A stretch of DNA of 63,836 bases, filler included, from Reclinomonas americana ATCC 50394 (Eukaryota), in assembly GCA_048213135.1 (NCBI GenBank). It is 8 parts of 5 records of this genome, joined end to end, with 100 filler letters (N's around TTAATTAATTAA, not from the genome) between each part and the next. Parts side by side here need not be neighbours in the genome. Positions count along the whole stretch, not along the records: positions 1 to 18,707 come from PS015484.1; positions 18,808 to 30,885 come from PS015485.1; positions 30,986 to 34,077 come from PS015485.1; positions 34,178 to 44,762 come from PS015485.1; positions 44,863 to 54,841 come from PS015485.1; positions 54,942 to 60,434 come from PS015486.1; positions 60,535 to 62,634 come from PS015490.1; positions 62,735 to 63,836 come from PS015514.1. The stretch is one strand, 5' to 3'. A program made the translations under genes and the position numbers. Numbering within the stretch: the stretch's first letter is position 1; each line of letters begins with the position of its first letter. Under the pieces are notes generated by a model that saw nothing but the letters and a program-made list of their open reading frames with translations, had not been told where the DNA came from and searched no databases. This document shows, piece after piece, positions 1 to 63,836 of this stretch.

Positions 1-110
1 CCCTCCTTCTCCTTATCCCCATCCTGTTCAATTACACAACACCATTAAAGAAGCAACGTTAACTTCACAACGACGGAGTCCATGTTGTCCCGATCGGAGA
101 TTTGATCATC

Positions 111-1012
111 ATGACCGACGAGGAGCGAAAGCAAGTCGAGGTGCGTTGTGAGTGCTCTTGTGATAACTAAGAGAGAGACTGACTCTCTCCTTCTCACACA
201 CACACACAGCACATCGAGCACTTTGTGGAGCTGCATCGACCATCGCCTCTCGACCATGTCTCCGTGGAGCTCATCACCTCGGCATGCTCATCGCTGCGCA
301 CACGCCTGCAGACAGTGAGTAGTGAGAGTGACGATGTCGACCTCGACACATTGTACACGTATCGCACGCCCAAGCTGAGCGTCGACGGCACCTGCTCCGC
401 ACGACGAGGCGACATGGAGCCGGAGGCCTACGATGTCAGTCGCGCGGGAGTCTTGCACGGAGGCCGCACCCCGCGCAACACGCATATGCTGCTGCAGTTG
501 AGAGCACTGTTGAATGCAGTGCAGGCGGAGACTGGAGTCGGCTGGCTGGGCGTGTACGTGCGACGGGAGGCCGCGGAAGGCGTGCGTCGCGATCCGGCAC
601 TTGTCAAGCTGTCGTATGTGGGATCGCCCTCGCGTGCTGAGTTCCCGCTCACCGCAGAGTTCGCCGCACATAGCAACAACAGGTACATGCATGCATGCAC
701 AGGCTGGCATCTATCGTTGTGCTCATGAGTTGCAGCACTGTGGGTCTCGCGGGCAAGGGCGTGATCATTCAGTCGGTGCAGGCGCACGAGGCAGCAGGTG
801 GCGGCTTCTACGTCTGCGATCCGCACGTCAACAGTGAGGTGTGCTTCCCGTTGCTGGCGGCCGGCGAAGGCGAAGAAGGCAAGCGGAAGGTGCTGGGCAT
901 TATCGATGCTGAGGCGCACGACGAGGACTTTTTCACGCCAGAACGACTGGCGTTCTTTGTGGCACTCTGTGTGGTGCTCCCGGAGGTTATTGCGCCGGCG
1001 TTTGAGGAGTGA
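111..1012 (+). CDS. GAF-domain protein, free methionine-R-sulfoxide reductase (fRMsr/YebR)-like; 3 exons (111-140, 210-682, 736-1012)
   Basis: GT-AG splicing gives an open frame with WLGVY...LVKLSYVGSPSRAEFPL...HSNNSTVG...FYVCDPHVNSEVCFPL...VLGIIDAEAHDEDFF, a GAF fold with fRMsr-type xCD/SE and GIID motifs. Confidence 0.8.
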
Positions 1013-1105
1013 GCGTTGCAACGACGAAGTAAACGTCGCTTGTCTGTCAGTCAGTCATCGATATTCATGTTGAGTGTGTGGAGACATGGTCGTCGCTGGT
1101 CGAGC

Positions 1106-3015
1106 ATGTGGTCTTCCATACGCAGTGCAAGTCCTTTCCCACTGGAGCCACACGCACCGGGCAGTGTGTTTGTGGAGCGCGGAATGCGACATGTGGTGCC
1201 GTATTTCGACGACTTGTCGATGCACGCAAAGCGTGAGAGACAACTCCGCTCGCGCACTACGAGACGCTGCAGATCGCTGACTTGTGTGTGTGTCTCACTG
1301 TAGAGCGACACTATGGGCGATCGTTGATCGATGTGTTGCAGAATGAGTGGCGAGTTGAGTGCATTGTTGATGGTGGTGATCAGTCAGTGCGTTCTGATCG
1401 TCGTCCTCGCAGACCTTTGATCGGCAGTGGTATGCCGCATCGCTGGCTAACGGGCGCATCCGACTGAACGGTCGACTGGCCAGAGGAGGTATGCTCGTGC
1501 ACCTTGCATCTTCATGTCTCTGTCTCGCTTTCTCATCGAGAGTGCATGAGGCAGACGAGGTGCTCGGCAACCGCGATGTCATCTCTCAGTTTCTGCATCG
1601 TCACGAATCGCCCGTGTTGGCCGTGGAGCCGACGATCATTCGCGTGTACGAATCAGAGCTGGTCGCCGTCGACAAACCATCGTCGTGGCCTGTGCATCCG
1701 TGCGCCGGCAGGTGAGCCCTCTCGTCGCGAGTCAGCAGTGATGTTCTTAAGCTTGCTCATATATGGTTCGAGGTGCCAGATTTCATCGCAACACTGTCGT
1801 CGACTTTATGGCTCGTGTGCTGCAGAGGAACACATATCGTGAGTGTGTGTGTTGTGACTGTCGCTGCATGTGCCGACTGCTGACGGTGATGCAGCCGTGC
1901 ACCGATTGGATCGGTTGACCTCGGGACTCCTCCTGCTGGCCACCAACGTGACCGCTGCGCGGCGAATATCCGAGTTGAGTGCTTGCTCCCCTGCCTTTTC
2001 CTACCGTGCTGTATTTGCGAGGATGGAGTGGCTGATGATTTTGGAGTTGCTGTGCAGTTGGTTCGTCAAGAAGCGCGTACAAAAGTGGTACCTGGCACGA
2101 GCGGCAGGCGAGCTGCAGAGCACGTGCGTCGTCGACCTTGTGGCTCGGTGTGCACGTGATGGTTGCTCACCGATGACATATCGCAGTGCGGAATTCGAGA
2201 TCACCACCGGCCTCGAGTGCATAGACGCGCGTGCCGGAGTGTGGCAGTGCATTCCGGCGGCAGGCCTCGACGAGTCACGCACGGCGACTACACGATTTCG
2301 CCGTCTCTACTTTGATCACTCCGCGAATGAGACCGTCGTCCTGTGTTGCGTTTGTCGTGCGTGCGATGCGAGGGGACAGCTTGGTGGGTGCTGAAACTCG
2401 TCGACTGTCATGCACAGGCATGCCAATCACCGGACGAACCCATCAAGTTGCGTTGCGTCGCAAGTTGTCTTCGCCGTCGGCATGCCAACTCACTCGGGCT
2501 GAACGGGGAGACAGATCCGGCTCCACCTGCAACACATCGGCCATCCCCTGGTCGGCGACCCGTGGTACGGAGTCGGGCAGACAGCCGCCGATCACGCCAT
2601 GACAGAAGATGACCGACGAGTCGCCACACGTGCGTTCCCCGGGCCGGGAGTGACCTTGCCACTCCTCTCTGCCGGCGACAACGACAGCGACAAAGCGCAA
2701 CAGCAACCGAACTTGGAGCCACCGTTCCATTTGCAGGTAGACTCGAACGACAGCACGCGGCAGGGAGAGGCGATATCCCGCATCTTCCGTCGACTGGTGG
2801 CCGAGAATTTTGATCCCCACTGCCCCGTGTGCCACGCCAGCAGTTGCAACAGCGTGGTACGCGACCAGTGGATGACGCGACTGGCCGACCAGCAGCACCA
2901 CATCTGCCTGCACGCAATGCGTGTATTGCTACCCGACGGGCGCGTCATCTCCGCCAAATTGCCGACATGGGTGGACCGAAGCCAGTTGTCGCCTGCCGAC
3001 AGCCAATTCCTCTAG
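1106..3015 (+). CDS. RluA-family RNA pseudouridine synthase (RPUSD2/Rib2-like), multi-exon
   Basis: Spliced motifs VVPYF, HRHE, VDKPSSWPVHP, catalytic VHRLDRLTSGLL, VQKWYLAR, PITGRTHQ|IRLHLQHIGHPLVGDPWY, ICLHA. Confidence 0.92.
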
Positions 3016-3074
3016 AGAATGTGTAAAACGTGACACACACACACACACACACACTGTATACCGGATTCCTTCCT

Positions 3075-3630
3075 TCATTGGTGTCGTTTCCGTGCACCAT
3101 GTCTCACGCCGCCAGCAGGCACAGGTGGCACTCGCGAGGAACCATCTGCGCGCCACTCTGTCAGACCGCGCATGTGACGATACGAGCACGAACACGCACA
3201 CACAGCACCTTTTCTTGTGGTCGACCCACTGCCGTGCCGCATGCCGCCTATTGGCATCGGTGGCGTAATGATGCTCACCGATGGCGTGGCGGTCTCTGCC
3301 GCCATTGACGACGACGACGACGATAATGCAGATCGCTGGGGCGGTGAGTCTGCGCAACCCGAAGCGTTTGATGAGTTTGTGTCGGCATCATCCACCTCAA
3401 CGCGCACATACTCACCGTCGTCGGGTAACCGCGAATACAACGACCATATCGAGTAGGCAAACGAGAACTGTGCGCCACCACAGTCAATCACGGAGCACCG
3501 TGCACCGCGTCCATCACCCGCCGCAACTTCGAGCATTTGCAGGAACAACAGCGAGGCCACCGACACCACAACGTACTTGAACTCGGGATCGGCGACACCG
3601 CCCGGTGGCAACGTGGTGTTGGCCAGCAGG
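3075..3630 (-). CDS. 3' part of a hypothetical membrane protein (runs out of a gap)
   Basis: Hydrophobic FKYVVVSVASLLFLQMLE|FSFAYSIWSLYSRL followed by a Ser-rich tail; two in-frame introns; TGA at 3075. Confidence 0.55.
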
Positions 3631-4681
3631 NNNNNNNNNNNNNNNNNNNNNNNNNNNNNNNNNNNNNNNNNNNNNNNNNNNNNNNNNNNNNNNNNNNNNN
3701 NNNNNNNNNNNNNNNNNNNNNNNNNNNNNNNNNNNNNNNNNNNNNNNNNNNNNNNNNNNNNNNNNNNNNNNNNNNNNNNNNNNNNNNNNNNNNNNNNNNN
3801 NNNNNNNNNNNNNNNNNNNNNNNNNNNNNNNNNNNNNNNNNNNNNNNNNNNNNNNNNNNNNNNNNNNNNNNNNNNNNNNNNNNNNNNNNNNNNNNNNNNN
3901 NNNNNNNNNNNNNNNNNNNNNNNNNNNNNNNNNNNNNNNNNNNNNNNNNNNNNNNNNNNNNNNNNNNNNNNNNNNNNNNNNNNNNNNNNNNNNNNNNNNN
4001 NNNNNNNNNNNNNNNNNNNNNNNNNNNNNNNNNNNNNNNNNNNNNNNNNNNNNNNNNNNNNNNNNNNNNNNNNNNNNNNNNNNNNNNNNNNNNNNNNNNN
4101 NNNNNNNNNNNNNNNNNNNNNNNNNNNNNNNNNNNNNNNNNNNNNNNNNNNNNNNNNNNNNNNNNNNNNNNNNNNNNNNNNNNNNNNNNNNNNNNNNNNN
4201 NNNNNNNNNNNNNNNNNNNNNNNNNNNNNNNNNNNNNNNNNNNNNNNNNNNNNNNNNNNNNNNNNNNNNNNNNNNNNNNNNNNNNNNNNNNNNNNNNNNN
4301 NNNNNNNNNNNNNNNNNNNNNNNNNNNNNNNNNNNNNNNNNNNNNNNNNNNNNNNNNNNNNNNNNNNNNNNNNNNNNNNNNNNNNNNNNNNNNNNNNNNN
4401 NNNNNNNNNNNNNNNNNNNNNNNNNNNNNNNNNNNNNNNNNNNNNNNNNNNNNNNNNNNNNNNNNNNNNNNNNNNNNNNNNNNNNNNNNNNNNNNNNNNN
4501 NNNNNNNNNNNNNNNNNNNNNNNNNNNNNNNNNNNNNNNNNNNNNNNNNNNNNNNNNNNNNNNNNNNNNGAGGGCGCAGAGGCTGAGGTTGGTGTGGTTG
4601 CTGCTGAGGATGAGGCCATCTAATCAATCTTTGTAGAGTCGTCGATTGCAGTGGATGATGGAATCCTTATCTTGTGGCACC

Positions 4682-5632
4682 ATGGGGCGTCAACGTTGCG
4701 TGTCTCAGCTCCTGTGCATGCGTGTGTCTCAATGTGAGAGGGGGAGAGTGTGTGTGTGTGTGTGCGCGCGCTGAGGGTGTGTCTGTCGCCGAGACATGTC
4801 GACTTTCCCGCCTCCTCCTCACACACTCGCATGCGCAGGGCGACAAGTGCAGCTTCCATCAGCACCACCACCACCACAAGCAGTTGTGCATTACACTCCC
4901 GACACACACACACTCACACCAGTCGCTCACTTGCATGTGCGTGTGTGCGCAGGAGGAAGAGGCAGAAGCGGACGACGCAGCCTATGTCGACGACAACGAC
5001 GATGATGTGGTGACTGGCGAGGACGATGAGCAGCAGGAGGGAGACGATGAGGACGACATTGATGATGATGCAGCTGCTCCAGTCCACGATGCATACAACG
5101 ACGATGATGACGACGATGATGATGATGATGAGTCTGACATGTCAGAGTCGGAAGTGCGTGCACTGCGCATGCATCTCGGGCGTCCGTGGAAGCTCGGCCA
5201 CAGAGGAGATGTTGATGATGATGATTATGGGGAGGGAGAGGGGGAGGATGATGACGGCGACGATGGGTTGAGAGCGGCGGTGCATGCGCATCGGTTTCCG
5301 GATGCCGAGAGCTCGGCCACGGCGCAGGTGATGGCGTGGGAGATGCAGGAGCAGGAGGCGAGAGTGACGCGGCATGCGCAGTGGGCGGCGTACATCTGTG
5401 CTGTGGATATGGTGTGTCTGTTGGGAGAAAGGGGGGGGAGAAGAGGAGACAACTGTGTGTGGACTAAAAACGTGCGTGTGCAGGTGCTGTGCTTCCGGCT
5501 GTTCCTGAAAAAGCCACACATCCGCACGGCCTTTGGTCTCCTGTTCTCCTCCAGTGGACTCATTGGATCGCTGTCGCAGAAGAAGGGCATGGTGCTCATG
5601 GTGCGTGTGTGCTCGTACTGTGTGTGTGTTAC
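4682..5632 (+). CDS. 5' part of a hypothetical membrane protein with a long acidic N-terminus (runs into a gap)
   Basis: Asp/Glu tract, then WAAYICAVDM|VLCFRLF...TAFGLLFSSSGLIGSLSQKKGMVLM| with GT-AG introns; start codon uncertain (4655 or 4682). Confidence 0.55.
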
Positions 5633-5952
5633 NNNNNNNNNNNNNNNNNNNNNNNNNNNNNNNNNNNNNNNNNNNNNNNNNNNNNNNNNNNNNNNNNNNN
5701 NNNNNNNNNNNNNNNNNNNNNNNNNNNNNNNNNNNNNNNNNNNNNNNNNNNNNNNNNNNNNNNNNNNNNNNNNNNNNNNNNNNNNNNNNNNNNNNNNNNN
5801 NNNNNNNNNNNNNNNNNNNNNNNNNNNNNNNNNNNNNNNNNNNNNNNNNNNNNNNNNNNNNNNNNNNNNNNNNNNNNNNNNNNNNNNNNNNNNNNGCGTG
5901 GACAACTGCGCTTCTCCTGTGTCTGTCTGTCTGTGCGTCTCATGTCCGCGAG

Positions 5953-8386
5953 GTCAGACGCTGAGCATTGTGCTCAAGGCCGTCTGTCGACGCAAGTGGC
6001 GCAACTTTAGCTTTGATGTGCTGGAACTGGTGTGTGGCTTTGATGGCGCCGATGAGTTTTTTGGCACGCTGCTGCGTAAGTGTCGAGCTGTTCTCGAGTC
6101 TATTGGCTTTGGTGTGTCTTTTAGTGTGTTTTGCACGTCCGTCGGATGCCTGCGTCGTTGTGTTCACACGGTGGTGCAGTCGAACTGAAGATCGCCGTCA
6201 TGGAGGTGCTGGTCACGGTGGCCATGGCACACTCGAATGTCAACCTCAATGCGCTGCTCGAGTACTTTGTGTTGCACGATCTCACAGAGCCAATACTAGG
6301 GGTCTGTGTTTGTGTGCGTGCCACCTTCTCTTCTCGTCACTGGCTCTGACGGTTGTGTGCTGCTGACAGCTGCTGTGCGAAGTCAATGACAATCAGCAGG
6401 TCGTGCTTGATATTTTCGTGTTTCTCGCCGTGCTGATCAACTATCAGCGGCACGAGGCCGCCAACGTGTACTTGCGCAAACTCAACGAGCTGAAGCGACC
6501 CGAGTACTTTGAGGTGCGTGACCGCTTGTGTGACGGAGATGCCCTCTTATATTCACGTCGATCACAACAGAGTGTGTGTACCTCGCTGTACGTTCTCCTC
6601 TCCACCTGGCATCGAGTGTTTGCCGACTCGTCGCAAGCTCAGTCGGGCCTCCTCCCCTCGCTGTTCTCCATCTTTTCGGTGGTGGCAGAATCGCTCAACA
6701 TTCCTCCATTATTCGCGGCCTCCACCAACTCGTCGCAGACGTTGCGCATGCATGCACCTGTCATTCTTCGTCTTCTCGTCGATCTGTTCAACGCTCTTCG
6801 CGCAGATTCTATGTCATTGGCGCGCCCCTGCTGGTGCTCTTCGAGTTGTGCTGCTCCAACGACGCCTTTCTCACGTTTGTCACCACCGAGATGCCGCGTG
6901 TATGTTTGGCCGTGTACCGCGAACAGTTCACGCAGGCGGTGGTCCAGGAGGGCGGTCCATCGTCGGCACCACCCTCAACGGCAGCAACGGGAGAGAGTGC
7001 CCCGACCGCCGTGTTTCCGGATGCAGGTTCGTGTGCTGTTTATCCTTGTGACTCGTGTGTGTGCGTGTGTGTGTCGACCAACATCTGCCGACAACAGACT
7101 GTTATCTGCCGCCATTCTTGGGCGAGTTTATCATGATCTCCAATGTTATTCTTCTCGACAACAAGAGCGAACGCAATCGCCTCTACTCGAAACTCTGTCT
7201 CCTCATCTACCGGTGTCTGTCGGAGAACCTGGCTGCCTGCCGATTCCTGTTCAGGCAACTGTGCATCTGCAGCATCACCACGTGCTCGCGAGTTGCGTGT
7301 CACAAAGTTCAATCGTGGGGTGGAAACGGCTTGGTGGCTCATGCCTCACCGAGTACGCACGCACCAGGACGGCGAGCGTTTCTATCTCGAGCCGTGGGAA
7401 TTCTGTGGACGTCCCGTGCAGGCCGTATTACCAGTGTTGGCCGGCTACATGCGTAACTTTGCGAAGCGGAACCTGGATGTCGAGATATGGAGGTTTGCCT
7501 TTCTGTGTGTCTCGCCATTCTCCGCGGTGAGCTGACGGAGGAGAGCAGTGTGTGCACCGATGTTTTCCATCGCCTGGTCTGTTACGCACATGCCAACAAG
7601 CACAAGCTGGCGATTGACTGGAAGCTGATGTGGTCGGCGCTGCTGAGGTGGGTGTCATGCTGAGTCTGCAATGTGTTGCTGGTTGCATGTTGACGCGCAG
7701 CTGCACAGCTGCACGCCATTCATCTCCGACGACACAGTCTCGACACCGCGTGGAGAACAATTTTTGATGAATGTTGCGCAGGTGGTGGTGCCGCGCGATG
7801 TTGTGTCGCCCTTTGACTCACCGAGTCCGATTGCAGTATCTCATGACGCTGGAGTTGTGTGTGGTCGGTGGCCAGAAGTTTGTGCCCGACGCCGAGGAGA
7901 TGGATTTCTTGTTTTTTGAGTTGTTGCGATTGGAGGACGAGGTGCTCGCCACCATCCACCTGGGTGCGTGTGTGAACCCCGATTGAGTGGCACTGCGAGT
8001 TTTCACGACCTCATGTGCGTGGTACGCATGTGCACAGGGAGGAAACTGCGCAGTCGGCTGTGCGAGTTTCGGAATCTAGAGGCTGTGTTTACGCATTTTG
8101 GTCCCGTATTACGTGGGCAAGTGTTTCACGAAACCGAAGAGGTCGGTGTACACTTGTTGAACAACGGTGTGTTTCTCTGCGCATTCCCATTGTTTGTGTC
8201 TGTGCGCAGGCACTCGCGGTGCTCAAGTTGCATGCCGATTCGTTTACACCACGAGAGGAAGTAATGGGACTCGTGGACTCGTGGGAGGCCTATCGCCCAG
8301 CCGAGGACCTCGCATATTTCGGGCAGCTGTTGGTACACGTCGCACGGGAGAACTGGGATGTGCGACAACAAGAGGGCGACAAGTAA
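5953..8386 (+). CDS. ARMH3: Armadillo-like helical domain protein 3 (C10orf76/UPF0668 family), 5' end in gap
   Basis: Spliced blocks FDVLELVCGFDGAD, NVNLNALLEYF, FLAVLINYQRHEAANVYLRKL, LYSKLCLLIYRCLSEN, DWKLMWSALL, GQKFVPDAEEMDFLFFELLR follow the ARMH3 motif order. Confidence 0.8.
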
Positions 8387-8552
8387 TTGTAGCAACACAA
8401 TCTCTCTCACACATATTTCATTACCGGAGGCGGGTGGGGGGGACGCCCACGCAGTCTACAAAGGGGGCAAACAGGACACATAACATGTGCACGTGCGCGA
8501 CAGACGCACATGCATACTACGAAGAGGGCTAATTTAGAAGGATGCGCGTCGC

Positions 8553-11500
8553 TCAACTGTCATCCTCGGCTTCCTCAGCTTCCTGTTCTGCAATCGCTTG
8601 CTTGGCCTCGTAGTTGGCTTGTGCTTGTGCCAGCGCATGATGGAAAAGCGTCTGACTCGCTCCCGGCAGTACCGCACAGAGGCCGCCCAAAAACGCACCC
8701 TCGTCTGCAAAAAAACAAATGTCACTTTGTGAGCGAGAAAAACTAGAGCAGCGAGTGTCGGCGTACACTCAAATACGCAACGCTCATTGAGCTCCGCAAA
8801 GAACATGTGCGCATCGACTTCGTCAAGCGGTGACGTGTACGTGGTGATGTCGTCAATTTCCTGACCACGCTCATCCACATCCGGATCATCGACACCAAAT
8901 CGACCCTTGGCTTGAAGCTCGGCGCGCTTCGCCTCGTCAATCTGCGACTCAGCAAAATGAGTTGATCGCAGCAGCAACAAGAACAGCTAGCGGCGCGATA
9001 TCCACTCACGTCTTGCATGAATCGCTGAATCACGAGCGCATCCTCCTTCTCCAGGAAAGCGTCGCCGGACTTTACACGCAAGCGCAGCGCATTTGAGATG
9101 GTGGAAGCGGACACACAAAGGGGGAAACGAGCACGCACCTCAGGCTTCCTTTCGAGTTCGTCGTCGAGGTCAATGATGTCGTTCAGACCGTCATCGTCGT
9201 CGTCGCAGGATGGGTTGTTTTCCGCTGTCGTCCCAAACACACACATTGTCACATTTCAGCAAGTCGAACAAGCAAGAGAAAGGCTCCACACATTAAAGCA
9301 GACCTTCAACAGCATCCGCCAGTCGTGACAGTGCGTCAACCAGCACCTGCAACACCAGTGCAGCGTTCTCCGTCACCAGTGCCGGCACTCCCGGTTGTTG
9401 CATGATCGACAGCAGCGAAATCAGACCGAGGCACGTCATCTTTAGGTCGTGCGAACTGCCGGTGTTTGAAAAGCACAAAAATTGAGTGATTACAATCAGC
9501 AGCAGACGGACCAATGTGCGCGACGCACCGAGTCAATTGCGGAATAGCATCCATCCATTTGGAGAATGCAGCACCAGTGTGGCCGTGGTGCTCCAGCGAC
9601 TGCAATGCCAGCGTCGGGTCGTAGTAGAAGCAATCGGCAATCTGCAACACGACCACGACAGTGAATCCCACAGGCGAAGGAAACGGCGACAAGTCTGTCA
9701 CACGCACCACATCGACCAACTGGATAGTGAAGCGCATCTTCTGTGGCGGCTTGGCCACCAGACGCCTCAACGACATCTCCAGGAACTTGGGTATGCACTC
9801 GTCGATCTTGCCTCTGCACACTCGACGAAGTTAGCCATGGAGGCGAACACTTGTACACACACCCCTCCTCCCCCTCTCACTCGAGAGTCACAGCAAGCGC
9901 GGCAGGTGTCACGAAGTCTCAGTTCAAAGTTGTCATCAACAAAAAAGATTATCAGTGCTTCTTAGAAGGTAAACCATCATAGACTGCGTGCGGCGCTGCA
10001 GGACCCAAACAAGAAATCTTCCTCTCCCCCCTCCACCCCATGCAACTCGCCTGCAGTGATGCAACAGAGCCTCCATCATGATTGCGGCAGCACGAGGCTC
10101 CTTTTCCGACGTATCATTTGTGCTGTCCACACACTGCACGCAAGTGTCCCCCCACGGTCAGCCAACAATGTCGACAGGAGTAGACAAGAGTTGCAGACTG
10201 AGCGACGAACCAACTCGCACATCTCCATCACCATCGCCAAGTAATTGTCTTCCGGGGTACCGCGCAAGAACACGTCCACGTCGTGCGACAGGAAGTTCTC
10301 AAACACCGGTTCAATCTCTGCGCACCACGCGTGAGAAGAGTGGAGACAGTGCCCTCTTCTGTGCACTTCACATCTCACCTTGGAAGTAGTCTCGAGCACC
10401 TCCAGTGACGAACAGCGCATACAGACGACGCATGAATCCATACGTCTGCGGCGAGATCACTTGCGTGACAAACAGGAAACTCGACATGATGCGGCACACT
10501 TCGTCCAAAGAGTCTGCACAAACGGACGGATGTGAGTGTCTCGCGCGCGCATGAGAGACGTGGTGTGAGGTATCGTACAACGCACCGAGCTCCGACTCCT
10601 CGTCCGCCAACATGAGATTGAAAAAGTGGTACAGATACTGTTCCATCTCCAGGTAGATCTCCGGTGACGTCTGCACCGTCTCCAACAGCGTCTGCAGCGT
10701 CTTCAGGGTGGCGATGCCGGAGTAAATAATCTCCTGCGTCGCGTTGCCGTCCTTCATTTCTGCGTGGTAGCCGTAGTACACTTGCAACTGAAAATCACGA
10801 TCAAGTCAGTCAACAGATGGGGGGCGGGACGGGGAGAACAAGGACACACCAGACGATGCAACAGCTCGGCAGCCAGCGGAGAAATAACTTCGCCAAAGTT
10901 GACCACGAGTGCCTCCACTCCCGTCACCAGCTCGTCACTCTCAAACTCCGACATGAGTTGCAGCATCTTCTCCGTCAGCTCCGGCACCAGAGGAGCCAGA
11001 TGTTCGTTGACTGCTCGAAGACGGAGCATACATATTATGAGCACACGAGTAGTGGGGCGAAAAAGGCAATCACACACGTCGCGCCGAAACTCTTGTCCTC
11101 CTGAATAATCTCACGCATGGTTTGCGCCGCGTACACTCGCACCACCAGATCGGTCGAGGTGCACATCGAGTTCCACACACCCTCTGTCAGCTGCAGCAGA
11201 TTGTTGATGTCATTCCACTCGACCAGTGAAAACTTGTACACCAGCGCAATCGCCTGCCACGGGAAACAGTCAGCTCTTTGCCTCCCTCTCTCTCACCGAG
11301 CGAACAAGCATATCACAACGCAACTCGCGCTCGCAGATACACCACATCCGACGACAACTCCGGGTACACGTGAGTCATCAAAAAGCCCTCCATGTCGTGC
11401 TTGTTGCTCGTCGACATCAACAGCACGCCCAACTCTTCCACCNNNNNNNNNNNNNNNNNNNNNNGCGTACAGCGCCGCCTCCTTGTACAGCGTGTTACGC

Positions 11501-13548
11501 TCAGCAGGCGGCTGCGCATTGTACCTGCAGAAATGAACAGGCGGTGAGCCTACACGACGCGGTGAGACACAAAAAGGAAGGAGAACGCAACGAGTCCAAG
11601 AACTGCGAGATAAAATCCAACAGCGGGCGCATTGTCGACTTCTTTGGTCGATTGGCCAACATCGACTCCAGCACCGCACAAGCGGTTTTGCGCACAGACC
11701 GCACCTCATTAGCGACATCTGTGTGCACAGCACACGATTTGGTGAGATCGGGGAGAGACAAGCACTGAGGCACCAGCACCACAAACCATATTCAATGTGC
11801 AAGTAATCGTCGGGGGCCTCACGCCACATTGCCAGTGCCTCGTCGGTGAGCAACACCAACGGGAGGACGTACTCTGTCATGAATGTCAGGGCGTGTGGCC
11901 GAATAATATCCCACGCGTCAGCAAGAGTGATGCTGGGGGAGGGGAAGGAGGCGACGATCATGAGTGATGCGCCCTCTCCACATGGTGGGGAGAAATGAGA
12001 ACAGCTACTCACGCGCACTCGAAAAAGGTGCATGCGTGCACCACAATCGGGTCCGACACCGAGCTCGGGTTGTCTCTCCGCAGCTGCAAGATGTGCAAGA
12101 ATGCCTCCGTGCACGGCGCCGAGCACGACTCCAAGAACCGGGCTGAAAAGAGATTGATGCGTACATCCTTGCTCATTGTTGTCATGCGACCATGTCTGTG
12201 CGGCACACAAACGCGCTATGATGAGCGATGGACGTCCATTGACACGATACACATAACATACACACAGACCTGATAAAGTACTGCGACAATGTGTGTGCCG
12301 CCGCCCTCTTCATCGTCCATATGATGTGCTCGCTGCACACGTCTGGGTGCGTGTTGCCCGGGAATGTCGGCGGCGTGAGATACAACACACGGACCAGCAA
12401 CTCGACCACAGCATTCATAATCTCGAATCTCTCCAAAAAGACCGGCGGCAATTCGCACTGGTGTGGTGGCGCGAGGTCGAGTGTCAATCACCGCGGCGGT
12501 AACGATGACAAAGGCATGAGGCACTCACCGTGGTCATGTACTGCACAATCTTCAAGCACAGCCACGTGTATGTGGCGCGCGCGGCCACCACCGGCGGCAG
12601 GCTCGGTGCGTACTCTGCGCATGTCAACGACTGCGTGAGCTGCCGGAGAAACATTTCCGCAGCACAGCCACCAACAAAACCTTTTCCGTTCAGTTCCGCC
12701 TCCAGCTCCGACACGGTGGTCTGCAGGAACCCGCCAAACACCTCAATCGACTCGGCGCAATAGGCCACCAGTGGGTGACGCTCATCCTTGCGCTTCTTTC
12801 TACAGATTCAAGGGGAAGCAAAGTGAGTGTCTGCGGGGGAGGAAGATGGAGTAAAAAAAGGGAGACGACCCACCTGTACACATAGCAGAACTGCTTGGCC
12901 AAGAGCAGACCCGCATGCACCTCCTCCGGATCGCTGCTCGCCAACAAGCGCGAGATATCGGCGAGGAGCGTGGGAATGCCGCTCTTCTTCTGCACCACTT
13001 CCACACAGTACAACAGCTGATTCCGCACAATCGGCAGCGCCACGACAGTCGCCGCCACAATGTGCTGCAAAAAGTAGTGTTTGTCCTCGTCGTTCAGTGG
13101 CGCGTACAACTCCGGAACGCCAGTCCATCTGTGGCCACAGCACAGAGAGAGAGAGAGGCAGTTGAGCAAGAGGGAGATGAGGTGGGACACGTGAGAGGGC
13201 GAGTGAGATAGAGAGCGGGAGAGAGCGGGAGTCACATTTGAGCTCTTTCACGCACCTGAAGCGGATGAGGTTCTTCAGTTGCACCGAGGCCGCTTGCCGC
13301 ACATGCGGCTCATACTGCGCGTCCAGTGACACCTCAAAGAGCACTTGGATGAAGCCAGCCGAGTTGAACAAGTGCTACCAACACACAAACACAAACAAAA
13401 GCGTGTGTCTGCACATGCGCACATGCCCATGCCCACACACCAGACGCTCACTCACCTGCTCCACGTACTCCGCCGCGCGCTGCCTCTCTGCCGCATCCGC
13501 CAGCGCCGAGTACGACAAGTGCAGAAGATGGGCAAGCTCCGCGCTCAT
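8553..13548 (-). CDS. IPO7: Importin-7/8 (Nmd5/SAD2-like karyopherin beta), about 20 exons
   Basis: IBN_N motif VRQAASVQLKNLIRFRW, MWREAPDDYL, YKEAALY, HVYPELSSDVVYLRARA, IADCFYYDPTLAL, HDLKMTCLGL, acidic C-terminus with YTSPLDEVD. Confidence 0.88.
9915..9985 (-). ncRNA. Intronic box C/D snoRNA, U61/SNORD61-like guide for 18S rRNA
   Basis: Minus strand reads AGTCT-ATGATGG (box C)...CCTTCTAAGAAGCA-CTGA (D')...TGATGA (C')...CTGA (D)-GACT; terminal stem present; the D' guide is complementary to conserved SSU rRNA CUUCUUAGAGGG; it lies in an unusually long importin intron. Confidence 0.85.
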
Positions 13549-13630
13549 CTCCTGAGTCCAAGTATACGTAAGTTCCGACGGAAAATTTCATGGCGCCAAA
13601 ATTTCGTGTACTTCTTCTTGGCGGGCCCTC

Positions 13631-16600
13631 ATGAGCGACACGATGGCCGCCGTGCGCGAGCTTCGTGCTCAACTAGAAAACGAGCTGCGTCGACAAGAGG
13701 CACTGGCACAGGCGATTGACCAAGTCAATCATCTGCGTCGACCGACTCCACCTTTATCGTCATCATTACCGCCTCCTCCGCCTCTCGTCGAGTCGCAACA
13801 GAAGTCGGTGCACGGTGGAATGTATGCGTCGGTGGTCGCCGATCTGTCGCCAATGCCTCCGTCTCCGCCACCACCACCACTGTCCTTCCACGCAGGTGCT
13901 ACAGAGAGAGATAGAGAAGAGTGCGAGTCAATGCTCTTCATCTCACACGAGTCGTGTGTGCAGATGAGGCGTTTGCGCGGCAGCCGCAGCATTCGTATGT
14001 GGAGATTGTGCCAGTGATGGCGTCGTCGCAGCAGCAGCAGCAGGAGCACAATGATGATCGTCGGTGGCGGCATCAGCGACCGACGGCGGCGGTGAATGGA
14101 GCGTTGGTGGATGAGATGGGCGGTCGACCGCGCGACTGGGAGCACTCGGCATCGTCGGTGTCGCGGCGATGGCAGACGTCGTCGGCCTCGTCGGCCTCGT
14201 CGGCGTCGAGGAGGCGGCGTGCGGGTGAGCGCGGGGAGGAGGTGGTGACGCCGGTGGCGCAGCGTGGCAGTGCGATCAGTTGGCGATCGAGTCGGCAGAC
14301 GCCGGTGGCAGAGGATCGGTTTGCGGAGGCGTTCTCGAAGCCGTCGCCGCTGGCGGGTCTCGATTCGCGCTTTGTGGAGCGGCGCAGCAATGGGGTGTCG
14401 CACGCGGTATCGCCGGTTCCGTTCTCCTCGTCGCCGCCCAGACAGCAACCGTCGCCACCACCGCCGCCACCGCCACCACCGCCGCCTGCAGCCGTCCCAC
14501 CACTTTCGGCTGCGCGGTATCCATCGTCCGCGACCAAGTTGTCGGTGAGCAATCTGCCGCCGGCAGCAGTGTCGATCGACAGCAATCGGTTGTGGCAGGA
14601 GTGGGCCGACACCAAGGTCGAGTTCTCCGGTCTGAAGGCGCTCTACAGAGAGCTGGCCGGTGCAGTGACGCAGTCCATGGTTCGGCGTGGCGTGTGCACA
14701 CGTGTTGGTGTGTGTGTGAGTACGCAGTGTTTTAACTTATCGCGCGGTGCAGGAGGCGATGCGTGGCTTGCGCAATCGGCTCGACGAGATTGTCGATCGC
14801 GAGGCGGCTGTGGGCAAGGCAGAACGAGCGATGGGTGACGAGCAGCACCGCATGGCNNNNNNNNNNNNNNNNNNNNNNNNNNNNNNNNNNNNNNNNNNNN
14901 NNNNNNNNNNNNNNNNNNNNNNNNNNNNNNNNNNNNNNNNNNNNNNNNNNNNNNNNNNNNNNNNNNNNNNNNNNNNNNNNNNNNNNNNNNNNNNNNNNNN
15001 NNNNNNNNNNNNNNNNNNNNNNNNNNNNNNNNNNNNNNNNNNNNNNNNNNNNNNNNNNNNNNNNNNNNNNNNNNNNNNNNNNNNNNNNNNNNNNNNNNNN
15101 NNNNNNNNNNNNNNNNNNNNNNNNNNNNNNNNNNNNNNNNNNNNNNNNNNNNNNNNNNNNNNNNNNNNNNNNNNNNNNNNNNNNNNNNNNNNNNNNNNNN
15201 NNNNNNNNNNNNNNNNNNNNNNNNNNNNNNNNNNNNNNNNNNNNNNNNNNNNNNNNNNNNNNNNNNNNNNNNNNNNNNNNNNNNNNNNNNNNNNNNNNNN
15301 NNNNNNNNNNNNNNNNNNNNNNNNNNNNNNNNNNNNNNNNNNNNNNNNNNNNNNNNNNNNNNNNNNNNNNNNNNNNNNNNNNNNNNNNNNNNNNNNNNNN
15401 NNNNNNNNNNNNNNNNNNNNNNNNNNNNNNNNNNNNNNNNNNNNNNNNNNNNNNNNNNNNNNNCAGCAGCAACAGCAACAATACGACAGCGATAGGTGGC
15501 ATGATGAGCCCGTCAAACTCTCGTCGCGTTCCGAATCACCGCCCACGCGTGGCTTTGCTCACCAGCAGCAGCAGCAGCAGCAGCGTGAACGAGAGACGCA
15601 TCGACAGGACGCATCCATGCTACCGCACATCAAGGAGGAAGTGCAGGCCACCGCACAAGAGAGCAAAGAGCTTGCGGCGCAAATCGAGAGCGCCGCCAGC
15701 GACATGATGCGTGTGCAGGCGCTGGTGGAGCAGTCGCGAGCCGCAAGTCAGAGGTACGTGCAGATGTGTTTGGGCCAGCAACGCGGAAATTCGCACGCAA
15801 TCCTCACCTGGTACGTAGGGGATTCTCCACGCTGGACGAGGAATTGCGACTGCTGGAGAACAGCCTGCGTCGTGAGGTGAGGGAGTTGCGCGCATAGATT
15901 GCCCCATTCTCCGCTCACTCGAGCTGGCGACCTGCAGGTGATGCGAACGCATGGCAGAGGCGCCGAAGTCGAATCGCTGCAAGAGGAGAACTCGAGGCTG
16001 CGAAAGCGCATTGAGTTGCAGTTGCAGAATGCCGCCGAGTTGTCGCGTCGACTGCACACCCGTCAGCACAGTGACTCGCCGACAAATGAGGCGGCGGCAG
16101 CCGCTGCAGCGAGTGAGGTATGGTGTCGGTCACTCGATCGGCAGAAAGAGAGATTTCTTCGCTCTGTAACTCACGTGCATGACGCGCGCAGTCGCCGTTG
16201 CTGGCGCTGCTGACGGATGTGATGCGCGTGGTGGCCATGGTGTTGGATGAGAAGAAGCCGGCTGCCGAGCCTTCGCTCTCGTCTCTGTACGAACTCATTG
16301 GGTCGGTGCCGAGATCCACACCGCTCTCCAACGAGGTATGCGACACGCGTCGACGCCGCGGCGAACGCGCGCACGTGACTCACAGACGACAAACTGTCTG
16401 CAGGCGGAGATTCGACGCTTTGCGGTGACGGCCATTCTCACACCACTCAATCATCTGCTGCTGCGACAGCACGCGCTGGAGCAGCTGGCGAGCCGACCAA
16501 GTGGCCCGCCTCCGGAACGCACACAGAGGGCAACATCAATCCCGCCGCCGGCGAACGGGCATCCGCGGAGGACGGCCACTGTCGGTGTCAATGACGACGA

Positions 16601-16640
16601 GTGGACGGTGAATGCGCTCTTTGCGGGCGGGCGGCGATAA
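13631..16640 (+). CDS. Hypothetical coiled-coil, Pro-rich protein (spans a gap)
   Basis: MSDTMAAVRELRAQLENELRRQE..., heptad-like exons (EVESLQEENSRLRKRIELQL), GT-AG introns keep frame, TAA at 16640. Confidence 0.6.
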
Positions 16641-16738
16641 AGAAAGAATACTGTTGGTTTTAAAAAAGAAGAGAGAAAATAGCCTACAACAACTACAATA
16701 GCAGCAAGCACAGTGGCGGGCGGAAACACGCGTGTGTG

Positions 16739-17484
16739 CTACGCGCGCGCAACCCCCACCGGGGCAGTCGTGAGTCCAACTCGACGGAATGCCTCGGCAA
16801 GGTTGGGCACCTCCGGCGGAGGTGCCGGTAGATCCAGTGGCCTCCGTCCCGCAATGGCGATTGCAGATGGCAGACTCGGCAGAGCCTGCGCGCATCGCAG
16901 CTGGTGAGTGATCGACAAGAAGAAGAAGAGCGATAAAGGGGCAAACACGGCAACTCACCGCCACACTGGGTCCAGCAAACGGAGAACTGAGATGCGCACG
17001 TCCCGGTGACAGCGGTGATGTGCGCGGTGAGATCGGCAACACGGCACGGTCGGTGGTACTCCGGGGTGAAAACGCCGACGGTCGAGCGCCACCGGTAGGC
17101 GACGCCGAAGCAGTTGCTGACGGTGGTGGTGGTGGCGGAGGCGGTGGTGGCGGAGCCGAGTGCATGTACTTTAGTGGGTATGCCGTCATGCCGGGGTCGG
17201 TTTCCATGTACACTGGTGTCACGTCGGCAGTGTCGCGCACCGAGGCCGCCGACCGGTCGTCGAATGCCGACATGGACGAGGCCATCGAGGATGTGGACTC
17301 GGCGCGCTGGTACTGGACCGACGATTCCATGAGCAGTCGCGCGGCCTCCTCCCTTTGCGTCTGCAACACGTACGCCTGTGCACGCAGGTCGTCTTGCTCG
17401 TGCAACAATCGCTGCACTTGGCCGTTGAGAGTGTTGGCTGCGCAAGCACACAAAGAAATCAGCACGACACACACATACACATAG

Positions 17485-17558
<74 letters not shown>

Positions 17559-18697
17559 CAGGCACACAACACAAAAATGCGTGCATGGACGCACCCTCCG
17601 CAGCCAGCCGCTCGCGCTGCTCCTCGACCTCGCGCTGTCGCGCCAACCGTCTCCGCAACTCACTGTCGATCTCCCAGTCGCGCAGCCGGACATTGTTCTG
17701 CATGGCCAGCACTCCGCGCTCCAGGAGGAAGCACTCGGACGCCAGCAATCGCTGCTCGTGCATCACATTGGCGAGTTGCACACGAGCGGCGGGCACACAG
17801 TGACACAGACTGGTGAGCGTCGTCTCAAACACGTCAATGATCCACCCAGATAGCGGCATCTCCGGCAGCGGTGGACACCGCGGCGAGGGCACTGCGGAAG
17901 TGGAGTGAGCACAGGGAGGCGCTGTGCTGTCTGCAGGCAAGGATAGCAATCGCGCACCAGCCGATCGAGACACCCGGCGTCGACGCCACCACACTGGCAG
18001 CGCAGTTGCCGGAGCCTCGGGCAACGCCGTGTAGCCAGCAGCGGCAGGAATCGACACGGCCGACTGTAGACGGGTGGCCCGCGACGAGTCTGGGGGCGGC
18101 ACCTGCAGCAGTACATGCGACGACTCCTCGCGACCTGCACGCCCGTGCATCAACAGGATAAGGGAAGGGCAGAGAGTGGAAGGGAGAGGGGAGAAAGGGG
18201 AGGGGAGGAGGAGGGAGGAAGGGAGAGGGAGGGAGACAGCAACAGAAGCTGCTCACACACTCAGCAAAGCAACAGCCGCAAGGATTGCACCGAGAGAGAG
18301 GAGAGAGCTCAATCTCGCGCAGAACAGTGTTCACACTCGACTGTACACAGAAAGAGAAAGGAGAGAGCACGGAAAGCTGCTCAGTCTTGCGCAAAACAGA
18401 GTTCACACTTTGCAAGGCAACAGGCGCAAGGATTGCACAGAGAGAGAGAGAGGAGAGAGCTCAATCTCGCACAGAACGGTGTTCACACTAGATTGCACAG
18501 TGCTTTATCTTGCCAACAAGACAGAGATATCGAGGAGAGACAGCTCTCGCTCTCTCTCTCACACACACACGCAGAAACACCAACCACCCTCTTCCCGCAC
18601 CTCTCAGTGACACCAGTCGCACAGGTCGCAGCAGCCACGCGTCTCCTGCAGAACCTCCCACGGTTCTTGTCCACGCGCAATCCAATAGTTCCGACAT
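16739..18697 (-). CDS. Hypothetical coiled-coil, Pro/Ser-rich protein
   Basis: MSELLDCAW...VSLR|GREESSHVLL..., ELRRRLARQREVEEQRERLAAE, LNGQVQRLLHEQDDLRAQ; TAG at 16739; some internal junctions uncertain. Confidence 0.5.
17486..17557. repeat. (CA)n microsatellite inside an intron
   Basis: Uninterrupted CA run of about 70 nt. Confidence 0.95.
18270..18500. repeat. Imperfect direct repeat (about 75 nt unit) in a long intron
   Basis: GCAAGGATTGCAC.GAGAGAGAGGAGAGAGCTCAATCTCGC.CAGAAC.GTGTTCACACT at about 18278 and 18426, with a degenerate copy between them. Confidence 0.85.
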
Positions 18698-18751
18698 CTC
18701 CGATCGTNNNNNNNNNNNNNNNNNNNNNNNNNNNNNNNNNNNNNNNNNNNN

Positions 18752-18763
18752 TTAATTAATTAA
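18752..18763. other. Artificial six-frame-stop linker TTAATTAATTAA in an N gap (also at 30930, 34122, 44807, 54886, 60479, 62679)
   Basis: Identical 12-mer centred in 100-nt N spacers. Confidence 0.95.
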
Positions 18764-18807
18764 NNNNNNNNNNNNNNNNNNNNNNNNNNNNNNNNNNNNN
18801 NNNNNNN

Positions 18808-18897
18808 CCGCTCACGCACACGCCGTCGATGCACACGACGCAGCAGGTCCAACGCTGTCTCGTCGGGCGCAAGAAAGCGCAACACTCGCTCGTCCAT
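18808..18897 (-). CDS. N-terminal fragment, possibly XRCC2-like RAD51 paralogue; remainder in gap
   Basis: MDERVLRFLAPDETALDLLRRV resembles the DETAxxxLxRV start I recall for plant-type XRCC2; only 30 codons visible. Confidence 0.3.
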
Positions 18898-18977
18898 CAA
18901 AGTGCAAACACACAAGGATAGATGGAAAGGCGGGAACGCGAGCGTAGTTGTCATTGTCATTGGCCTCGCTGTCAACA

Positions 18978-21900
18978 ATGCCTGCGCGATGGCAAGTGCA
19001 AGTGGAGATTGTTGCGTTTCTCTCTCTCTCTCTCTTTGTTGTGCGCACGTGTCTTCCGCAACTGAGCGCGCACACGCACACGCGCACAGGTTGAGGCGCG
19101 TGAGCTCAAAGGCCGCGACCGCTCCGGCACAAGGTTTGCACTTTCTTGTCTCTCACTCACTCACTTTCACTCACTCTCTTACACACGCGCGCGACACTCC
19201 AGCGACCCTGTCATCAAAGTCAAAGTCGGCGACAAGTCGCAGCGCACAAAGACCGTGAAGAAAGTGCGTGCATGCACAAACTCCGCCGCTCACTCTCTGC
19301 CTCTCTCTCTCTCACACACACGTGTGCGTGCGTGCACAGGTCAACTCTGCTGTGTATGACCACCTCATGTTCTTTGAGATTGACTCGGACTTGCGTGAGA
19401 CGCGATGTTTGATTCAGGTTGAGTGATGCATGCATTCAGCTGTTTGCATTCTTCCTCAACAAGTCCTTACCGATTTGGTGACACACAGTGCTTTGATGCC
19501 AACACCATCACTCGTGACGTGCTCATTGGTCAGTTTGAGGTGTCGCTGGACTACATCTATGGCGAGCCCAATCATGAAGTGTGGCGACGATGGGTGTGTG
19601 TTGCATGATTCGTCGCTCTCCCTCCCCTTCCCTCCTTCCATTGTCATTACTCCCTGGTCATTTGCAGTCTCCCTCTCCTGCTCTACTTCTTCTCCTTCTC
19701 CTTCTTCTTCTTCTCCTTGCTCTTCCGTTGCCCGGTCTTCCGCGATCGCCTTCTTGTTCTTCGTTTTCTTCTCCTCCGCGTGTTATCACCTTCTCTTATG
19801 ATCTCCCGCATCCCTTTTACCCTCCCCTCACTGAATCCCACCCAGGTGGTACTGCTGGACCCCAAGAAACACCAATCCGAAGTGCAGGGCTTTGTCAAGC
19901 TGTCGGTCATCGTCATGGGACCTGGAGACACCACCGGTCAGTATACAACAAGTCTCCATGCTCACTCACGCTCCCGTGATTTGACGTCTCACGCCCTCCC
20001 CGCGCAGCACCGCATCCGGACCTCGACGAGGAAGAGGAGGGCGGGGCGATTGATTCGCTGCAGTCGATGGTGCTGGCGCCGCCCGATTTTCAACGACAGG
20101 GCGCCGAGTTGCTGGTGCGCGTGTACCGAGCCGAGAATTTGCCAAAGATGGACTCTTGTTGCGTCAGCCATGCCACCTTCTCCCTCCTTCTTCCGTTCAA
20201 CTCCTCACCCCATGCGTTAATCCAGTCGGCAAGATCGATGGATACGTGGCCGTCAATTTCGCCGGCAACCCCACTCTCAAGACCGCCATCAAGAAGAACG
20301 AGTACAACCCGGTGTGGAACCAGGAGCTCGTGCTGCCCGTGTGGCTGCCGAACTTGAGCGACAAGATCGAGATTCTCATTCGCGACTGGGATCGCATGAA
20401 CAAGGACGACACCATCTCGCGGCAGTACTTCACCTTTAGCGACGTGCAGCTGGAGGGGTTCACACCGCGCTGGATCAACCTGTATGGCGCGCCGTTGAAT
20501 CCGTCATTCCGCGACAAGGCAGTGCGCTGCATGCGCTCTGGCAAGGCCGAGCCCACCGAGTACCACGGCCGTGTGCTGCTGGCCATGACGCACCGTGCCT
20601 CGGATAATCCCCTGGTAACCTCTCTCTCTTTCTCTCTCTTCGATCTCCTCCACCTCCTCATCACTTCTCTTTCCTTGATGCAGTTCGGCGGGCCAAACAA
20701 CATTGCTCCGTGCGAACTGCCGCGCACCCGTGAGTATGTGCTGCGACTGGATCTGTACCAGGGCACAGATTTTCCGGCCAATCGCAGTCAGTCGGTGCGC
20801 GTCGGCGTCACCTGGGGACAGCACGTGCTGAAGGGCAAGGCCGTGGGCATTCGCAACGGATGTGCGTTGTGTCATTTATGTACTCCCTTTCATGACACAC
20901 TCTCTCACTTTCGGCCATCCGCCACAGCGTACCCATGGTACGAGTCATTGCAGGAGATCCGCGCCACATTCCCGCACAACATTGACCATGTGCCAGACAT
21001 TGTTGCGTGACCGACCGTTGCACTTTATCTCTTCTGCATTCCCCTGACCGCGCACGCGAATGGAACAGATCCTGTACTTTTCCATCAAGGGCTTTGGCAC
21101 CACGTCGCGTATCGGTTACTTGCGCTACAGGGCTGCGTTGCGTCAAACTTGCCGCGTTTGCGTCTCTCTGCATTTTCTGCGATCCTCATCTCGTGGCAGC
21201 GATGTGGTGGGGTTCGACAAGCCGCCAGAGTGGCGCTGTGTGACGGCGAATCCCTTGGCGGCTGCGTACGAAAAGGATCGCATCCCCGGATTTGCTCTCA
21301 TCCGGTCCGTGTGCTTGTCTCTCTCGCGTTCGTCCCTTTCGTCATATACTCACGTCTGCGTGCGTTCGTAGCCTGGCGTTTGGACCGGCCGAAAAGGCGC
21401 CTGTTCCCCGACCGCCCATTGCACCGCCGAGGTTCGGTCGTTTCCAGCTGCGCGCGCACATTTACCAGGCTCGTGACCTGCCGGCCGCGGACGACACGGG
21501 CACCAGCGATCCGTACTGCCGCGTAATTTTTGGCTCCAAGGTGAGAGGCCTGCACTTCCTTTCGACTCGGACCACTCGTGTGTTCTCATCATGATGCAGA
21601 GTGCGGAAACGGGTGTTCGTTTCGCCACCAACTACCCTCTGTGGTACGAGTCGCTCAGTCTGGATGTGGAGATTCCCATTGACATGAACTACGCGCCGCG
21701 GATTGTGCTGCAGGTGCGCTGTGGGAACGACTCGGTCTCGTGTCTCCTCCCATTTTCCTGCTCACATCGCGCGCGCTGCAGGTGTGGGACCGCGACAGCA
21801 CCCTTGACCCCGACGACATGATTGGGCGCTGTGACATTCCGGCCAACACCGCCGGCAAGGGGTGGCCCGGCGATCCCAAGTGGTACGAGTTGTACATGAA

Positions 21901-24900
21901 TGACCCGAACGACACCATGGGTGGCGTTCTTGCGTCGTTCCAGTTGATTCCACGCGAGGAGGCAGCTCGCATGCCACCGCCCGGCTCCATCAAGCCGCGC
22001 ACACAGCCGTGCGTCTTTGAGATCTCGGCCATTGGCCTGCGCAGTCTGCTGCCGGCCGCCGACGGGAGCGGCAGCAAGTCGCGGGCCAAGAACCCGCGCA
22101 TCGAGGTCAGCGGTCTCATGCCTTTAATGTCTCACTCCTCCTCTGACTCGTCGCGGCACAGTTCGATTGCGGAGACTCCAATCGTGTGGTGTCGTCGGCA
22201 CGTTGCTCCCAACCAACTCCCGAGAATCCCAACCATCTGGAGGTGTGTGTGTGTGTATATCAGAGCATGGTTGTCTGCGTGCCTGTGCATGAATCACCGA
22301 TGCCTGTGTCGGGCAGGCCGTCTACCTCGAATGCGAGTTGCCTCTGAACGCGCTTTTTGCACCGGCCATCAATGTCCGTGTGTTTGACGTCGGTGGTCTT
22401 CTCGGCGGCGACCGACTCGTCGGCGCCTCGTCCATCTCGGTGGCACCATACATGCCGTGGTCGAATCTCGATATTCCCAAGGTCTGTTCTTCCCTTGTTA
22501 GTTTGCCTTTCTTGCTTTTCTCGCTGACCCTTCATTCTCCCATCACAGGAGAGCCTGCCGCCGCCCTTTGATGGTGATATTCCTGGCGCCGCCGGTCTGC
22601 CCGGATTTGATGACGACGTGGTGTCGGCAGTGCACCAGATCGAGATCGTGGATCCCATTCCCGAGGATCTGCGCGCCTGCAACGAAGTTGTTGGCGATGA
22701 AATGCATTTCATCACCGCGGGCGAGCCGAAGCGCACGCTGCCGGAGGTGGACGACACGCACTTGGGTGGTTTCGAGAGCACGGCAGCCGACGCACTGGCC
22801 GGTCGCAAGACTGTAAAGGTGGAGCTGGAGCACACTTTCAAGCAGCTGCCCTTTGACGAGTATCGCCTCTATCGGTTGGTGGATTGTGCTGGGCTAATTC
22901 GTTTCGTTGTATCACCGCACTGACTCGCGATGCGTGCACCGTCCAGCGGCACCACTCGGCAGCAGGGAGGCTACTTTACGAAACTGTGGGCCACCATGGA
23001 GAAGAGAGGCGTGCAGAACCCCAAGCACAACAGGTTGCATTCATGTCTGCGTGCTTCTCTTCACTGCATCATCATCATCTCCTCATTGTCGGCATGTGGC
23101 ATCGCAGCGGCAAGTTCAAGGGCCGTTTCCGTGTCATTCCGGCAGAGCAGTTGCGCGGTTTGCGTGATCGCGCCGAAAGCACTGTGTCGGCTGCTGCTCC
23201 GGTCGTCCCACCGACCACAATCACCCCGTTTGACATTTTCGACGATCCACGTCCCGGCAGTGGCCTTCCGTCGTTCACTGCTGGTGCCGCTGCGGCAGCT
23301 CTGGCCGCCGTCAGTGCGCCTCGCGTGCCGCCCGTGCGAGTACCGTCTGGCAGCTTCACCGCCGCCGCTGTGGCACCTGTTCCACCACCGGCGCCTGTGC
23401 TGGCACCGGCTCCGACAGAGACCGTCGAGTTGATCACCAGCCGTTTCGTCCCCCATTTCATGCCCATGCCTGTTGCTTCTTGGTGTGTGCTCACCACGGT
23501 GTTGCGCAGAGGAACTTCGTCGCATGTACACGTCACGTGATTTTGTGGTTCGCGTGCACGTGGTGCGCGGTCGACAGCTCGTACCAAAGGACAGCAACGG
23601 CAAGAGCGATCCGTACCTGGTGTTCCGCACGGGCAGCGATCGCCGAGCCAGCGCCAAGTTCATTTCGTGCGAGCCCGACGTGATCAAGGCGACTCTGGCG
23701 CCCGACTTTTGGACCAGCCAGGAGCTGCGTGCGACCATTCCAGGTGACTCGCTGCACATCGAGTGCTACGACTGGGACGCTGTCGGCGACCACGACTTGA
23801 TCGGCGCAACTATTGTCGACCTGGAAAATCGTCTCTTCAGCGAGGAGTGGCAGGCGTTGGAGGCCAAGCCGTTGGAGCAGCGCACATTGTGGGTGTCGAC
23901 GTCCAGCTTCCCGCAAGGTCGCCTGGAGCTTGCCATCGACATTCTCACGCCGGAACAGGCGGCAGCGCAGCCGTTTGTTCGTCTGCACAAGCCGGAGGTT
24001 CGCAAGCACGAGCTGCGCGTGATTGTGTGGAACACGGTTTGTCGCATGCCGAGGCAGTGTCGCTGCAGCGGTTCGTCACCGGATCTGATAATGTGTTGCA
24101 CTACAGGAAGACGTCGTCTTCAAGGACGCAAACATGAGTGATCAAATCCTGCGTGCAACTGCACTGTGGAACAACGAGAAGCTGAAGACGGACACGAACT
24201 GGCGCTCGATGGATGGTGCGTGCCGGGCGTGTCCTCTGCGCTAATGTGCGCAAGGTTTATTGATGTTGCTGCACAGGCAAGGGCTTCTTCAACTGGCGCT
24301 GGGTCTTCAAGGACGTGGAGATCCCGTGCAAGAATCCGCGCTTGCGAGTGCAGATCTACGACCGCGACATTTTCAAGCCGAACGACTCGATTGCCGAGTC
24401 TGTTCTCAACCTGCGGCCGCTGTTCCGCAAGGTCTACAACCAGCGAGCGCGGCAGGAGATCCCACGACAGTGGATCTCCATGACTGTTGCGCATTTCGTC
24501 TGCCTGCTGCGCTTGTTTGCCTCGTGCTCACACTTCCATGTCGTCGCACACAGCACCCCAACTTCCAGGGCGTGCAGGGCAAGGTGGAGCTGACAGTGGA
24601 GCTGCTGACGGCCGACGAGGCAATGCGCTTCCCCGGTGAGTGGCTGTAAGATAGTCTCAAAATTAGCTCAGCATGTGCGCTCATCTCTTGTCAACAGCCG
24701 GGCAAGGTCGCGATCCGCCCAACGAGAATCCGCATCTCGACGACCCGCCTCGGCCACCAACCAGTTTTGCACCGTGGCGAGTGGACAAGTACGCACAGAA
24801 TTTCTGGATGAAGTACAAGGTGTGTGTTCGTCTTGGTTTTGTTCTCCGTCGCACAACCCTGCTCAACGACTTCCACAGAAACGCTTGATTCTTATCGGAA

Positions 24901-24947
24901 TCGCCGTCCTCGCCCTGCTCATCTGCCTCCTCTTCCTGTTCATCTAA
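18978..24947 (+). CDS. Ferlin, copy A (multi-C2, FerI, C-terminal TM; no DysF seen)
   Basis: C2 starts [133 protein letters not shown]; terminal TM helix. Confidence 0.93.
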
Positions 24948-25035
24948 CCGGTGATCAGGAGTAGAATAAAACCGCATACACTTTTTTGGTCGCACGCACA
25001 CATAGACATGAGTCTCTCTCTCTCTCTCTCTCTCT

Positions 25036-28000
25036 CTACAGGAGCACAAAAATGAGAATAATGGCCAAGATGATGATGCCGGCAATAATGAGCTTTGTCT
25101 GTACATGGTCATGGCACGCCGTGAGCAACACACACAAACTCGAAAGAACACGCAGTGAGGCGAGTCAACAAACCTTGTACTTGAGCCACCTGCAGCAGAC
25201 AAGCCGAGGGAACAAACAAGTTAGCAGATGAAACAGATGGGGGAAAGAAGCGTGGCACTGCACTGGCGACGCAACCATGTCTGCGCGTACTTGTCCACTC
25301 GCCACGGAGCAAAACTGGTTGCCGGTCGTGGCGGGTCGTCGAGGTGCTGTGGTGGGATGCAAAAATGCACCATGTGAGCGACAATCGGGGAATGCAATCG
25401 GCAAGCACGAGATGGCGACGTACAGGGTTCTCGTTCGGAGCCTTGCGCGCCTCGCCGGCCGGATAGCGACGTGCCTCGTCTGCAAAGCGACGCAGAGTTG
25501 AGCATGCGTCACACACGCCACACACACACACAATGCACACATATGAAATCAAGTACCGTCGGTCAACAGCTCCACCGTGAGTTCGACCTTGCCTTGCACA
25601 CCGGTGAAATTAGGGTGCTGGCAGCGCTCGGTAAGTCAATCGACACAATCCTGCGTCACTCTAAATGAACACACACATACCGTCATGGAGATGAACTGGC
25701 GCGGAATCTCCTGTCGCGCACGTTGATTGTACACCTGCAAGCAAGTCAGCGTCAGCATGCCAATAAAACAGGAGAAGTGAACGTACCCGGCGGAAGAGCG
25801 GTCTCAGGTTGAGCATGGCCTCGGCGATGCTGTCGTTCGGCTTGAAGATATCGCGATCGTAAATCTGAAACAGAGAACGGTGAGTATCTGGGGGAGAGAG
25901 TGCAGAGAAGAAACATCACTGGTGACACACACACCTGAATGCGGACGCGGGGATTCGCATTGGGGATCTCCACGTTCTTGAACACCCAGCGCCAGTTGAA
26001 GAATCCCTTGCCTGGAGATACAAAGAATGAGTGACAGGGACCATAAAAAAGGAATGCCGGGGCGACGCGCACCATCCATGGAACGCCAGTTGGTGTCGGT
26101 GTCGTGCCTATCGTTGTTCCACATGGAGGTGCCGACCAGCTTGATATCACTCATTTCCTGTGTGGGGCACATGCAGTGGATGAGTGGTTACTGTTGACAG
26201 CGACAGTGTGCACCGTTTAGCAAGGCGACGCAACAGCATCCTTGAAGACGACATCGGACTGGTGACACGAACAACAGACACAGCAGGTAAGAAACCACGC
26301 CCATGTGGGAGCCACATCATTCACACTCGTCGCGTACCGTATTCCACACGATGATGCGCAGTTCGTGCATGCGGACTTCGGGCTTGTGCAGCTGCTGGAA
26401 CGGAATGTGCGCTGCCTGTTCCACCGTGTAAATGTCGACGGCCAACTCCAGGCGACCTTGCGGGAACTTGGACTCGGTTGTCCACAGCGTGCGGTGCTCC
26501 AGAGGCTTCGGCTCCAGGCCCTGCCAGTAGGGCGAGAAGATGCGGTTCTCCAAGTCGATTGTTGTCGTGCCAATGAGCTCGTCCGCTCCCACCGTGTCCC
26601 GGTCGTAAACATCAATGTACAGGTTATCGCCTGATAGAGAGAGAGAGAGAGAGCGAGGTGAGACCACAAACACGGGTACAACGGAGTGCGCGACCGACAA
26701 CGCACCGGGAAGCGTAGCGCGCAGCTCGCGACTCGTCCAAAAGTCCGGAGCCAGAGTCTGCTCAATGGTTTCGGCCTTGCATGTGACAAACTTCTCTCCG
26801 GGAGTCTTCGCCGCACCGCAGCGGAACACGAGGTAGGGATCGCTCTTGCCGGTGCGGTCTTTCGGCACAAGCTGGCGACCACGCACAACGTGCACGCGAA
26901 CCACGTATTCGCGCGTTTGATACAACGCTTGCAGCTCCTCTGCGAACGCCAGGTGGCGTGAGGACACGCGACATGCAGTGAACATTGACAAACACAAGTG
27001 AAAAACACACCAGTGGTCATCAGCGTAATTGGCTCAGTCGACTCCTCTGGCATGCCGTCGACCTGCAGGTGCACGCCCGACGGGCCCTCGTTCTCCAAGT
27101 CGGCATCAAACGCTTGCGAAGGGCTGCTCGGCTCCGGCGGTCGAATATCCGCGAGAGAAGTCGAGCGAACAGTGCCCAGATGTGGTGGTAGTTGACGGAT
27201 GCGCTCCACTGGCACCACACGGAAGTGTCCCTGTGCGAGGATCACACAAGGGTGAGCACATGGAAAGGCGATGAGGGGCAACAGCAACAATACTACATGC
27301 ACACACCTTGAAACGACCGCTGTGGGTGTAAATGTACGTGCACGCGTGCATCGCATTATCGAACGTGAGAAGCGAAAAGCACTGACGAAAGAAACACACT
27401 TCCCGGATGGTACTCACCAGATGCGCTTGGCGCTCTCAGGATCGCGATCGACCTTCTTGCTCCACATCTTGGTGAAGAAACCACCCGACTGGCGGGTGCT
27501 TCCACGGTACAGCTTGAATGCGTCGAACGGCAACTCGGGGAAATCGTGCTCCAGCTCGTGCTTCACCAGCGCACGACCGGAAAGCACATCGGCACCGTTG
27601 CCTTCGAAACCGCCGAGCAGCTGATCGTCGACCTCGGGAATGGTGCGCTCGGGTTCGCCGCGCGTGCGGAACTTGAACTCGTGAGCAAACTGGAAGTGTG
27701 CGAGGAAGAGTCAGAGCATGTTCCGCGGCAAACACACGACCAAGACAAGCACGTGCCAACCTCCTCGTTACAGGTACGGAGGTCGTCAGGAATGGGATCG
27801 ACAATCTCCTGCACCTCACCCACTCGGATCATGTCATCGTCGAAGCCAGGCAGATCACGAGCACCGGGAATGGGCGCATCAAAGAACTCGACAATGTTGT
27901 CCTTTGGAATCTCCATGTTTGACCACGGCATGTAGGGCGCAATCGGAATGGATGTCGAGCCAAGCAGACGCCGTCTGCCAAACATGCCCGCATCGTGGAC

Positions 28001-31000
28001 ACGCACATTGACAGCCGGAGTATACAGCGGATTCAGTGGCAATTCGCATTCCAGATACACGACCTGCGCGCAGCAATGGTCAAAACAAGAGTCACACAAA
28101 AAAGCAAAAACAAGAGCACTCTTATCTCTCACCTCAAGGTGGTTGGGGTTTTCGGGACTCGGTGTGTTGCACGAGCGCGTCTGCATCATGGGGAAGACAG
28201 AGCTGCCGGCGTCAAACTGCACACAACAACGACCTCAGAGTCAGGGCCACGAGCACGCAGTCGCTTGGTGCTAGCTGGGAGACTCACGTCGATGCGCGTG
28301 GTATTCGGGCGCGATTTGGTACCATTCTCCTCGCCAGCTGGAATGAGCTCACGCAGACCGACGGCCTGAATCTCAAAAATGCACGGTCGCATTTGCGGTT
28401 TGATGGTGGGCGGTAGCGGAACACGAGCGGCCTCCTCGGCCGGGATCAGCTGGAACGAGGCCAGCACCTCACCCTCGGTGACCGAGTTGTCGTCCATGTA
28501 CAGTTTGTACCATTGCGGATCACCGGGCCATCGCTTGCCCAGCTTCTCGGGTGCCACCTCGGCGCGGCCCAGCAGATCGTCGGGATCCAGACCAGGGTCC
28601 ACATCGTACACCTGCAAAACAGCGATGACTTTCAGGGAAGGCACGAGTGAAAAATACTCCACTGCCGCTGTGACGAAACTTGCAATACCACACGCGGCGC
28701 AAAGTTGAAATCGGTGGGGATTTCGACATTGAATGCGAGCGTCTCGTACCACAGCGGGAAGTTGGTCACGTAGCGCGGCGTGGTTTTCTTGGACTGCATC
28801 ACGGTTGTTGTCAGTGAATGCACGCACTATGGGAGAGTCAAGAACACGTGCGCGCACCTGACTGCCAAATGTCACTTTGCAGTACGGGTCACTCGTGCCG
28901 GATTCGTCGCCAGCCGGCAAGTTGCGTGCCTGGTAAATGTGGGCACGCAGCTGATACCGACCAAGACGAGGGGGCGCAATGGGCGGCCGCGGAATCGGCG
29001 CCTGATCGGCAACACCAAAGTCAAGGCTGTGCAGATGCGGCGGTGAGCCTAAAACCGCAGAGCACCACAACAAAGCGTGAATAAGCAGCTTACCGGAAGA
29101 GGCAGAAACCGGGTGGTTGTTCCTTGTCGTAGGCGGCCGACATTTTGTTGGCAACAATCGGTTGCCACTGCGCAATGTGGCCCCATCCAAACACCTCTCT
29201 GCCGCAGCGTACCGAAATTGCACACATGAGCGCAACAAATAAGCTTCACGAGGCGATAGCCAGCCAGCAACTCAACTCTGCCGTGTATCGCAGATAACCA
29301 ATCTCTGATTTGGCGCCAAAACCCTTGATGTAGAAGCGGATAATCTGCACCGAAAAAAGTGTGAGAGAGAGTCACCGCGAGGGCACCACAACAGCGAAGA
29401 GTCGTGCGCAACAATGTCGGGAATAGAGGAGCGATCGGCCGGATACTCGACACGCATGTCGGGGATCTGCTCGTACCACGTGTAAGCGCCGTTGCGCACC
29501 GACACCGCCTTGCTCATGAACGAATAGGGGCCGATCGAGATCTGCGCCTGCACGGCCTGACTGCGGTTGGCCGGGAAATCGGCGCCCTGATACAAGTCGA
29601 AGCGCAAAATGTACTGCTTGGTCGGTGGCAAGGCACACGGATCGAGTCTGCTCGGCGCGTTGGAAGTCTATCGCATCCAGCAATCAGTCAGTGTGCGAGA
29701 TGACTGACTGCAGCATTCAAGCATCTGCGACGACTGCACCTGCGGGTTGTCCTTGGCCGCCACCTTCATGGCCAGCAAGATGCGACCGTGGTACTCAGTG
29801 GGCTCGGCCTTGCCCTTGCGTAGCAGATTGTGGGCCTTGTCACGGAACGACGGTTCCAGCGGCACGCCGTACAGGTTCACCCAGCGCGGGTTCAAACCGC
29901 CCTCCAACTGCACATCGGAGAAGCGGAAAAACATGCGTGCAATGGTCTCGTCCTTGGTGCCGCGATCCCAATCCTGCGGGGCGACAGAATGTCAGCCGAG
30001 TGGAGCGTGGAGAGAGAGCACACATATTAAGACACAATAGAATACTCACTCGAACAATGACTTCGATCTTGTCGCTGAGGTTCGGCAGCCACACCTGGAA
30101 CTGCAACTCGTTATTCCACAGTGGGGTCAGTGTGCTCTTCATGATTTCGGTTCGGCGCTCGGCGTTGCCGGCGGTGACCACGGCCACATACGGATCGCAC
30201 TTGCCGACTGCATACGGATGACGTTCAAAAAACTTTCGAGTGGACCAGGGCATGCGTGGCACAACGCAACAAGTGTCCATCTTCGGCATGTCTTCACCGC
30301 GGTACACGCGCACGTACAGCTCGGCACCCTGTCGCTGCATACCGGGCGGCATGAGTACGTACTGCTGCAGTGATTGGAGGGAGCCTTCCTCCTCCGCATC
30401 GACTTCCGGTGCCGGTTCTGCACGCACCGTACAATCGCACATACATCAGAAGTAATGAAAAGGGAATGGAAGCAGGGAGGTCGGTTGGATTACCGATGGT
30501 GTCACCGGGTCCAGCGACGGTGATGGAGACACGGACGTAGCCCTGAATCTCATTGCCGTGCTTCTTGGTCTCCATAATCGCCACCCACGTGCGCCAAATC
30601 TGATGGTTCGGCGCCGTGTACACGTAGCTGAGATCGATCTCGAACTGGCCTGCAAACGGCAAGCAACACAGCAGTCAGCATCGGCAAGAGAGAGAGAGAG
30701 AGAGAGAAAGAGAACAAGGCGATCAGAGACAACAAGCACCGACCAGATGGGGCTTGTAAGCCAAGGATTTTTGAGCTCCATATCAGTGAAAGAGAGAGAA
30801 GGCGAGATGTTCGAAACGAGATGCATCATGAACCACTGAAAGATCCATCCTCTGTCCCTCCTCCCTTTCCCCTCCATCCCCCCCTNNNNNNNNNNNNNNN
30901 NNNNNNNNNNNNNNNNNNNNNNNNNNNNNTTAATTAATTAANNNNNNNNNNNNNNNNNNNNNNNNNNNNNNNNNNNNNNNNNNNNCAAACCCACCAATGA

Positions 31001-31316
31001 GCTCATTGCGCGTAAAGGTGTTGGCGTCGAACACACGAATCACACACGGCGTCTCCTCCAGTCCCGTATCAATCTGGAAAAACATGAGATGGTCCCACAC
31101 GACATTGGCCGCCTTCTTTGTGCCCTTGGTCTTCTGCGTCTGCTTGCCCACAGTCACACTGGCCACGGGATCCGAAGTGCCGCTCCGATCGCGACCTTTC
31201 AACTCCCGAGCCTCCAGCTATCATGCATGATCATTCAGCAATCGGGGCTCATGTCACCACAGAAAGATCAAGACAGAAAGAGAACTCACCAGCTCAACCT
31301 GCACCTGGTACGGCAT
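25036..31316 (-). CDS. Ferlin, copy B (paralogue of copy A, convergent)
   Basis: Same motif series: [108 protein letters not shown], then TAG. Confidence 0.93.
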
Positions 31317-32596
31317 CGCGATGTCTGTGCGTGCGCCTCTCTCTGTGTGGGAGAGAGAGTGAGCGCGGAGAAATGTCGCAACTCAACACACACGAGCGCA
31401 CGCGTGAATGCAGCGCATGCAGAGCGCCCCATCCAACAAGAGCATGTGTGAGAGTAGGAGGGGCGGGGAAGAGAGAGAGGCACAGAGAAACAGACAGAAG
31501 ACGTGGAGTTCGAAACGTCATGCAAGTGAGGCAGAGTGAATCGCGAATCAAACAGCGAGACATGCATGCATACACACAGAGAGAGAGAGTGAGAGGCAGC
31601 ACACAGCGCGCGCACAAACCTCCGTCTGATTGTTGCGTGTTCNNNNNNNNNNNNNNNNNNNNNNNNNNNNNNNNNNNNNNNNNNNNNNNNNNNNNNNNNN
31701 NNNNNNNNNNNNNNNNNNNNNNNNNNNNNNNNNNNNNNNNNNNNNNNNNNNNNNNNNNNNNNNNNNNNNNNNNNNNNNNNNNNNNNNNNNNNNNNNNNNN
31801 NNNNNNNNNNNNNNNNNNNNNNNNNNNNNNNNNNNNNNNNNNNNNNNNNNNNNNNNNNNNNNNNNNNNNNNNNNNNNNNNNNNNNNNNNNNNNNNNNNNN
31901 NNNNNNNNNNNNNNNNNNNNNNNNNNNNNNNNNNNNNNNNNNNNNNNNNNNNNNNNNNNNNNNNNNNNNNNNNNNNNNNNNNNNNNNNNNNNNNNNNNNN
32001 NNNNNNNNNNNNNNNNNNNNNNNNNNNNNNNNNNNNNNNNNNNNNNNNNNNNNNNNNNNNNNNNNNNNNNNNNNNNNNNNNNNNNNNNNNNNNNNNNNNN
32101 NNNNNNNNNNNNNNNNNNNNNNNNNNNNNNNNNNNNNNNNNNNNNNNNNNNNNNNNNNNNNNNNNNNNNNNNNNNNNNNNNNNNNNNNNNNNNNNNNNNN
32201 NNNNNNNNNNNNNNNNNNNNNNNNNNNNNNNNNNNNNNNNNNNNNNNNNNNNNNNNNNNNNNNNNNNNNNNNNNNNNNNNNNNNNNNNNNNNNNNNNNNN
32301 NNNNNNNNNNNNNNNNNNNNNNNNNNNNNNNNNNNNNNNNNNNNNNNNNNNNNNNNNNNNNNNNNNNNNNNNNNNNNNNNNNNNNNNNNNNNNNNNNNNN
32401 NNNNNNNNNNNNNNNNNNNNNNNNNNNNNNNNNNNNNNNNNNNNNNNNNNNNNNNNNNNNNNNNNNNNNNNNNNNNNNNNNNNNNNNNNNNNNNNNNNNN
32501 NNNNNNNNNNNNNNNNNNNNNNNNNNNNNNNNNNNNNNNNNNNNNNNNNNNNNNNNNNNNNNNNNNNNNNNNNNNNNNNNNNNNNNNNNNNNNNNN

Positions 32597-34077
32597 ACCT
32601 CAATAGCGGTGGTGGGTGGACCAGACGACAGTGGCGCCGATGGCGCTCCGGCAGTCACGGTCGACGGCACCTTCTCCGGAGTCGACGGCACTACATTCGG
32701 TGCACTGCCGGCGGCGCCGACTTGCAGTGGACCGAGTTTCGCGGGATCCGCCAGTGCACCAGTGGCGACTGAGCGTGGCACGCCCACCAGCGGCGCATCA
32801 ATGGCCGCCGTGGCGTGCGTGAAGCGGTTGACGTACACGTGACCGTACGACGACAGCAGCGCGACCACGGCATGACCCTGCCACTCGATCGTTTCGCCGT
32901 CGCGATTGGTGGCCTGCAGCGGCTGCGCGAGGCCCGACGTGTCCAAGCACACCGACAACGCCGCCAGCGGCGGGCTTTGATCGTCAGGGAACAGCTCCAC
33001 AAAGGCGGTTTCCTTGCGCACTTTGCACTCGCCAGTCTCGTCCACCACGGTGCTTTCTATCTTGGCGGCATCACCGCGGCCGGCGGTCACGTCCACCTCG
33101 AACGCGCGCAGCTTGAACGACCAGTTGGACGCGGCCAGGCAAAAGAATCTGTGATACCACATTGAGCTTTCATGCGTGCGCGGCACACAAGGCGAGAACA
33201 CCGATGCAAACCTGGACCCAATGTGCCCGAGAGAACACACACTGAACACTTTCTGTGGCATTGGCGTTTCATAATCGTCACCCATGCACACCAGCAGCGA
33301 TTTCGCCTGCAACCGATGACCGATGCCCGCCCACTGCATTACGCAACACACACACAGCACGGCGGTCAGTGGCGAGACGAGATGAACAAGATCAGAAGGC
33401 ATGCACGCACCGCTGCAGGCGGAGGCACGGCGGCCACCAGCAGCTTCGGATCAAAGTCCTCGGCATCAAACTGATCGTTGAGCTGCGCCTCGGTGAGGCC
33501 TTGCGACGCCACCACAATGTCGCCCGGGAGCACCGCCAGCGACACAACGCCACCATTGCGTTCGTCGTCACCGTCGACCGCTATTCTCAACGTCGTATCC
33601 GCGAGCGATGCACGATTGTAGATTAGCACCGCACCCGATCTGCACAGAATAAGTCAGCAACAACTCGTGCGCACACCCTGCATTGGCTAATGGACTGTAC
33701 ACAACTCAAGACCCACAGCCACCAGCGTCGCATTGCCGGCCACCAGCACCGGTGGATCGCCCGAGCTCTCGTACACCACCTGCAGCGTCGGTGGCGACTC
33801 GCCCAGCGACGCCAGGTACGCCGTCGAGCTCGCCTTGCGCACAAACGCCACAGCATCGCCCGGCAGCGCCACACACACATCGCCAGGCGTGCTGGCCACT
33901 CCATCCACCTGCAACACACCGCCTGCCACCGTCACCCCAGCCTCGCGCACCGCTCCACTCAACTGCTGCGGATTGATCACCACCGTCGCTCCATCCTGCC
34001 GTCTCTCCATCACCAACAGCGTCGGCGACAGCGGGTTGAACGACATGCGACGAGCAGCACCGCGCTGACCGGCCACG
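32597..34077 (-). CDS. Probable N-terminal beta-propeller of a Nup214/Nup159-like nucleoporin (partial; contig probably inverted)
   Basis: Beta-rich exons ending AFVELFPDDQSPPLAALSVCLDTS...AVVALLSSYGHV, resembling the last blade of the Nup214 propeller, followed by an Ala/Pro/Ser/Thr linker. Confidence 0.5.
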
Positions 34078-34177
34078 NNNNNNNNNNNNNNNNNNNNNNN
34101 NNNNNNNNNNNNNNNNNNNNNTTAATTAATTAANNNNNNNNNNNNNNNNNNNNNNNNNNNNNNNNNNNNNNNNNNNN

Positions 34178-36954
34178 TGTGTGTGTCAATCGTCTGTCGC
34201 TGCTGCGATGTCGATGCTCATTTGTCGGCGCGAACAGATGCAGCGTCTGTTCGCGGTCCGCTGACCGATCTCACCCAGTTGTTTGACAAGTTGCGCGACG
34301 ACACCGATGGCAGTGTGAAAAAGGTGAGAGAGAAGGGCGAGTGCTATCGCACGTCCGGTTGAATCCCTGACATTGCACCTCGCGTACAGGCCTGTGCTGT
34401 GCTGGAGAAGTGCTGCAAGGACATGAAGAGTGGCGTGCCACCGGCCGAGGACCTTCCTCGACTGCAAGAGGAGGTGGGGGCGGTGCAGACAGACATGGTC
34501 GCGTTGAGGAAGCGGTCGGCGCGTCTCGAAAACATGGTGTGCGCCGTGCTCAACCAAAAGTCGCACTGTTGCGTGTCGTCTCCGTCACGCGAGAGCACCT
34601 CTTTTTTTTTAATTTATTGGCGGTGCTGACTCGCTGTTGCAGTGGAACGCCTTTCCGAGGCGGTGATAAAGGCGGTCGCGGAGGCGCGAGATCCGTCGAA
34701 TGCACCGGCCACACGACCGCTCTCAGAGCCGCAGGCTGAGATGCGCAGCAAGATTGTGGAACGACTGCGGGTACGGCACAATCCATCGTCTCGTCTGGCT
34801 TGTGGTTGTTGTTCATTGACATGGTTGTGATTTTTGTTTCGGCAGGCGGTGAAGCGCCAAGTTGACAATGTGCAAAGTTGGCTGTCGGCCACAACACAGG
34901 AAGCACAACGAGCGTCGAGTGCCGCTTCCAGCGACTCGATTCCGCAGGTGGTTGTGCTTGTCGAGACGGCCAAATTGCAGTACGAGCTCGCCTCGCGCAG
35001 CGCCGAGGTTCTTGACAAGCTGCACAGTCAGTCTCGCAGAGTTGCGGTGATGGACAGCTTTGCGGGGGGTTATCTCGTGTCCACGGTCACTCATTTCGTC
35101 GTCGATGCAGGTGGCCGAAGGCGTGCTGAGATCGGCGCGTGGATCGATGGCCCCGAGCATCCGTGATCGGCAAGTGCCGGTGGATGTGAAACCGCGTGAG
35201 GCGCCGGCGTCGTCTGCGAAACGATCGGCCGCAGGTGCCCATCGAACTACGGCGGACAGTGTTCGACGCACGGCATTGCGGACGCTGCTCGAGAACAGGC
35301 GTGCCGAGCAGCTGCGTGTGGCGGCGCAACCAAAGCCGCTACCGGCGGGTGCCACTGCGTTGCTGGCGGCACCTGCTGCGGCCGCCGCCTCGGCCACGCC
35401 GCCACTTGCCCTCGTACCGAATCCGCTGCGTAATGCACCGGCGGCTGCCGTGGTGGCGGCTCCCGCGGCAACAGCCACGACGACGACGACGACGACGACG
35501 ACGACAATCACGAAACCAGCAACGACCACAGTGACGACCGTGAAGCCCCTGGCAACTCCACTGGCCAAGCCGCTGGTGGCGCCGGTCTCTGCCGCCGCCG
35601 CACCAGCACCATCGGCCACTGTCACCGTCGTCAAGCCGGCAACGTCGCCATCCCCGTCGCCCTTGCCGAAACCAGCAGTAGCGGCTACGCCTGCGTCGGT
35701 GTCACCGACTCCCACACCGCAGCCCGTGTCCACTGGAGCAGCGGCAGCCGCACCAGTAAGTACGGCGCCGGCCGCCAAACCGCCTCTGTCGAGCTTTGCA
35801 TTCGGCAAGCCGAACGTGCTGACTGGCGGCGTCGCCAAGCCGCTGTCCGCAACGGCAAGTGGCACACCACCAACTCTTAAGGCGTTCCCGGCGGCCACGC
35901 CCGTGACTCGGTCGCCACCGACCACAGCGCCGACTACTCCAGCCATTGTTAGTGTGATTGACGAGAGCAAGGCGCCATTCAGTCCGCAAGATGCGACTGC
36001 GGGCCGTCGCGTGAATGGCGACGGTGAGCAGAACGCGGCACCGGCATCCACTCCCTCGCTGCCGCCGCTGCCAGCCGATATCGATGACGACGCAGAATTC
36101 GACGCCGTGCTCGCCGCAGGTGACGCAGAAAGCATGTCCGCAGTACCTGGTGCGTAGTTTGTTGTCTTTTTCTCGACTGATAAGTTCTCTGACTCGTTTG
36201 TCGGACAACAGCTCAACCGATCAAGCCTCCGTCGACGACGACCACCAAACCCGCTGGCGCGCTCAGTTTCGGTGGCCTCTCACTTGGTGGTGCTGCAGGC
36301 GGCGGAAGTGCGTCGCGGGGAGCACTCAGCTTTGGAGGCGGTGGTGGCGCTGGTGGCAGTCAGTTCCCCTCGGTAGCTCGCGGTGCTTCAGCCACTATTG
36401 CCAGTCCGCTGTTCCCCAGTGGCGCCGGGCGGGGGGCTGGTTCTCTTGCCTCGCCACCGGCTGCTGGCGGCGCTTCCCCTGCCACCGGCAAGGCGTTTGC
36501 TTTCGGCCCGTCCAACCCGCTGTTGGGCGGAGCAGGCCGATCAGCTGCGCCGCCTGCTCAAACGGGCGGCTTGTTGCGACCACCGACGTTCAGCTCCTCG
36601 GCAGTGCCCGGTGTGCAACCAGGAGGTGGAGGTGGTGGTGGTGGTGGTGCTCCCGCAGCGCAGCCACGATTCGGCAGCAGCACGTTTGGCGCTGCGGGTG
36701 GTGGTGGTTTTGGCTCGAGCACGTTTGGCACCAGCACGTTTGGTGGCAGCTCATTCGGCAGCGGCGCTCCGGGTGCGTCGGCGAGACCAGTGGGCTCTTT
36801 TGTTGCGTTCCACCACTTTGTGGAGTCACAACAACCACGTCGCTCATCATCATTGTTGTTGTTGTTGTTTCACCAGGGAGGAGGACGGGGGACTGCCAAT
36901 GCGTTCTCCACACTGGCCAGTGCTGCAGCACAGCAGCGACAAGCCGAGCAATGA
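34178..36954 (+). CDS. FG-repeat nucleoporin, coiled coil plus FG tail (Nup214/Nup159-like 3' part)
   Basis: Coiled-coil exons, long PAST-rich region, repeats SFAFGKP, LSFGG, FAFGP, RFGSSTFGAAGGGGFGSSTFGTSTFGGSSFGSG. Confidence 0.65.
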
Positions 36955-37017
36955 TGACACGACGGAGAGAAATATACAGTGTGTGCAAGGAATTGGTTTA
37001 TTTTCTTCTGTGTCCAA

Positions 37018-37833
37018 TCACATGTCGTCTGACACGGGTTCCGCTCGCTCCACGTCACCATCCTCCAGATCATCGGCAGCGACCGCGTCGCCCGCCATTC
37101 CCTTTTCTACCACCACCACCACACCGCTCATGCGCGTGCCACTGGACGGCTTCCTATCGGCGTGGAAGCAGCGGCGGCACACGGCGACGTACTTGTCGGC
37201 ACCGCCAATGACCTCCACCGCACAGTCGCTGACAATGCGCTTGGAGAAGTGCGCATCCTCGCCACACGACATGCACACGGCAGTGAGCTTGACCACTGCC
37301 TCGGCCATTGGCAGCAGCTCCAGCACAGCACCGAATGGCTTTTGCTGGAAGGTGCCATCGAGGGCGGCCACAATCACCGTCTTGCCGAGGTTGGCGGCCT
37401 CGTCGCAGAATGACACCAGATCGGGGAAGAACTGACCCTCATCGATGCCAATGCAGTCGTGCGAGGCCACCAAGTGCGCTGCCTCGCTCAGTCGCTCGCA
37501 CGGGAACGCCGAGTACAGTTGTCTGTTGAGAACAGAGAGCGAGAGAGCGAGTGTGAGGTTTTCGCGCGCGCATCGCATTCGCATCATGACGTGTCTGCGC
37601 AACTGGTCGTGCGTGGCCACACAGTCGTCTGAGTACCGCACATCGCGCTTGTACTTGAGCACAAGGCACTTGCGACGCGCCAGTGTGTGTCGCTTCACAC
37701 GTCGCAAGAGCTCAGTCGACTTGCCCGCGAACATCGGGCCCAAGATCAACTGTTTGCGTGCGTGTGAGTGAGTGCGTGACAAAGAGAGAGTGTGTGAGAA
37801 TTGGCGCGAAACTTCAACACTTCCACGATCCAT
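37018..37833 (-). CDS. TK1: Thymidine kinase (TK1 family), 3 exons
   Basis: LILGPMFAGKSTELLRR, VATHD, IGIDEGQFF, VIVAALDGTFQQKPFG, KLTAVCMSC, VIGGADKYVAVCRRCF. Confidence 0.97.
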   Translation of the reverse strand: MDRGSVEVSRQFSHTLSLSRTHSHARKQLILGPMFAGKSTELLRRVKRHTLARRKCLVLKYKRDVRYSDDCVATHDQLRRHVMMRMRCARENLTLALSLSVLNRQLYSAFPCERLSEAAHLVASHDCIGIDEGQFFPDLVSFCDEAANLGKTVIVAALDGTFQQKPFGAVLELLPMAEAVVKLTAVCMSCGEDAHFSKRIVSDCAVEVIGGADKYVAVCRRCFHADRKPSSGTRMSGVVVVVEKGMAGDAVAADDLEDGDVERAEPVSDDM

Positions 37834-37882
37834 GATTGGCGCGCTCAACAGGGTTTGCGATGTGTGCGAGTGTTTGCGTTGA

Positions 37883-37892
37883 TTTTGGCGCG
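37883..37892. promoter_or_regulatory. E2F-type motif TTTTGGCGCG about 50 nt upstream of the TK start codon
   Basis: Matches TTTSSCGC; a second TTGGCGCG lies directly before the ATG. Confidence 0.4.
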
Positions 37893-37967
37893 CGCGGGCG
37901 TGGACAAACCACAATGCATTTGTCTATTGTCCCGTTGTGTTGCGCTGCGTGCAGTGAAGGGCACACA

Positions 37968-40900
37968 ATGGAGCGTTTCATCCTCCTGTTTATCAAAAAG
38001 TACCTGGTGAGCATTGCATGCGTGCATGAAAAGAAAGAGTGGAGAAATATGTGATTGTTAATTTGTCCGATGACTTTCTCTCCCTCTCCCCGCCTCTCTC
38101 TCTCTCACACACCCACACACTCACACCATTGCCTTGTTGTGTGTGCGTGTGGCGACTTGCGCAGGTGGTGTTCGTCAAGGTGCGGGACATGGCGAGGATG
38201 CGTGTCTTGCGCTCTCTCGCACACTCTCTCACTGTGTGTTTTCGCGCACAGAACTTTCACCGTGATCAGTTCAAGTTCTCGCTGCTAAAGGGACAGACGC
38301 AATTGACGGGTCTCGGTCTGTGAGAATGCTGCTGGGATCATTTTTCCTTGTTTGTTGTTGTTCATTGCGGCAATGTGGCAGAACTCAATGTGCATGTGAT
38401 CAACGACTTATTACGAACCGCGGGCCTCGGGCAGTTAGCTGTAACGCGGGCCTACATTAACAAAGTCGTCGTGCATGTTGCGTCTTGAGGCGCCTGTCGA
38501 TCAACGAGAAGCTGGTGTTGAATTGCGGCGATGCAGGTGTCGGTCACCAAGCTCAAGAGCAAGCCGCTGTACTTGGCCGTCGATCAGGTGGAGATCGAGA
38601 TCGAGGAGACGGAGACGTGGGAGAAGGGCAAGGGGCTGCTCAACAAGCTGTTTGGCCTCGACAAGAAGAAGAAGAGGTGAGGCGACTGCACAGCTACCGA
38701 TGGCCTGTGCTGGTGCTGAATGTAGTGTTCTCGATTGGTGCAGCGACAAGCCCAAGCCACACAAGTATGATCTCGGCGATCGCATTGGAGACGGCATTGC
38801 GCTGAGTGTCAATCAGCTGTCGCTTGGCGTGCAGTTCGGGAAGCCCTCACTCGGCATCAATCGGTGCATTTTTGCTGCAATCATCATTGCGTCTCGTGTG
38901 CCTGTGGCCACTGACCACGTGTGTGTGCGTGTGTGTGGGAACCACAGACCTGCGCGCCTGGTGGTGGAGCTGGCGGGCATTTCGATGAATGCCACGAACT
39001 GCCGATGGGAGGTGGTGCCGCTGAAGGAGTGCATCCCCAACGTGACGAAGCGCATGGAGGAGATGTATGTATTCAAGGTCGCCAAGGTCGAGCGACTGCG
39101 GGTGTACTTGACCACGCAGTCGCGCGGTGTGCTGTCATTGGTGGAGCACCTCGGAGCGATCATTCGCATCGCCATTCGCAAGAAGGTGCAGGATGTGGCC
39201 GTCATCTCCACCAACATCGATGTAATTGTCGACCTGGTCAACGTGCGCATCGACGCACGCACCATTCTCGAGCTCGGCTGCCTCATGTCCTACGTTGGAC
39301 TCGCGTTCCTGCGGAAGCCTCCATCGGCCGCTGGAGGCGCGGTGGGTCGCGTTGGCGGAAGCGCAGTGGGATCATCGTCGGAGGAAAGGTACGGTGTGGC
39401 GGTTCTTACAATCCCTCGAATGTGTGACGTGACCTCGCTCCCGACACAGTGGCATGCATGCTGGATCATCGATGGAGGACGATGACATGCGGGCCATTCA
39501 GGAGGCGCTGGCAGTGGACGAGGTGCGATGTCGTATGCAATGTGAGTGCTGAAGCACAGCACCTGTTGCTCATTTCGCTTGCAGGAGCTGGGCATGATTG
39601 GCGACACGGACTCGGTGATGGACACGGAGGTGGAAGACTCAAGTAGGGTGCGTAGTTGTGTGCGCGCACGTTCATTCACGGATGGTGAGGCCTCATGTTG
39701 TGCTTCACAGGCCGTCGACGATCACTACGTCCCCGATTACGGTTCCGATGTGGTGCCGCCACTGGTGGCCAACGTGTTTGTCGACAACGTCTCGCTGATG
39801 ATGGTGGAACCGTCGGTGGGCGATGTGGTGTTTGGCGTCACCGCGAGGGACATTAGGGTGCGTCGTTTGGTTCATATTTCCGCTCGTGTTTCCCTTGTCC
39901 TGAGAGGTCTTTGCAGTTATCGGTGATTCAAGTGGACGCTGAATCAGCACCTGTGATGCAAGCCATCATTCCCGAGTTCACGCTCGTGGACACGCAGCCG
40001 GGCGCGAATCACTTCAAGGTTCACACAGCGGAGGCCGAGGAACGGGATCGTTGCGTGTGCCTCGCCTTGTTGTACAGACTTACCGCTTGCTATTGCTCGA
40101 CTCACCGTCATGTATCTCGCACAGCCACATCAAGGGAAGTACGCGGAGCGTTGTGGCCTCGCTTCCAACGCTACGATTTGCCTTCATGGATCGAGGCACG
40201 CGCCTTTCCCGGTGCGTCGGCTGTTGTCCACTCTCCCGTGTTCCGTCCACTGAGTGCTTTCTCCGCACAGAATTCCGTCGGCAGGGTCTGCGTTTGCGCT
40301 TTGTGCTGGAGCCGCCACCAAAGGACAAGATTGTCGAAGTGCACCTCTACAATCTGGCGGTATGTGTGTGTGCGAATGTGTGTGCGTGCGAAGCGCGTGT
40401 ATCGCTCACGGTGTGCACAGGTCGACATCAATCGATCACTGCTGGAGACTCTGGTGACCATGGCGCGTGGAGTGGTGGCCATGCTGCCGGACTATCTGTT
40501 TGCCACTGGCTTCCCACCCTTCAAGCTCGACATGCAAGTGCACCTGCAGGTGGACGAGTTCAAGCTGCGCATTCTGCCGTCCACATTTTTCGAAAACTCC
40601 CCGCCGCTGGAGATCGACGTCTATGACTGTGCGTTGCTTCCCCATTCACACATGACACCATTAAGTGTCCCAGCTGTGAGATGTGTGTGACGTACTGCCA
40701 CTGCAGTGATTGCCATGATCAATCCGCATCTGGAACTCGACACTATTCCGTTTGACGAGGCCTTTACGGCGCACCAGGTCGCTCTCGGCTCCATCAAGGC
40801 TCCCGAAGGTGCGTATCTGTGACAACTGGTGCGTGCGGTGAGTGCGGATAGCTCATGCGCAAGTGCGTGCAGTGTCACCCAAGGCGCGCGAACGACTGGA

Positions 40901-43834
40901 TGCGCAGCGCCACACGCTGCAGATGATGGCCGCCAACTTGTGGGGCATCCACACGTTGAAGGCCAAGGTACTACTGTGCGCAGCTCACTCGCGTGTGCCA
41001 TTGGCTTTCGCGCTCATCTGCGTCCTCTACCAGGTCTCGTTGATGGACTTGCAAGTGCGACTCGGCGACCAAGACGGCAGCTTGGTGCATCTGTTGCTGC
41101 CGCTTTGCCTTCGCGCTCAGGCGGCTGTGCAGCTGGACACTGGGGTACATCGTCTCTCGTGTGTGTGTGTGTGACTCGTGCTGTATTCTCTGCTCATTTG
41201 CCACCACCACCACGCAAGATCTCTGTGTTTTACCAAGCACTGGCCTCGGTGGAGATGACCGCAGTGCAGGCCACGATGACGGAGTGGCAGTTTCGTGTTC
41301 TCTTGCAATCAAGGGGAGACTGCCAGTGGTGATTGTACTCATTTCTCTGTCTCGCAGGATCTCGCAACTGGAAAATGTTGTCAAGGGTCTGCAAGCCATC
41401 ATGGAGCCGCTGCTGTCGGCCGTCGAGGCTGCCGCGTCGGCTCGAAAGGCAGCTGCCGAGGTGCCACAGTCGCCCGAGGTAGTGTCGTCGTTTGCCTCCG
41501 CCGCCGCCACCATGACGGCGGCTCTTCTTGGACCATCGCCACCACCACCACCGCCCCCAGAGCCCACCGGTCCGCCTCTCGTCGGTCTGTAACATCTTTG
41601 TTGTTGTGTTCTCGTCTGTCACTCTCTAGACTCACTGTGTGTGGCGTGTCGCAGAGCTCATCATGAACAAGTTTATTGCCACGGTGTTTATTGAGAGGCT
41701 GAGCGTGGAGCTGCCGCGCATGCTGCAGGTGGTCGACGTGCAGCTGCAAAGCATTCACGCGACACCGTTCCAGGTGGTGGCTGAGAGGTGTGTTGCTCAT
41801 TCTAATGAGGTGTTCGAAACATTGCAACTCACTACGTCCGAGCAGGCACGGCCCTGGAATGTTGCCACAGGTCGCTGTGCGCACAAGTGTGGATCTCGGT
41901 GTGGGGAATCACAAACTGGAAGTCTCGGTGTGTGTGTCTCTCTCTCCTATACTGAATCCCCTGTCTCCAACTCACGCTTCACTCTGCGGGTGTCATCGTG
42001 CAGCTCCTGGAGAGCGAGTCACTGCGCTCGTCGGGAACTGGCATGGGCCGAAAGGCGTCACAATCGGCGGCAGCGCGCAACCCAGACGAAGAAGTCGATC
42101 GCTTCCTCTTGCGCCTGCGCAGTGCCATCGACGAGGCGAAGAGTGTGACAGCTGACTTGCGCGAGGCCATGAATTCGCTGCCGGGCGCCCTCCCCAATGG
42201 CGGGAGCAGTCACGACGATCTCTCCATGTTGTCCGAGGCCACAGAGACCAGCAGCATGAGCGGCTCGTCTGGGAGCGGCCGCCACCTGCCAACGTCACCG
42301 GGCGGTATTCCCGGTGGTCCTCCGAGGTCGCCCGTGTCGCCAATGCCGCCGACTGTGGAGCAGCTCACTGCTGGTCCCTCCAGCTGGTTGCAAGACATTG
42401 TGCTGCAGGGCACCTTCCTCAAAGAAGGTGCGTTTTATGACGTCAGCTGCTCCCCTTCCACGAGTGTGATTCATCCGTCGTCGTAGGCTCACGTGTCAAG
42501 TCGTGGAAGAGTCGGTACTTTATCCTGAGCCGCAAGGCGCTGTTCTATTTTGAAGACGAGTCGGTGAGTGACTTCGCACTTGGTGATGAGGATTGTGCGC
42601 GCTTTGGCTGAGCGTCTGTGGTGGCGCAGTCGTCCAGATCGGTCTCTCGGAAGCCGCTGGGCGTGCTGCTGCTGAATGGCGCGTCGCGTGCAGTACGCGA
42701 CCTCTCGAAAGAGCACCAGAGCAAGAAGCGTTTCGTGTGCTTCTTTTTGTGTGCAGCGTTCGTTCTTTTCTCACACTCTCTCGCAGCGTACGTGATTGCC
42801 ATCACGTCGGGAGATCGCACAATGTTTGTGTCCATGGAGCGGGAGGGCGAGATGCAGAGCTGGCTGCAGCGCATTCACATTATCGCGGATTCTATCGGCC
42901 GCCAGGCGTTGATCAAGGTGAGCCGTTGTGGTCTTTGCTTTTCTTTTGTTGCTGCGCACAGCGCGCTAATCTATCGATTGCACAGCCGACGACCCCACCC
43001 GAATCGCACCACCACCACCCCCATCACCATCATCATCACAGCGACCTTCCGTCCGACACGGCCACGCGCTTGGTGAGTCCCCCTCCAGCCTGTTGTCTTT
43101 TGCATCGTTTGATGCTGATGTGATGACAGGCCGATTTGCGCGTCAACATGCTGCGCCGACTGGAACAACTCGAGCACACCATGTCCAGCATGCAGCACAG
43201 TGCCGCTGGCCTGCGTGTCGTGTCGAGTTGCGCACGAACTGTCGCAGACTGCCTTGTCATCATTCCCTTCCTCACCCGCGCCGGTCGCAGAGTTGCAATC
43301 GGCCGGTCGTGCACAGGAAGCGAGTGGAGCGGTGCTGGCCGACGTGCTGTCACGCCTGCCGTTTGTCACCGATCCCACCGACGACGCCATGATTGCGCTG
43401 GAGCGACAGTACGACCGGCTCGGCGACTCGGTGGTGCGTCGTCGTCGTCGTCGTCTTCCCTCTCCACTTTCGCTCCCTCACATGCATCACCACAGCACGG
43501 CACTCCACCGCTGCACGTTGTCATGTCGTCGCCAGCCTTCGACTCGCCCTCTTCCGTCACGTCCTCGGTGCGTTGTGCACACACACCCCGCCGCATAGCC
43601 CGATCGCTCATTCACCGCGCACAGCATTCCCACGCCCTCTCAGCCGGCGGCCGCCCACGCAACGCCTCCTTTGGCGAACTCTCCGTGGGCTCCGAAGACG
43701 GCTCCCTCAGTGCCCTCTCCCAAGCCGTGGCCGATCGCGACGCTCGACTCGCCGCCGCCGAACGACAAAACGCCGAACTACAACGGCGTGTCAAGCAGCT
43801 CGAAACATCCTCCGCCTCCGACGATCGACCATAA
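37968..43834 (+). CDS. BLTP3/UHRF1BP1-like bridge lipid-transfer protein (chorein-N) with C-terminal PH domain and coiled coil
   Basis: MERFILLFIKKYL|VVFVK|NFHRDQFKFSLLKGQTQLTGL|ELN..., TKLKSKPLYLAVDQVEIEI, YDLGDRIGDGIALSVNQL, MNATNCRWEVV; PH motifs LQGTFLKE|GSRVKSWKSRYFIL and EMQSWLQRI. Confidence 0.75.
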
Positions 43835-44000
43835 TAACACACACACACACAAGCGAACACACAAACCATGCTTCATTCTCACTGGCTGCTGCTTGCCTCC
43901 GACNNNNNNNNNNNNNNNNNNNNNNNNNNNNNNNNNNNNNNNNNNNNNNNNNNNNNNNNNNNNNNNNNNNNNNNNNNNNNNNNNNNNNNNNNNNNNNNNN

Positions 44001-44460
44001 TGTGGCTTCTGTTGCTGCTGCTTGGCACGCAACAGACTTGGCGGCACCAGTTGCTGCTTGAGATACTTCCACCCGCGCTTGCGCACACCAGTGATGCGCT
44101 CCTCCTTTTCTGACACCACCTGCCCGCGCCACGTCTTGATGCCATAGATGGCCGGCTGCGATGAGTCGGCCTTCACACGAGTCACCGTCTACACGAAGAG
44201 AGCAATGAGTAACACATGCGTGTGTGTGTGTGCGAGAGTGCGCGACTCACCCAGTGCGACTCGCCAACCTCCCACGAGGGCAGTCGTCGTTGCAAGCGCG
44301 CGCCCACGCCCATGTTGGGCAACATGTACAGCAACTCCACCGCCGTCTTTGCCTTTGCCTTGGCGCTCTTTCCCGCCACCGCCGCAGCGCCAGCCGTAGC
44401 CGTAGCCGACGACTCAGCGCGCACTACATAACGCATCGCACCAACCAGCGCACTCGCCAT
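44001..44460 (-). CDS. MRPS34: Mitochondrial ribosomal protein S34 (mS34), 3' end in gap
   Basis: ELLYMLPNMGVGARLQR..W...SHW|TVTRVK...IYGIKTWRG...RKRGW with a transit-peptide-like N-terminus. Confidence 0.8.
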
Positions 44461-44520
44461 TGCAGACTGCGGAATCAACAGGCGCGCAGGACACGGCGTG
44501 TGAACGTCGGTCAAGCAGTA

Positions 44521-44762
44521 ATGGGCAAGCGACCGCGTGATGCAGCAGACGATGACGACGATGCCGACGCTGATGCAGAGGAGCGTCGGCAACGTCGACA
44601 TCGACTGCGCAACCGGCCTGCGTTGCTGGAGAGTGCGGCGGGCGTCGAGGAGGCAGTGGCGCGGCGGGAAAAGCGTCGCCTGAATCATAAAAAGCGTCGC
44701 AAGTACAAGGAGAAGCAGAGGGAGAAGGCAAAGGAGCAAGCACAACACGACGAAGAAGTGGA
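44521..44762 (+). CDS. N-terminal fragment of a basic, probably nuclear protein
   Basis: MGKRPRDAADDDD...RREKRRLNHKKRRKYKEKQREK, open into the gap. Confidence 0.5.
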
Positions 44763-44897
44763 NNNNNNNNNNNNNNNNNNNNNNNNNNNNNNNNNNNNNN
44801 NNNNNNTTAATTAATTAANNNNNNNNNNNNNNNNNNNNNNNNNNNNNNNNNNNNNNNNNNNNCGGGGGAAGAAGAAAAATGACAAGCAACAACAACA

Positions 44898-46900
44898 CTA
44901 TGGCCGACGAGTGGTAGTGGGTGTGTCCTCGGCAAAGAAGCTGCTGGGCTTCTCAGCAAACGGCGTCGGCTCGGGGCCCGGGTCGTCGGCCAGCGAAAAA
45001 TCGGTGGACATGCCAACGCCGGCCGTGGTGGGCGAGAAGAGATGTGCGGCGGCGTCGGCAAGACCGAGTCCTTGCGATGGCACCGTGTTGGTGGTCGGCG
45101 AGGCCAGTTCAGCCGTCTGACGCCGTGCGGCCGCTCGCGTGAGAGTGCCGGGCGACGGACCACTGACCGGCCCCTTCATCGGCTGCGCACGGCCGTGTGG
45201 ACCCGGCACCGCGATGCTCAGCCCCAACGACGGCGCACCAAGCGCGGACACCAGCGTGTTGGAGCGCTTCACTGGCGGCTGCCCATTGGCGGAGCCGCCA
45301 CCCATCGGCTCGCCATTGCGCTTGCCGAGCACACTCTCCGCCAGCATCGACGAGCTGCCGCTGGCCGACGGTGTTTCGCTGCCGGCGCTGCCAGGGAACG
45401 ACGGCCGCGCAGATTCGGCGGTGGGCGTCGGCTGTGGCGTAAACGGCGCAAACAGAACATTGGCCAGCACCGCCGCCGCCTCGGCATCGCTGACCGGCTG
45501 CTCATACGACGAGGACGACGAGGAGGTGGCGCCATATGGCGCCGGCTGTCGACCACCGCTACCGCGCCGTGCATTCGCGCGAGTTGTGCGACGACCACCC
45601 ACCGCGTCGCCATCCACGAGCATCCCATCGTCGAGCGCATGATCGCCATTCACGCGCATGGGAGCGACTGCACCATTCGCAGCACCAGCAGCAGAAGCAG
45701 ATGCACTACTGCCGCCGCTGACGCCGCCGTACCACGGAGTGACGGCGGCACCGGGTGTCTCGGCCGCCGGCATCGCCGCATCCTCATCCTCTTCCTCCTC
45801 GTCCTCCTCCTCCTCATCTTCGTCGTCGTCCTCATCGCTGTCGGACGACGCACGACGTCTCCTCGAGCCCTTACCGGCAGGCTTGCCGCGACCCTTCTTC
45901 CCACGCGTGGAGGCACGAGTCGGGGCCGGACGCGCCGCCGCCGCAGCACTGCCCAACAAGCCCAACGGCATCTGCGGCTGCGGCACCTGCTGCTGTTGCT
46001 GCGGTGGCATGGCATACGTGGCCGGGATCACACCGCCATACGGTGGCGCTCCCGGCGGCGGTGGCGGGTACGCTCCCGGTGGCGGTGGCATCCCGTACAT
46101 GGCTCCGGGTGGCATACCGAACGGCGGCATGCCAGCCGGCGGTGGTGGTGGCATGGGCATTCCACCGGCCAGCTGCATCACAGATGATGATGATGATGAG
46201 CACAGGGAGGGACAGAGAGGTAAAAGAGTGACGGACCTCATTGGGCGCCGGTGCCGCGTAATAGTGCGAATTGTGCGCCACAATGCCGGCGCGACGCGAC
46301 GACAGGTCATCGTAGTCGCCATTGGTCTTGAACTCGTGATCGCTGACTCGATCGCGCAGCCACTTCTCCATCATTCCGTTCGGATTGCCCGTGGAACAGT
46401 ACTCAAACAGCCGTCCGCTCTCATTGTACACAATCAGCTGCACCTCGGCGTCGCACAAAATCGACAGCTCCATCTGTAAAGAGAGAGAGAGAGAGAGAGA
46501 GAGTATGAGTGACTTGCGCGCCTTATTTGGGCCACCGCACGGGAACGCAACAGCCTTTTTCACAAGTCCATCCTGTTATGTGCGTGTGAGGGAAGAGAGA
46601 GACAAGAAGAGTGAGTGATTATATATACACATGCGCGGAAGGTTTGCGCGTTGCTCGGGAGCGGAAAGCGCGCGTGTATAAGAATAGCATATTGCAGACA
46701 AAAATGAAAAGATGACAGCCGCACGACAGCATCACTCTTCTCGCTCCCTCTGTACACACACAAGCACACTCTTCCTCTCTCTCTCTCTCTCACTCACTCT
46801 ACTCTCTGTACACACTCGCTCATACCTTGCGCTTGCGGAAAGTTACAGTGCGCGACTTCTCATCGTCGATCCGCTGAATCGTAATCTTCTTGCGTCCCAT
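44898..46900 (-). CDS. MADS-box transcription factor, MEF2/type II-like
   Basis: MGRKKITIQRIDDEKSRTVTFRKRK|DGLVKKA|MELSILCDAEVQLIVYNESGRLFEYCS, then Pro-rich and acidic regions. Confidence 0.95.
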
Positions 46901-47086
46901 TGCAAAGACACACACACAGAGAGAGACCACCGCACTCTTCTTGCCTGAGCAAGTGCACAAATAGCAATGGAGAATGGATTCCACACGCCCAGCCGACCAA
47001 CGGACCAACGATGCATCTCACTCACTCACGTCGCCTCTTTTGCTCCTCTCCTCATCATCGTCAGCATCACACATTCCACTCATCCT

Positions 47087-47408
47087 TCATTTCTTGTTCT
47101 TGATCTTGGTTTCTGTAAAGAGAACGTGTTGCTTGACTACGGGATCGTACTTGAGCAGCGCCAGCTTCTTCTGGCCTGTCAACGACCGCGGGTTCTTGGT
47201 CGTTGTGTAGAAGAAGCCCGTGTTGGCTGCACTCTGTGCGTGTGTGTGCGCGCGTGTGAGTGCGTGAGATCGACATGTCGCGGTTACATCACTCCCTGGC
47301 GCTCTCTCCTTCTCTCGCTCTCATGCGCGCGTGTGTGACACAGTGTGTGTGCACATGCAACGCAACAATCAGCCGCACAAACAGCGTCTTCGCCTTGCTG
47401 CGCGCCAT
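47087..47408 (-). CDS. MRPL33: Mitochondrial ribosomal protein L33 (bL33m); exons 47408-47367 and 47233-47087
   Basis: [30 protein letters not shown]...[23 protein letters not shown]. Confidence 0.93.
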
Positions 47409-47466
47409 TAGTGATTGAGTGGACAGAGGACAGACGCACGCGAGCACAACCGCAGCACGCGCTAAC

Positions 47467-49002
47467 ATGTTGCGGAGACTTTGTTGTCTCGCAGTGCTCC
47501 TCTGCTGCGGTGAGCCACACTCTCTCTCACTCTCACAAGACAGTCACTGTTTCCTCACTCTTTGTGTCACAGTGATTGTGGGAGCACGCGGTGGTGGACT
47601 GTCACTTGCCGCTGACATGGGTGGCATTCCCTCACAACAGCAACCTCAGGCAGAGATACATCACGAAATCGTGTGCCACGCACAGGTAAGAGAAGCAAGA
47701 GAGAAACCATNNNNNNNNNNNNNNNNNNNNNNNNNNNNNNNNNNNNNNNNNNNNNNNNNNNNNNNNNNNNNNNNNNNNNNNNNNNNNNNNNNNNNNNNNN
47801 NNNNNNNNNNNNNNNNNNNNNNNNNNNNNNNNNNNNNNNNNNNNNNNNNNNNNNNNNNNNNNNNNNNNNNNNNNNNNNNNNNNNNNNNNNNNNNNNNNNN
47901 NNNNNNNNNNNNNNNNNNNNNNNNNNNNNNNNNNNNNNNNNNNNNNNNNNNNNNNNNNNNNNNNNNNNNNNNNNNNNNNNNNNNNNNNNNNNNNNNNNNN
48001 NNNNNNNNNNNNNNNNNNNNNNNNNNNNNNNNNNNNNNNNNNNNNNNNNNNNNNNNNNNNNNNNNNNNNNNNNNNNNNNNNNNNNNNNNNNNNNNNNNNN
48101 NNNNNNNNNNNNNNNNNNNNNNNNNNNNNNNNNNNNNNNNNNNNNNNNNNNNNNNNNNNNNNNNNNNNNNNNNNNNNNNNNNNNNNNNNNNNNNNNNNNN
48201 NNNNNNNNNNNNNNNNNNNNNNNNNNNNNNNNNNNNNNNNNNNNNNNNNNNNNNNNNNNNNNNNNNNNNNNNNNNNNNNNNNNNNNNNNNNNNNNNNNNN
48301 NNNNNNNNNNNNNNNNNNNNNNNNNNNNNNNCGACTTTGGCACGCAGTCGCAGGCGGCCGACGGACATTGCATCTGCAAGGAGGACTACTATGGACCATT
48401 CTGCGATGTGGCGTGCACGGCCGAGGACACATGCACGGGGGTGAGTCGCGCGATATTTTTTGTTTCTTTCCTCTCGCCTCGTCGTGGAACTGTGGCTGAG
48501 TCGACGTGATGTGTGATGCATCGCGCAGCATGGCACCTGCGACAAGGTCTCAGGCCACTGTGTGTGCGAGCCGACCTACGACGGCGAGAACTGCGCGTCG
48601 CGCATCTGGAGCGTGAGTGTCACCGAGGGCGACACGTTTGCCATTCACTGCCCGCAGGTGGTGCGTTCCATGGGACTGAAGGTCGAGTCGGCCACGTACA
48701 GCACGCTCAACGGAGAGTGCTCGATGGACACGCACGGCATGATGAGCTCGCGATGGTGCGTTTTCGCTCTCCGCTATTTTTCCAGTGTGCGTGGTGCTCA
48801 TTATCGCGCGCGCTTGTGTAGCGACGGCAAGTCCGAGTGCGAACTTGTGGTCGACGAGGGGTCCTTGCCGAATCCTTGCGAGCACAGCGAGAAGGCAGTC
48901 AGCGCGGCAGACGCACAGGCCCCCAAACTGCTGCACGTCCGCTACCGATGCACGATTGTGGTGAAGGGAAAGAAAAAGAAGGACCACGCCGCGAGACGGT
49001 GA
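47467..49002 (+). CDS. Secreted EGF-like repeat plus SUEL (galactose/rhamnose-binding) lectin protein, spans a gap
   Basis: Signal peptide; GHCICKEDYYGPFC, CTG|HGTCDKVSGHCVCEPTYDGENC; lectin motifs EGDTFAIHCP, VESATY, DGKSEC, NPC, KLLHVRYRC. Confidence 0.7.
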
Positions 49003-49073
49003 CGATTCGGGGAGAGGGGAGAAAAAACATATGCCACAAAATTGTAATGAAGTAAGGGGTGCACGTCGTTGCT

Positions 49074-51989
49074 CTAAAGTATGAACGTCTCCTTGTGGAA
49101 GTCGACGCGGCAATGGCTGGAAGAGTGCGTCCAACACCGTCTCTGCACATCGGTCACCAACGACGGTGGTCCACACGCCATCACTCCGACACCTGCAATG
49201 CGGGAGTTCAGCAACTGGTCACCGCCAGAAAGAGAAGGGGAAAGTAGAGGCGCAACGCTTGCTGTGGCAGTTGATTGCAGTGTCTGTGATCGTGTCACAT
49301 GTGAGCACACAAGTCTCCCACAATGAAATCGTTTGCAAAAGGTCGCTCACCGATGACTTCCAGGAAAATCGCGCGCAGATCGGGCCTGCCATCGTGCACC
49401 TCGCATGGGCAGTCGTTCCTCGCCGCGGCCACAATGTCAGCTGCGCCAACGATGAGCAATCACTCGGAGGGCACGGGTACGGGAGTGGAGGAACGCAACG
49501 ATCGCCAAACACGGACGTGAGATAAATGTCGACGGTGAACGTCAGATTGCGTCGCCGAGCCTCCTCTAGTGTACTGCGGAACCAATCGAGGCACTGGGGA
49601 GCAGCAGCAGCAGCAGTCAACACATGGTGGCGTCGCGCATGCACACGAGTGTCGAGTACGCACATTGTAGTCGCGTGCGACCCAGATCAAGCGAACACGG
49701 TGCGCCGTCGCAAACTCTTGCTGCGTGCCACCATACGACTTGGCCCAGTTGATCTGTGCTCCCGCCCACAAATGAGAACGTGAAAACATGGCGACAGCCA
49801 ACAAGTATGTGCGCTCAAACACCATGAATGAGAACGCCGACATGATGTGCGTAATGCCGATGCCACCGGCGACGAGCAGCAGATCCGAGTACTCCGACAC
49901 GGGGATCTGCGGCCGACCGTACGGACCGTCGACCAGGATGCGGACGTTCTGCGCGCAGTTTCACTTGTCAGTGGATATAGGAGGACTGAAGAGTGCACAC
50001 AGCGGAACCTGTGGGACGCGTCGTGTTGGGCTGATGAGACCCTCGGTTGCCTCGGTGGTGTCTTCTTCTGGGAGGCCGCCACCCTCTCGCTGTGCGCGCA
50101 CACACACACTCTTCTACATGAGAGATGGCGTTGCAGGCTGAAGAAAGCAACCCTCTCCCCCCACACACACCGCTGCCAGTCGCGCCAACTTGTGCGTCCA
50201 CGTTCGATCGCCCATGTTACGCACGAGGAACTTGAGCACGGTGACAGAGCCGTCGCGCAGTGGGCCATTGGCGTTGCTGAATGGGTGGATTTGAACCCTG
50301 CACGCCAGGATCGGTGAGCCAAAGCTGCTCCGGTACACGCGCGCGCGCACGTACACGCGGACGACATACCACGACAGCTCGGGCACACTCAAAAAGTAAA
50401 ACTGTCCCGGGCGCAGGCCGCGGAACGGAGTGCCGTCGCGTTTCCACACTTCCAGTTGCGTCACATCGCCACCCAGGAGGCGCAGTTGCACAGCGTAACG
50501 GCGCGAGCGCACCATGTTGACGATACGCAGGGCCAGATCAATCAACAGAAGAATGGCACCCTGCAACCGGGCGCGGGGTCACACAACACGCACGCAAGCA
50601 CGCACACATCGGGTGCGAGGGGAAAATGCGGACGCTCACCGGCAGCAGGAACAGCAGCACGCCTTTTACGTGCAACGCTGCAAACACCTGCAAAGTGTCG
50701 GTGTCAGTGATCGTTGGAGGCGACTCGATGTGTTCTCCTTAGAGATATTACCGCCAGCACAATCGCCAGGAACGGATGTGGCAGTTGGAAGACTTCCCAC
50801 AGACGCCGTCTGAAGAACGGCAGCGCCAACAGCGCCATGAGGACGGCCACGACCCATGCACAGAAGCCAGCCATGGGCGGGTGATGTCCCTCTGCATGCA
50901 TCTCATCAGCAAGGCGATCGACACGGCCAGCGACACAAAGACAAACAAACCCCACTCGAAAAGCAGGCCAACGCCCTGCGACGGCGCCAAAATCACGTCA
51001 GCACGTGTGGTAAGACAACACAAGAAAATACAGCACGCAGAGGCAACGCACATCGACTGCCGCATAACCGAGACCGTGCAGACCGGCCACAATGATGAAC
51101 GAGCGAGCGATCCTGCACACCCGACGCGCATCAGCAACGGCAATACATGCCACACACAAGAAAAAGCAATCGTACCATCGATGAAACTTGATGGCGCGCT
51201 CAAACGAGATGCCAAACAGCGGCAGCAGCAGCGAGTTGCGAGTCACGGGAATCAGCAGGAATCCACTGCACGAGAGAGAGACCATCTTCAACGCTCGCAG
51301 CACCACAAGAGAAAGAGAGAGAGAGAGGAATGGAGCGCAACAGCTGATACTCATTGACCTTGCCGAGGCCAAAGAACGCCGCCTCTGCAGTGAACACATC
51401 CGACTCCTGCGACGCATAAAAGAGTCACCATCTCTCGTCGCCCGCCAAGAAAACGAGAAGAATCAATGAACGCACTCCGCTCATCTCGTGCTTCCACATC
51501 AACACCATGCTGACGACGTACAGCAGCAGCATGATCAGCTCGCCCACAGACAAGTCAAACAAAAACTGCACGCCAGTCAACCGAAGCCACGACTTTTGCT
51601 CGGGAATCCGCCCGACTTTCTGCACTCCACCTATCGTATAAGAAACACGTACACACACAGAGAGAGAGAGAGAGAAAGAGAGAGAGACTGACCCTGTGCA
51701 GTGTCAACGAGGCAAACCAATTCCACGGTCGCAAGAACTGCACTGCAATGCCTGCAGAGATCACTGCAAGCGCAGACACTGCGAGAAAGATCGCGGCAAG
51801 AGGCCCATCGCCTTTGCCTCCACCTTCATCATCATCATCATCTTCGCCATCCTGTGTGAGTGAGAGTGGGAGTGAGTTGCGCGCGAATCTCTGTTGTGAG
51901 AGAAAGAGAGAGAGACGCACATGCGCGTGCACAGTAACACAGAGGATGAGCAGCAGCAGCAGCAGCAGCACACAGGCAGCACGCCGCAT
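49074..51989 (-). CDS. Ferric-chelate reductase / NADPH-oxidase family flavocytochrome (FRO/FRE-like)
   Basis: Signal peptide; LLIPVTRNS, GISFERAIKFHRW, FFRRRLWEVF..H, PGQFYFL, HPFS, VDGPYG, LLVAGGIGIT, VMACGPPSL, FHKETF. Confidence 0.9.
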
Positions 51990-52046
51990 GAGCGCGTGCT
52001 CGATCAAAGTGCACACAACAACACAAACGGGGGTGTTCGAGCATCA

Positions 52047-52117
52047 GTCACCCTTGAATTTTTCGCACGGGAACCCTTAAGTTTTCTTGGGCCTCTTCAT
52101 GTCACCCTTAAGTTTTT
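52047..52117. promoter_or_regulatory. Three imperfect copies of GTCACCCTTAAGTTTT upstream of the ferric reductase
   Basis: GTCACCCTTGAATTTTT at 52047, GAACCCTTAAGTTTT at 52071, GTCACCCTTAAGTTTTT at 52101. Confidence 0.5.
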
Positions 52118-52823
52118 GACATCGTTGCACGCATGGATCCCGGGCAGCTGCAGCCTCACCGCGGTTCCGTCGGGTGCCGTCTTGTGTCCAAGGGTGTGGA
52201 GGAATGCATCGTCAACCGTACCTGCAACCCCACTGGCCGCGCGCAGCGCGCGCTCCGTTTTGCTGAGCTATCGACAACGACACTGTTCAACACTCACGTG
52301 CTAGAGCAACTGGCCTTGCCCGACTGTGGAAATCGCGCAAGTCTCACTGTTCTCATCGCAGACGAGGATGGAGTGTGCACCTTCTCTCCTGCGGAAATGT
52401 TGCGTTTGCGCCAGACTTGTTCAGTAACCACTGCAACTGCACACACACACACATGCAATCAAGCACACAAGCACATGCACAGCTGGCACAGTGTTAATTC
52501 TCCGCACATTTTGCGCAGCGGCTCACTGCATTCCTCGTCCCCAGCCTCCCATGCAGGGCGGAGCATGCAGGCCAACCGTATGACTATGACCTTGTACCGT
52601 GGCGACCTACCTGGCAAAGTGACCTCCTACAGCAGGCACAGAGATCGGTGCTGTACCTTATCGGTGAGTGGTGGTTCATTTGCGTCTGTCGCACTCAAAT
52701 CACGTGCACAACAGTGGTCTGCACTGCTGCTCCACGCGAGCGCAGTGTCAACACCGTACTGTCTTATCGTGGTGGAGCTGGTGGTGGGTTCCATTGGCAA
52801 GCGCGTTCGCGAAGGAGACGGCG

Positions 52824-54063
52824 ATGAAGATGGGCAGCGGGAGAAACGCAAATTCGTCGCAGTCGAACTCCTCGGGGTCCGCCTCTGGCTCTGGTTCCTC
52901 TTCGTCCTCCAGGGTCGATGCGGCTGCCGCAGCTATCGCAGAGAGACAATCAAATTCCGAAATCGCAGCAGCAACGAGCACGCTGTCGTCGATCTCGGAT
53001 TTCAGCAACTCTCCGCAGGTCCGATCGACGCGAAGTATGCACCGTCTGCATCCAAAGGCACCATCTGGTGGTTTGTCATCGGCAAGACAGTGGCACCTTT
53101 CAACCAACTATCTCAGCGGACCGCAGTCGTCGGGTGCGCCCGCTGCGCCCGTTGCACATCCCGGTTGGCTGCCAATCGGGACATACGGACTACCGCGGTG
53201 CTCGCCGCAGCACCGGCCGCACAAGCATCTGCGTCGGGATCGACGCCTCAGCCCTTGCTGGCAACGCAGCTGCAGCGCCCTTCGGCGGCGGTCGCAGCTT
53301 CTCTGCCAAATGCATGGACTTTCACGGTCGGCCGGTCGCAACGCCCTGTGCTCATTCCTGCAGGTGGAAGGGGTGCAGCGCTTCGGAATGTCGTGAGTAG
53401 CCAGACAGTTCTGGTTCCCGTCCACCGCTCTAGCCCTGTCGGCTCCCACGGCAAGCAGCCGTCACCGTTGTCGGCATTGGTTCGCAGTATCGATGTCGAT
53501 CGGTCGAGTCCACATGTGCACAGCTAGCTGCGGCAGTGCCACCGCTGCAACTGCAGCCGGCGCCTGCGCCTCCACTTTGGCCACCGTCCGTGCCACGGCC
53601 ACCACCGCCATCGCCGCCACCACCGCCACCACCATCACCGCCGCCATCACCGCCGCCACCACCACCAGCACCGCCACTGGATGCCACTCGCTGTGCCGGT
53701 GCAGATGCAGCTGCACCCGAGTCGCCGGAACCTCGTCTGCCCATCGGCCTGCCACGTGCACCACCGCCTCCGCCGCTGCTGCTACAAGTCACACCCGGTG
53801 GCTCGGGGGCAGCTGGGAGTGCGCATGCAGGGGCGCGTGCTGCTACTGCGAGTCTGACGCATCTCCCTCCGACGTCGATACCGGCATACGGTGTTGTAGG
53901 CGTCGACCCGCGGCCGGCGGCGGTGTACCACAGCGAGGACAGCTGCGGCGGCGAAGAGCCAGACTTGTCAATGGAGAATTTCACCTGCGGATCCGCGAAG
54001 CGAAATTTTTTACATCAGCAAGAGCAGATATTTGAGCAGATGATGCTTGTCGATGAGGAGTAA
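52824..54063 (+). other. Unresolved Ser/Pro-rich coding-like region with frame changes (possible pseudogene or repeat remnant)
   Basis: Three successive low-complexity ORF pieces in different frames; I could not find convincing introns joining them. Confidence 0.25.
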
Positions 54064-54564
54064 ATTGGCCTCGTGGCTGTTGAACTGTGCAGTTGAATTG
54101 ATACAAAACCGTACCGGATACGAATAGAAAAGAATGAATAATCAGATCGATCGGTCGACTGGAATGCTTGTGAATTTGAGTCTTCTGTAGATTGGCTCCT
54201 GGTTACAAACCATCACAGCCAACCATCAGAAACGCTATGAGTGACTGCTGTGAGTTAAATGCAAGGCATGGGCATTCTCGCCGGGAAGATTTCATCGAAA
54301 TACAAGCTTGAAACGGACCGTTTCCGCCAGAACTTGGCGAATTTGGCCGCCGAAACGGCCTGGCTGGCTGGTGTGGATTTGTTAGTTACCCCTAGACTAT
54401 TTTGCCGAAGGCACCGCTAACTTTGCTGAACCCGGGCTCCAATGGGCCTCAGTTACCCCTTAACAAAATGTGAACCAGGGACACGCTCGAACACCCCCAC
54501 AAACTGTGACAAATGCGACAGTGAGTCACCGCACTGTCACCCACTGACTCTCTCTCACTCACAC

Positions 54565-54841
54565 ATGGGCAACGCATGCTCATGCGGCTCACGCGGACCC
54601 TCCGGTGGCGCCTTATACACAGCGCACACTGCCATGATGTCCGCGCCTGTGCTCACCAGCACAGCTGCGGATGCGGAGGACATTGAAGATGAAGAGGATG
54701 AGGAGAATGACACAGAGACTGCGGATGAATCGTCGCGCTCAGTGGCAGTGGACAGCTCGGCGACGCGAGCAGCTCCGACGAGGCGGCGGCAGCGGCGGAC
54801 GTTGCATCGTCATGTGGCGGTTGAGTCTTTCCTCAAGTGTG
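54565..54841 (+). CDS. N-terminal fragment with a predicted myristoylation/palmitoylation start
   Basis: MGNACSCGS..., acidic tract, open into the gap. Confidence 0.55.
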
Positions 54842-54980
54842 NNNNNNNNNNNNNNNNNNNNNNNNNNNNNNNNNNNNNNNNNNNNTTAATTAATTAANNN
54901 NNNNNNNNNNNNNNNNNNNNNNNNNNNNNNNNNNNNNNNNNATGTGCGAGAGTGCATGGATGGGCGAGACGTGCTCACTC

Positions 54981-57900
54981 TTCCGTCTGACTCGCTACAG
55001 AGGAGCCTACGTGTCCTTCGTTGTCGGCGTCGGCGGCGTCGGCGGAGGATGTGGTGCGGGCCGAGTGGCTGCTCGGTCGCAGTATCCTGCAATGCTTGCT
55101 TGCTGCGCATCAGCACCAGCTGCGGTCGATCGCGTTCCCGCTGCTGGGCACGACATTCCCCGTGTCTCGGGCGGCTGTTTCGTCGCTTTGTTTCTCGCAC
55201 ACACTGGACGATTTTCCGCCTGCGGCTCACTTTCTGCACGTGCGCAGGCCGTCTTCTTTGAGACTGTACTACGTTTCCTCAGCGATCACAGCTTCACTCC
55301 CGTGGCGTGCATACGCCTGGTTGACACGCGTCGCGACGTTGTGCATGTCATGTGCCAACAGGTTTGTGTGGAAAAGTGTGTCTTGTGAAATCTCGAATGC
55401 GCTTCTCACCCGTGCACATGCGAGATGCAGTTTGACCGCCGTGTTGGCTCGTCATTTGACGCTCGCTCCTCAGGCCTCTCCTCCACCGGTGCCTCGTCGA
55501 CCATTTCACTCTCCTCAGTGCCCGTATTTGATTCGTCGACCGGTGGCCTGCTGGCTCACTCAAGTGGCGGCAGCGGCAGCGCCAGCAGTAGTGTTGGTGG
55601 TGGCCTCGGTGGCAGCGCTAGTGGCAGCGGTGGGGGTACAGCAAGTGGAAACGGCGGCTCATCGCATCGTCGTCTGCGCGGTGCGGCACCGGTGAATCCC
55701 GACATGGCGCTCTCGCTGAGTGGTCGTGTGGGCCAGCAGCGTGCAGAGGTGGAGAAGCTGGCGCGCACTTGTCGTGTGCTCAGTCGATGGCAGCGAGCCG
55801 GCTCCGTCTCCGAGGCGCACCAGTCGGTGGTGGACGCGCAGTTCGATGTGGAAGACAAGGAATCCATGCTGTTGTCGGCGGTCGCCGCGCTTCGTCGTGA
55901 ACTACTGCAGCAGCCACCGCACGAGGAGGGTCTCACGCCGGCGCTGTCGGAGCTCGGGAAGCAGCGAACGTTGGCGGCGATGGCTCTCGAGCAATCGCTG
56001 CAGGGATTGTTGGATGCGCTGGAGTCGGAGCGCCGCGATACGACGGGCGAGCTCGACGCATTGCAGCGTGTGTGGTCCGACATTGTGTCGCGCCACTCCA
56101 CGCCCATTCTCTTCAACGGCGACATTTCGGACTCGTCAGACACAAGTGTGGCCTCCAGTCCCACTCACGCTCTCTCCGATGTCGGTGAGTGAGGTCGCCA
56201 CACTCACTGGTTTTCTTTATCATTCGGCACCACTCACACCACTCATGAATGCAGAGACACGACGGGTGACTCGTGATGGCATTCGGTGGATGCATGCTCA
56301 TGCTGACGCGATTCGACTCGCCGCCGAACGCACACAGCGCGTATGTGCCGAGGGTGGCGAGCTGTCGGAGTGGTTGGAGGCGCTGCAGGACGAAGATGGT
56401 GTGTTGTCGCATGCGCTGACGGCGGGAGTGGCACTGTGGTCCGAGCATGGTGCGCGGTTACGCGGAGCCGTGCAATGTGGCATCGATGAGGTGCGTTTGC
56501 TTGTGGTGGAGTGACTACACCGATTGACGACTGCGTGTGGCTGACTTGGGTTTCTCTCAACAGATGCATCGGCGCCTTGATCGCATTGTCACCGCGGAGC
56601 GAGTGGCCAAGGAGAAGAGATTACAGGCGAGCAAGCATGCGGCGCGACAGCATCGCATTCGACTGGAGGGCGCACTGCACGAATTGAAGCGCCTGGAGTC
56701 CAAGGCCGCACCGGTTCGCTTACTCACAGTATGAGAGAGGTGGTGTGGGAAACTCATGAAGCTGGCTGGTATGCAGGTGGCCTCGGTGGTGTGTGCCGAT
56801 GGAGAGCCGCTGACTCCGCTGTTGGATGTGGTCGCCGGTGACGACGACGAGCACTTCCCCGATGCGCGACTGCTTCGACTCGACGCTGTCAAGGTGAAGT
56901 GATGCACTCATGCATGCACGCACGGAGGTGATTGCTGAAACCACACGCGCACCGTGCAGCAACTGGGCTACATGGTGAAGCTGGTGGCCGCAATGCGCAC
57001 TATGGATGAAATGTTCCCGTACGTATACGCCGTGCGTTATCCTGACATTGCAGTTGGCGAGGTGCGACGCGGTGTGATGTCGAATGCGTGCGTGCGTGCA
57101 TGAGTCGCACTCACACAGCACGTGGTGTCGTAGGTACAATTGAGTCCGCCAGTGACCATGTTCTACGAGGCACTGGTGGCGGAGAGCCGTTCTACCAACG
57201 GCGATGTCTCACATCTGGTGGACGAGTTCACTGTGTACATTGCGGCGTCGCGGCTCGGTGCCGGCATCAAAGTGGAGGTCGACGACTTCTGGGAGGAACT
57301 GCGCGCAGCCGTGTTGTACAATACGAATCGCGATTGGCTGCATAGGGCGCCAAGCACCGCCGTGTCGGTACGCGTCACATGTCGCCGACAAGCTGTGTGT
57401 CGGCAGCGTATCTTACTTGAATTATGTGCAGGGAACTGTGTTGTGGGATTCACTCACCCAGTGGTTGTCGCTTGGACACCCGATCCGCATCCTGTCTCCA
57501 TCGTTCCACGCCGTCGATAGCAAGTTCCTCGACATGCTGCTGACTGCACGCACACAATCGTCGTCGTCTGCCGTCACCTCCACCGGCAAACTTCTTGCGG
57601 TCTCTGTTCTCGGAACCAGCGGCAGTGGCAAGTTGAGTGTTTGGCCGTCCATTAGTTTTCCCAGCCCGACTCACTCAGCGTGCAACATGCAGGTCGACTC
57701 TTCTCAGGGAGCTCTTCCGCTGCGATTTCGAGGTGTCAGACGTGTCACGCAAGCGCGGCGTCATGCTGACACACAAGCCCGTCACTGAGGTTGCTCGCGT
57801 GCGTGATGTGGTTGTGATGGACACGGATGGCCTCGAGTCGACTACCGACCAGGAACGGTTCGTTCTCTCTGTCCTTTTTTGTTGCATGGCAGATCCACTT

Positions 57901-60434
57901 ATACTGTGTTTGTATTCGACGAACAGGTGGAACATGCAACGACTGGCGGTCATGATGCTGGCCGTGTCCAACGTGGTGTTGCTGAATGTGAGCAGTGCGC
58001 GTCTGGAGGAAGATGCTGAGACACTGTGCGAAGCCTGTATGGTGGCACTCAAGCAGGTGAGTGGGACGAAAAGAGAGAGGGAGAGGGAGAGAGAAAGTCT
58101 CGTTTGCTGACGCAGTGCGTGCAGAGTGTCGTGCGCATTGTTCCACCACGCTTCTTCTTCGTGGTCCGTGATGCCAGTGAACTCGCCGACTGGACTGCCA
58201 GTATCCAGCAGACGCTGAGAAGAGCGGCTGAGCGGCATCACATCGATCTGGAAGATCTGCCATTCCTCACCAGTGACGATAGTGTGGTCCACTTGCCGTC
58301 GGTGCGTGGCCATGATGCTTCTTTGTTGTTACTCACTGTGAATGATTTCACTCATGCTGGTCTCTTGTCGCGGGCACACAGCTGCTGGATTTGGACTCGA
58401 CCGCTTGCAGTCTGCTCGAGGATTTGCGGACGACCATCTTTTCGTATGCGAGCTACACTGGTGAGTTCGCACGCTCGTGAACAACCAATCCCCACTGATC
58501 GCGTGCTCATATCTATGTGCACAGCATGGACTGGTCTCTATCGCGATACACTCGTCTGGTGATTCCGATCTCTTTCTGCCCGAATCACTACAACAACAAC
58601 TCACTTTGTGCTTTCTTTCCTACAGGTCCGATCAACGAGACCGCACGTGGTCGCCGGTGCTCGCCGCTCTGGGCCGACCACTGCGCGACGAAGAAGCGCA
58701 TGATTCGCCGTCGCCCGACGCTTCCTCTGGAAGCGAGTTGGCGAGACTGCGTGAACGAGCCGGTGTGATTCAAGAAATGTTGGATAAGCAGTCGTCGCTC
58801 GTGTCGGCACTCTCCAACGTGCGCTCGCTTGCTCGCTCCTCGCCGTGTGTTCTACGAGTCGACGCACTCACTGTTTCCTCATCTGTGCTGTGCAGTTTAT
58901 CGAGACGCACGAGGCTCGCTTGTATGCCATTCGAGACGGCATCGTGGAGACGAGTCGCTTGCGGGAGGCATTCGACACGCTGCGAGTTTCGTGTGCCACC
59001 ATCGTCGACGCTGTTTGTTTTCGTCGCTGATGTAGTGTCGCAGAGCCTCTTGCCGAGCCACCGCGAGCTGCAGCATGCTCTTGCGCTGTGCGAAGTCAGC
59101 TTGACTGACGACAGCGCGCTGCCGAGCGACGATCGCAATGTGCTGAACGTACACCGCAGCTTGCCGCTGGGCCAGCTCATTCTCACCGCCATGAGTGCCA
59201 ACAATGTGTTTGAGTTGCGTACACAACGAGCGCCTCTGGTGTTGCTGTCACCTCACTCACGGTACACGCTGTACAGGGCCACCGAAGCTTATGCGGCGTG
59301 CGGCCTCGACACTGTCCGCGGTACGTTCCGTCAATACGAGGAGACTTCGACGGCGTTCGCTTCCGCCCTGACCGTGCGAGGTGCCCGGCTGACGCCAAGT
59401 GAGTTTCTTCATTGCATACTGCGCGCTGTGCTCGGACTCATCACAGTTGACGCTGCCGCAGTCCTCCTGCTACCGATTCAGCGCATGCAACAGGTGAGAC
59501 TGGCGATCAAATGCCATGTTGCCCGTTTGTTTCGTGTCCTGACGTGTGCGGCCGCAGTACCATTTGTTGCTGGAGCGTGCTATCCGACACACGCCGTCTC
59601 TGTTCCGCACGTACATGCCGATCCGCTCGCCAGACGGCACGTACGGACTCAGTGACAGAATGGATGAAGTGCCGGAGATTGAGCGTGAGAGGCAAGCCTA
59701 TCACTTTGTGCTGCAAAGCGTGAAGGAATTGGAGCTGCGCATGGTTGCGCCAGAGCTGCAAGCATCGCTGGCCTTGCCACCGTCGCGCGGTGATTCTCGT
59801 CAGCTTGTGCGTCACTCTCCGCTAAAGTTGTCGACACCGGCACGACTCTTCCGACACGGCGACACGACGCCTGTGGAGCTGGCTCTCTTTTCCGATTGTT
59901 GCGTGCTCGGCAAGTCCGCCGGCGATTCGTGCATGCTGCTCACGGTGTGGAACGCAGATTTCGTGTTCCGGCGCCCTGTCAGTGCTCGGAAACGGCAGGG
60001 TCGAGAGACAGCCACAGTGTGGCCACTGTCGCAAGTCGTATCGTGTGCAGAAGCCGGTGAACCGCCAGCTGGTGAGTTCCGCGCTGCATGCGCGATGTTG
60101 CTGTGCGTGCTCATTTGGTGATGTGCATGTAGGCCTGAAAGATGCCCGGCTCGGCGGCTTCTGGTTTGCCGTGCAATGCGGCGTGCCAAAGAGCAAGACG
60201 TGCTTGTTTTGGTGCCACGATGAGCGAGAGGTAACTTACTCAAGTGCCTCCTCTTTCTCTCTCTCTCTGTCTCTTCCTCGAGCCTTACGTTGTGTTTCCA
60301 CCCCTCTGCGGCAGGCCAAAGAGTGGGTAAACGACGTCAATCGGTTATTGCGTGCGCAGCGCCGCTTGTCTGACACATCCCTGAACGGCTTCTCCATCTC
60401 ACCCGATCAACGACGAGAGAGAAACAGCGGGCCA
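54981..60434 (+). CDS. Large fusion protein: Macro domain - coiled coil - VLIG/RHD3-type P-loop GTPase - DH (RhoGEF) - PH; both ends in gaps
   Basis: Macro SILQCLLAAHQHQLRSIAFPLLGT; GTPase VSVLGTSGSGK|STLLRELF, VVMDTDG, LAVSNVVLLNV, FFVVRD; DH LLLPIQRMQQ|YHLLLERAIRHTP; PH LALFSDCCVLGK, AKEWVNDV; frame continuous through hand-spliced junctions. Confidence 0.7.
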
Positions 60435-60534
60435 NNNNNNNNNNNNNNNNNNNNNNNNNNNNNNNNNNNNNNNNNNNNTTAATTAATTAANNNNNNNNNN
60501 NNNNNNNNNNNNNNNNNNNNNNNNNNNNNNNNNN

Positions 60535-62531
60535 GGAGCGCCTGCCGGCGGATCCCACCAGACCAGGCAGTCACTCGGGTGGTCACGGTACGCACCATGT
60601 AGCCATGCACACTCTATTTCATAATCATCTCACTGTCTCCTCGCGTTCCAGAGCGTCTGTTCGAGTTCCCTCCGATTCAGCTTCGCAAGTCGTTGCGTCT
60701 CCCGCTCTCGTTCCGTTGGCAGCGGCCGTCGTCTGACTCCTTATCGTTGCACAGCACACCAATGGCGCACCCGATGATGGCCCACGATTCATTGGGGTCG
60801 CTGACCTCGCCGGATCTGGAGGGGGCGGAGCAGGAGGCGCGTGAGTTTGTCAACAAGTTGAATGTGAATCTGCCGGCGGTGAACAGCCGCGGACCAAAAT
60901 CGAGGAGTGTCGGACCGACGCCGCCAGCCAGCAGCCGCGGTGGACCGCCAGTGTCTGCTGGTCGAGTGGTGGGTGGAGGCGGCGCGGGGCAATCGGCCGC
61001 CGCCGCCGCCGCCGCTGGTGCCGCAGGGCGTCCATCTATCGCCAATGTCCGCGCTGGGGCTCGCGGCGCGGTGTCGATTCCACAGCCTCCGGCGGTGGCG
61101 CAACGGCGGCAATCCACTGTCGCTGATGACTCTCCGCCGCTGGTGCTCTCAGATGCTGGCGACTCGGATACCATGGTGAGTGTGCTCGCAACGCCGATTT
61201 CGCTTGCGTGCTTTCTCTTCTCACTCGAGCTTGACAGCCGGACAACGAGACGCCGTCGAGTGTGGCCATGGCTGGTGCAGGTCGGAAGCCGCACCACATT
61301 CCGCAAAAGAGGCGGTTGACCCGCCCCTCGGGCCCCACCATTGTCATCAACAACGGATCTCCACCGAGCAAGTTGCGTCGCCCGCATCGATGCTCTTCGC
61401 ACACAAGGATTTTTCGTTCTCACTCTTTTTTTCCGCTTCACAGAGCAAGTCCATCGCTCGCCACACCATCATTTATGGCCAACGAGCCGCCGGCGGCCGC
61501 GGCAGGAGCCGGTGCAGCGGCCGGGAGGAACCGTATTGTGGCCAATGCGCCGACGGTGGCGCCTCACCGCAAGCCGACTCGCGTGGTCGGCTATGCTGCC
61601 ATTCATCCAACGCAGATGGTGTTCCCAGGCGACGCGGTCGACTCGGAAGACGAGGCTGACGCGGCCGCCGTGATTCCTCTCAGTGGGGTATGTTTTCTCC
61701 ACCATGGTTCTCTTTCTCAACCATTCACTCATCGCACTTGCCTCAGCCGGCCAAACCCGTCCAACCAGTGGGACGTCAGGCTGGTCGAGGGGCCGCCGCT
61801 CCGCGTGGTCGTGTCCGTGCCGGTGTTCGACTGATGGCCAAGGCGGGAGTGCCGGATGGTGTTGGCAAGATCGAGGTGTGTTCAGTTCGGCATGCCGGGT
61901 GGACACACAGTGAGTAGCATGGCTTCTCATTGCGTATGTGTGTGTGTGCAGAGTCCCGACGACAGCACCGGCTCCGACAGCGATGTTGGCGAGCAAGATG
62001 TGCCCGTGGTGGAACCCACAGGCCATGCTGCTGCCGCCCGAGTGTCTGCGGCCTTGCGCAACGGGGTGAGTCGATTGTCGCCCGCCCTCCCACTCCTCCC
62101 TATCTCACTCATTATTTGTGCTGCCCTCCCTCCGCTGCAGCGCGCACCACGGCGGATGAATGCGAATCCACAGACCAAGAGCTCCAGTCCAGTGGTGCAG
62201 CGCGTGGAGAACGGCTCGGGTGGCTCGGGTGCCAGTGGCGCAGCCACTGGCAGCAGCGGCGACAGCGGCAACGGTCGCGGTGGTGCAGCCTCTCTGTCAC
62301 CCGTGCGTAAAGCGGGTGGCGGGCGCAACCGCCTGGCCGACGCCAACCGCAAGCTCGTCTCCATTTACGGTGGCGATCCACTCGGTCCGAAGTCCAAGCG
62401 CGGACGCGCTGCGGCCATGGCCCGCGCCGCCATAGCCGCCCGCTCTGCCGCGCAGGACGTCTCCGCCGATCTGGAGGACGCCAGCGAACCCGGTCCATCC
62501 GACATTAGCGCTGCGCAATCAGAAGTCGACT
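60535..62531 (+). CDS. Disordered Ala/Gly/Ser/Pro-rich multi-exon fragment, possibly the tail of the upstream DH-PH gene
   Basis: GC-rich exons with GT-AG introns; no recognisable domain. Confidence 0.45.
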
Positions 62532-62550
62532 GTTGCGTTTCTTGATTGAG

Positions 62551-62552
<2 letters not shown>

Positions 62553-62630
<78 letters not shown>
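62553..62630. repeat. (GA)n microsatellite
   Basis: Uninterrupted GA run of about 75 nt at a contig end. Confidence 0.95.
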
Positions 62631-62633
<3 letters not shown>

Positions 62634-62816
62634 GNNNNNNNNNNNNNNNNNNNNNNNNNNNNNNNNNNNNNNNNNNNNTTAATTAATTAANNNNNNNNNN
62701 NNNNNNNNNNNNNNNNNNNNNNNNNNNNNNNNNNTTTTATTGTGGGTCGCGCATTGCCTTGATTCATTGGATCGTGTCTCACATGTTTGCATGCAGACGG
62801 AACTGGCGACACACAG

Positions 62817-63413
62817 TGTCAGCAGTCCGCGCAACCAGTCGGCGTCGGCAGGAAGCACACGCTTCGAGTCACGCCCAGTGAACGACGGGCAGAAGATGGA
62901 GATGATTTTGAAGGCGGAGCCTGGCGAGGACAAGATGTTTGCGGCCAAGCAGCGCGTGGAGGCGCCAGTGAGCGAGGAGGCCACGGTTTGTCTCTTTGTA
63001 GTTTGCATTGTGACAGGAAGGTGATCCTCATTATTCATGGTTTATAGTTCCCCCGGAAACACACTCGTACGGTCGAGACGATTCGTCGTGATTCACACGA
63101 CTTGATTCGGGATCGCTCGGACGAGAACCTGCAACGAAAGATGTTTGACCGACGCAAGGCTGGCGATTTTGCACCACAGTTGCGATGACTCTTCTTTCTT
63201 TGTTTGTGCATCTCGCTTGGAGCTCAGTATCCGCTGCACACAGATCTCGCGACATTATCTCTCAACCCGAACAAGTTTCGGCACCGGCATCACCACGTCG
63301 AGCGGCCACGACCAACACGGAGGACGGCTTGAAGCGCAAGATCCGAGAAAAAGTCAACCAGGCCGGATCGAGTGCTGCCACAGTGTTCCGGACACTCACG
63401 CGCGGCAAGGACA
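62817..63413 (+). CDS. Internal exons of a hypothetical protein
   Basis: Three in-frame exons ending LKRKIREKVNQAGSSAATVFRTLTRGKD, possibly leading into an EF-hand-like segment. Confidence 0.45.
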
Positions 63414-63836
63414 GTTGCGTGTCTCCTCACGGTGTGGTTATGTCACATGAGTGTCTCTCGCCTTCTCAGGCATTCTCTCTCACTCGGTGTGTTCTCTGTA
63501 TTTTCTCTCTGTCTTGTTCGACGTGATGTTGCACTGTGTCTCTATGTCATTGTATTCTCTGTCTCCTCTCTCTCCTCACTCTCTCCCTCTTTCTCGCTTT
63601 CTGTCTCTCTATATGAGTATTTGTTTGTGCTTCATAAGGGTCAACTATCTCTCTTCTCTCTCAATCTCGTTATTTTCTCTCACTCAAGTGTTTCGTTCTC
63701 ATTGTTGCTCTCTTTCTGTTATCTCTCTGTGTCTCTTTATCTCGCTGTGCGTTCATGTTTCATCTGTGTCTTGTTGTCTCCTTCCTCCCTCTTGCTCGCT
63801 TTCTCTCCCTTCGCTCCCTCCCTCCCTCTCTCTCTC

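Follow-up and report, generated by a model that had tools for sequence, protein, structure and literature searches.

A 63,836-nucleotide stretch of Reclinomonas americana DNA, stitched together with 21 runs of N and referred to here as the window, raises the question of whether its introns begin with one kind of 5' splice site or with two. An earlier note had described the ordinary donors as GTNNGT with G at +5, and had listed 42 coordinates at which the words GTTGCG, GTTGAG and GTTTCG would place that G at +6. In the present analysis, donors with T at +3 and G at +6 (GTTGCG-type) have been designated class 2, with GTNNGT as the ordinary class, and a real, abundant second donor class with G at +6 appears highly probable from the sequence. 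Every junction call draws on homology, on the reading frame and on the output of a gene finder. The latter was a donor-neutral Viterbi model, trained on the same 64 kb that was parsed; it scored coding potential with a 3-periodic model and acceptors with a matrix, took account of the composition of intron interiors and otherwise required only GT..AG. Of the 3688 sense GT sites, 139 were taken as donors in its neutral parse, a refined parse comprised 169 introns and 26 intron-bearing gene models, and in a constrained neutral parse each of the 42 listed donors was forced and its cost in nats relative to the best parse recorded.

All 42 listed coordinates begin with GT and 41 carry one of the three named words (29 GTTGCG, 7 GTTTCG and 5 GTTGAG), the exception being GTTGTG at 4883. 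GTTGCG occurs in 83 copies over both strands of the window, the mean per hexamer being 29, with 45 sense and 22 antisense copies within gene spans. It was the top donor hexamer of the neutral parse, where 19 of its 43 sites were used and 1.62 were expected (p 9.6e-17), constituting 19 of the 139 donors; the corresponding usage was 14/63 for GTGCGT, 9/31 for GTGAGT and 4/18 for GTTTCG. In a reversed-sequence control, GTTGCG appeared in 0 of 12 predicted introns, with 22 copies on offer. Unsupervised two-component clustering split the window donors into gaG^GTGcGT and agt^GTTGCGT (^ marking the cut) and raised the log-likelihood from -1771.6 to -1683.0. Class 2 comprises 39 of 169 introns (23%) in the refined parse, where it occurs in 17 of the 26 gene models, and most of the window's multi-intron genes contain it; the neutral parse, which is noisier, gives 23 of 139 (17%). 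By these counts class 2 would represent between a fifth and a quarter of all donors, in line with the fifth originally estimated. The description of the ordinary donors also held, with GTNNGT at 77 and G at +5 at 108 of the 169 refined introns; they favour G at +3 (0.64-0.69) and C or T at +4, and GTAAGT is almost never used. The class-2 motif consists of T at +3 (1.0), G at +4 (0.79), C at +5 (0.90-0.96; the matching ordinary slot has C in 37-44%), G at +6 (1.0) and T at +7 (0.67-0.69). When aligned by slot in the neutral parse, ordinary and class-2 frequencies are 0.64 and 0.79 for the first G, 1.0 and 1.0 for the second G and 0.67 and 0.67 for the T; class 2 reproduces the ordinary heptamer position by position, one base further along.

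Class 2, at 23%, is far more frequent here than the validated noncanonical registers of human sites, given as 1.5% of 201,541 in PMC4856993, which agrees with the earlier view of it as commoner than the mammalian minority case. Shifted and bulged registers are known and are rare in humans; a genome with such a word as its commonest donor would be new, and the organism would be naturally suited to testing how the spliceosome picks its cut site.

As splice sites, the listed donors fared less evenly. The refined parse recovered 30 of the 42, together with nine further class-2 donors, and for 17 of those listed there is support of the homology type. When the donors were forced one by one in the neutral model, 20 already belonged to the best parse, another 12 cost 2.3 nats or less, and ten cost more than 4 nats (1354, 1974, 2345, 2447, 7292, 19418, 38477, 62532, 3527 and 46551). 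Among these ten, 1974, 2345, 2447 and 46551 are backed by motif or Pfam, and 1354, 19418 and 38477 form open, sensible joins. The cost arises for 1974 (10.1 nats) because the RluA-like gene is not called by the model, for 38477 because the model starts the gene later, and for 46551 (7.7 nats) because the gene finder does not model a micro-exon. The putative donors are as follows, with the nine further ones marked as new.

1354..1360, +, class-2 donor cga^GTTGAGTG, RluA-like gene: plausible candidate, phase-0 join open; 5.8 nats, gene not called by model
1974..1980, +, class-2 donor cga^GTTGAGTG, RluA-like gene: phase-2 join open, 84-nt intron
2345..2351, +, class-2 donor tgt^GTTGCGTT, RluA-like gene: phase-1 join runs into ..ITGRTHQ
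2447..2453, +, class-2 donor caa^GTTGCGTT, RluA-like gene: phase-0 join gives GRTHQ^IRLH (cf. RluA ITGRSHQLR). The donor word is tandem, GTTGC-GTTGC-GT
3395..3401, -, class-2 donor cgc^GTTGAGGT, new: refined parse only, weak
3521..3527, -, candidate class-2 word gaa^GTTGCGGC: 4.1 nats, joins open in all three phases
4695..4701, +, class-2 donor aac^GTTGCGTG: neutral best parse
4883..4889, +, gca^GTTGTGCA (GTTGTG): 1.1 nats, low-complexity exon
6741..6747, +, class-2 donor gac^GTTGCGCA: neutral best parse
7292..7298, +, candidate class-2 word cga^GTTGCGTG: 12.6 nats, exon in our own parse
8551..8557, -, class-2 donor aca^GTTGAGCG, new: refined parse only, 231-nt intron, weak
8775..8781, -, class-2 donor agc^GTTGCGTA, importin-beta-like gene: neutral best parse
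11084..11090, -, class-2 donor aga^GTTTCGGC: neutral best parse
11318..11324, -, class-2 donor cga^GTTGCGTT: neutral best parse
11585..11591, -, class-2 donor ctc^GTTGCGTT: neutral best parse
19011..19017, +, class-2 donor att^GTTGCGTT, ferlin-like A: 0.8 nats; acceptor uncertain (478 nt in parse, shorter intron likely)
19418..19424, +, class-2 donor cag^GTTGAGTG, one of two with G at -1: 5.3 nats, phase 0 the sole open join
20158..20164, +, class-2 donor ctt^GTTGCGTC, ferlin-like A: neutral best parse; position and phase of 30270 in paralogue, ungapped
21002..21008, +, class-2 donor att^GTTGCGTG: 1.7 nats; position and phase of 29412 in paralogue, ungapped
21137..21143, +, class-2 donor tgc^GTTGCGTC: equals 29276 in paralogue; no other frame-keeping GT..AG within 15 nt
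23443..23449, +, class-2 donor gcc^GTTTCGTC: paralogue has ordinary ctg^GTGTGT (27010) at same position
24486..24492, +, class-2 donor act^GTTGCGCA: paralogue has acg^GTATGT (25680) at same position
25269..25275, -, class-2 donor atg^GTTGCGTC, G at -1: 2.0 nats, refined parse
26228..26234, -, class-2 donor gct^GTTGCGTC, ferlin-like B: 2.3 nats, refined parse
28673..28679, -, class-2 donor caa^GTTTCGTC: paralogue has cag^GTGCGC (21714) at same position
29270..29276, -, class-2 donor aga^GTTGAGTT: equals 21137 in paralogue
29406..29412, -, class-2 donor att^GTTGCGCA: equals 21002 in paralogue; no alternative GT..AG within 15 nt
30264..30270, -, class-2 donor ctt^GTTGCGTT: equals 20158 in paralogue
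30811..30817, -, class-2 donor ctc^GTTTCGAA, new: refined parse only, 168-nt intron, weak
34568..34574, +, class-2 donor act^GTTGCGTG: neutral best parse
35041..35047, +, class-2 donor aga^GTTGCGGT, new: refined parse
36802..36808, +, class-2 donor ttt^GTTGCGTT: 1.2 nats
37597..37603, -, class-2 donor cca^GTTGCGCA, thymidine kinase intron 2 (81 nt): homology
37806..37812, -, class-2 donor gaa^GTTTCGCG, thymidine kinase intron 1 (63 nt): homologue N-termini; 2.0 nats
38477..38483, +, class-2 donor cat^GTTGCGTC: 10.8 nats, phase 0 the sole open join
40050..40056, +, class-2 donor atc^GTTGCGTG, new: neutral and refined parses
41290..41296, +, class-2 donor gca^GTTTCGTG, new: refined parse
42730..42736, +, class-2 donor agc^GTTTCGTG: neutral best parse
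43227..43233, +, class-2 donor cga^GTTGCGCA, new: neutral and refined parses
46545..46551, -, class-2 donor gct^GTTGCGTT, MADS-box gene: next exon begins exactly at SRF-TF profile position 24
47360..47366, -, class-2 donor att^GTTGCGTT, ribosomal protein L33 gene: neutral best parse
49493..49499, -, class-2 donor atc^GTTGCGTT, NADPH-oxidase-like gene, new: refined parse
51335..51341, -, class-2 donor gct^GTTGCGCT, NADPH-oxidase-like gene: neutral best parse
55177..55183, +, class-2 donor gct^GTTTCGTC: cost 0 in constrained neutral test, refined parse; first neutral pass took 55190
57632..57638, +, class-2 donor caa^GTTGAGTG, GTPase gene: phase-2 join, 61-nt intron, gives P-loop GSG(K)STLL; 0.6 nats
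58986..58992, +, class-2 donor cga^GTTTCGTG: 0.6 nats
59214..59220, +, class-2 donor tga^GTTGCGTA: 2.0 nats
61372..61378, +, class-2 donor caa^GTTGCGTC, new: neutral and refined parses
62532..62538, +, candidate class-2 word act^GTTGCGTT: 14.2 nats; intron enters (GA)n tract and scaffold spacer
63179..63185, +, class-2 donor aca^GTTGCGAT: neutral best parse
63414..63420, +, class-2 donor aca^GTTGCGTG: neutral best parse; acceptor uncertain (275 nt)

Homology fixes the cut at ^GTT in the thymidine kinase, RluA-like, L33, MADS and P-loop genes and in two ferlin-like paralogues, and the junctions that had been tied to invariant motifs (RluA-like GRTHQ^IRLH, the P-loop, MADS, L33 and both thymidine kinase introns) were borne out. 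Removal of thymidine kinase intron 2, the sole frame-keeping GT..AG within 15 nt, leaves a gapless alignment to human TK1 and to 98 of 104 homologues, and the intron 1 join gives an ungapped alignment to homologue N-termini. Once the intron at 1974 is removed, the stretch after HRLD..TSG equals E. coli RluA in length, and the RluA-like and P-loop joins restore their family motifs. Pfam profile coordinates resume correctly past the MADS, L33 and C2 introns: the C2 profile resumes at position 20 past 20158 and 30270 in both paralogues, L33 profile positions 14-47 are matched from the fourth residue of the exon past 47366, and the MADS-box exon upstream of 46551 is a 21-nt micro-exon ending ..GLVKKA. 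The ferlin-like paralogues A and B are 59-65% identical, with 15 intron positions in common and in the same phase; three of these pairs are class 2 in both paralogues and three switch class with the position unchanged, as at 24486 (act^GTTGCG) and 25680 (acg^GTATGT), where SMT^HPNF is read in both. Class 2 is stable between these old paralogues.

As to how such sites are read, G occupies -1 in 68 of 77 GTNNGT donors but in 1 of 39 class-2 donors of the refined parse (p 8e-21), and in 38 of 45 ordinary and 0 of 23 class-2 donors of the neutral parse (p 2.5e-12). The class-2 -1 base is unlike the ordinary -1 base (34.4 G expected, 1 observed) and resembles the ordinary -2 base (chi-square p 0.049); G precedes only 13% of non-donor sense GTT, so that class 2 looks unselected at -1 rather than clearly similar to slot -2. 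With the exon-side G missing, GTTGCGT reads as G^GTGCGT moved by one base, and of the two pairings suggested earlier, shifted or bulged, this favours the shift and disfavours an extra bulged T. Exon-side and intron-side strength have been reported to be anti-correlated at 5' splice sites generally (PMC10581693), so the -1 G could be missing without any shift.

The explanation preferred as a whole, to which a probability of about 0.5 is given, is that of genuine U2-type GT-AG introns with a shifted-register second donor class. Here ^GUUGCGU would be a discrete donor class of U2-type introns, with GUUUCGU and GUUGAGU as minor forms. Each class-2 site would correspond to the ordinary G^GUGCGU moved by one base in the intronic direction, its second G replaced by U. 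One recogniser (initially U1 snRNP, then probably U6) would bind both kinds of site through a single footprint, G[G/U]UGCGU. The slot that the exonic G at -1 holds in ordinary sites would go to the intronic G at +1. Cleavage would precede the footprint's first GU and, measured from the paired G and U at +6 and +7, would lie one base further upstream than usual; U6 would have to accommodate an additional U lying between its pairing and the cut. The shifted-register mechanism itself is advanced tentatively, at slightly less than even odds. Sequence and homology show that class 2 exists, how frequent it is, where it is cut, that it lacks the exonic G and that it matches the shifted ordinary motif at each position, whereas the RNA or protein that reads it, and the register used, are inferred. 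Shifted or bulged U1 and non-canonical U6 registers have been experimentally documented in human cells (PMC4856993, PMC11162779).

Pairing was evaluated against a human-type U1 5' end (sequence per PMC4856993), which may not be that of this organism, and the mean best duplex was -1.8 kcal/mol for class 2, -3.4 for its own shuffled flanks and -6.7 for ordinary donors. Class 2 paired very poorly in every register and the shifted one was not a clear optimum, which counts against the preferred explanation; nor does standard U1 explain the class-2 C at +5, since C mismatches there. Pairing worse than that of shuffled controls would be expected of a dedicated reader, whether a second U1 variant or other snRNP, or one U1 with an altered 5' end (e.g., at positions 5-6) matching GUUGCGU, the classes then reflecting two recognisers or a re-tuned one. 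This is considered unlikely, although the class-2 motif is tighter than the ordinary one and lacks exon-side signal, as a separate recogniser predicts, and the ordinary +3 G, +4 C/T and scarce GTAAGT are better matched by an end complementary to GGUGCGU than by the standard one. With that hypothetical end, however, class 2 pairs only a little more strongly than its shuffled flanks (-6.5 and -5.7 kcal/mol, with ordinary donors at -9.7). The prior is also low, as donor preference has shifted among ~230 yeasts while the U1 ACUUACC and U6 ACAGA pairing sequences are invariant (PMC10581693). On this basis, were class 2 to reflect the lineage-specific spliceosome adaptation suggested earlier, a changed protein factor would be no less probable a cause than a changed snRNA. 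No snRNA genes were found within the window.

A bulged-U pairing, in which U1 and U6 keep their normal register with G at +1 and U at +2 in the customary slots, the +3 U is looped out and GCGU occupies the +3 to +6 slots, is quite improbable. Class-2 words do equal ordinary words plus one T, and a +2/+3 bulge register, with 68 human sites, has been validated in cells (PMC4856993), but under such a bulge the exonic G at -1 should still pair and be favoured no less than in ordinary donors, contrary to its near absence from class 2, and the duplex with human-type U1 is not predicted to be stable.

That no second class exists, the pattern stemming from mis-splicing by hand and by the gene finder or from T-adding sequencing errors, is very improbable: ten listed donors are disfavoured by the neutral model and the scaffold is stitched, but the enrichment (p 1e-16) arose in a parse blind to donor context and was absent from the reversed control, 17 junctions are fixed by homology, the word stands at the same three positions in both old paralogues, and the reading frame is broken if a T is removed.

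Still less credible is a cut after the G (G^UUGCGU) in a single register, with introns starting UU and ending one base past AG. It would account trivially for the missing -1 G with U1 and U6 kept in one register, and it gives the same or a similar residue at several junctions, thymidine kinase intron 2 yielding Q both ways. However, for 38 of the 39 class-2 introns the frame-consistent 3' end coincides exactly with the end of C-A-G, and the N of the would-be AGN shows no conservation (A 0.33, C 0.18, G 0.31, T 0.18). By codon reading, such a cut gives D at 24486 and G at 47366, whereas GT-AG gives the paralogue-conserved H and S, respectively. Spliceosomal introns are not known to have U at +1.

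Apart from the donor, class-2 introns are the same intron type as ordinary ones, with median lengths of 71 and 70 nt and a common Y-R-C-A-G acceptor; neither a special branch motif nor shared interior sequence was found on comparing 39 class-2 with 77 class-1 introns. That class 2 is an intron type of its own, whether U12-like and handled by the minor spliceosome or formed by recently spread introner elements carrying their own donor, is hardly plausible, for although the long, tightly conserved 5' motif and absent exon-side signal both recall U12-type introns, the motif differs from the U12-type donor, a conserved branch word is absent (CTRAY near the 3' end in 6/39 class-2 and 16/77 class-1 introns), interior 10-mers are common to 18/741 class-2 and 78/2926 class-1 pairs, acceptor, length and composition are those of the other introns, and paralogues change class at a fixed position.

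All 42 positions that the earlier note had listed as a second kind of 5′ splice site do carry such words, beginning with GTT and with G at +6, comprising 29 GTTGCG, 7 GTTTCG, 5 GTTGAG and one other. Class 2 below denotes donors of the type GTT[G/T][C/A]G; ordinary or class 1 donors are GTNNGT, with G at +5. The three words by which the class had been named hold at 41 of these sites, numbered here by their first intron base, and fail at 4883, where the word is GTTGTG. GTTGCG occurs in 83 copies over both strands of the window, against a hexamer mean of 29, and inside gene spans it is twice as frequent in the sense (45) as in the antisense orientation (22). The commonest hexamers of the window originate from (CA)n/(TG)n and (GA)n/(TC)n microsatellites, some of them intronic (e.g., 62550–62630).

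The window (63.8 kb, G+C about 58% of called bases, 21 N runs) is dense in genes with many short introns. Pfam queries comprised two sets, stop-to-stop ORFs (the longest 150) and predicted exons that span 20 codons or more (150 of 169), and the following features are referred to below.

about 1.3–2.6 kb, plus strand: RluA-type pseudouridine synthase (Pfam on long ORFs and predicted exons)
8.2–13.5 kb, minus strand: importin-beta-like gene (Pfam on long ORFs and predicted exons)
18978–25158, plus strand (A), and 25036–30818, minus strand (B): ferlin-like paralogues (C2, FerI), tail to tail (Pfam)
37.0–37.8 kb, minus strand: thymidine kinase, TK (Pfam)
46–47.4 kb, minus strand: MADS-box gene and ribosomal protein L33 gene (Pfam)
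48.8–52.1 kb, minus strand: NADPH-oxidase-like gene (Pfam)
57.2–60.4 kb, plus strand: P-loop GTPase (Pfam)
18708–18807, 30886–30985, 34078–34177, 44763–44862, 54842–54941, 60435–60534 and 62635–62734: spacers between the joined pieces

The 3′ ends of the ferlin-like pair nearly touch or overlap. Each of the seven 100-nt spacers consists of 44 N, TTAATTAATTAA and a further 44 N, being a linker with stops in all frames; the window is thus stitched from separate pieces, and gene structures across the spacers are unreliable. Profile coordinates from Pfam were obtained for few junctions only, as most exons are too short. Against longer proteins, a ferlin-like ORF gave only five distant matches (24–33% identity), and a ferlin-like exon found nine loci at 27–30% identity in a metagenome scan; the best matches of TK exon 3 in a collection of 5.8 billion proteins, which contains neither this organism's own proteome nor close relatives, come from metagenomes, slime moulds and transcriptomes and are 66–69% identical. 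Rfam at gathering thresholds and ARAGORN returned no match anywhere in the window, which thus holds no snRNA gene by these searches.

Introns were predicted with a Viterbi gene finder that demands just GT and AG and ignores donor context (the neutral parse), scoring a 3-periodic coding model, the composition of the intron interior from +11 and an acceptor matrix, with the coding model seeded on Pfam-matched stretches and then self-trained on the window. The neutral parse contains 139 introns, drawn from 3688 sense GT sites within gene spans, and 23 of their donors are class 2. GTTGCG is the most enriched hexamer at these donors, with 19 of its 43 copies used where 1.62 were expected (p 9.6e-17), followed by GTGCGT (14/63), GTGAGT (9/31) and GTTTCG (4/18). 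Run on the reversed sequence, this model predicted 12 introns, and GTTGCG was the donor of none. When the 139 donors were clustered without supervision by a mixture of two matrices and a noise term, gaG^GTGcGT separated from agt^GTTGCGT (^ marks the cut), so that the split into two classes anticipated by the earlier note appears among the predicted donors of the window. When the learned donor mixture was fed back over three rounds (the refined parse), 169 introns were obtained, counting 7 in a gene piece that overlap filtering had earlier removed (162 without them). Their commonest donors are GTTGCG (27), GTGCGT (25), GTGAGT (16), GTGTGT (14) and GTTTCG (8), with class 2 accounting for 39 of the 169 (23%) and occurring in 17 of the 26 gene models that have introns; the refined counts, unlike the neutral ones, depend on a donor model that was itself learned from the data. 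We put the probability that class 2 is a real second donor class, as judged from predicted junctions in one 64-kb stretch, at roughly 0.9. An extra T introduced by sequencing error is rejected on the grounds of reading frame and of the agreement between paralogues.

The two classes are sharply divided on the exon side of the cut. In the refined parse, G stands at −1 of 68 of 77 GTNNGT donors and of 1 of 39 class-2 donors (Fisher p 8e-21), and the neutral parse gives 38/45 and 0/23 (p 2.5e-12); taking all 108 donors with G at +5, the proportion is about 0.89. By the same Fisher tests, exon-side G and the strength of the intron-side motif are negatively associated across donors. As heptamers, G^GTGCGT and ^GTTGCGT are one letter apart, and moving the ordinary consensus by one base gives the class-2 motif, G(+1) then standing where ordinary donors have G(−1). 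Slot by slot, the frequencies of ordinary and class-2 donors match for G (0.64–0.69 and 0.79), G (1.0 in both) and T (0.67–0.71 and 0.67–0.69), and a single slot (+4/+5) is out of step, C rising from about 0.4 in ordinary donors to 0.90–0.96 in class 2. The simplest mechanism suggested by these features is one in which one footprint, G[G/U]UGCGU, would be read one way, and a cut made before its first GU would yield the shifted register, U6 being required to tolerate one extra base. We rate this mechanism, proposed from sequence, at somewhat below even odds.

The absence of G at −1 suggests a shift without proving it, since the dichotomy may represent the extreme of an anti-correlated, two-class arrangement. 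Two major classes of U2-type 5′ splice site, with anti-correlated potential to interact with U5 (exon side) and U6 (intron side), have been described (Parker et al., 2022, as reported in PMC10581693). As in that description, sites leaning on an exon-side G are found beside sites with a strong intron motif, and the class may differ between homologous sites (PMC10581693). According to the same account, however, both classes in plants and animals have G at +5, in one register and with a quantitative contrast, whereas class 2 here is displaced by one base, with C at +5 (0.90–0.96) and G at +6, and the contrast at −1 is near-absolute (88% vs 3%). The dichotomy may be an extreme form of these general classes, shifted by one base.

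Shifted (+1) registers have precedents among human 5′ splice sites (Roca and Krainer, 2009, as described in PMC4856993). In those described, GU is likewise at the cut and all pairing with U1 is displaced by one position into the intron, so that G(+1) takes the slot that normally belongs to the exon G(−1), and the model site, as in class 2, does not have G at −1 (PMC4856993). The human sites are nevertheless presented there as a handful of atypical cases with long, A/U-rich complementarity to U1, unlike class 2, which makes up about 23% of donors, includes the commonest hexamer and has a G/C-rich GUUGCGU that pairs poorly with U1 of the human type. The register freedom of U6 that class 2 would require is comparable to that at the STAT3 tandem donor, where a non-canonical U6 register has been described and the cut can be set by U6 independently of the U1 site (PMC11162779); that account concerns mutagenesis of a single human exon, not a genome-wide class (PMC11162779).

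Explanations based on a changed reader have to be set beside a plain shift. With a human-type U1 5′ end, which may not be that of this organism, class-2 donors are predicted to form duplexes of −1.8 kcal/mol on average, weaker than those of their own flanks after shuffling (−3.4 kcal/mol) and far weaker than those of ordinary donors (−6.7 kcal/mol). These class-2 duplexes are weak in all registers, only some of the optima are shifted, and the near-obligatory C of the class is a mismatch to standard U1. Ordinary donors are themselves unusual, having G at −1 in 81–89%, G at +3 in about 0.65–0.7 and C or T at +4 in about 0.65–0.72, a profile that fits a reader preferring GGUGCGU. To be complementary to GGUGCGU, a hypothetical U1 5′ end would have to depart from the human one at positions 5 and 6. 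The poor pairing, the C mismatch and the rarity of GTAAGT (6 copies, both strands) favor either a re-tuned reader, a second reader or specificity borne by proteins. A re-tuned reader could take the form of a U1 5′ end changed where it faces +3/+4, of an additional U1 or of an altered factor in the hand-over. A change in the snRNAs is given a low prior, since across about 230 yeasts the donor preference is reported to have switched with the U1 ACUUACC and U6 ACAGA sequences unchanged, the switches tracking METTL16 and SNRNP27K (PMC10581693). The fuller proposal, that in this lineage a re-tuned reader recognizes the single footprint G[G/U]UGCGU, with U1 and possibly U6 routinely uncoupled by one base from the cut in about a quarter of introns, is put forward tentatively, as less likely than not.

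The shifted-register mechanism fares better than pairing in the normal register with an extra U bulged out. The earlier note had described class 2 as the ordinary words with an extra T, and as regards the words this stands (GTTGCGT beside GTGCGT); the exon G, which a bulge register would keep and use, is absent. The human +2/+3 bulge (Roca et al., 2012; Tan et al., 2016, PMC4856993) likewise has one extra U after GU, restoring the downstream consensus one base later, as class 2 does, yet a bulged U would leave G(−1) paired and favored, and we therefore rate the bulge low. Its abundance also differs, with 68 predicted among 201,541 human sites against 39 of 169 here (PMC4856993). Together, shifted and bulged registers are described as minorities of 0.03–1.5% of human sites (PMC4856993). 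Searching the literature by motif word retrieved no splicing paper among the matches listed, as judged from titles and abstracts (figures or supplements might hold such a logo), and with register terms combined with introns and protist, the register-term papers among the top-ranked matches concern human splice sites. Shifted and bulged registers are already known, and nothing was found in print, figures and supplements aside, on a genome with so abundant a class.

Most of what is known of how the 5′ cut is set, once U1 has marked the region, comes from single human or yeast substrates, and the hand-over from U1 to U6 and U5 and the register freedom tolerated are open points. If the displaced donor were the commonest word genome-wide, it would provide hundreds or thousands of natural substrates, with both donor kinds in the same genes and interconverting at fixed intron positions, and would point to what has changed in the machinery, snRNA or protein. 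With a gene finder trained on just one donor matrix, about one intron in four would be mis-annotated in this organism and its relatives.

The position of the cut is set by homology at 17 of the 42 listed donors. Once the introns are taken out, alignments close without gaps in L33, the MADS-box gene, the RluA-like gene, TK and the ferlin-like paralogues. Without intron 2 (37603..37523), TK aligns gap-free with human TK1 and with 98 of 104 homologues, and no other frame-keeping GT..AG lies within 15 nt of either end of this intron. Ferlin-like copies A and B, 59–65% identical in protein, share 15 intron positions in the same phase, 14 of them in ungapped context. Both copies have class 2 at three pairs (20158/30270, 21002/29412 and 21137/29276), and at three others the class has switched with the position unmoved (cag^GTGCGC and caa^GTTTCG, ctg^GTGTGT and gcc^GTTTCG, acg^GTATGT and act^GTTGCG). 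These shared and switched positions indicate that class 2 is old, stable and interconvertible, and that the cut falls directly before GTT. A cut one base later, G^TT, would keep one register throughout, but it would place the 3′ cut one unconserved base past the CAG that ends 38 of the 39 refined class-2 introns (all GT..AG by construction of the model), and, on our reading of the codons, would turn a conserved H at 24486 into D and an S at 47366 into G; we hold it to be very improbable.

Apart from the donor, class 2 as predicted consists of ordinary U2-type GT–AG introns. Their median length is 71 nt against 70 nt for ordinary introns (p 0.35), their Y-R-C-A-G acceptor profile and interior composition are like those of other introns, their last 45 nt contain no k-mer of branch-site type peculiar to the class, and of the 741 class-2 pairs 18 have interior 10-mers in common, as do 78 of the 2926 class-1 pairs. 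U12-type introns have long, tightly conserved donor motifs and an unconserved exon side. Class 2 resembles them in both respects and differs in its donor word, in having no conserved branch word, and in its ordinary acceptor and length, and a U12-like type is rejected on these grounds. A family derived from introners or transposons is rejected likewise, there being no extra interior sharing and the class being kept or switched between old paralogues. Intron phases 0/1/2 number 46/23/8 for GTNNGT and 14/13/12 for class 2, a difference that may follow from the requirement for G at −1. TGTG in the 3′ part of introns is rarer in class 2 (9/39) than elsewhere (74/130).

When each listed donor was forced in turn into the neutral parse, 20 of the 42 proved to belong to the best parse already, for another 12 the cost was no more than 2.3 nats, and for 10 it exceeded 4 nats; the refined parse adds nine class-2 donors beyond that list. 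Four of the ten costly donors lie in the RluA-like gene, which is not called by the coding model. There, splicing at 1974 brings the stretch after HRLD..TSG to the length it has in E. coli RluA, and the joins at 2345 and 2447 build ..ITGRTHQ^IRLH, comparable to ITGRSHQLR of RluA; these junctions were read by eye, phmmer against PDB having aligned through in-frame introns. At 2447–2458 (plus strand), a tandem GTTGC-GTTGC-GT holds two overlapping class-2 words 5 nt apart, of which only the first keeps the frame. Sites 7292 and 3527, also among the ten, are candidate sites, and the intron predicted at 62532 reaches into a scaffold spacer.

Donor 46551 of the MADS-box gene comes directly after a micro-exon of 21 nt, and the exon downstream begins exactly at position 24 of the SRF-TF profile. 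The micro-exon (46552–46572, minus strand) encodes D-G-L-V-K-K-A, with a pyrimidine-rich intron upstream and the class-2 donor downstream. In the P-loop GTPase (57632–57707, plus strand), two CAG acceptors 15 nt apart lie downstream of a single donor; the upstream one (61-nt intron) alone keeps the P-loop serine/threonine, and the gene finder picked the downstream one. The pair behind 57632 possibly represents alternative acceptors.

Follow-up and report, generated by a model that had tools for sequence, protein, structure and literature searches.

Splice donors displaced by one base follow exons that lack a final G in Reclinomonas americana: a probable second register of U1 recognition

[quoted passage not shown] Bulge registers of U1 with 5' splice sites were reportedly described by Roca et al. 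in 2012. In human, +1 shifted-register sites count as experimentally proven (Roca and Krainer 2009, Nat Struct Mol Biol, as cited in Tan et al. 2016, PMC4856993, a study of bulge and asymmetric-loop U1 registers). In the +1 register the proposed partner of G+1 is U1 C9 (Figure 1B legend of that paper), and the model oligonucleotide in its Table 2 is ACA/GUCAAGUAUA (the slash marks the exon-intron junction throughout). Its discussion gives 3,119 of 201,541 human sites (1.5%) for the proven bulge and asymmetric-loop registers. Roy and Bowser (bioRxiv preprint 10.1101/2022.06.08.495308) reported atypical donors and co-evolved U1 5' ends for Entamoeba and Mastigamoeba, and for Thecamonas and Mamiellales a standard U1 together with a preference for C at +4; the parts of their work drawn on here describe a single consensus per species, with no mention of a second register or of any dependence on -1.

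Our study covers a window of 63,836 nt of Reclinomonas americana ATCC 50394 (GCA_048213135.1), composed of 8 parts from 5 records joined with fillers of 100 N, in which adjoining parts are not necessarily genomic neighbours. Introns were called with a gene parser written for the analysis, to which the -1 base was never an input. The donor-model parse used intron bases +3 to +9 only, with two corrections from paralogue alignment, and gave 206 introns in 22 gene models; the donor-blind parse took any GT as donor, ignored both -1 and +3 to +9, and kept 200 of 211 introns. Donors reading GTTG[AC]GT, GTTNNGT or GTTG[AC]GV were classed as shifted (46 introns, with 118 canonical and 42 other donors), the typical start being GTT-G-C/A-G-T where canonical introns have GT-G-C/A-G-T. 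As in the human +1 register, the GU cleavage site is retained, the remaining consensus lies one base further along and the exon does not end in G. Unlike the human sites, the motif is GUUGCGU rather than an A-rich form, and what is a rare exception there concerns here about one intron in five (22%). This scale is the new part, set against about 1.5% for all proven noncanonical registers in human. Shifted donors occur in 17 of the 22 gene models, with no heterogeneity across the 11 models that have at least six introns (p=0.75). The window also shares with the species of Roy and Bowser, as far as their work is drawn on here, GC-rich GUGCGY-type donors with C at +4, and raises the same question of whether U1 has followed the donors.

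The base preceding the 46 shifted donors is A in 17, T in 16, C in 11 and G in 2, the two cases (19418 and 25275) that the original prediction had named when claiming that such donors occur almost only after non-G. Canonical donors follow G in 96 of 118 introns (Fisher p=6.9e-21 against the shifted class, donor-model parse) and other donors in 29 of 42. The donor-blind parse gave 1/37 shifted against 83/100 canonical donors after G (p=7e-19), and in it the expected association of -1 with G at +6 is present in the window (200 introns; cells 9/105/45/41, odds ratio 0.078, p=1.6e-12). Without any classes, -1 shares 0.10-0.30 bits of mutual information with each of +3 to +7 (p<=0.002 in every case, 2,000 shuffles); no significant value was obtained with +8 to +10, nor in 15 of 16 tests that paired -2 or -3 with these intron positions, the sole marginal case being -2 with +5 (p=0.038, uncorrected). 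The coupling is thus confined to -1 with +3 to +7. Shifted donors are the majority solution for exons without a final G (44 of 79, next to 17 GTG[AC]G, 5 other GTNNGT and 13 other), and 61 of these 79 are strong GTG[AC]G or shifted, as had been anticipated. The companion claim of mostly degenerate GTNNGT donors after G is only about half true: the 127 comprise 57 GTG[AC]G, 39 other GTNNGT, 29 other and 2 shifted. A single G precedes 45 shifted donors, against 14.4 expected from codon-position frequencies (p=5e-7) and 9.9 from exonic NGTT (p=1.5e-4); the depletion is milder on the baseline of non-donor NGTTG, where G makes up 91 of 607 (15%).

These patterns could be an artefact of gene modelling, if GTTG[AC]GT were not a real donor or the true junctions lay elsewhere. 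Two intron calls were corrected by hand, the class of other donors surely includes miscalls, and 31 of the 46 shifted junctions come from ab initio gene models alone, the remaining 15 being fixed by protein homology (thymidine kinase, ferlins, RluA-type gene). Yet, among 7,993 GT dinucleotides, the donor-blind parse selected 21 of the 45 GTTG[AC]GT present on both strands (hypergeometric p=2e-22) and none of the 71 control heptamers GT[A/C/G]G[AC]GT (GTCG[AC]GT 39, GTGG[AC]GT 29, GTAG[AC]GT 3). The frame stays open only with the intron removed for 33 of 45 shifted introns, and miscalls would raise the background of G, not lower it. With the homology-fixed junctions, this makes an artefact barely credible, and GTTG[AC]GT is a real donor motif. 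Regardless of gene models, the base before the 45 raw GTTG[AC]GT is T in 19, A in 13, C in 10 and G in 3, and before the 199 raw GTG[AC]GT it is G in 61, T in 53, C in 47 and A in 38. The shifted donors outside the ferlins are as follows (last exon base/intron start; from gene models unless stated).

1353..1360, plus, a/GTTGAGT, intron 59 nt, phase 0
1973..1980, plus, a/GTTGAGT, intron 84 nt, phase 2
2344..2351, plus, t/GTTGCGT, RluA-type gene, upstream of its 29-nt exon, intron 73 nt, phase 1; gene model and homology, gap-free to P0123 and P0124 across the junction
2446..2453, plus, a/GTTGCGT, intron 68 nt, phase 0; gene model, gap-free to P0123 and P0124
4694..4701, plus, c/GTTGCGT, intron 144 nt, phase 1
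6740..6747, plus, c/GTTGCGC, intron 65 nt, phase 2
7291..7298, plus, a/GTTGCGT, intron 76 nt, phase 0
7772..7779, plus, t/GTTGCGC, intron 64 nt, phase 0
8775..8782, minus, c/GTTGCGT, intron 77 nt, phase 1
11318..11325, minus, a/GTTGCGT, intron 71 nt, phase 0
11585..11592, minus, c/GTTGCGT, intron 67 nt, phase 2
33241..33248, minus, t/GTTCAGT, intron 99 nt
33699..33706, minus, a/GTTGTGT, intron 66 nt
34567..34574, plus, t/GTTGCGT
35040..35047, plus, a/GTTGCGG
36801..36808, plus, t/GTTGCGT
37597..37604, minus, a/GTTGCGC, thymidine kinase gene, intron 81 nt; homology, spliced model gap-free against 9 homologues across the junction
38476..38483, plus, t/GTTGCGT
40049..40056, plus, c/GTTGCGT
41289..41296, plus, a/GTTTCGT
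42729..42736, plus, c/GTTTCGT
46545..46552, minus, t/GTTGCGT
49250..49257, minus, c/GTTGCGC
49493..49500, minus, c/GTTGCGT
51335..51342, minus, t/GTTGCGC
55176..55183, plus, t/GTTTCGT
57631..57638, plus, a/GTTGAGT
58985..58992, plus, a/GTTTCGT
59213..59220, plus, a/GTTGCGT
60691..60698, plus, c/GTTGCGT
61371..61378, plus, a/GTTGCGT
63178..63185, plus, a/GTTGCGA
63413..63420, plus, a/GTTGCGT, intron 275 nt; close to the window end and less certain

Two ferlin paralogues, A and B, have 16 intron positions in common in the window. At four of them one copy has a canonical donor after G and the other a shifted donor after non-G, the -1 base and the donor class switching together at homologous positions. 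Three further positions are shifted after non-G in both copies, and one has g/GTCAGC against c/GTGAGT. The relevant donors are given below, with junctions from paralogue alignment unless stated.

19010..19017, plus, ferlin A intron 1, shifted t/GTTGCGT; gene model and paralogue comparison
31283..31290, minus, ferlin B intron 1, canonical g/GTGAGTT, after G; homologous to 19011
23442..23449, plus, ferlin A, shifted c/GTTTCGT; partner 27010 canonical after G
27004..27011, minus, ferlin B, canonical g/GTGTGTT; homologous to 23443
24485..24492, plus, ferlin A, shifted t/GTTGCGC; partner 25680 canonical after G; the GT reading at 24486 yields Thr-His, matching the paralogue
25674..25681, minus, ferlin B, canonical g/GTATGTG; homologous to 24486
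21713..21720, plus, ferlin A, canonical g/GTGCGCT; homologous to shifted 28679
28673..28680, minus, ferlin B, shifted a/GTTTCGT; partner 21714 canonical after G, CAA against CAG, both Gln
20157..20164, plus, ferlin A, shifted t/GTTGCGT; gap-free alignment, partner 30270 also shifted
30264..30271, minus, ferlin B, shifted t/GTTGCGT; partner of 20157..20164
21001..21008, plus, ferlin A, shifted t/GTTGCGT; partner 29412 also shifted
29406..29413, minus, ferlin B, shifted t/GTTGCGC; partner of 21001..21008
21136..21143, plus, ferlin A, shifted c/GTTGCGT; partner 29276 also shifted
29270..29277, minus, ferlin B, shifted a/GTTGAGT; partner of 21136..21143
26228..26235, minus, ferlin B only, shifted t/GTTGCGT
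19417..19424, plus, ferlin A, first exception, shifted after G, g/GTTGAGT, intron 71 nt, phase 0; gene model; intron absent from ferlin B
25269..25276, minus, ferlin B, second exception, shifted after G, g/GTTGCGT, intron 86 nt, phase 2; no such intron in ferlin A

At the second exception the parser had picked a GT 12 nt downstream of 25275; that site was rejected, since the alignment with ferlin A is free of gaps only when the junction is placed at 25275. The turnover of intron positions between the two paralogues is rapid.

Our results suggest that the donors of the window are explained by two registers of one U1-binding heptamer, G-[G/U]-U-N-N-G-U, a reading to which we assign a probability of roughly 0.68. 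The first G of the heptamer would pair with U1 C9. When the exon ends in G, the heptamer would begin at -1, giving the canonical donor G/GUNNGU; after a final A, C or U, the G would usually come from the intron itself, as /GUUNNGU and mostly as GUUGCGU. In the shifted register G+1 would pair with C9, U+2 would lie opposite C8, U+3 would pair with A7, and +4 to +7 would occupy the places of the canonical +3 to +6, with cleavage at the first GU in both registers. The last exon base would be set or biased by the coding sequence and the intron start would adapt, resulting in a two-state link between exon end and intron start. As in the classical dependence on -1 G, exon-side and intron-side complementarity to U1 would trade off, but by a discrete one-base change of register instead of a graded strengthening of +3 to +6. 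Among canonical donors graded compensation was not seen, the ratio of GTG[AC]G to weaker donors being 17:18 after non-G and 57:68 after G (p=0.85). The proposal that the +1 G replaces the missing -1 G through a +1-shifted U1 is partly supported: of the readings considered, this register best accounts for all of the cis evidence, but not as compensation within the canonical class. The pattern in cis, the use of these sites as donors and their co-variation between paralogues are shown by the window; that U1 is the reader, and which of its bases pair, is what we infer from them.

Several observations point to the +1-shifted register. The almost complete mutual exclusion of -1 G and the shifted motif favours it, as do the four joint switches between the ferlins and the experimental proof of this register cited for human. 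The extra base in shifted donors is T: among introns of the donor-blind parse with GT at +6/+7 and none at +5/+6, 29 have T at +3, 4 have G, and A and C account for 2 each. A T would allow pairing with U1 A7. When the shifted profile is slid by one base, +4 to +7 match the canonical +3 to +6 (G.84 at +4 against.79 at +3, T.80 at +7 against.81 at +6), and the shifted -1 (A.38, C.24, G.02, T.36) resembles the canonical -2 (A.41, C.22, G.17, T.20), as U1 pairing predicts. The classes did not differ in branch motif (CTCAY/CTGAY), branch-to-acceptor distance, acceptor, length or GC, so that only donor recognition differs.

One extra nucleotide between GU and the downstream consensus G-U is also what bulge and asymmetric-loop registers have. 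The canonical register might be kept here (-1 with C9, G+1 with C8, U+2 with A7), with one of the two U's bulged out and +4 to +7 pairing as the canonical +3 to +6. Human 5' splice sites are documented to use bulge registers at +2/+3 (PMC4856993, Figure 1C legend), and a run of two U's would let either one bulge. Such a bulge keeps the pair of -1 G with C9, so that G should be as frequent at -1 as in canonical donors (81%), whereas it was found in 2 of 46; nor is any base other than T tolerated as the bulge. The -1 data contradict this register, which is disfavoured and very improbable.

The +1-shifted register has its own difficulties. Folding with the standard U1 5' end (as in PMC4856993) gave a mean of -1.7 kcal/mol for shifted and -6.9 for canonical donors, with the +1 register as minimum in 15 of 45 shifted donors. 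The C strongly preferred at +5 (.84) is a mismatch to this U1. Pairing alone predicts that non-G/GUGCGU, with six contiguous pairs, should be preferred to one pair, a mismatch and five pairs; contrary to this, shifted donors outnumber GTG[AC]G after non-G by 44 to 17. Since a G at -1 could still form a wobble pair with U10, an additional argument is required for why it falls below background, which may be that sites with -1 G relax into degenerate canonical donors, a far more numerous set. Since shifted donors are predicted to pair weakly with the standard 5' end, the U1 of this organism may not be standard. No U1 gene was found in the window.

A second U1 variant or altered 5' end, perfectly complementary to GUUGCGU, might then read the shifted class, for example with A for C at position 8 and other changes at positions 5-6, while a standard-type U1 reads G/GUNNGU. 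The weak pairing of GUUGCGU with standard U1 and the excess of shifted over strong canonical donors after non-G would fit, as would the much greater constraint on the shifted class (GTTGCG in 33 of 46) and the co-evolved U1 5' ends of Entamoeba and Mastigamoeba in the work of Roy and Bowser. The same work reports that T. trahens and Mamiellales keep a standard U1 despite their +4 C preference, and the remaining intron signals are identical between classes here. The cis predictions equal those of a single shifting U1, so nothing here favours an altered one, which we regard as unlikely.

The +1-shifted U1 register must finally be weighed against a coupling that arises in a later step (U5 loop 1, U6 positioning) or in intron history, whether as a trace left by intron gain or through biased mutation at the junction. 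We consider such an origin distinctly unlikely: U6 has no contact with -1, the introns compared share no sequence family but only microsatellites, the paralogue switches occur at old, shared positions, and the register-aligned match of profiles is the one predicted by U1 pairing. What speaks for it is the rapid turnover of ferlin intron positions, a mild general under-representation of GGTTG (15% G before non-donor GTTG), and a preference for A or T before phase-0 shifted donors that is not a simple U10-pairing rule: -1 is T in 10, A in 7, G in 1 and C in none, although 32% of codons in general have C at the third position (p=0.001).

Our results show that the last exon base (-1) and the class of the donor are tightly associated in this window. 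Among 206 introns called in 22 gene models, with two donors corrected by paralogue alignment, the 46 shifted donors (GTTG[AC]GT, GTTNNGT or GTTG[AC]GV) are preceded by A in 17 cases, T in 16, C in 11 and G in only 2, whereas G precedes 96 of the 118 canonical donors (GTG[AC]G or GTNNGT; p=6.9e-21) and 29 of the 42 others. Shifted donors thus represent 22% of the introns and 44 of the 79 donors after non-G. This bears out the original prediction that such donors occur almost only where the exon does not end in G, and the two G-preceded exceptions that it named, 19418 and 25275, are exactly the two found.

The window is eukaryotic nuclear DNA (~55% G+C, 21 N runs), dense with short introns, which we called with a self-written generalised-HMM gene parser. 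The parser trained itself on coding potential, intron content, intron length, and acceptor and branch-site matrices, its 3' models being seeded with introns bearing GTG[AC]GT donors. In a blind parse all GT were equal as donors, so that neither -1 nor +3 to +9 could sway the choice; a second parse scored donors on intron positions +3 to +9 only and never used exon bases. Before counting, we removed small models that overlapped larger ones in antisense, which left 200 of 211 introns in the blind parse and 206 of 212 in the second. We set aside an earliest parse, in which length and 3' models were flat, since most of the 38 long introns that it called were wrong. The introns have a median length of 69 nt and a CTCAY/CTGAY branch motif ~18-21 nt from a CAG acceptor. 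CAG ends 188 of the 206 introns, and the most frequent branch motifs across the window are CTCAC, CTCAT and CTGAC, not CTRAY.

The association is already present in the blind parse (p=7e-19), where -1G was found in 1 of 37 shifted donors and in 83 of 100 canonical ones. The unparsed window contains GTTG[AC]GT 45 times, preceded by G in 3 only; the blind parse took 21 of the 45 as donors among 7,993 GT dinucleotides (p=2e-22), and none of the 71 control heptamers, in which +3 is A, C or G. Since the blind parse favoured the motif and ignored the controls, GTTG[AC]GT is a genuine donor, cut before GTT. The comparison of -1G with +6G, proposed as a check, gave an odds ratio of 0.078 on the blind parse (p=1.6e-12). 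When no classes are imposed, -1 shares 0.10-0.30 bits with each of +3 to +7 (p<=0.002) and nothing with +8 to +10; for -2 and -3, 15 of 16 tests against intron positions were not significant, and -2 with +5 was marginal (p=0.038, uncorrected). Among 45 shifted donors a single G was observed at -1, for 14.4 expected from codon-position frequencies (p=5e-7) or 9.9 from exonic NGTT (p=1.5e-4). This below-background depletion is partly general, because G precedes non-donor GTTG anywhere in the window in only 91 of 607 cases (15%).

The link is discrete rather than graded. After G (n=127) we found 57 GTG[AC]G, 39 other GTNNGT, 29 other and 2 shifted donors; after non-G (n=79), 44 shifted, 17 GTG[AC]G, 5 other GTNNGT and 13 other. 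The expectation that donors after non-G are mostly strong or shifted therefore holds, with 44 shifted and 17 GTG[AC]G, while the claim that donors after G are mostly degenerate is about half true: the 39 other GTNNGT and 29 other donors fit it, the 57 GTG[AC]G do not. Classical compensation within the canonical register was not detected: GTG[AC]G and weaker donors stand at 17:18 where -1 is not G and at 57:68 where it is (p=0.85), in a test whose non-G "other" donors probably include miscalls. Canonical strength is thus independent of -1, and it is the shifted donors that account for the association. Of the proposed compensatory code between exon end and intron start, the tie of -1 to donor class stands, as a discrete choice of register, and graded compensation among canonical donors does not.

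What distinguishes the shifted class is a displacement. The 46 donors keep the GU cut and have the downstream consensus moved by exactly one base (U+3, G+6, U+7). In the blind parse, the +3 base of donors with GT at +6/+7 is T in 29 cases, G in 4, and A and C in 2 each. When the shifted profile is moved by one position it coincides with the canonical one (G.84 versus.79, G 1.0 versus 1.0, T.80 versus.81), and the base composition at -1 of shifted donors (A.38, C.24, G.02, T.36) is close to that at -2 of canonical donors (A.41, C.22, G.17, T.20). Judged from these profiles, the extra T and the slide are what a +1-shifted U1 register would predict, in which U1 pairs one base further along. The exon end does not supply a G for C9 of U1 (-1G in 2/46 shifted versus 96/118 canonical donors), and G+1 would pair with C9 instead, and U+3 with A7. 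The fall of G below background at shifted donors may have its reason in the tolerance of sites with -1G, which would function with many degenerate canonical starts, so that the narrow shifted motif would not be maintained there. A bulged U (+2/+3) in the canonical register would keep the pairs -1:C9 and +1:C8; it is contradicted because the retained -1:C9 pair would retain -1G, seen in only 2 of the 46.

The +1-shifted register, which the original prediction had also proposed, is favoured by the profiles, the extra T and the exclusion of -1G, but fits the standard U1 5' end weakly. With that end, which may not be the host's, shifted donors pair at a mean of -1.7 kcal/mol versus -6.9 for canonical ones, and the +1 register is the pairing minimum in 15 of 45 shifted donors; with hypothetical U1 ends carrying G at position 5 it is the minimum in 29 of 45. 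Shifted donors strongly prefer C at +5 (.84), and after non-G they outnumber GTG[AC]G donors 44 to 17, though GTG[AC]G would be expected to pair no worse. The weak pairing with the standard end also speaks for a live alternative, a variant U1 that reads the shifted donors. The preprint 10.1101/2022.06.08.495308 offers precedents on both sides, reporting a preference for C at +4 in Mastigamoeba, whose U1 is changed, and in Thecamonas and Mamiellales, whose U1 is standard. Across the window, GTGCGT outnumbers GTGAGT, the donor consensus is GC-rich with G at canonical +3 at.79, and the +3/+4 preferences do not fit the standard U1 5' end. A search of the window with Rfam gave no family at gathering score and, at E<=1, two sub-threshold mir-598-like matches only, no snRNA. 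These lie on both strands of 44551-44602 (35.6 and 29.4 bits, for a gathering score of 69), which is probably a palindromic repeat.

Several junctions could be fixed independently of the parser, in genes placed by Pfam searches of the 150 longest open frames of the window.

Genes placed in the window by Pfam
1.1-3.0 kb, + strand: RluA-type pseudouridine synthase
18978-25158, + strand: ferlin-like gene, ferlin A
25036-31320, - strand: ferlin-like gene, ferlin B
37 kb, - strand: thymidine kinase
further window genes: SRF-type factor, importin, ferric reductase, RHD3-like GTPase

The spliced thymidine kinase aligns without gaps to nine homologues over the junction a/GTTGCGC at 37603 (the slash marks the exon end); a homologue search with this gene gave 1,397 matches, the best 45-72% identical and spread over many eukaryotic groups. 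The RluA-type model is gap-free against its homologues P0123 and P0124 through CMPITGRTHQIRLH, which fixes t/GTTGCGT at 2345 and a/GTTGCGT at 2447. The 29-nt exon at 2418-2446 (+) of this gene encodes MPITGRTHQ, part of a conserved pseudouridine-synthase motif; its own donor (2447) and that of the preceding intron (2345) are both shifted. Ferlins A and B, 59% identical over 1,274 residues, align without a gap at ten shifted junctions. At 25275 the parser had chosen a site 12 nt downstream, and only 25275 gives a gap-free paralogue alignment. With 25275 and 19011 included, homology fixes 15 shifted junctions out of 46, with -1G in 1 of the 15; the other 31 are taken from our own gene models, and all 46 come from one 64-kb window. 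An intron start one base later (exon ...G/TT...) would turn the acceptor into CAGN, and at 24486 would give Thr-Asp in place of the Thr-His that the paralogue has and that a cut at GT yields. Other searches yielded less: the last RluA exon had 3 matches among representative proteins, 2 of them useful; against longer proteins a ferlin query had 1 match and a ferric-reductase exon none; and a metagenome scan with a ferlin exon found 9 loci, all at 27-30% identity and useless for comparing orthologous introns.

The two ferlins, which lie tail to tail, provide natural swaps. They have 16 intron positions in common, and at 4 of these the -1 base and the donor class change together.

Coupled changes of -1 base and donor class at common ferlin positions, from the paralogue alignment (ferlin A, + strand, versus ferlin B, - strand)
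Switch 1: att/GTTGCGT at 19011 (A) versus ctg/GTGAGTT at 31289 (B)
Switch 2: cag/GTGCGCT at 21714 (A) versus caa/GTTTCGT at 28679 (B)
Switch 3: gcc/GTTTCGT at 23443 (A) versus ctg/GTGTGTT at 27010 (B)
Switch 4: act/GTTGCGC at 24486 (A) versus acg/GTATGTG at 25680 (B)

The change in the last codon is synonymous in 2 of the 4. Of the other common positions, 3 have shifted donors after non-G in both copies, 8 have canonical or weak donors after G in both, and 1 pairs g/GTCAGC with c/GTGAGT; an apparent exception at 19952 was a miscall of g/GTCAGT at 19937. The four switches are independent events; the shared shifted pairs are not. About 10 introns are unique to A and 12 to B, and the small number of common positions implies heavy turnover of intron positions since the duplication. 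Both -1G exceptions (19418, 25275) lie at positions found in one copy only.

Shifted introns are no intron type of their own: they agree with the other classes in branch motif and its distance, in acceptor, in length and in G+C. U12-type introns, which would combine a distinct donor with a distinct branch-site consensus near the acceptor, do not account for them either, as the same branch 5-mers (CTCAC, CTCAT, CTGAC) occur in all three donor classes, with median branch-to-acceptor distances of 18-21.5 nt in each. Shifted donors are found in 17 of the 22 gene models, and models with six introns or more (n=11) showed no heterogeneity in this respect (p=0.75). All-against-all BLAST of the window introns gave microsatellite matches only, so they include no introner-like family.

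It is a long-standing question how donors of great diversity can all be read by one U1 snRNA and, to our knowledge, the minigene evidence for register shifting is limited to a handful of sites in human. The +1-shifted register is among those known for human sites from PMC4856993, where all proven bulge and asymmetric-loop registers together make up 1.5% of 201,541 donors, in contrast with 22% of 206 introns for the shifted class in our window. Our full-text literature search found no genome described with a shifted register as a major class, though an account under the organism's name could have escaped it, and no shifted-donor motif strings in splicing papers. The register itself is therefore already known; the scale and strictness of the rule are new as far as these searches show. 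We give about even odds (0.5) to the reading that in this lineage the +1-shifted register is a mainstream mode of donor recognition, maintained by selection and used by about one in five introns, with the last exon base as a binary switch, and that U1 may have co-evolved toward GUUGCGU, either at its own 5' end or through a second U1. If so, register choice would for the first time in any organism be a rule across the genome and not a rare exception. A genome with a fifth of its introns in the shifted form would provide hundreds to thousands of natural test cases in which a single exon base dictates the choice, with coupled switches between paralogues. Such a genome would further demonstrate that, where coding requirements bind the last exon base, donors can respond with a change of register instead of a stronger consensus. 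Gene finders with a single donor matrix will misplace shifted junctions; our own parser erred at 25275 and 19937.

Nine gaps in the window are built as 44 N + TTAATTAATTAA + 44 N (e.g. 18708-18807, 30886-30985, 34078-34177, 62635-62734). They resemble a linker used to join contigs, with a stop in every frame, and neither frames nor distances can be trusted across them. The third G-preceded motif, g/GTTGAGT at 54819-54826 (+), is separated from a gap by 15 nt and belongs to no gene model, which leaves no basis for judging it as a donor. Sixteen more GTTG[AC]GT were left uncalled by the parser, one of which (25275) was later accepted through the paralogue alignment; several others that abut gaps (31632, 62532) may be real donors. 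In the refined parse, ~52000-54840 has no multi-intron model on either strand, its sole model being small and intron-less (53462-53647, -); a 471-residue open frame without Pfam match lies at 52112-53527 (+).

At the 18 phase-0 shifted donors, where -1 is a third codon position, 10 have T and 7 have A, with a single G and no C, although C and G make up 32% and 39% of third codon positions (p=0.001 for the lack of C). One might conjecture that A and U are tolerated opposite U10 better than C. At these sites, two-fold pyrimidine-ending and ATH (Ile) codons end in T in 6 of 6 cases.

Follow-up and report, generated by a model that had tools for sequence, protein, structure and literature searches.

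Two classes of 5' splice site in a pair of ferlin-like genes of Reclinomonas americana

Ferlin-like paralogues and their introns

Two ferlin-like genes, A and B, lie tail to tail in a stretch of DNA from Reclinomonas americana ATCC 50394 (GCA_048213135.1). The whole stretch analyzed (hereafter, the window) comprises 63,836 nucleotides, filler included, and joins 8 parts of 5 records of this genome. The encoded proteins are 61.4% identical (812/1323 alignment columns) and are co-linear from end to end with an external ferlin, P0001, which has five C2 stretches. Pfam matches to the C2 domain were found in the A exons 20228-20614 and 23512-24036, with a weak match in 24279-24485, and the last exon encodes a tail that, read by eye, is hydrophobic. 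Multiple C2 domains and a membrane anchor at the C terminus are the features by which ferlins are recognized, and both are found here. FerI and Ferlin_C in the homologue P0001 scored 24.1 and 28.3 bits, under the Pfam cut-off. An assembly gap (30886-30985) falls within intron 2 of B.

All 53 introns of the gene models, which were curated by hand under the GT-AG rule, have the form GT...YAG, ending in CAG in 50 cases and in TAG in 3. The predicted junctions are based on reading frame, homology and the GT-AG rule, and every called intron, if retained, disrupts the frame or contains stops. We also employed a custom spliced aligner that accepts GT or GC as donor and AG as acceptor and makes no other demand. 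Guided by the external proteins P0001 and P0002, it exactly recovered 49/53 introns, i.e., 12/13 of those with the displaced donor motif described below (the shifted class) and 37/40 of the others. Introns of A were recovered in 25/25 cases with B as the guide and in 22/25 with P0001; for B, the corresponding numbers were 26/28 with A and 24/28 with P0001. The junctions align without gaps against P0001 and P0002, in frame and co-linear, as is characteristic of U2-type introns.

Introns of both donor classes are best explained as ordinary short U2-type GT-AG introns of about 60-80 bases. Shifted introns do not differ from the others in length (Mann-Whitney p=0.97), and their acceptors are alike: CAG ends 13/13 shifted introns and 37/40 others, a CTSAY branch-like motif (a motif match only) lies 10-35 bases 5' of the AG in 9/13 and 32/40, respectively, and the final 20 bases have a pyrimidine fraction of 0.60 and 0.63. 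Individual donors are listed in Table 1 and are referred to in the text by the first base of the intron.

Table 1. Genes and donor sites discussed in the text. Donor coordinates include the exon-final base; a slash marks the cut.
Feature	Coordinates	Strand	Donor	Class	Phase	Exon end	Remarks
Paralogue A	18978..24947	+					ferlin-like; ATG to stop, 25 introns, 1364 aa, no internal stop in curated model
Paralogue B	25036..31316	-					ferlin-like; 28 introns, 1327 aa
A1	19010..19017	+	T/GTTGCGT	shifted	0	ATT	partner of B1
B1	31283..31290	-	G/GTGAGTT	canonical	as A1	CTG	partner of A1
A14	21713..21720	+	G/GTGCGCT	canonical		CAG	partner of B11
B11	28673..28680	-	A/GTTTCGT	shifted		CAA	partner of A14
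A20	23442..23449	+	C/GTTTCGT	shifted	1		partner of B17; recovered with P0002
B17	27004..27011	-	G/GTGTGTT	canonical	1		partner of A20
A23	24485..24492	+	T/GTTGCGC	shifted		ACT	partner of B24
B24	25674..25681	-	G/GTATGTG	canonical		ACG	partner of A23
A7	20157..20164	+	T/GTTGCGT	shifted	1		partner of B4
B4	30264..30271	-	T/GTTGCGT	shifted			partner of A7
A10	21001..21008	+	T/GTTGCGT	shifted	0		partner of B7
B7	29406..29413	-	T/GTTGCGC	shifted			partner of A10
A11	21136..21143	+	C/GTTGCGT	shifted	2		partner of B8
B8	29270..29277	-	A/GTTGAGT	shifted			partner of A11
A4	19417..19424	+	G/GTTGAGT	shifted motif			A-specific intron; recovered by both external guides
B20	26228..26235	-	T/GTTGCGT	shifted			B-specific intron; A uninterrupted, spliced lengths agree
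B27	25269..25276	-	G/GTTGCGT	shifted motif			B-specific intron; least certain junction of the set
Thymidine kinase	37597..37604	-	A/GTTGCGC	shifted	2		intron 37603-37523; gapless against 6 homologues

Two donor motifs and the exon-final base

Thirteen of the 53 donors read GTTGCGY, GTTTCGT or GTTGAGT. Their consensus is H/GT-TGCGT, compared with G/GT(R)NGT for canonical donors, and the core T-N-N-G-T is located one base farther from the cut. Positions +3 to +7 of the shifted donors (n=13) hold T, G/T, C/A, G and T/C, mirroring T, mostly G, N, G and T/C at +2 to +6 of the canonical ones (n=35). The shifted heptamer is the more tightly conserved, with G at +4 and C at +5 in 11/13 donors each, and this C is not mirrored at canonical +4 (A10, C11, T11, G3; p=0.0024).

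The two classes also differ in the exon-final base (-1), which is G in 2/13 shifted and 35/40 other donors (Fisher p=3.5e-6, with small n and with introns of paralogues that are not independent observations); shifted donors are otherwise preceded by T, A or C. The exceptions, which were missing from the initial annotation of this DNA, are the shifted donors 19418 (CAG/GTTGAGT) and 25275 (ATG/GTTGCGT) and the canonical donors 19264, 20862, 30049, 28287 and 25423. At 25275, the curated junction was missed by the external guides, P0001 leading to a donor at 25263, but it gives a length equal to that of the uninterrupted A.

Seventeen intron positions are common to A and B. The initial annotation had pointed to four class switches (19011/31289, 21714/28679, 23443/27010 and 24486/25680) and to three pairs shifted in both copies (20158/30270, 21002/29412 and 21137/29276); all of the junctions that it quoted are present in the sequence, and alignment of the spliced proteins with intron positions, one of the checks that it asked for, placed the members of each pair in the same column and the same phase. 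Class differs at 4/17 shared positions, and since both classes are found at the same positions in A and B, they interconvert, as had been proposed. In all four switches, the G at -1 belongs to the canonical copy. The -1 base differs in 4/4 switches versus 2/13 same-class pairs (p=0.006, 17 shared positions), and two of the four differences are synonymous, as annotated: CAG/CAA (Gln) and ACT/ACG (Thr). Co-evolution of class with -1 was also claimed. It holds for every switch, but it is not strict, given the exceptions listed above, and in the shared pair 22106/28287 the -1 base goes from G to C with no change of class. The link between class and -1 is clearly a tendency and not a rule. Shifted donors show no concentration in paralogue-specific introns, of which they make up 3/19, against 10/34 introns at shared positions; the 10/13 of them at positions common to the paralogues are older than the duplication.

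The shifted motif is not confined to the ferlins. A shifted donor occurs in the thymidine kinase gene (Pfam TK, E=4e-58), which is independent of them, and the window contains 66 copies of GTTGCGY, versus 37.5 +/- 6.3 after shuffling, with 0/100 shuffles reaching 66. Within the window, GTTGCGT is enriched about 2.8-fold, GTTGAGT 1.3-fold, GGTGAGT 2.4-fold and GGTGCGT 2.2-fold. This enrichment of GTTGCGT depends on the preceding base (seen/expected: A 8/2.3, C 9/3.4, T 17/3.9, G 1/2.7), i.e., HGTTGCGT is enriched window-wide and GGTTGCGT is not. G precedes 0/27 copies outside the ferlins (p=0.007) and 1/35 in the whole window, against a background G frequency of 17% before GTT.

Possible readers of the shifted donors

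The introns thus contain two donor motif classes that are tied to the exon-final base and exchange at homologous positions, in what is otherwise the same intron. The best reading of these data, to which we give an even chance, is one major (U2-type) spliceosome that reads 5' splice sites in two registers. Both intron classes would be removed by this spliceosome, with each donor read in one register or the other. In the shifted register, the first G of the intron would stand where canonical sites have the exon-final G, which would make G at -1 dispensable. G may even be selected against there, perhaps since the reader could settle in the wrong register. A change of class would pass through a site fitting both registers, G/GTTRNGT, as at 19418 and 25275, and after entry into the shifted register -1 would be free to lose its G. 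The donor at 19418, with G at -1 and a shifted motif, is possibly such an intermediate; in the bulge register (see below) it offers 10 possible pairs with textbook U1 and -9.2 kcal/mol. For the displaced reading itself, the same U1 and subsequently U6 might pair with the donor at an offset of one base.

The initial annotation had likewise argued for one spliceosome and two registers. Exchange of the classes at shared positions favors this proposal, but the predicted pairing does not. Against the textbook 5' end of U1, which may differ from the host's own, the 13 shifted donors have on average 6.3 possible pairs in the shifted register versus 3.9 in the canonical register. These pairs are scattered rather than stacked, and the mean nearest-neighbor duplex energy is -1.08 kcal/mol, compared with -6.62 kcal/mol for canonical donors and -1.60 +/- 2.28 kcal/mol for 500 random 12-mers. 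With energies in the random range, the textbook U1 helix is too weak to explain recognition of the shifted donors. Moreover, a plain register shift places -1 opposite U10 of U1, and A would therefore be expected at -1; instead, enrichment extends to T and C as well as A. The C at +5 without a counterpart at canonical +4 also counts against a plain shift, as does the difference in enrichment between GTTGCGT and GTTGAGT, since GGTGAGT and GGTGCGT are enriched to a similar degree.

The same energies speak for a separate reader of the shifted class, an explanation that we consider possible but rather unlikely. A second RNA or dedicated factor, e.g., a U1 variant complementary to GUUGCGY, would recognize the shifted donors, the rest of the spliceosome would be shared, two 5' splice site codes would co-exist in the genome, and G at -1 would be excluded to keep standard U1 from competing. 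The tight heptamer, with a preference at +5 that is missing at the mirrored canonical position, is consistent with such a reader, and a hypothetical change of C8 to A in U1 improves the mean energy of shifted donors to -3.3 kcal/mol while weakening that of canonical donors to -3.1 kcal/mol. However, even this variant pairs modestly, and no snRNA genes were found within the window. In addition, the tunicate Fritillaria has altered splice sites yet a strictly conserved U1 5' end, as described in the part of PMC13326754 used here, which argues that a lineage-wide change of 5' splice sites needs no new U1.

It is also conceivable, although improbable in our judgment, that the register is unchanged and that exon and intron compensate for each other. 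GTTGCGT would then be a strong intronic signal, read chiefly at later steps or by proteins, that renders the exon-final G dispensable, and the same would apply to canonical donors with a perfect GTRNGT. Three observations fit: the full GT[GA][CA]GT is present in each of the 5 canonical donors that lack G at -1, each of the 5 donors whose intronic part is weak has G at -1, and in the pair 22106/28287 the copy without G is the better match in the intronic part. A neutral -1 position, however, predicts 17% G, so that 0/27 copies outside the ferlins and 1/35 overall indicate exclusion of G, not indifference. Compensation also leaves unexplained why the core G-T is at +6/+7 rather than +5/+6.

GC-AG introns occur in many eukaryotes, and the junctions could in principle be misplaced, either with the true donor being a GC three bases downstream (GTT/GCGT) or with no introns present at all. 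We regard this as very unlikely. A three-base slide preserves the frame, and with P0002 as the guide the aligner picked a GC donor (21005) for one intron. Yet the extra residue that the slide produces is missing in the paralogue with a canonical donor (19011, 24486), in the uninterrupted paralogue (26234, 25275), and in the external ferlins (20158, 21137) and 6 thymidine kinases; at 20158, the split codon T/TC encodes Phe, which is also found at the equivalent place in P0001. GTTTCGT and GTTGAGT have no GC at +4, and retention of the called introns would have the consequences noted above.

A mobile family, in which introns of the GTTGCGT type would derive from a copied element bringing its own donor, was argued against by the initial annotation and is rejected here as extremely unlikely: one heptamer at many intron starts does resemble a common element end, but the interiors are dissimilar (the best all-against-all blastn matches are 13-31-base stretches of CT/CA low complexity, the top one between a shifted and a canonical intron), mean global alignment scores are alike (-0.095 shifted-shifted, -0.107 shifted-canonical, -0.112 canonical-canonical), size, acceptor and branch-like motif are equal in both classes, and 10/13 shifted donors occupy paralogue-shared positions, 4 of which are canonical in the other copy.

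Comparison with known splice site systems

Roca and Krainer reportedly described in 2009 that U1 snRNA can pair with 5' splice sites in a shifted (+1) register. The sites described here resemble such sites: GU at the cut is retained, the intronic consensus lies one base farther from it (GUNAAGU-like in human, GUUGCGU here), and the first intron G, with no G at -1, is in the pairing place of the exon-final G. The displaced consensus, with more U1 pairs when shifted, was found for the 13 donors. They differ in that U1 pairs well, via AAGU, with the shifted sites of human, and GUUGCGU pairs poorly with textbook U1. According to the sections of PMC4856993 (Tan et al. 2016) drawn on here, experiments in human cells have established that U1 can pair in shifted and bulged registers, and validated noncanonical registers of every kind add up to about 1.5% of human 5' splice sites. 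Compared with that figure, the shifted class is abundant, with 13/53 donors in two genes and a heptamer that ranks with the most enriched ones in the window.

A bulge +2/+3 register, which Roca et al. are said to have reported in 2012, is similar in its donor form, GUU followed by RNGU with one U looped out. It holds -1 opposite C9 of U1, favoring G, whereas G is excluded at -1 here; with G in 2/13 shifted donors and 1/35 GTTGCGT copies of the window, we rejected this register for the class. Only 19418 and 25275 (G/GTT...) fit it. The same sections of PMC4856993 include 68 predicted human bulge +2/+3 sites (Table 3).

The shifted class recalls two further systems. Like U12-type introns, it is a second discrete donor class alongside a major one. 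U12-type introns are also known to have been converted to U2-type in the course of evolution. We rejected this assignment: an RTATCC donor is present in 0/53 introns, and the branch motif TCCTTAAC, which together with an RTATCCTT donor defines the U12 type, in 0/13 shifted introns and 1/40 others; unlike in the U12 type, the acceptor and branch-like motif match those of the major class. Introners, families of mobile introns known from some algae, fungi and other protists, likewise start with the same short sequence in many introns, but the shifted introns have no common interior, belong to the same size class as other introns and occupy positions common to old paralogues.

Finally, whole lineages are known whose splice signals deviate from the standard while the spliceosome is conserved. 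Splice sites are massively altered in Fritillaria borealis (PMC13326754), and hemistasiid diplonemids likewise depart from the standard signal (PMC12621601), as far as the parts of these two sources used here describe. As in these organisms, 5' splice sites beyond the standard U1 helix appear to be tolerated genome-wide in R. americana. Whereas both of those lineages, as described in the same parts, lose GT-AG, the introns analyzed here retain it in 53/53 cases, with a discrete displacement of the core by one base.

Intron models of the two ferlin-like genes

The two ferlin-like paralogues, gene A and gene B, lie tail to tail (see the table). Both have C2 domains in their exons and a hydrophobic tail encoded by the final exon, and both are co-linear with P0001, an external ferlin-like protein of 1303 aa with five C2 stretches and weak matches to FerI and Ferlin_C; on these sequence features, they are ferlin-like genes. 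Their open-frame pieces match piecewise at 45-80% identity, and the spliced proteins are 61.4% identical (812/1323 aligned columns). A protein search for close relatives returned none (best ferlin at 48% identity, best thymidine kinase at 66-72%), and a metagenome search for related loci gave nine loci, all at 27-30% identity.

Introns (numbered within each gene, e.g., A1) were set by hand from the reading frame, GT...AG ends and match to the paralogue. The acceptor is YAG in all 53 introns (50 CAG and 3 TAG) of these models, which were built assuming GT-AG, and 51 of the 53 introns are 52-98 bases long. Seventeen intron positions are common to A and B, with the same phase in all cases, and 8 and 11 are found only in A and only in B, respectively, i.e., intron turnover across 18978-31316 is high given 61% protein identity. 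The length of intron 2 of B (345) is nominal, as the intron crosses the gap at 30886-30985; this gap and nine others (e.g., 18708-18807 and 34078-34177) each consist of two 44-N blocks flanking a 12-base spacer that has stops in all frames.

Feature coordinates in the window
Feature	Position	Strand	Basis and details
Ferlin-like gene A	ATG 18978 to stop 24947	+	25 introns, 1364 aa, terminal stop only
Ferlin-like gene B	ATG 31316 to stop 25036	-	28 introns, 1327 aa, terminal stop only
Importin-like gene (by eye)	8783-14486	-	ab initio model
Thymidine kinase	37021-37923	-	Pfam
Large gene with PH-like end (by eye)	38522-43790	+	ab initio model
Long low-complexity protein, MADS-box-like start by eye only	44925-46894	-	ab initio model
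Ferric-reductase/NADPH-oxidase-like gene	49319-51607	-	weak FAD_binding_8; ab initio model

Junctions were checked with a purpose-written protein-to-DNA spliced aligner that requires a GT (or, with a penalty, GC) donor and an AG acceptor and is otherwise blind to motifs. Guided by the paralogue, it recovered 25/25 curated introns of A and 26/28 of B. With P0001 (48% identical in one exon) as the guide, recovery was 22/25 in A and 24/28 in B, and with P0002, a second external ferlin-like protein, 21/25 and 17/28. The third, P0003 (37% identical), recovered 7/25 introns of A, showing how far the method reaches. Of the introns with shifted donors (defined below), 12/13 were exactly recovered by one or more external guides, as were 37/40 other introns; those missed by all external guides were B12, B14, B28 and the shifted B27.

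Every junction quoted in the initial annotation was found in the sequence at its coordinates. The seven intron pairs it had named occupy shared positions with the same phase in the aligned spliced proteins, and a four-way protein alignment is gapless at all of their junctions. The split codon T|TC at 20158/30270 encodes Phe, and P0001 has Phe at the same place.

Two donor classes and the exon-final base

Donors were sorted as canonical if they had G at +5, as shifted if +3 is T, +6 is G and +5 is any base but G, and as other for the remainder. By this rule, 35 of the 53 donors are canonical, 13 are shifted and 5 are other. Nine shifted donors are GTTGCGT or GTTGCGC, two are GTTTCGT and two are GTTGAGT. 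Alignment of the classes on their T-N-N-G-T core matches shifted G(+1) T T G C G T to canonical G(-1) G T G N G T, with the shifted motif lying one base further into the intron. The exon-final base (-1) is G in 2/13 shifted donors versus 35/40 remaining donors (Fisher p=3.5e-6, with the reservation that paralogous introns are not independent observations). The two shifted donors that keep this G, at 19418 (CAG|GTTGAGT) and 25275 (ATG|GTTGCGT), are each private to one paralogue, and the latter is the least certain junction of the models. Five canonical donors lack it (19264, 20862, 30049, 28287 and 25423).

Old paralogues provide direct evidence of class change at a single intron position. The initial annotation had reported four pairs that switch class and three that are shifted in both copies, with a non-G base at -1 in both. 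The four switches are real and are exactly the 4 of 17 shared positions that differ in class; the canonical copy always has G at -1, and the shifted copies have T, A, C and T. Two of these four -1 differences are synonymous (CAG/CAA and ACT/ACG), as had been noted, and the three pairs shifted in both copies also agree with its description. Its further proposal, that class co-evolves with position -1, holds as a strong tendency: -1 differs in 4/4 switches versus 2/13 same-class positions (Fisher p=0.006), but the two shifted donors with G and the five canonical donors without it are exceptions that it did not list.

Several individual donors depart from these patterns. The donor at 23034 (+), CAG|GTTGCAT, has a shifted-like start, no G at +6 and a fully paired CAG|GT; its partner in B, at 27417, is canonical. 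This donor could represent an intermediate or a decayed site. A canonical donor of the form GTGCGTTGY occurs at 20862 (+), 26705 (-), 10585 (-), 40629 (+) and 51051 (-), the first two being curated junctions; T is at -1 in 3/5 copies, and the core seems to reach +8. Intron A1 (19011-19089) contains CCGCAAC at 19056-19062, the reverse complement of its own GTTGCGG-like donor start, with which the donor could, judging from base complementarity, be hidden in a hairpin. By eye, no such donor-complementary stretch was seen in the other shifted ferlin introns.

The shifted motif outside the ferlin-like genes

The window contains 66 copies of GTTGCGY versus 37.5 +/- 6.3 in dinucleotide shuffles, and 0/100 shuffles reached 66. 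Among donor-like heptamers, GTTGCGT shows the strongest enrichment (35 seen versus 12.3 expected from a second-order Markov model), on par with GGTGAGT (25 versus 10.4) and GGTGCGT (36 versus 16.3). Its enrichment depends on the preceding base: seen/expected counts are 8/2.3 after A, 9/3.4 after C and 17/3.9 after T, and GTTGCGT is not enriched after G (1/2.7). Outside the ferlin-like genes, G precedes 0/27 copies, with a background of 17% before GTT (one-sided binomial p=0.007). GTTGCGC is more weakly enriched (31 seen versus 19.8 expected), and G precedes 8/24 of its copies outside these genes, most of which are probably not donors; this fits their absent strand bias within predicted exon chains (5 sense, 6 antisense). 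Within predicted exon chains outside the ferlin-like genes, GTTGCGT is found 7 times in sense and 2 times in antisense orientation, numbers too few to indicate a bias (p=0.18).

One further intron could be examined by homology. The sole predicted intron of the thymidine kinase gene (Pfam TK, E=4e-58), a conserved gene unrelated to the ferlins, lies at 37603-37523 and begins CCA|GTTGCGC, and the spliced protein is gapless across the junction when aligned with six homologues. For the importin-like gene, which is also intron-rich, a representative search for a guide gave only two proteins, one of 73 aa and one of 1321 aa with 28% identity, and the gene was dropped as a homology test because the 37%-identity ferlin guide had recovered only 7/25 introns. 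A predicted long intron of this gene holds a weak C/D-box snoRNA-like match at 9908-9992 (-) (SNORD121A, 26.6 bits, E=1.3, below gathering). A palindromic hairpin at 44551-44602, with a sub-threshold miRNA precursor match on both strands (35.6 bits versus 69, E=9e-4), is probably a mere inverted repeat.

Ab initio exon chaining by codon usage, which placed 33/46 predicted ferlin introns exactly, served outside these genes as no more than a rough guide. A local coding-potential donor caller had low precision (at its loosest cut, 34 of 97 calls were true). Of its calls outside the ferlin-like genes, 8 had the shifted motif, 1 of them with G at -1, and 37 had the canonical motif, 14 of them with G, which is weak support for the same tendency. 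The data comprise the two paralogues, one intron from another gene, and motif counts over 64 kb.

Possible readers of the shifted donors and known systems

Most likely, U1 recognizes the shifted donors through a helix displaced by one base. Sites of this kind in human cells pair with U1 either in such an offset register or with a bulged nucleotide (PMC4856993). In the shifted register, the first G of the intron would lie opposite U1 C9, normally the place of the exon-final G, so G at -1 would not be needed. That this G is excluded, and not merely dispensable, fits selection against sites that could also be read in the canonical register. With a bulge, -1 stays opposite C9; this register predicts G at -1, and only the two G|GTT... 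donors fit it. One of these, 19418, is the strongest U1 partner among shifted donors (-9.2 kcal/mol), and such donors are plausible stepping stones between classes: a single T gained after GT would make a canonical site compatible with either register, and -1 could then drift.

Alternatively, the shifted donors could have a distinct reader, such as a protein, a variant U1 or a different small RNA. The misfit of textbook U1 keeps this reading in play. Pairing was assessed with the textbook U1 5' end as printed in PMC4856993, which may differ from the U1 of this organism. For shifted donors, possible U1 pairs average 6.3 in the shifted register versus 3.9 in the canonical one, but they are scattered, and the mean predicted duplex energy is -1.08 kcal/mol for shifted donors, -1.60 +/- 2.28 for regional random 12-mers and -6.62 for canonical donors. 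Position +5 is C in 11/13 shifted donors, a preference absent from the mirrored position of canonical donors (p=0.0024). T, A and C are all enriched before shifted donors, whereas U1 U10 would favor A. Placing A at position 8 of U1, a hypothetical variant, would improve the shifted mean somewhat, to -3.3, and worsen the canonical mean to -3.1. An snRNA search of the window found none at gathering scores, and relaxing E up to 5 gave only five weak non-snRNA matches. In its fullest form, this reading posits two parallel 5' splice site codes in a GT-AG, U2-type system: a dedicated small RNA complementary to GUUGCGY, either a variant of U1 or a novel snRNA, would serve roughly one in four of all introns, competition between the two readers would be prevented by excluding G at -1, and the shifted donors would be a third class beside the U2-type and U12-type, freely exchanging with canonical donors at the same position. 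We consider this unlikely; if true, it would be categorically new.

Mis-set junctions are rejected by protein comparison. If GTT|GCGT is read as the start of a GC-AG intron, the frame is preserved but the protein gains one residue, which is missing from the canonical-donor paralogue (19011 and 24486), the uninterrupted paralogue (26234 and 25275), external ferlins (20158 and 21137) and six thymidine kinases. At 21002/29412, where guide P0002 picked a GC donor, this comparison is not decisive.

A mobile intron family also fails. With 9 start and 6 end bases removed, intron interiors match only in CT/CA low-complexity stretches of 13-31 bases, the top match pairs a shifted with a canonical intron, and mean global scores are -0.095 (shifted-shifted), -0.107 (shifted-canonical) and -0.112 (canonical-canonical). 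Nor are shifted donors a recent wave, since they account for 10/34 introns at shared positions versus 3/19 at private positions. The initial annotation had favored one spliceosome using two registers over such a family; the rejection of the family stands, and the two-register part, still the best reading, is left with a textbook U1 energy no better than that of random 12-mers. A U12-type origin is dismissed, as the shifted class has no U12-type donor or branch motif, does not differ in length (p=0.97), and is similar to the canonical class in acceptor, pyrimidine content and CTSAY branch-like motif.

If the shifted class is genome-wide, it would offer a natural system for studying what fixes the cleavage site if the recognition helix is displaced, and for asking whether the register is set by U1 alone; gene finders with one donor model would mis-score a quarter of introns. 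A literature search, judged from its result listings and thin on subscription journals, gave no report of abundant GTTGCG-type donors in any lineage, and its GTTGCG matches were primers and unrelated sequences.

The nearest known mechanism is the shifted U1 register, from which the present case differs in scale and motif. In human, all validated noncanonical registers combined account for ~1.5% of 5' splice sites (PMC4856993, Tables 2 and 3) and are rare exceptions, whereas here one displaced heptamer appears to be the donor signal of roughly one in four introns examined, forms a poor duplex with standard U1, cleanly excludes the exon-final G and switches class with canonical donors at homologous positions of old paralogues. 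Fritillaria (PMC13326754) and hemistasiid diplonemids (PMC12621601) abandoned the standard signal and kept the standard U1; both lose GT-AG, whereas the ferlin introns described here keep it.

Follow-up and report, generated by a model that had tools for sequence, protein, structure and literature searches.

Reclinomonas americana ATCC 50394 (assembly GCA_048213135.1) carries a locus in which a VLIG-type G domain stands outside its usual context, between a putative Macro-domain half with a helical linker on one side and a DH-PH tandem on the other. The locus raises two questions: (i) whether these parts are encoded by one gene, and (ii) what a protein built from them would do. It lies in record PS015486.1, within a window (the whole stretch of DNA that was analysed) of 63,836 nucleotides, filler included. 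The best explanation, to which we give an even chance, is that it would encode a pseudo-GEF scaffold that binds GTP, hydrolyses it poorly and keeps Rho/Rac GTPases at membranes.

The gene model and its boundaries

The gene model and the sequence flanking it comprise the following features.

55001..60434, plus strand: resolved gene part, 22 exons and 1335 codons, open at both ends
Exons 1-6, plus strand: 55001-55176, 55248-55361, 55431-56184, 56255-56490, 56564-56713, 56777-56893
Exons 7-12, plus strand: 56960-57061, 57134-57367, 57432-57631, 57693-57857, 57927-58056, 58125-58301
Exons 13-18, plus strand: 58382-58460, 58525-58558, 58626-58818, 58896-58985, 59044-59213, 59277-59398
Exons 19-22, plus strand: 59462-59493, 59558-60071, 60133-60230, 60315-60434
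54842..54941, no strand: assembly gap 5' of the resolved gene, hiding at least one exon and also the Macro N-terminal half, if that exists
54565..54841, plus strand: probable first coding exon, acidic and then Arg-rich, a candidate part of the gene
60535..63400, plus strand: probable C-terminal tail of several exons, in which coding restarts mid-exon after a second gap

The original prediction of one continuous spliced frame holds at the level of the DNA. The spliced path contains no stop and no frameshift in 1335 codons, against 27 and 38 stops in the other two frames, and all 21 introns, of 58-84 nt each, are canonical GT-AG. In a 3-periodic coding model, with 6978 nt from other genes of the window as the training set, the modelled frame is the best of six in 19 of the 22 exons (about 4 expected by chance); it ranks second, fourth and third in exons 12, 21 and 22, and the exons that score best in the joined frame, 1-11 and 13-20, cover the domain junctions. 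GC3 is 0.69 for the gene model and 0.73 for the training genes. The introns have a CAG acceptor in 19 of 21 cases (background 0.35), a G at donor position +5 in 14 (0.29) and a branch-like motif in 17 (0.11), counts that are not independent because the splice sites were chosen by eye from the same signals. Exon 15 carries both the last profile-aligned residues of the G domain and the first DH helix. The Macro half, the G domain and the DH-PH tandem thus appear to belong to a single gene, for which a single transcript is deduced from the DNA. In exon 5, a second possible donor lies 15 nt downstream and leaves the frame unchanged. A frame that treats intron 1 as coding and runs on from 55001 into exon 2 was rejected, as it contains no Macro motif and has a lower coding score.

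The locus could instead be two genes, a Macro gene that ends within exon 2 or the linker and, after it, a separate GTPase-DH-PH gene, but this is unlikely. Translation continued from exon 2 into intron 2 would end at the stop codon at 55386, and an in-frame ATG follows 39 nt downstream. Intergenic spacing in the window can also be very short: gene starts are in places ~100 nt apart, the neighbouring transposon discounted, so that a missing long spacer argues only weakly for a single gene. However, a good donor and a CAG acceptor bound intron 2, which also carries a branch-like motif at -26 and preserves the frame; exons 1-9 score best in the joined frame, AATAAA and ATTAAA are both absent from 55001-60434, and 39 nt leave scant room for a 3' end and a promoter.

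Both ends of the 1335-codon frame run into assembly gaps of nominally 100 nt. At least one exon must be hidden in the 5' gap, because joining its two sides directly produces either a stop or an incorrect frame. The probable first coding exon would start at 54565 or, if a 102-nt 5' intron is present, at 54634 behind it, and its chosen frame is best by a slim margin (-23.8 vs -24.6 in the coding model). The Met-Gly...Cys-Ser-Cys at the 54565 start resembles a myristoyl/palmitoyl signal. The tail, with a provisional end at 63400, would add ~700 aa of low-complexity sequence rich in Ser, Pro, Ala, Gly and Arg; a Pfam search of four of its ORFs found nothing better than E 0.13. The whole protein probably exceeds 2000 aa. 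Upstream, a 2.47-kb terminal-inverted-repeat element lies 66 nt before the first candidate ATG; a low-GC stretch at 53951-54300 was dropped as a promoter candidate, since it sits inside this transposon.

The G domain

The G domain and its motifs are placed as follows.

57164..58644, plus strand: VLIG/URGCP-type G domain (~aa 560-895, firm core aa 638-812), placed by profile alignments
57612-57696, plus strand: G1, with T-S-G-S where the VLIG family has x-Q-S-S/T, GKS kept, interrupted by an intron, Gly at the third variable position
57751-57753, plus strand: G2 column, Lys instead of Thr
57820-57831, plus strand: G3, DTDG, with DxxG kept
58167-58172, plus strand: G4, RD in an F-V-x-R-D context

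G1, G3 and G4, like the CR1 helix of the DH domain at 58774-58800, lie where they had first been placed. The G domain scores 36.7 bits against a profile of 120 VLIG/URGCP (GVIN1) sequences, where the best of 500 shuffles reaches 0.4, and hhalign gives a probability of 96% (≤2% in 20 shuffles). The G1-G4 core alone scores 24.3-37.4 bits against each of the 120 references, and GBP/RHD3/VLIG clusters of the ESM Atlas match the domain at 0.87-0.90. The flanks are individually weak, being equalled by 7, 83, 68 and 33 of 1000 shuffles. Pfam prefers RHD3 on a read-through fragment (22.1 bits, RHD3_GTPase E 1.1e-4, vs 16.7 for URGCP_GTPase), whereas the only Sey1-like reference (n=1) gives 15.1 bits, under all 120 VLIG references; a scan for further Sey1-type references returned the same single gene. 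The assignment first proposed, GB1/RHD3/VLIG-like, can be narrowed to the VLIG/URGCP (GVIN1) type, which is probably the closest by sequence; the profile and pairwise scores favour it, and Pfam on a fragment favours RHD3.

The residues predicted to govern catalysis depart from this family. The G2 Thr, present in 119 of the 120 references, is Lys here, as the original prediction had suspected, and the P-loop Ser, present in 120 of 120, is Gly. The G4 RD occurs in none of the 120, whose G4 reads H-Q/R-N; it is the G4 of GBPs and atlastins in the excerpts available of PMC5084822. These excerpts also describe a dynamin G2 Thr mutation that impairs catalysis and does not grossly affect nucleotide binding, and Irga6, which still hydrolyses GTP although Gly occupies that P-loop position and a Glu replaces the G2 Thr. 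By analogy with Irga6, the switch-I Arg-Lys-Arg or Ser712 could stand in for the missing Thr.

In the resolved sequence, other parts of the VLIG proteins do not accompany the core. Full-length profiles that include the URGCP/first-LG region and the GVIN1 C-terminal domain align with the G core alone; the upstream and tail ORFs gave no match. The highest 19-residue hydrophobic window of the resolved part (1.89) lies inside the G domain; with no transmembrane-like window outside the G core, the resolved part has no membrane anchor of the atlastin/Sey1 type.

The Macro half, the helical region and the DH-PH tandem

The domains on either side of the G domain are listed here.

55003..55361, plus strand: putative Macro domain, C-terminal half (aa 1-96), PARP14/macroH2A-like; exon 2 assigned by eye only
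55144-55164, plus strand: Macro loop 2, three residues shorter than in PARP14 and macroH2A, glycines gone
55431..55700, plus strand: Ser/Gly-rich low-complexity linker (aa 97-186), from the sequence
55710..56713, plus strand: helical, probable coiled-coil region (aa 190-476), from a crude heptad score
58747..59764, plus strand: degenerate DH (RhoGEF) domain (~aa 930-1160), from profile and hhalign
58774-58800, plus strand: CR1 helix, Thr-Glu replaced by Lys-Gln at 58786-58791
59395-59593, plus strand: CR3, recognisable
59798..60359, plus strand: PH domain (~aa 1172-1310), from ESM Atlas matches of exon 20; exons 21-22 do not pass the coding test

The DH-PH and Macro-half assignments are weaker than that of the G domain and lie below cut-off. 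The domain check proposed with the original prediction came out mixed: our own profiles (36.7 bits for the G domain, 15.1 for DH) and hhalign matched, whereas every Pfam score on exon or ORF pieces was under the curated cut-off and RhoGEF and PH gave no Pfam match on any piece.

The Macro half reaches Pfam E 0.0013 and 19.1 bits (cut-off 22). Eight of its ten weak PDB matches (E 0.04-0.98) are PARP14 or macroH2A, two bacterial Macro proteins show no significant match to it, and a phage search with the Macro exon found none. ADP-ribose-binding Macro domains have a loop-2 motif G[V/I/A][Y/F]G (PMC6500376, in the portion available). It is absent from the visible half, and loop 1 and the adenine-binding Asp would fall in the gap at 54842-54941. 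The proposal of ADP-ribose sensing is weakened; sensing and a role in defence, though conceivable, are both unsupported. In the helical region, for which Pfam has no match above cut-off, the coiled coil rests on heptad scores: windows at aa 247 and 367 are equalled by 0 and 1 of 500 shuffles and three others by 22-34 of 500, counts that are uncorrected for the picking of the best windows.

The DH domain scores 15.1 bits (best of 500 shuffles -0.1), with an hhalign probability of 78% and E 1.9e-5. A CR3 pattern had served to select its references among prokaryotic and viral contigs, which makes the CR3 match circular; with CR3 left out, 9 of 1000 shuffles equal the score of the N-terminal part and 2 of 1000 that of the C-terminal helix. 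Exon 20 matches an SOS1/NGEF-like PH cluster at 0.95, with 175 shared features, and a RhoGEF cluster at 0.94 (ESM Atlas). The key catalytic DH residues are the CR1 Thr and an Asn-Glu pair (PMC13327543, in the part available). Of the 15 references that extend over the CR1 column, 13 have the Thr and 14 the Glu; both residues are absent here, in agreement with the original prediction. The helix-6 Asn-Glu is replaced, and no Asn occurs at aa 1040-1222, where 14 of 20 references have the helix-6 Asn. With the G2 Thr and P-loop Ser also lost, the suspected degeneracy of both the GTPase and the DH domain is supported.

Rho activation is unlikely, given that the catalytic DH residues are gone. An active, divergent RhoGEF, its output gated by its own large-GTPase switch, is accordingly an improbable reading. 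The Dbl-family order of DH then PH, CR3 and the spacing are preserved, and amoebal RhoGEFs joined to GTPase-type domains are listed in portions of the supplement of PMC5499878; against this, the CR1 Thr (Lys in the column), the CR1 Glu and the helix-6 Asn-Glu are all replaced.

Loss of key residues in all three domains, with no relative found, could also mark a decaying fusion under relaxed selection, the losses being drift and the transposon in a shared promoter, 66 nt from the first candidate ATG, perhaps silencing the gene. We consider this very unlikely: the 1335 codons run without stop or frameshift, 21 of 21 introns are canonical and GC3 is as in other genes. A frame of this length kept open at ~20% identity to both families argues for continued selection.

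Possible function and comparison with known systems

Because key working residues are lost in all three domains, a scaffold rather than an enzyme is most likely, and its functional steps are all read from the missing residues. One gene would give a large scaffold of several pseudoenzymes. The G domain would still bind GTP, with GKS, DxxG and RD kept, and would hydrolyse it slowly or not at all, lacking the G2 Thr and any P-loop Arg or Ser. It may therefore stay GTP-bound and dimerise G domain to G domain, a state typical of the dynamin superfamily. The DH-PH tandem would bind membrane lipids and a Rho/Rac GTPase but would not catalyse exchange; it would localise, sequester or present Rho/Rac rather than switch it on. 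The Macro half would serve protein interactions, its binding of ADP-ribose being weakened or altered. Overall, the protein would act as an oligomeric adaptor at membranes and tune Rho-dependent remodelling of actin or membranes.

A guard-type defence sensor is a less probable outcome, and one we doubt. Here the pseudo-DH-PH would keep Rho/Rac bound as the bait, the Macro half would read ADP-ribose that a microbial enzyme attaches to this bait or to a neighbour, and the VLIG core would then oligomerise on the intruder or vacuole in the manner of GVIN1. GVIN1 forms a coat around cytosolic bacteria and blocks actin tails (bioRxiv 2025.03.24.645074, as far as available), the Macro half is nearest to the reader-type PARP14/macroH2A, and DH domains occur in genomes labelled Coxiellaceae, Berkiella, Legionella and Chlamydiae, which suggests that Rho signalling is contested in protist hosts. 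However, Macro loop 2 is broken and the other VLIG domains are absent. More specifically, a single-chain protist Rho guard, with a dead DH-PH as built-in decoy that holds Rho/Rac, a Macro half reading microbial ADP-ribosylation and a GTP-locked VLIG core forming a coat or signalling platform, is quite unlikely; if true, it would connect immunity of the GVIN1 type with the surveillance of Rho GTPases in non-animal eukaryotes.

The scaffold reading matters for a poorly understood family. A human antibacterial role of VLIG/GVIN GTPases has been shown only recently, and no GVIN, VLIG or URGCP chain is among the 19 solved-structure matches of the family profile. A VLIG G core kept alone beside a Rho-binding module suggests that the core is reusable as a module, points to a tie of VLIG GTPases with actin control and offers a compact domain for VLIG biochemistry. 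Its weight is limited: domain combinations vary freely among the RhoGEFs of amoeboid protists, and the finding so far consists of a single gap-bounded gene with no orthologs found.

No sequence relative and no published description of the architecture were found. Neither the G fragment (294 candidates) nor exon 20 (1063) found a relative in word-based protein searches, which is weak evidence, and PDB sequence searches with both gave 0 matches. The only phmmer match of the G fragment among 1.84 billion representatives, a repetitive tick protein, was judged spurious; two metagenome loci matching over 22 residues only were taken as chance. In viral contigs, motif scans turned up mainly short P-loop ORFs and two distinct dynamin-like ones, or nothing. 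A single-sequence AlphaFold model of exon 20 has a pLDDT of 34.8, at which a fold search is meaningless. Text search of the available supplement of PMC5499878 gave no A1pp, GBP, RHD3 or VLIG, and of its 21 matches to 'macro' the two shown are taxon names.

The protein resembles the VLIG/GVIN1 and URGCP giant GTPases (PF25683) in switch-I length and in an upstream G-x-P block, and differs from them in its missing URGCP/first-LG and GVIN1 C-terminal domains, its lost G2 Thr and P-loop Ser and its G4 RD. None of the 120 listed VLIG family members, the animal and cyanobacterial top 120 of 6930, carries a RhoGEF or Macro domain. The unusual character that the original prediction gave to the architecture is supported. 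The G4 RD and its F-V-x-R-D context recall the RHD3/Sey1, atlastin and GBP GTPases, including the soluble PTF1-3/PPP1 class (PMC9407449), and Sey1 is the nearest solved structure to the VLIG family profile. In contrast with RHD3, Sey1 and atlastin, DH follows the G domain directly in the resolved part, with no stalk or transmembrane pair. The Macro half aligns with the reader-type domains of PARP14 and macroH2A over a helix, the SIAFP strand and the following F-P, and departs from them in the three-residue deletion that takes the loop-2 glycines and in an N-terminal half hidden in the gap. Like the amoebal RhoGEF fusions in the available supplement of PMC5499878, it would combine DH-PH and a GTPase-superfamily domain in one chain; there the extra domain, labelled 'Dynamin', comes after DH-PH, whereas here it comes before, and the DH is without its catalytic residues.

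Gene model and genomic setting

A single continuous spliced frame had been predicted, and it is borne out at the DNA level: at 55001-60434, on the plus strand, 22 exons give 1335 codons and no stop. The 21 introns are GT..AG and 58-84 nt long, and the model is bounded by assembly gaps at 54842-54941 and 60435-60534. Splice sites were picked by eye using the signals they display (CAG acceptor in 19 of 21 introns, donor +5 G in 14, branch-like motif in 17). Under a codon model for which 6978 nt of other genes served as training data, the modelled frame is the best of six in 19 of the 22 exons and fails in exons 12, 21 and 22. The window comes from an intron-rich eukaryote, probably a protist; its introns are short, and several assembly gaps interrupt it.

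Same-strand coding sequence lies upstream of the first gap, and after the second gap coding picks up mid-exon for ~700 further low-complexity residues. Both cross-gap links are putative; with them, the full protein may exceed 2000 aa. The second candidate start of the pre-gap exon comes after a possible 102-nt 5' intron.

Features upstream of the model
54513-54640: region with two possible starts of the pre-gap exon, acylation-like N-terminus from the first
52029-54498: DNA-transposon-like element, 2470 nt; its terminal inverted repeats (14 nt) are perfect, and it has subterminal repeats and a target duplication of 6 nt

The element sits between two head-to-head gene starts, and its ORFs (one proline-rich, ending at 54063) have no Pfam match. 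With the element discounted, the minus-strand ferric-reductase-like gene starts ~100 nt from the candidate start at 54565. Since gene starts can sit ~100 nt apart, spacing is a weak argument for a single gene, and the single-gene case stands on splice signals and frame; two separate genes rather than one fusion are unlikely. A Pfam scan of 48 ORFs across the window finds a pseudouridine synthase, an importin-beta N-terminus, a thymidine kinase, an SRF-type factor, ferric-reductase pieces and five C2-domain ORFs. The multi-C2 genes presumably resemble ferlin-type proteins.

Other genes of the window
1858-3012: pseudouridine synthase (Pfam)
~8500-13400, minus: importin-beta-like gene
~19600-33450: two convergent multi-C2 genes, paralogue-like (Pfam: C2 only)
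36193-36951: Phe-Gly-rich ORF
37021-37923, minus: thymidine kinase (Pfam)
44901-46575, minus: SRF-type factor (Pfam)
48517-48999: EGF-containing ORF
~49460-51990, minus: ferric-reductase/Nox-like gene

The GTPase domain

Exon-level Pfam matches are weak (RHD3_GTPase, E 1.1e-4; URGCP_GTPase, E 0.0031), and the ESM Atlas returns GBP/RHD3/VLIG clusters (0.87-0.90). Scanning with a G1 pattern yields seven loci: six are cyanobacterial and VLIG-like, one of these being broken, and the seventh is a Sey1-like fragment; Pfam confirms all those submitted, namely three VLIG-like loci and the Sey1-like fragment. The 120 VLIG references comprise 115 proteins with a recognisable G1, from 120 listed of 6930 family members, and five cyanobacterial ones. 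Their profile matches aa 638-783 of the model at 36.7 bits (best of 500 locally shuffled copies, 0.4), and profile-to-profile alignment gives a probability of 96% (20 shuffles never exceed 2%), collinear over ~aa 560-895. The flanks are singly weak, being equalled in 7, 83, 68 and 33 of 1000 shuffles. Compared pairwise with single references, the G1-G4 core reaches 24.3-37.4 bits with every VLIG protein, 15.1 with the Sey1-like fragment (n=1) and 5-7 with two viral dynamins. The Pfam score on a fragment of the model's own G domain and the RD-type G4 point towards RHD3/GBP instead. Outside this core, full-length VLIG profiles match neither the remaining model nor the upstream ORF nor the tail; judged by sequence, the model contains a VLIG-type G core but no other part of a VLIG protein.

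Cyanobacteria themselves encode VLIG/GVIN-like giant GTPases of ~2300 aa, with URGCP and URGCP_GTPase matches in all three scanned with Pfam. The protein of locus L128 has an extra, N-terminal MACPF match, and locus L124 is a broken copy.

Retrieved GTPase loci
L122:996-7976, L123:2126-9025, L126:837-7934, L127:615-4847, L128:870-7934: cyanobacterial VLIG/GVIN-like genes
L012:3833-5755, L044:2291-4255: dynamin-like genes on viral contigs (L012 a full dynamin by Pfam)

The reference set leans to consensus because it was retrieved by shared words, and against it the third variable P-loop position is Gly in the model and Ser in 120/120. The G2 Thr is lost, as claimed: the model has Lys, against Thr in 119/120. 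The terminal GKS and the G3 DxxG are kept, whereas G4 reads RD in place of the H/Y-Q/R-N of 118/120 references. In the portions of PMC5084822 consulted, catalytic roles are given to the G2 Thr and to Arg or Ser in the P-loop, a dynamin G2 Thr mutant retains nucleotide binding, and Irga6 is a working exception with Gly at the same P-loop position. It is likely that the G domain binds GTP and hydrolyses it poorly.

The putative Macro half and the DH-PH tandem

Only the C-terminal half of the putative Macro domain is seen; the N-terminal half would fall in the assembly gap. Exon 1 matches Pfam Macro below the cut-off (E 0.0013), eight of ten weak PDB sequence matches are PARP14 or macroH2A, and two bacterial Macro proteins give no significant match. 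Alignment with the PDB matches reveals a three-residue deletion in loop 2, after the SIAFP strand; an excerpt of PMC6500376 describes a loop-2 G[V/I/A][Y/F]G motif that contributes to binding of the pyrophosphate and the distal ribose.

Pfam matches neither RhoGEF nor PH in any exon; the ESM Atlas places exon 20 in an SOS1/NGEF-like PH cluster (0.95) and a RhoGEF cluster (0.94). A CR3 pattern gives 30 loci, 20 of them retained by eye as DH references; all 20 match Pfam RhoGEF, 19 above the cut-off. Their profile scores 15.1 bits on the model (best shuffle -0.1), a value partly circular at CR3, by which the references were chosen; with CR3 left out, the first DH helices are equalled in 9/1000 shuffles and the last in 2/1000. 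The reported absence of the CR1 Thr-Glu stands, with Lys943 and Gln944 in place of Thr (13/15 covering references) and Glu (14/15). Neither alignment register provides an equivalent of the helix-6 Asn (14/20 references), and aa 1040-1222 contain no Asn at all. The CR1 Thr and an Asn-Glu pair are key catalytic residues of DH domains in the section of PMC13327543 consulted. The tandem is probably a pseudo-GEF, and an active, divergent GEF is improbable.

Among the retrieved loci, L129-L157 code for DH domains, some of them joined to DnaJ, kinase or RasGEF domains; their genomes carry the labels Coxiellaceae, Berkiella, Legionella, Chlamydiae, Oligoflexia and others, and the domains are either eukaryote-like effectors or contamination. 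The Sey1-like and DH-containing genes at L125, L139 and L161 come from contigs of a single assembly with the label Gammaproteobacteria and are probably eukaryotic contamination.

Possible mechanism and comparison with known proteins

Domain order, open frame and residue losses are read directly from the model, which probably encodes a multi-pseudoenzyme; a decaying gene is very unlikely. The G domain would bind GTP, turn it over slowly and dimerise, and the DH-PH tandem would bind Rho/Rac and lipid with no nucleotide exchange. A slow-turnover, dimerising G domain joined to exchange-free Rho/Rac and lipid binding would make a membrane-associated scaffold, a reading with an even chance of being right; a guard-type defence sensor is a doubtful alternative.

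Protein searches find no sequence relative, so the architecture is not traceable by orthology. RhoGEF or Macro occurs in none of the 120 VLIG proteins listed of 6930, among which protist members were crowded out. A literature search, covering few subscription papers and in part only titles and the openings of abstracts, finds no RhoGEF/Macro/VLIG-type GTPase fusion, and the terms searched for do not occur in PMC8305917. The architecture, unfamiliar to the original prediction, is a real combination of known domains that is apparently undescribed so far. In the part of the Dbl-family survey PMC5499878 consulted, the nearest designs are a dictyostelid CH/DH/PH/Dynamin protein and DH/PH/Ras-like proteins.
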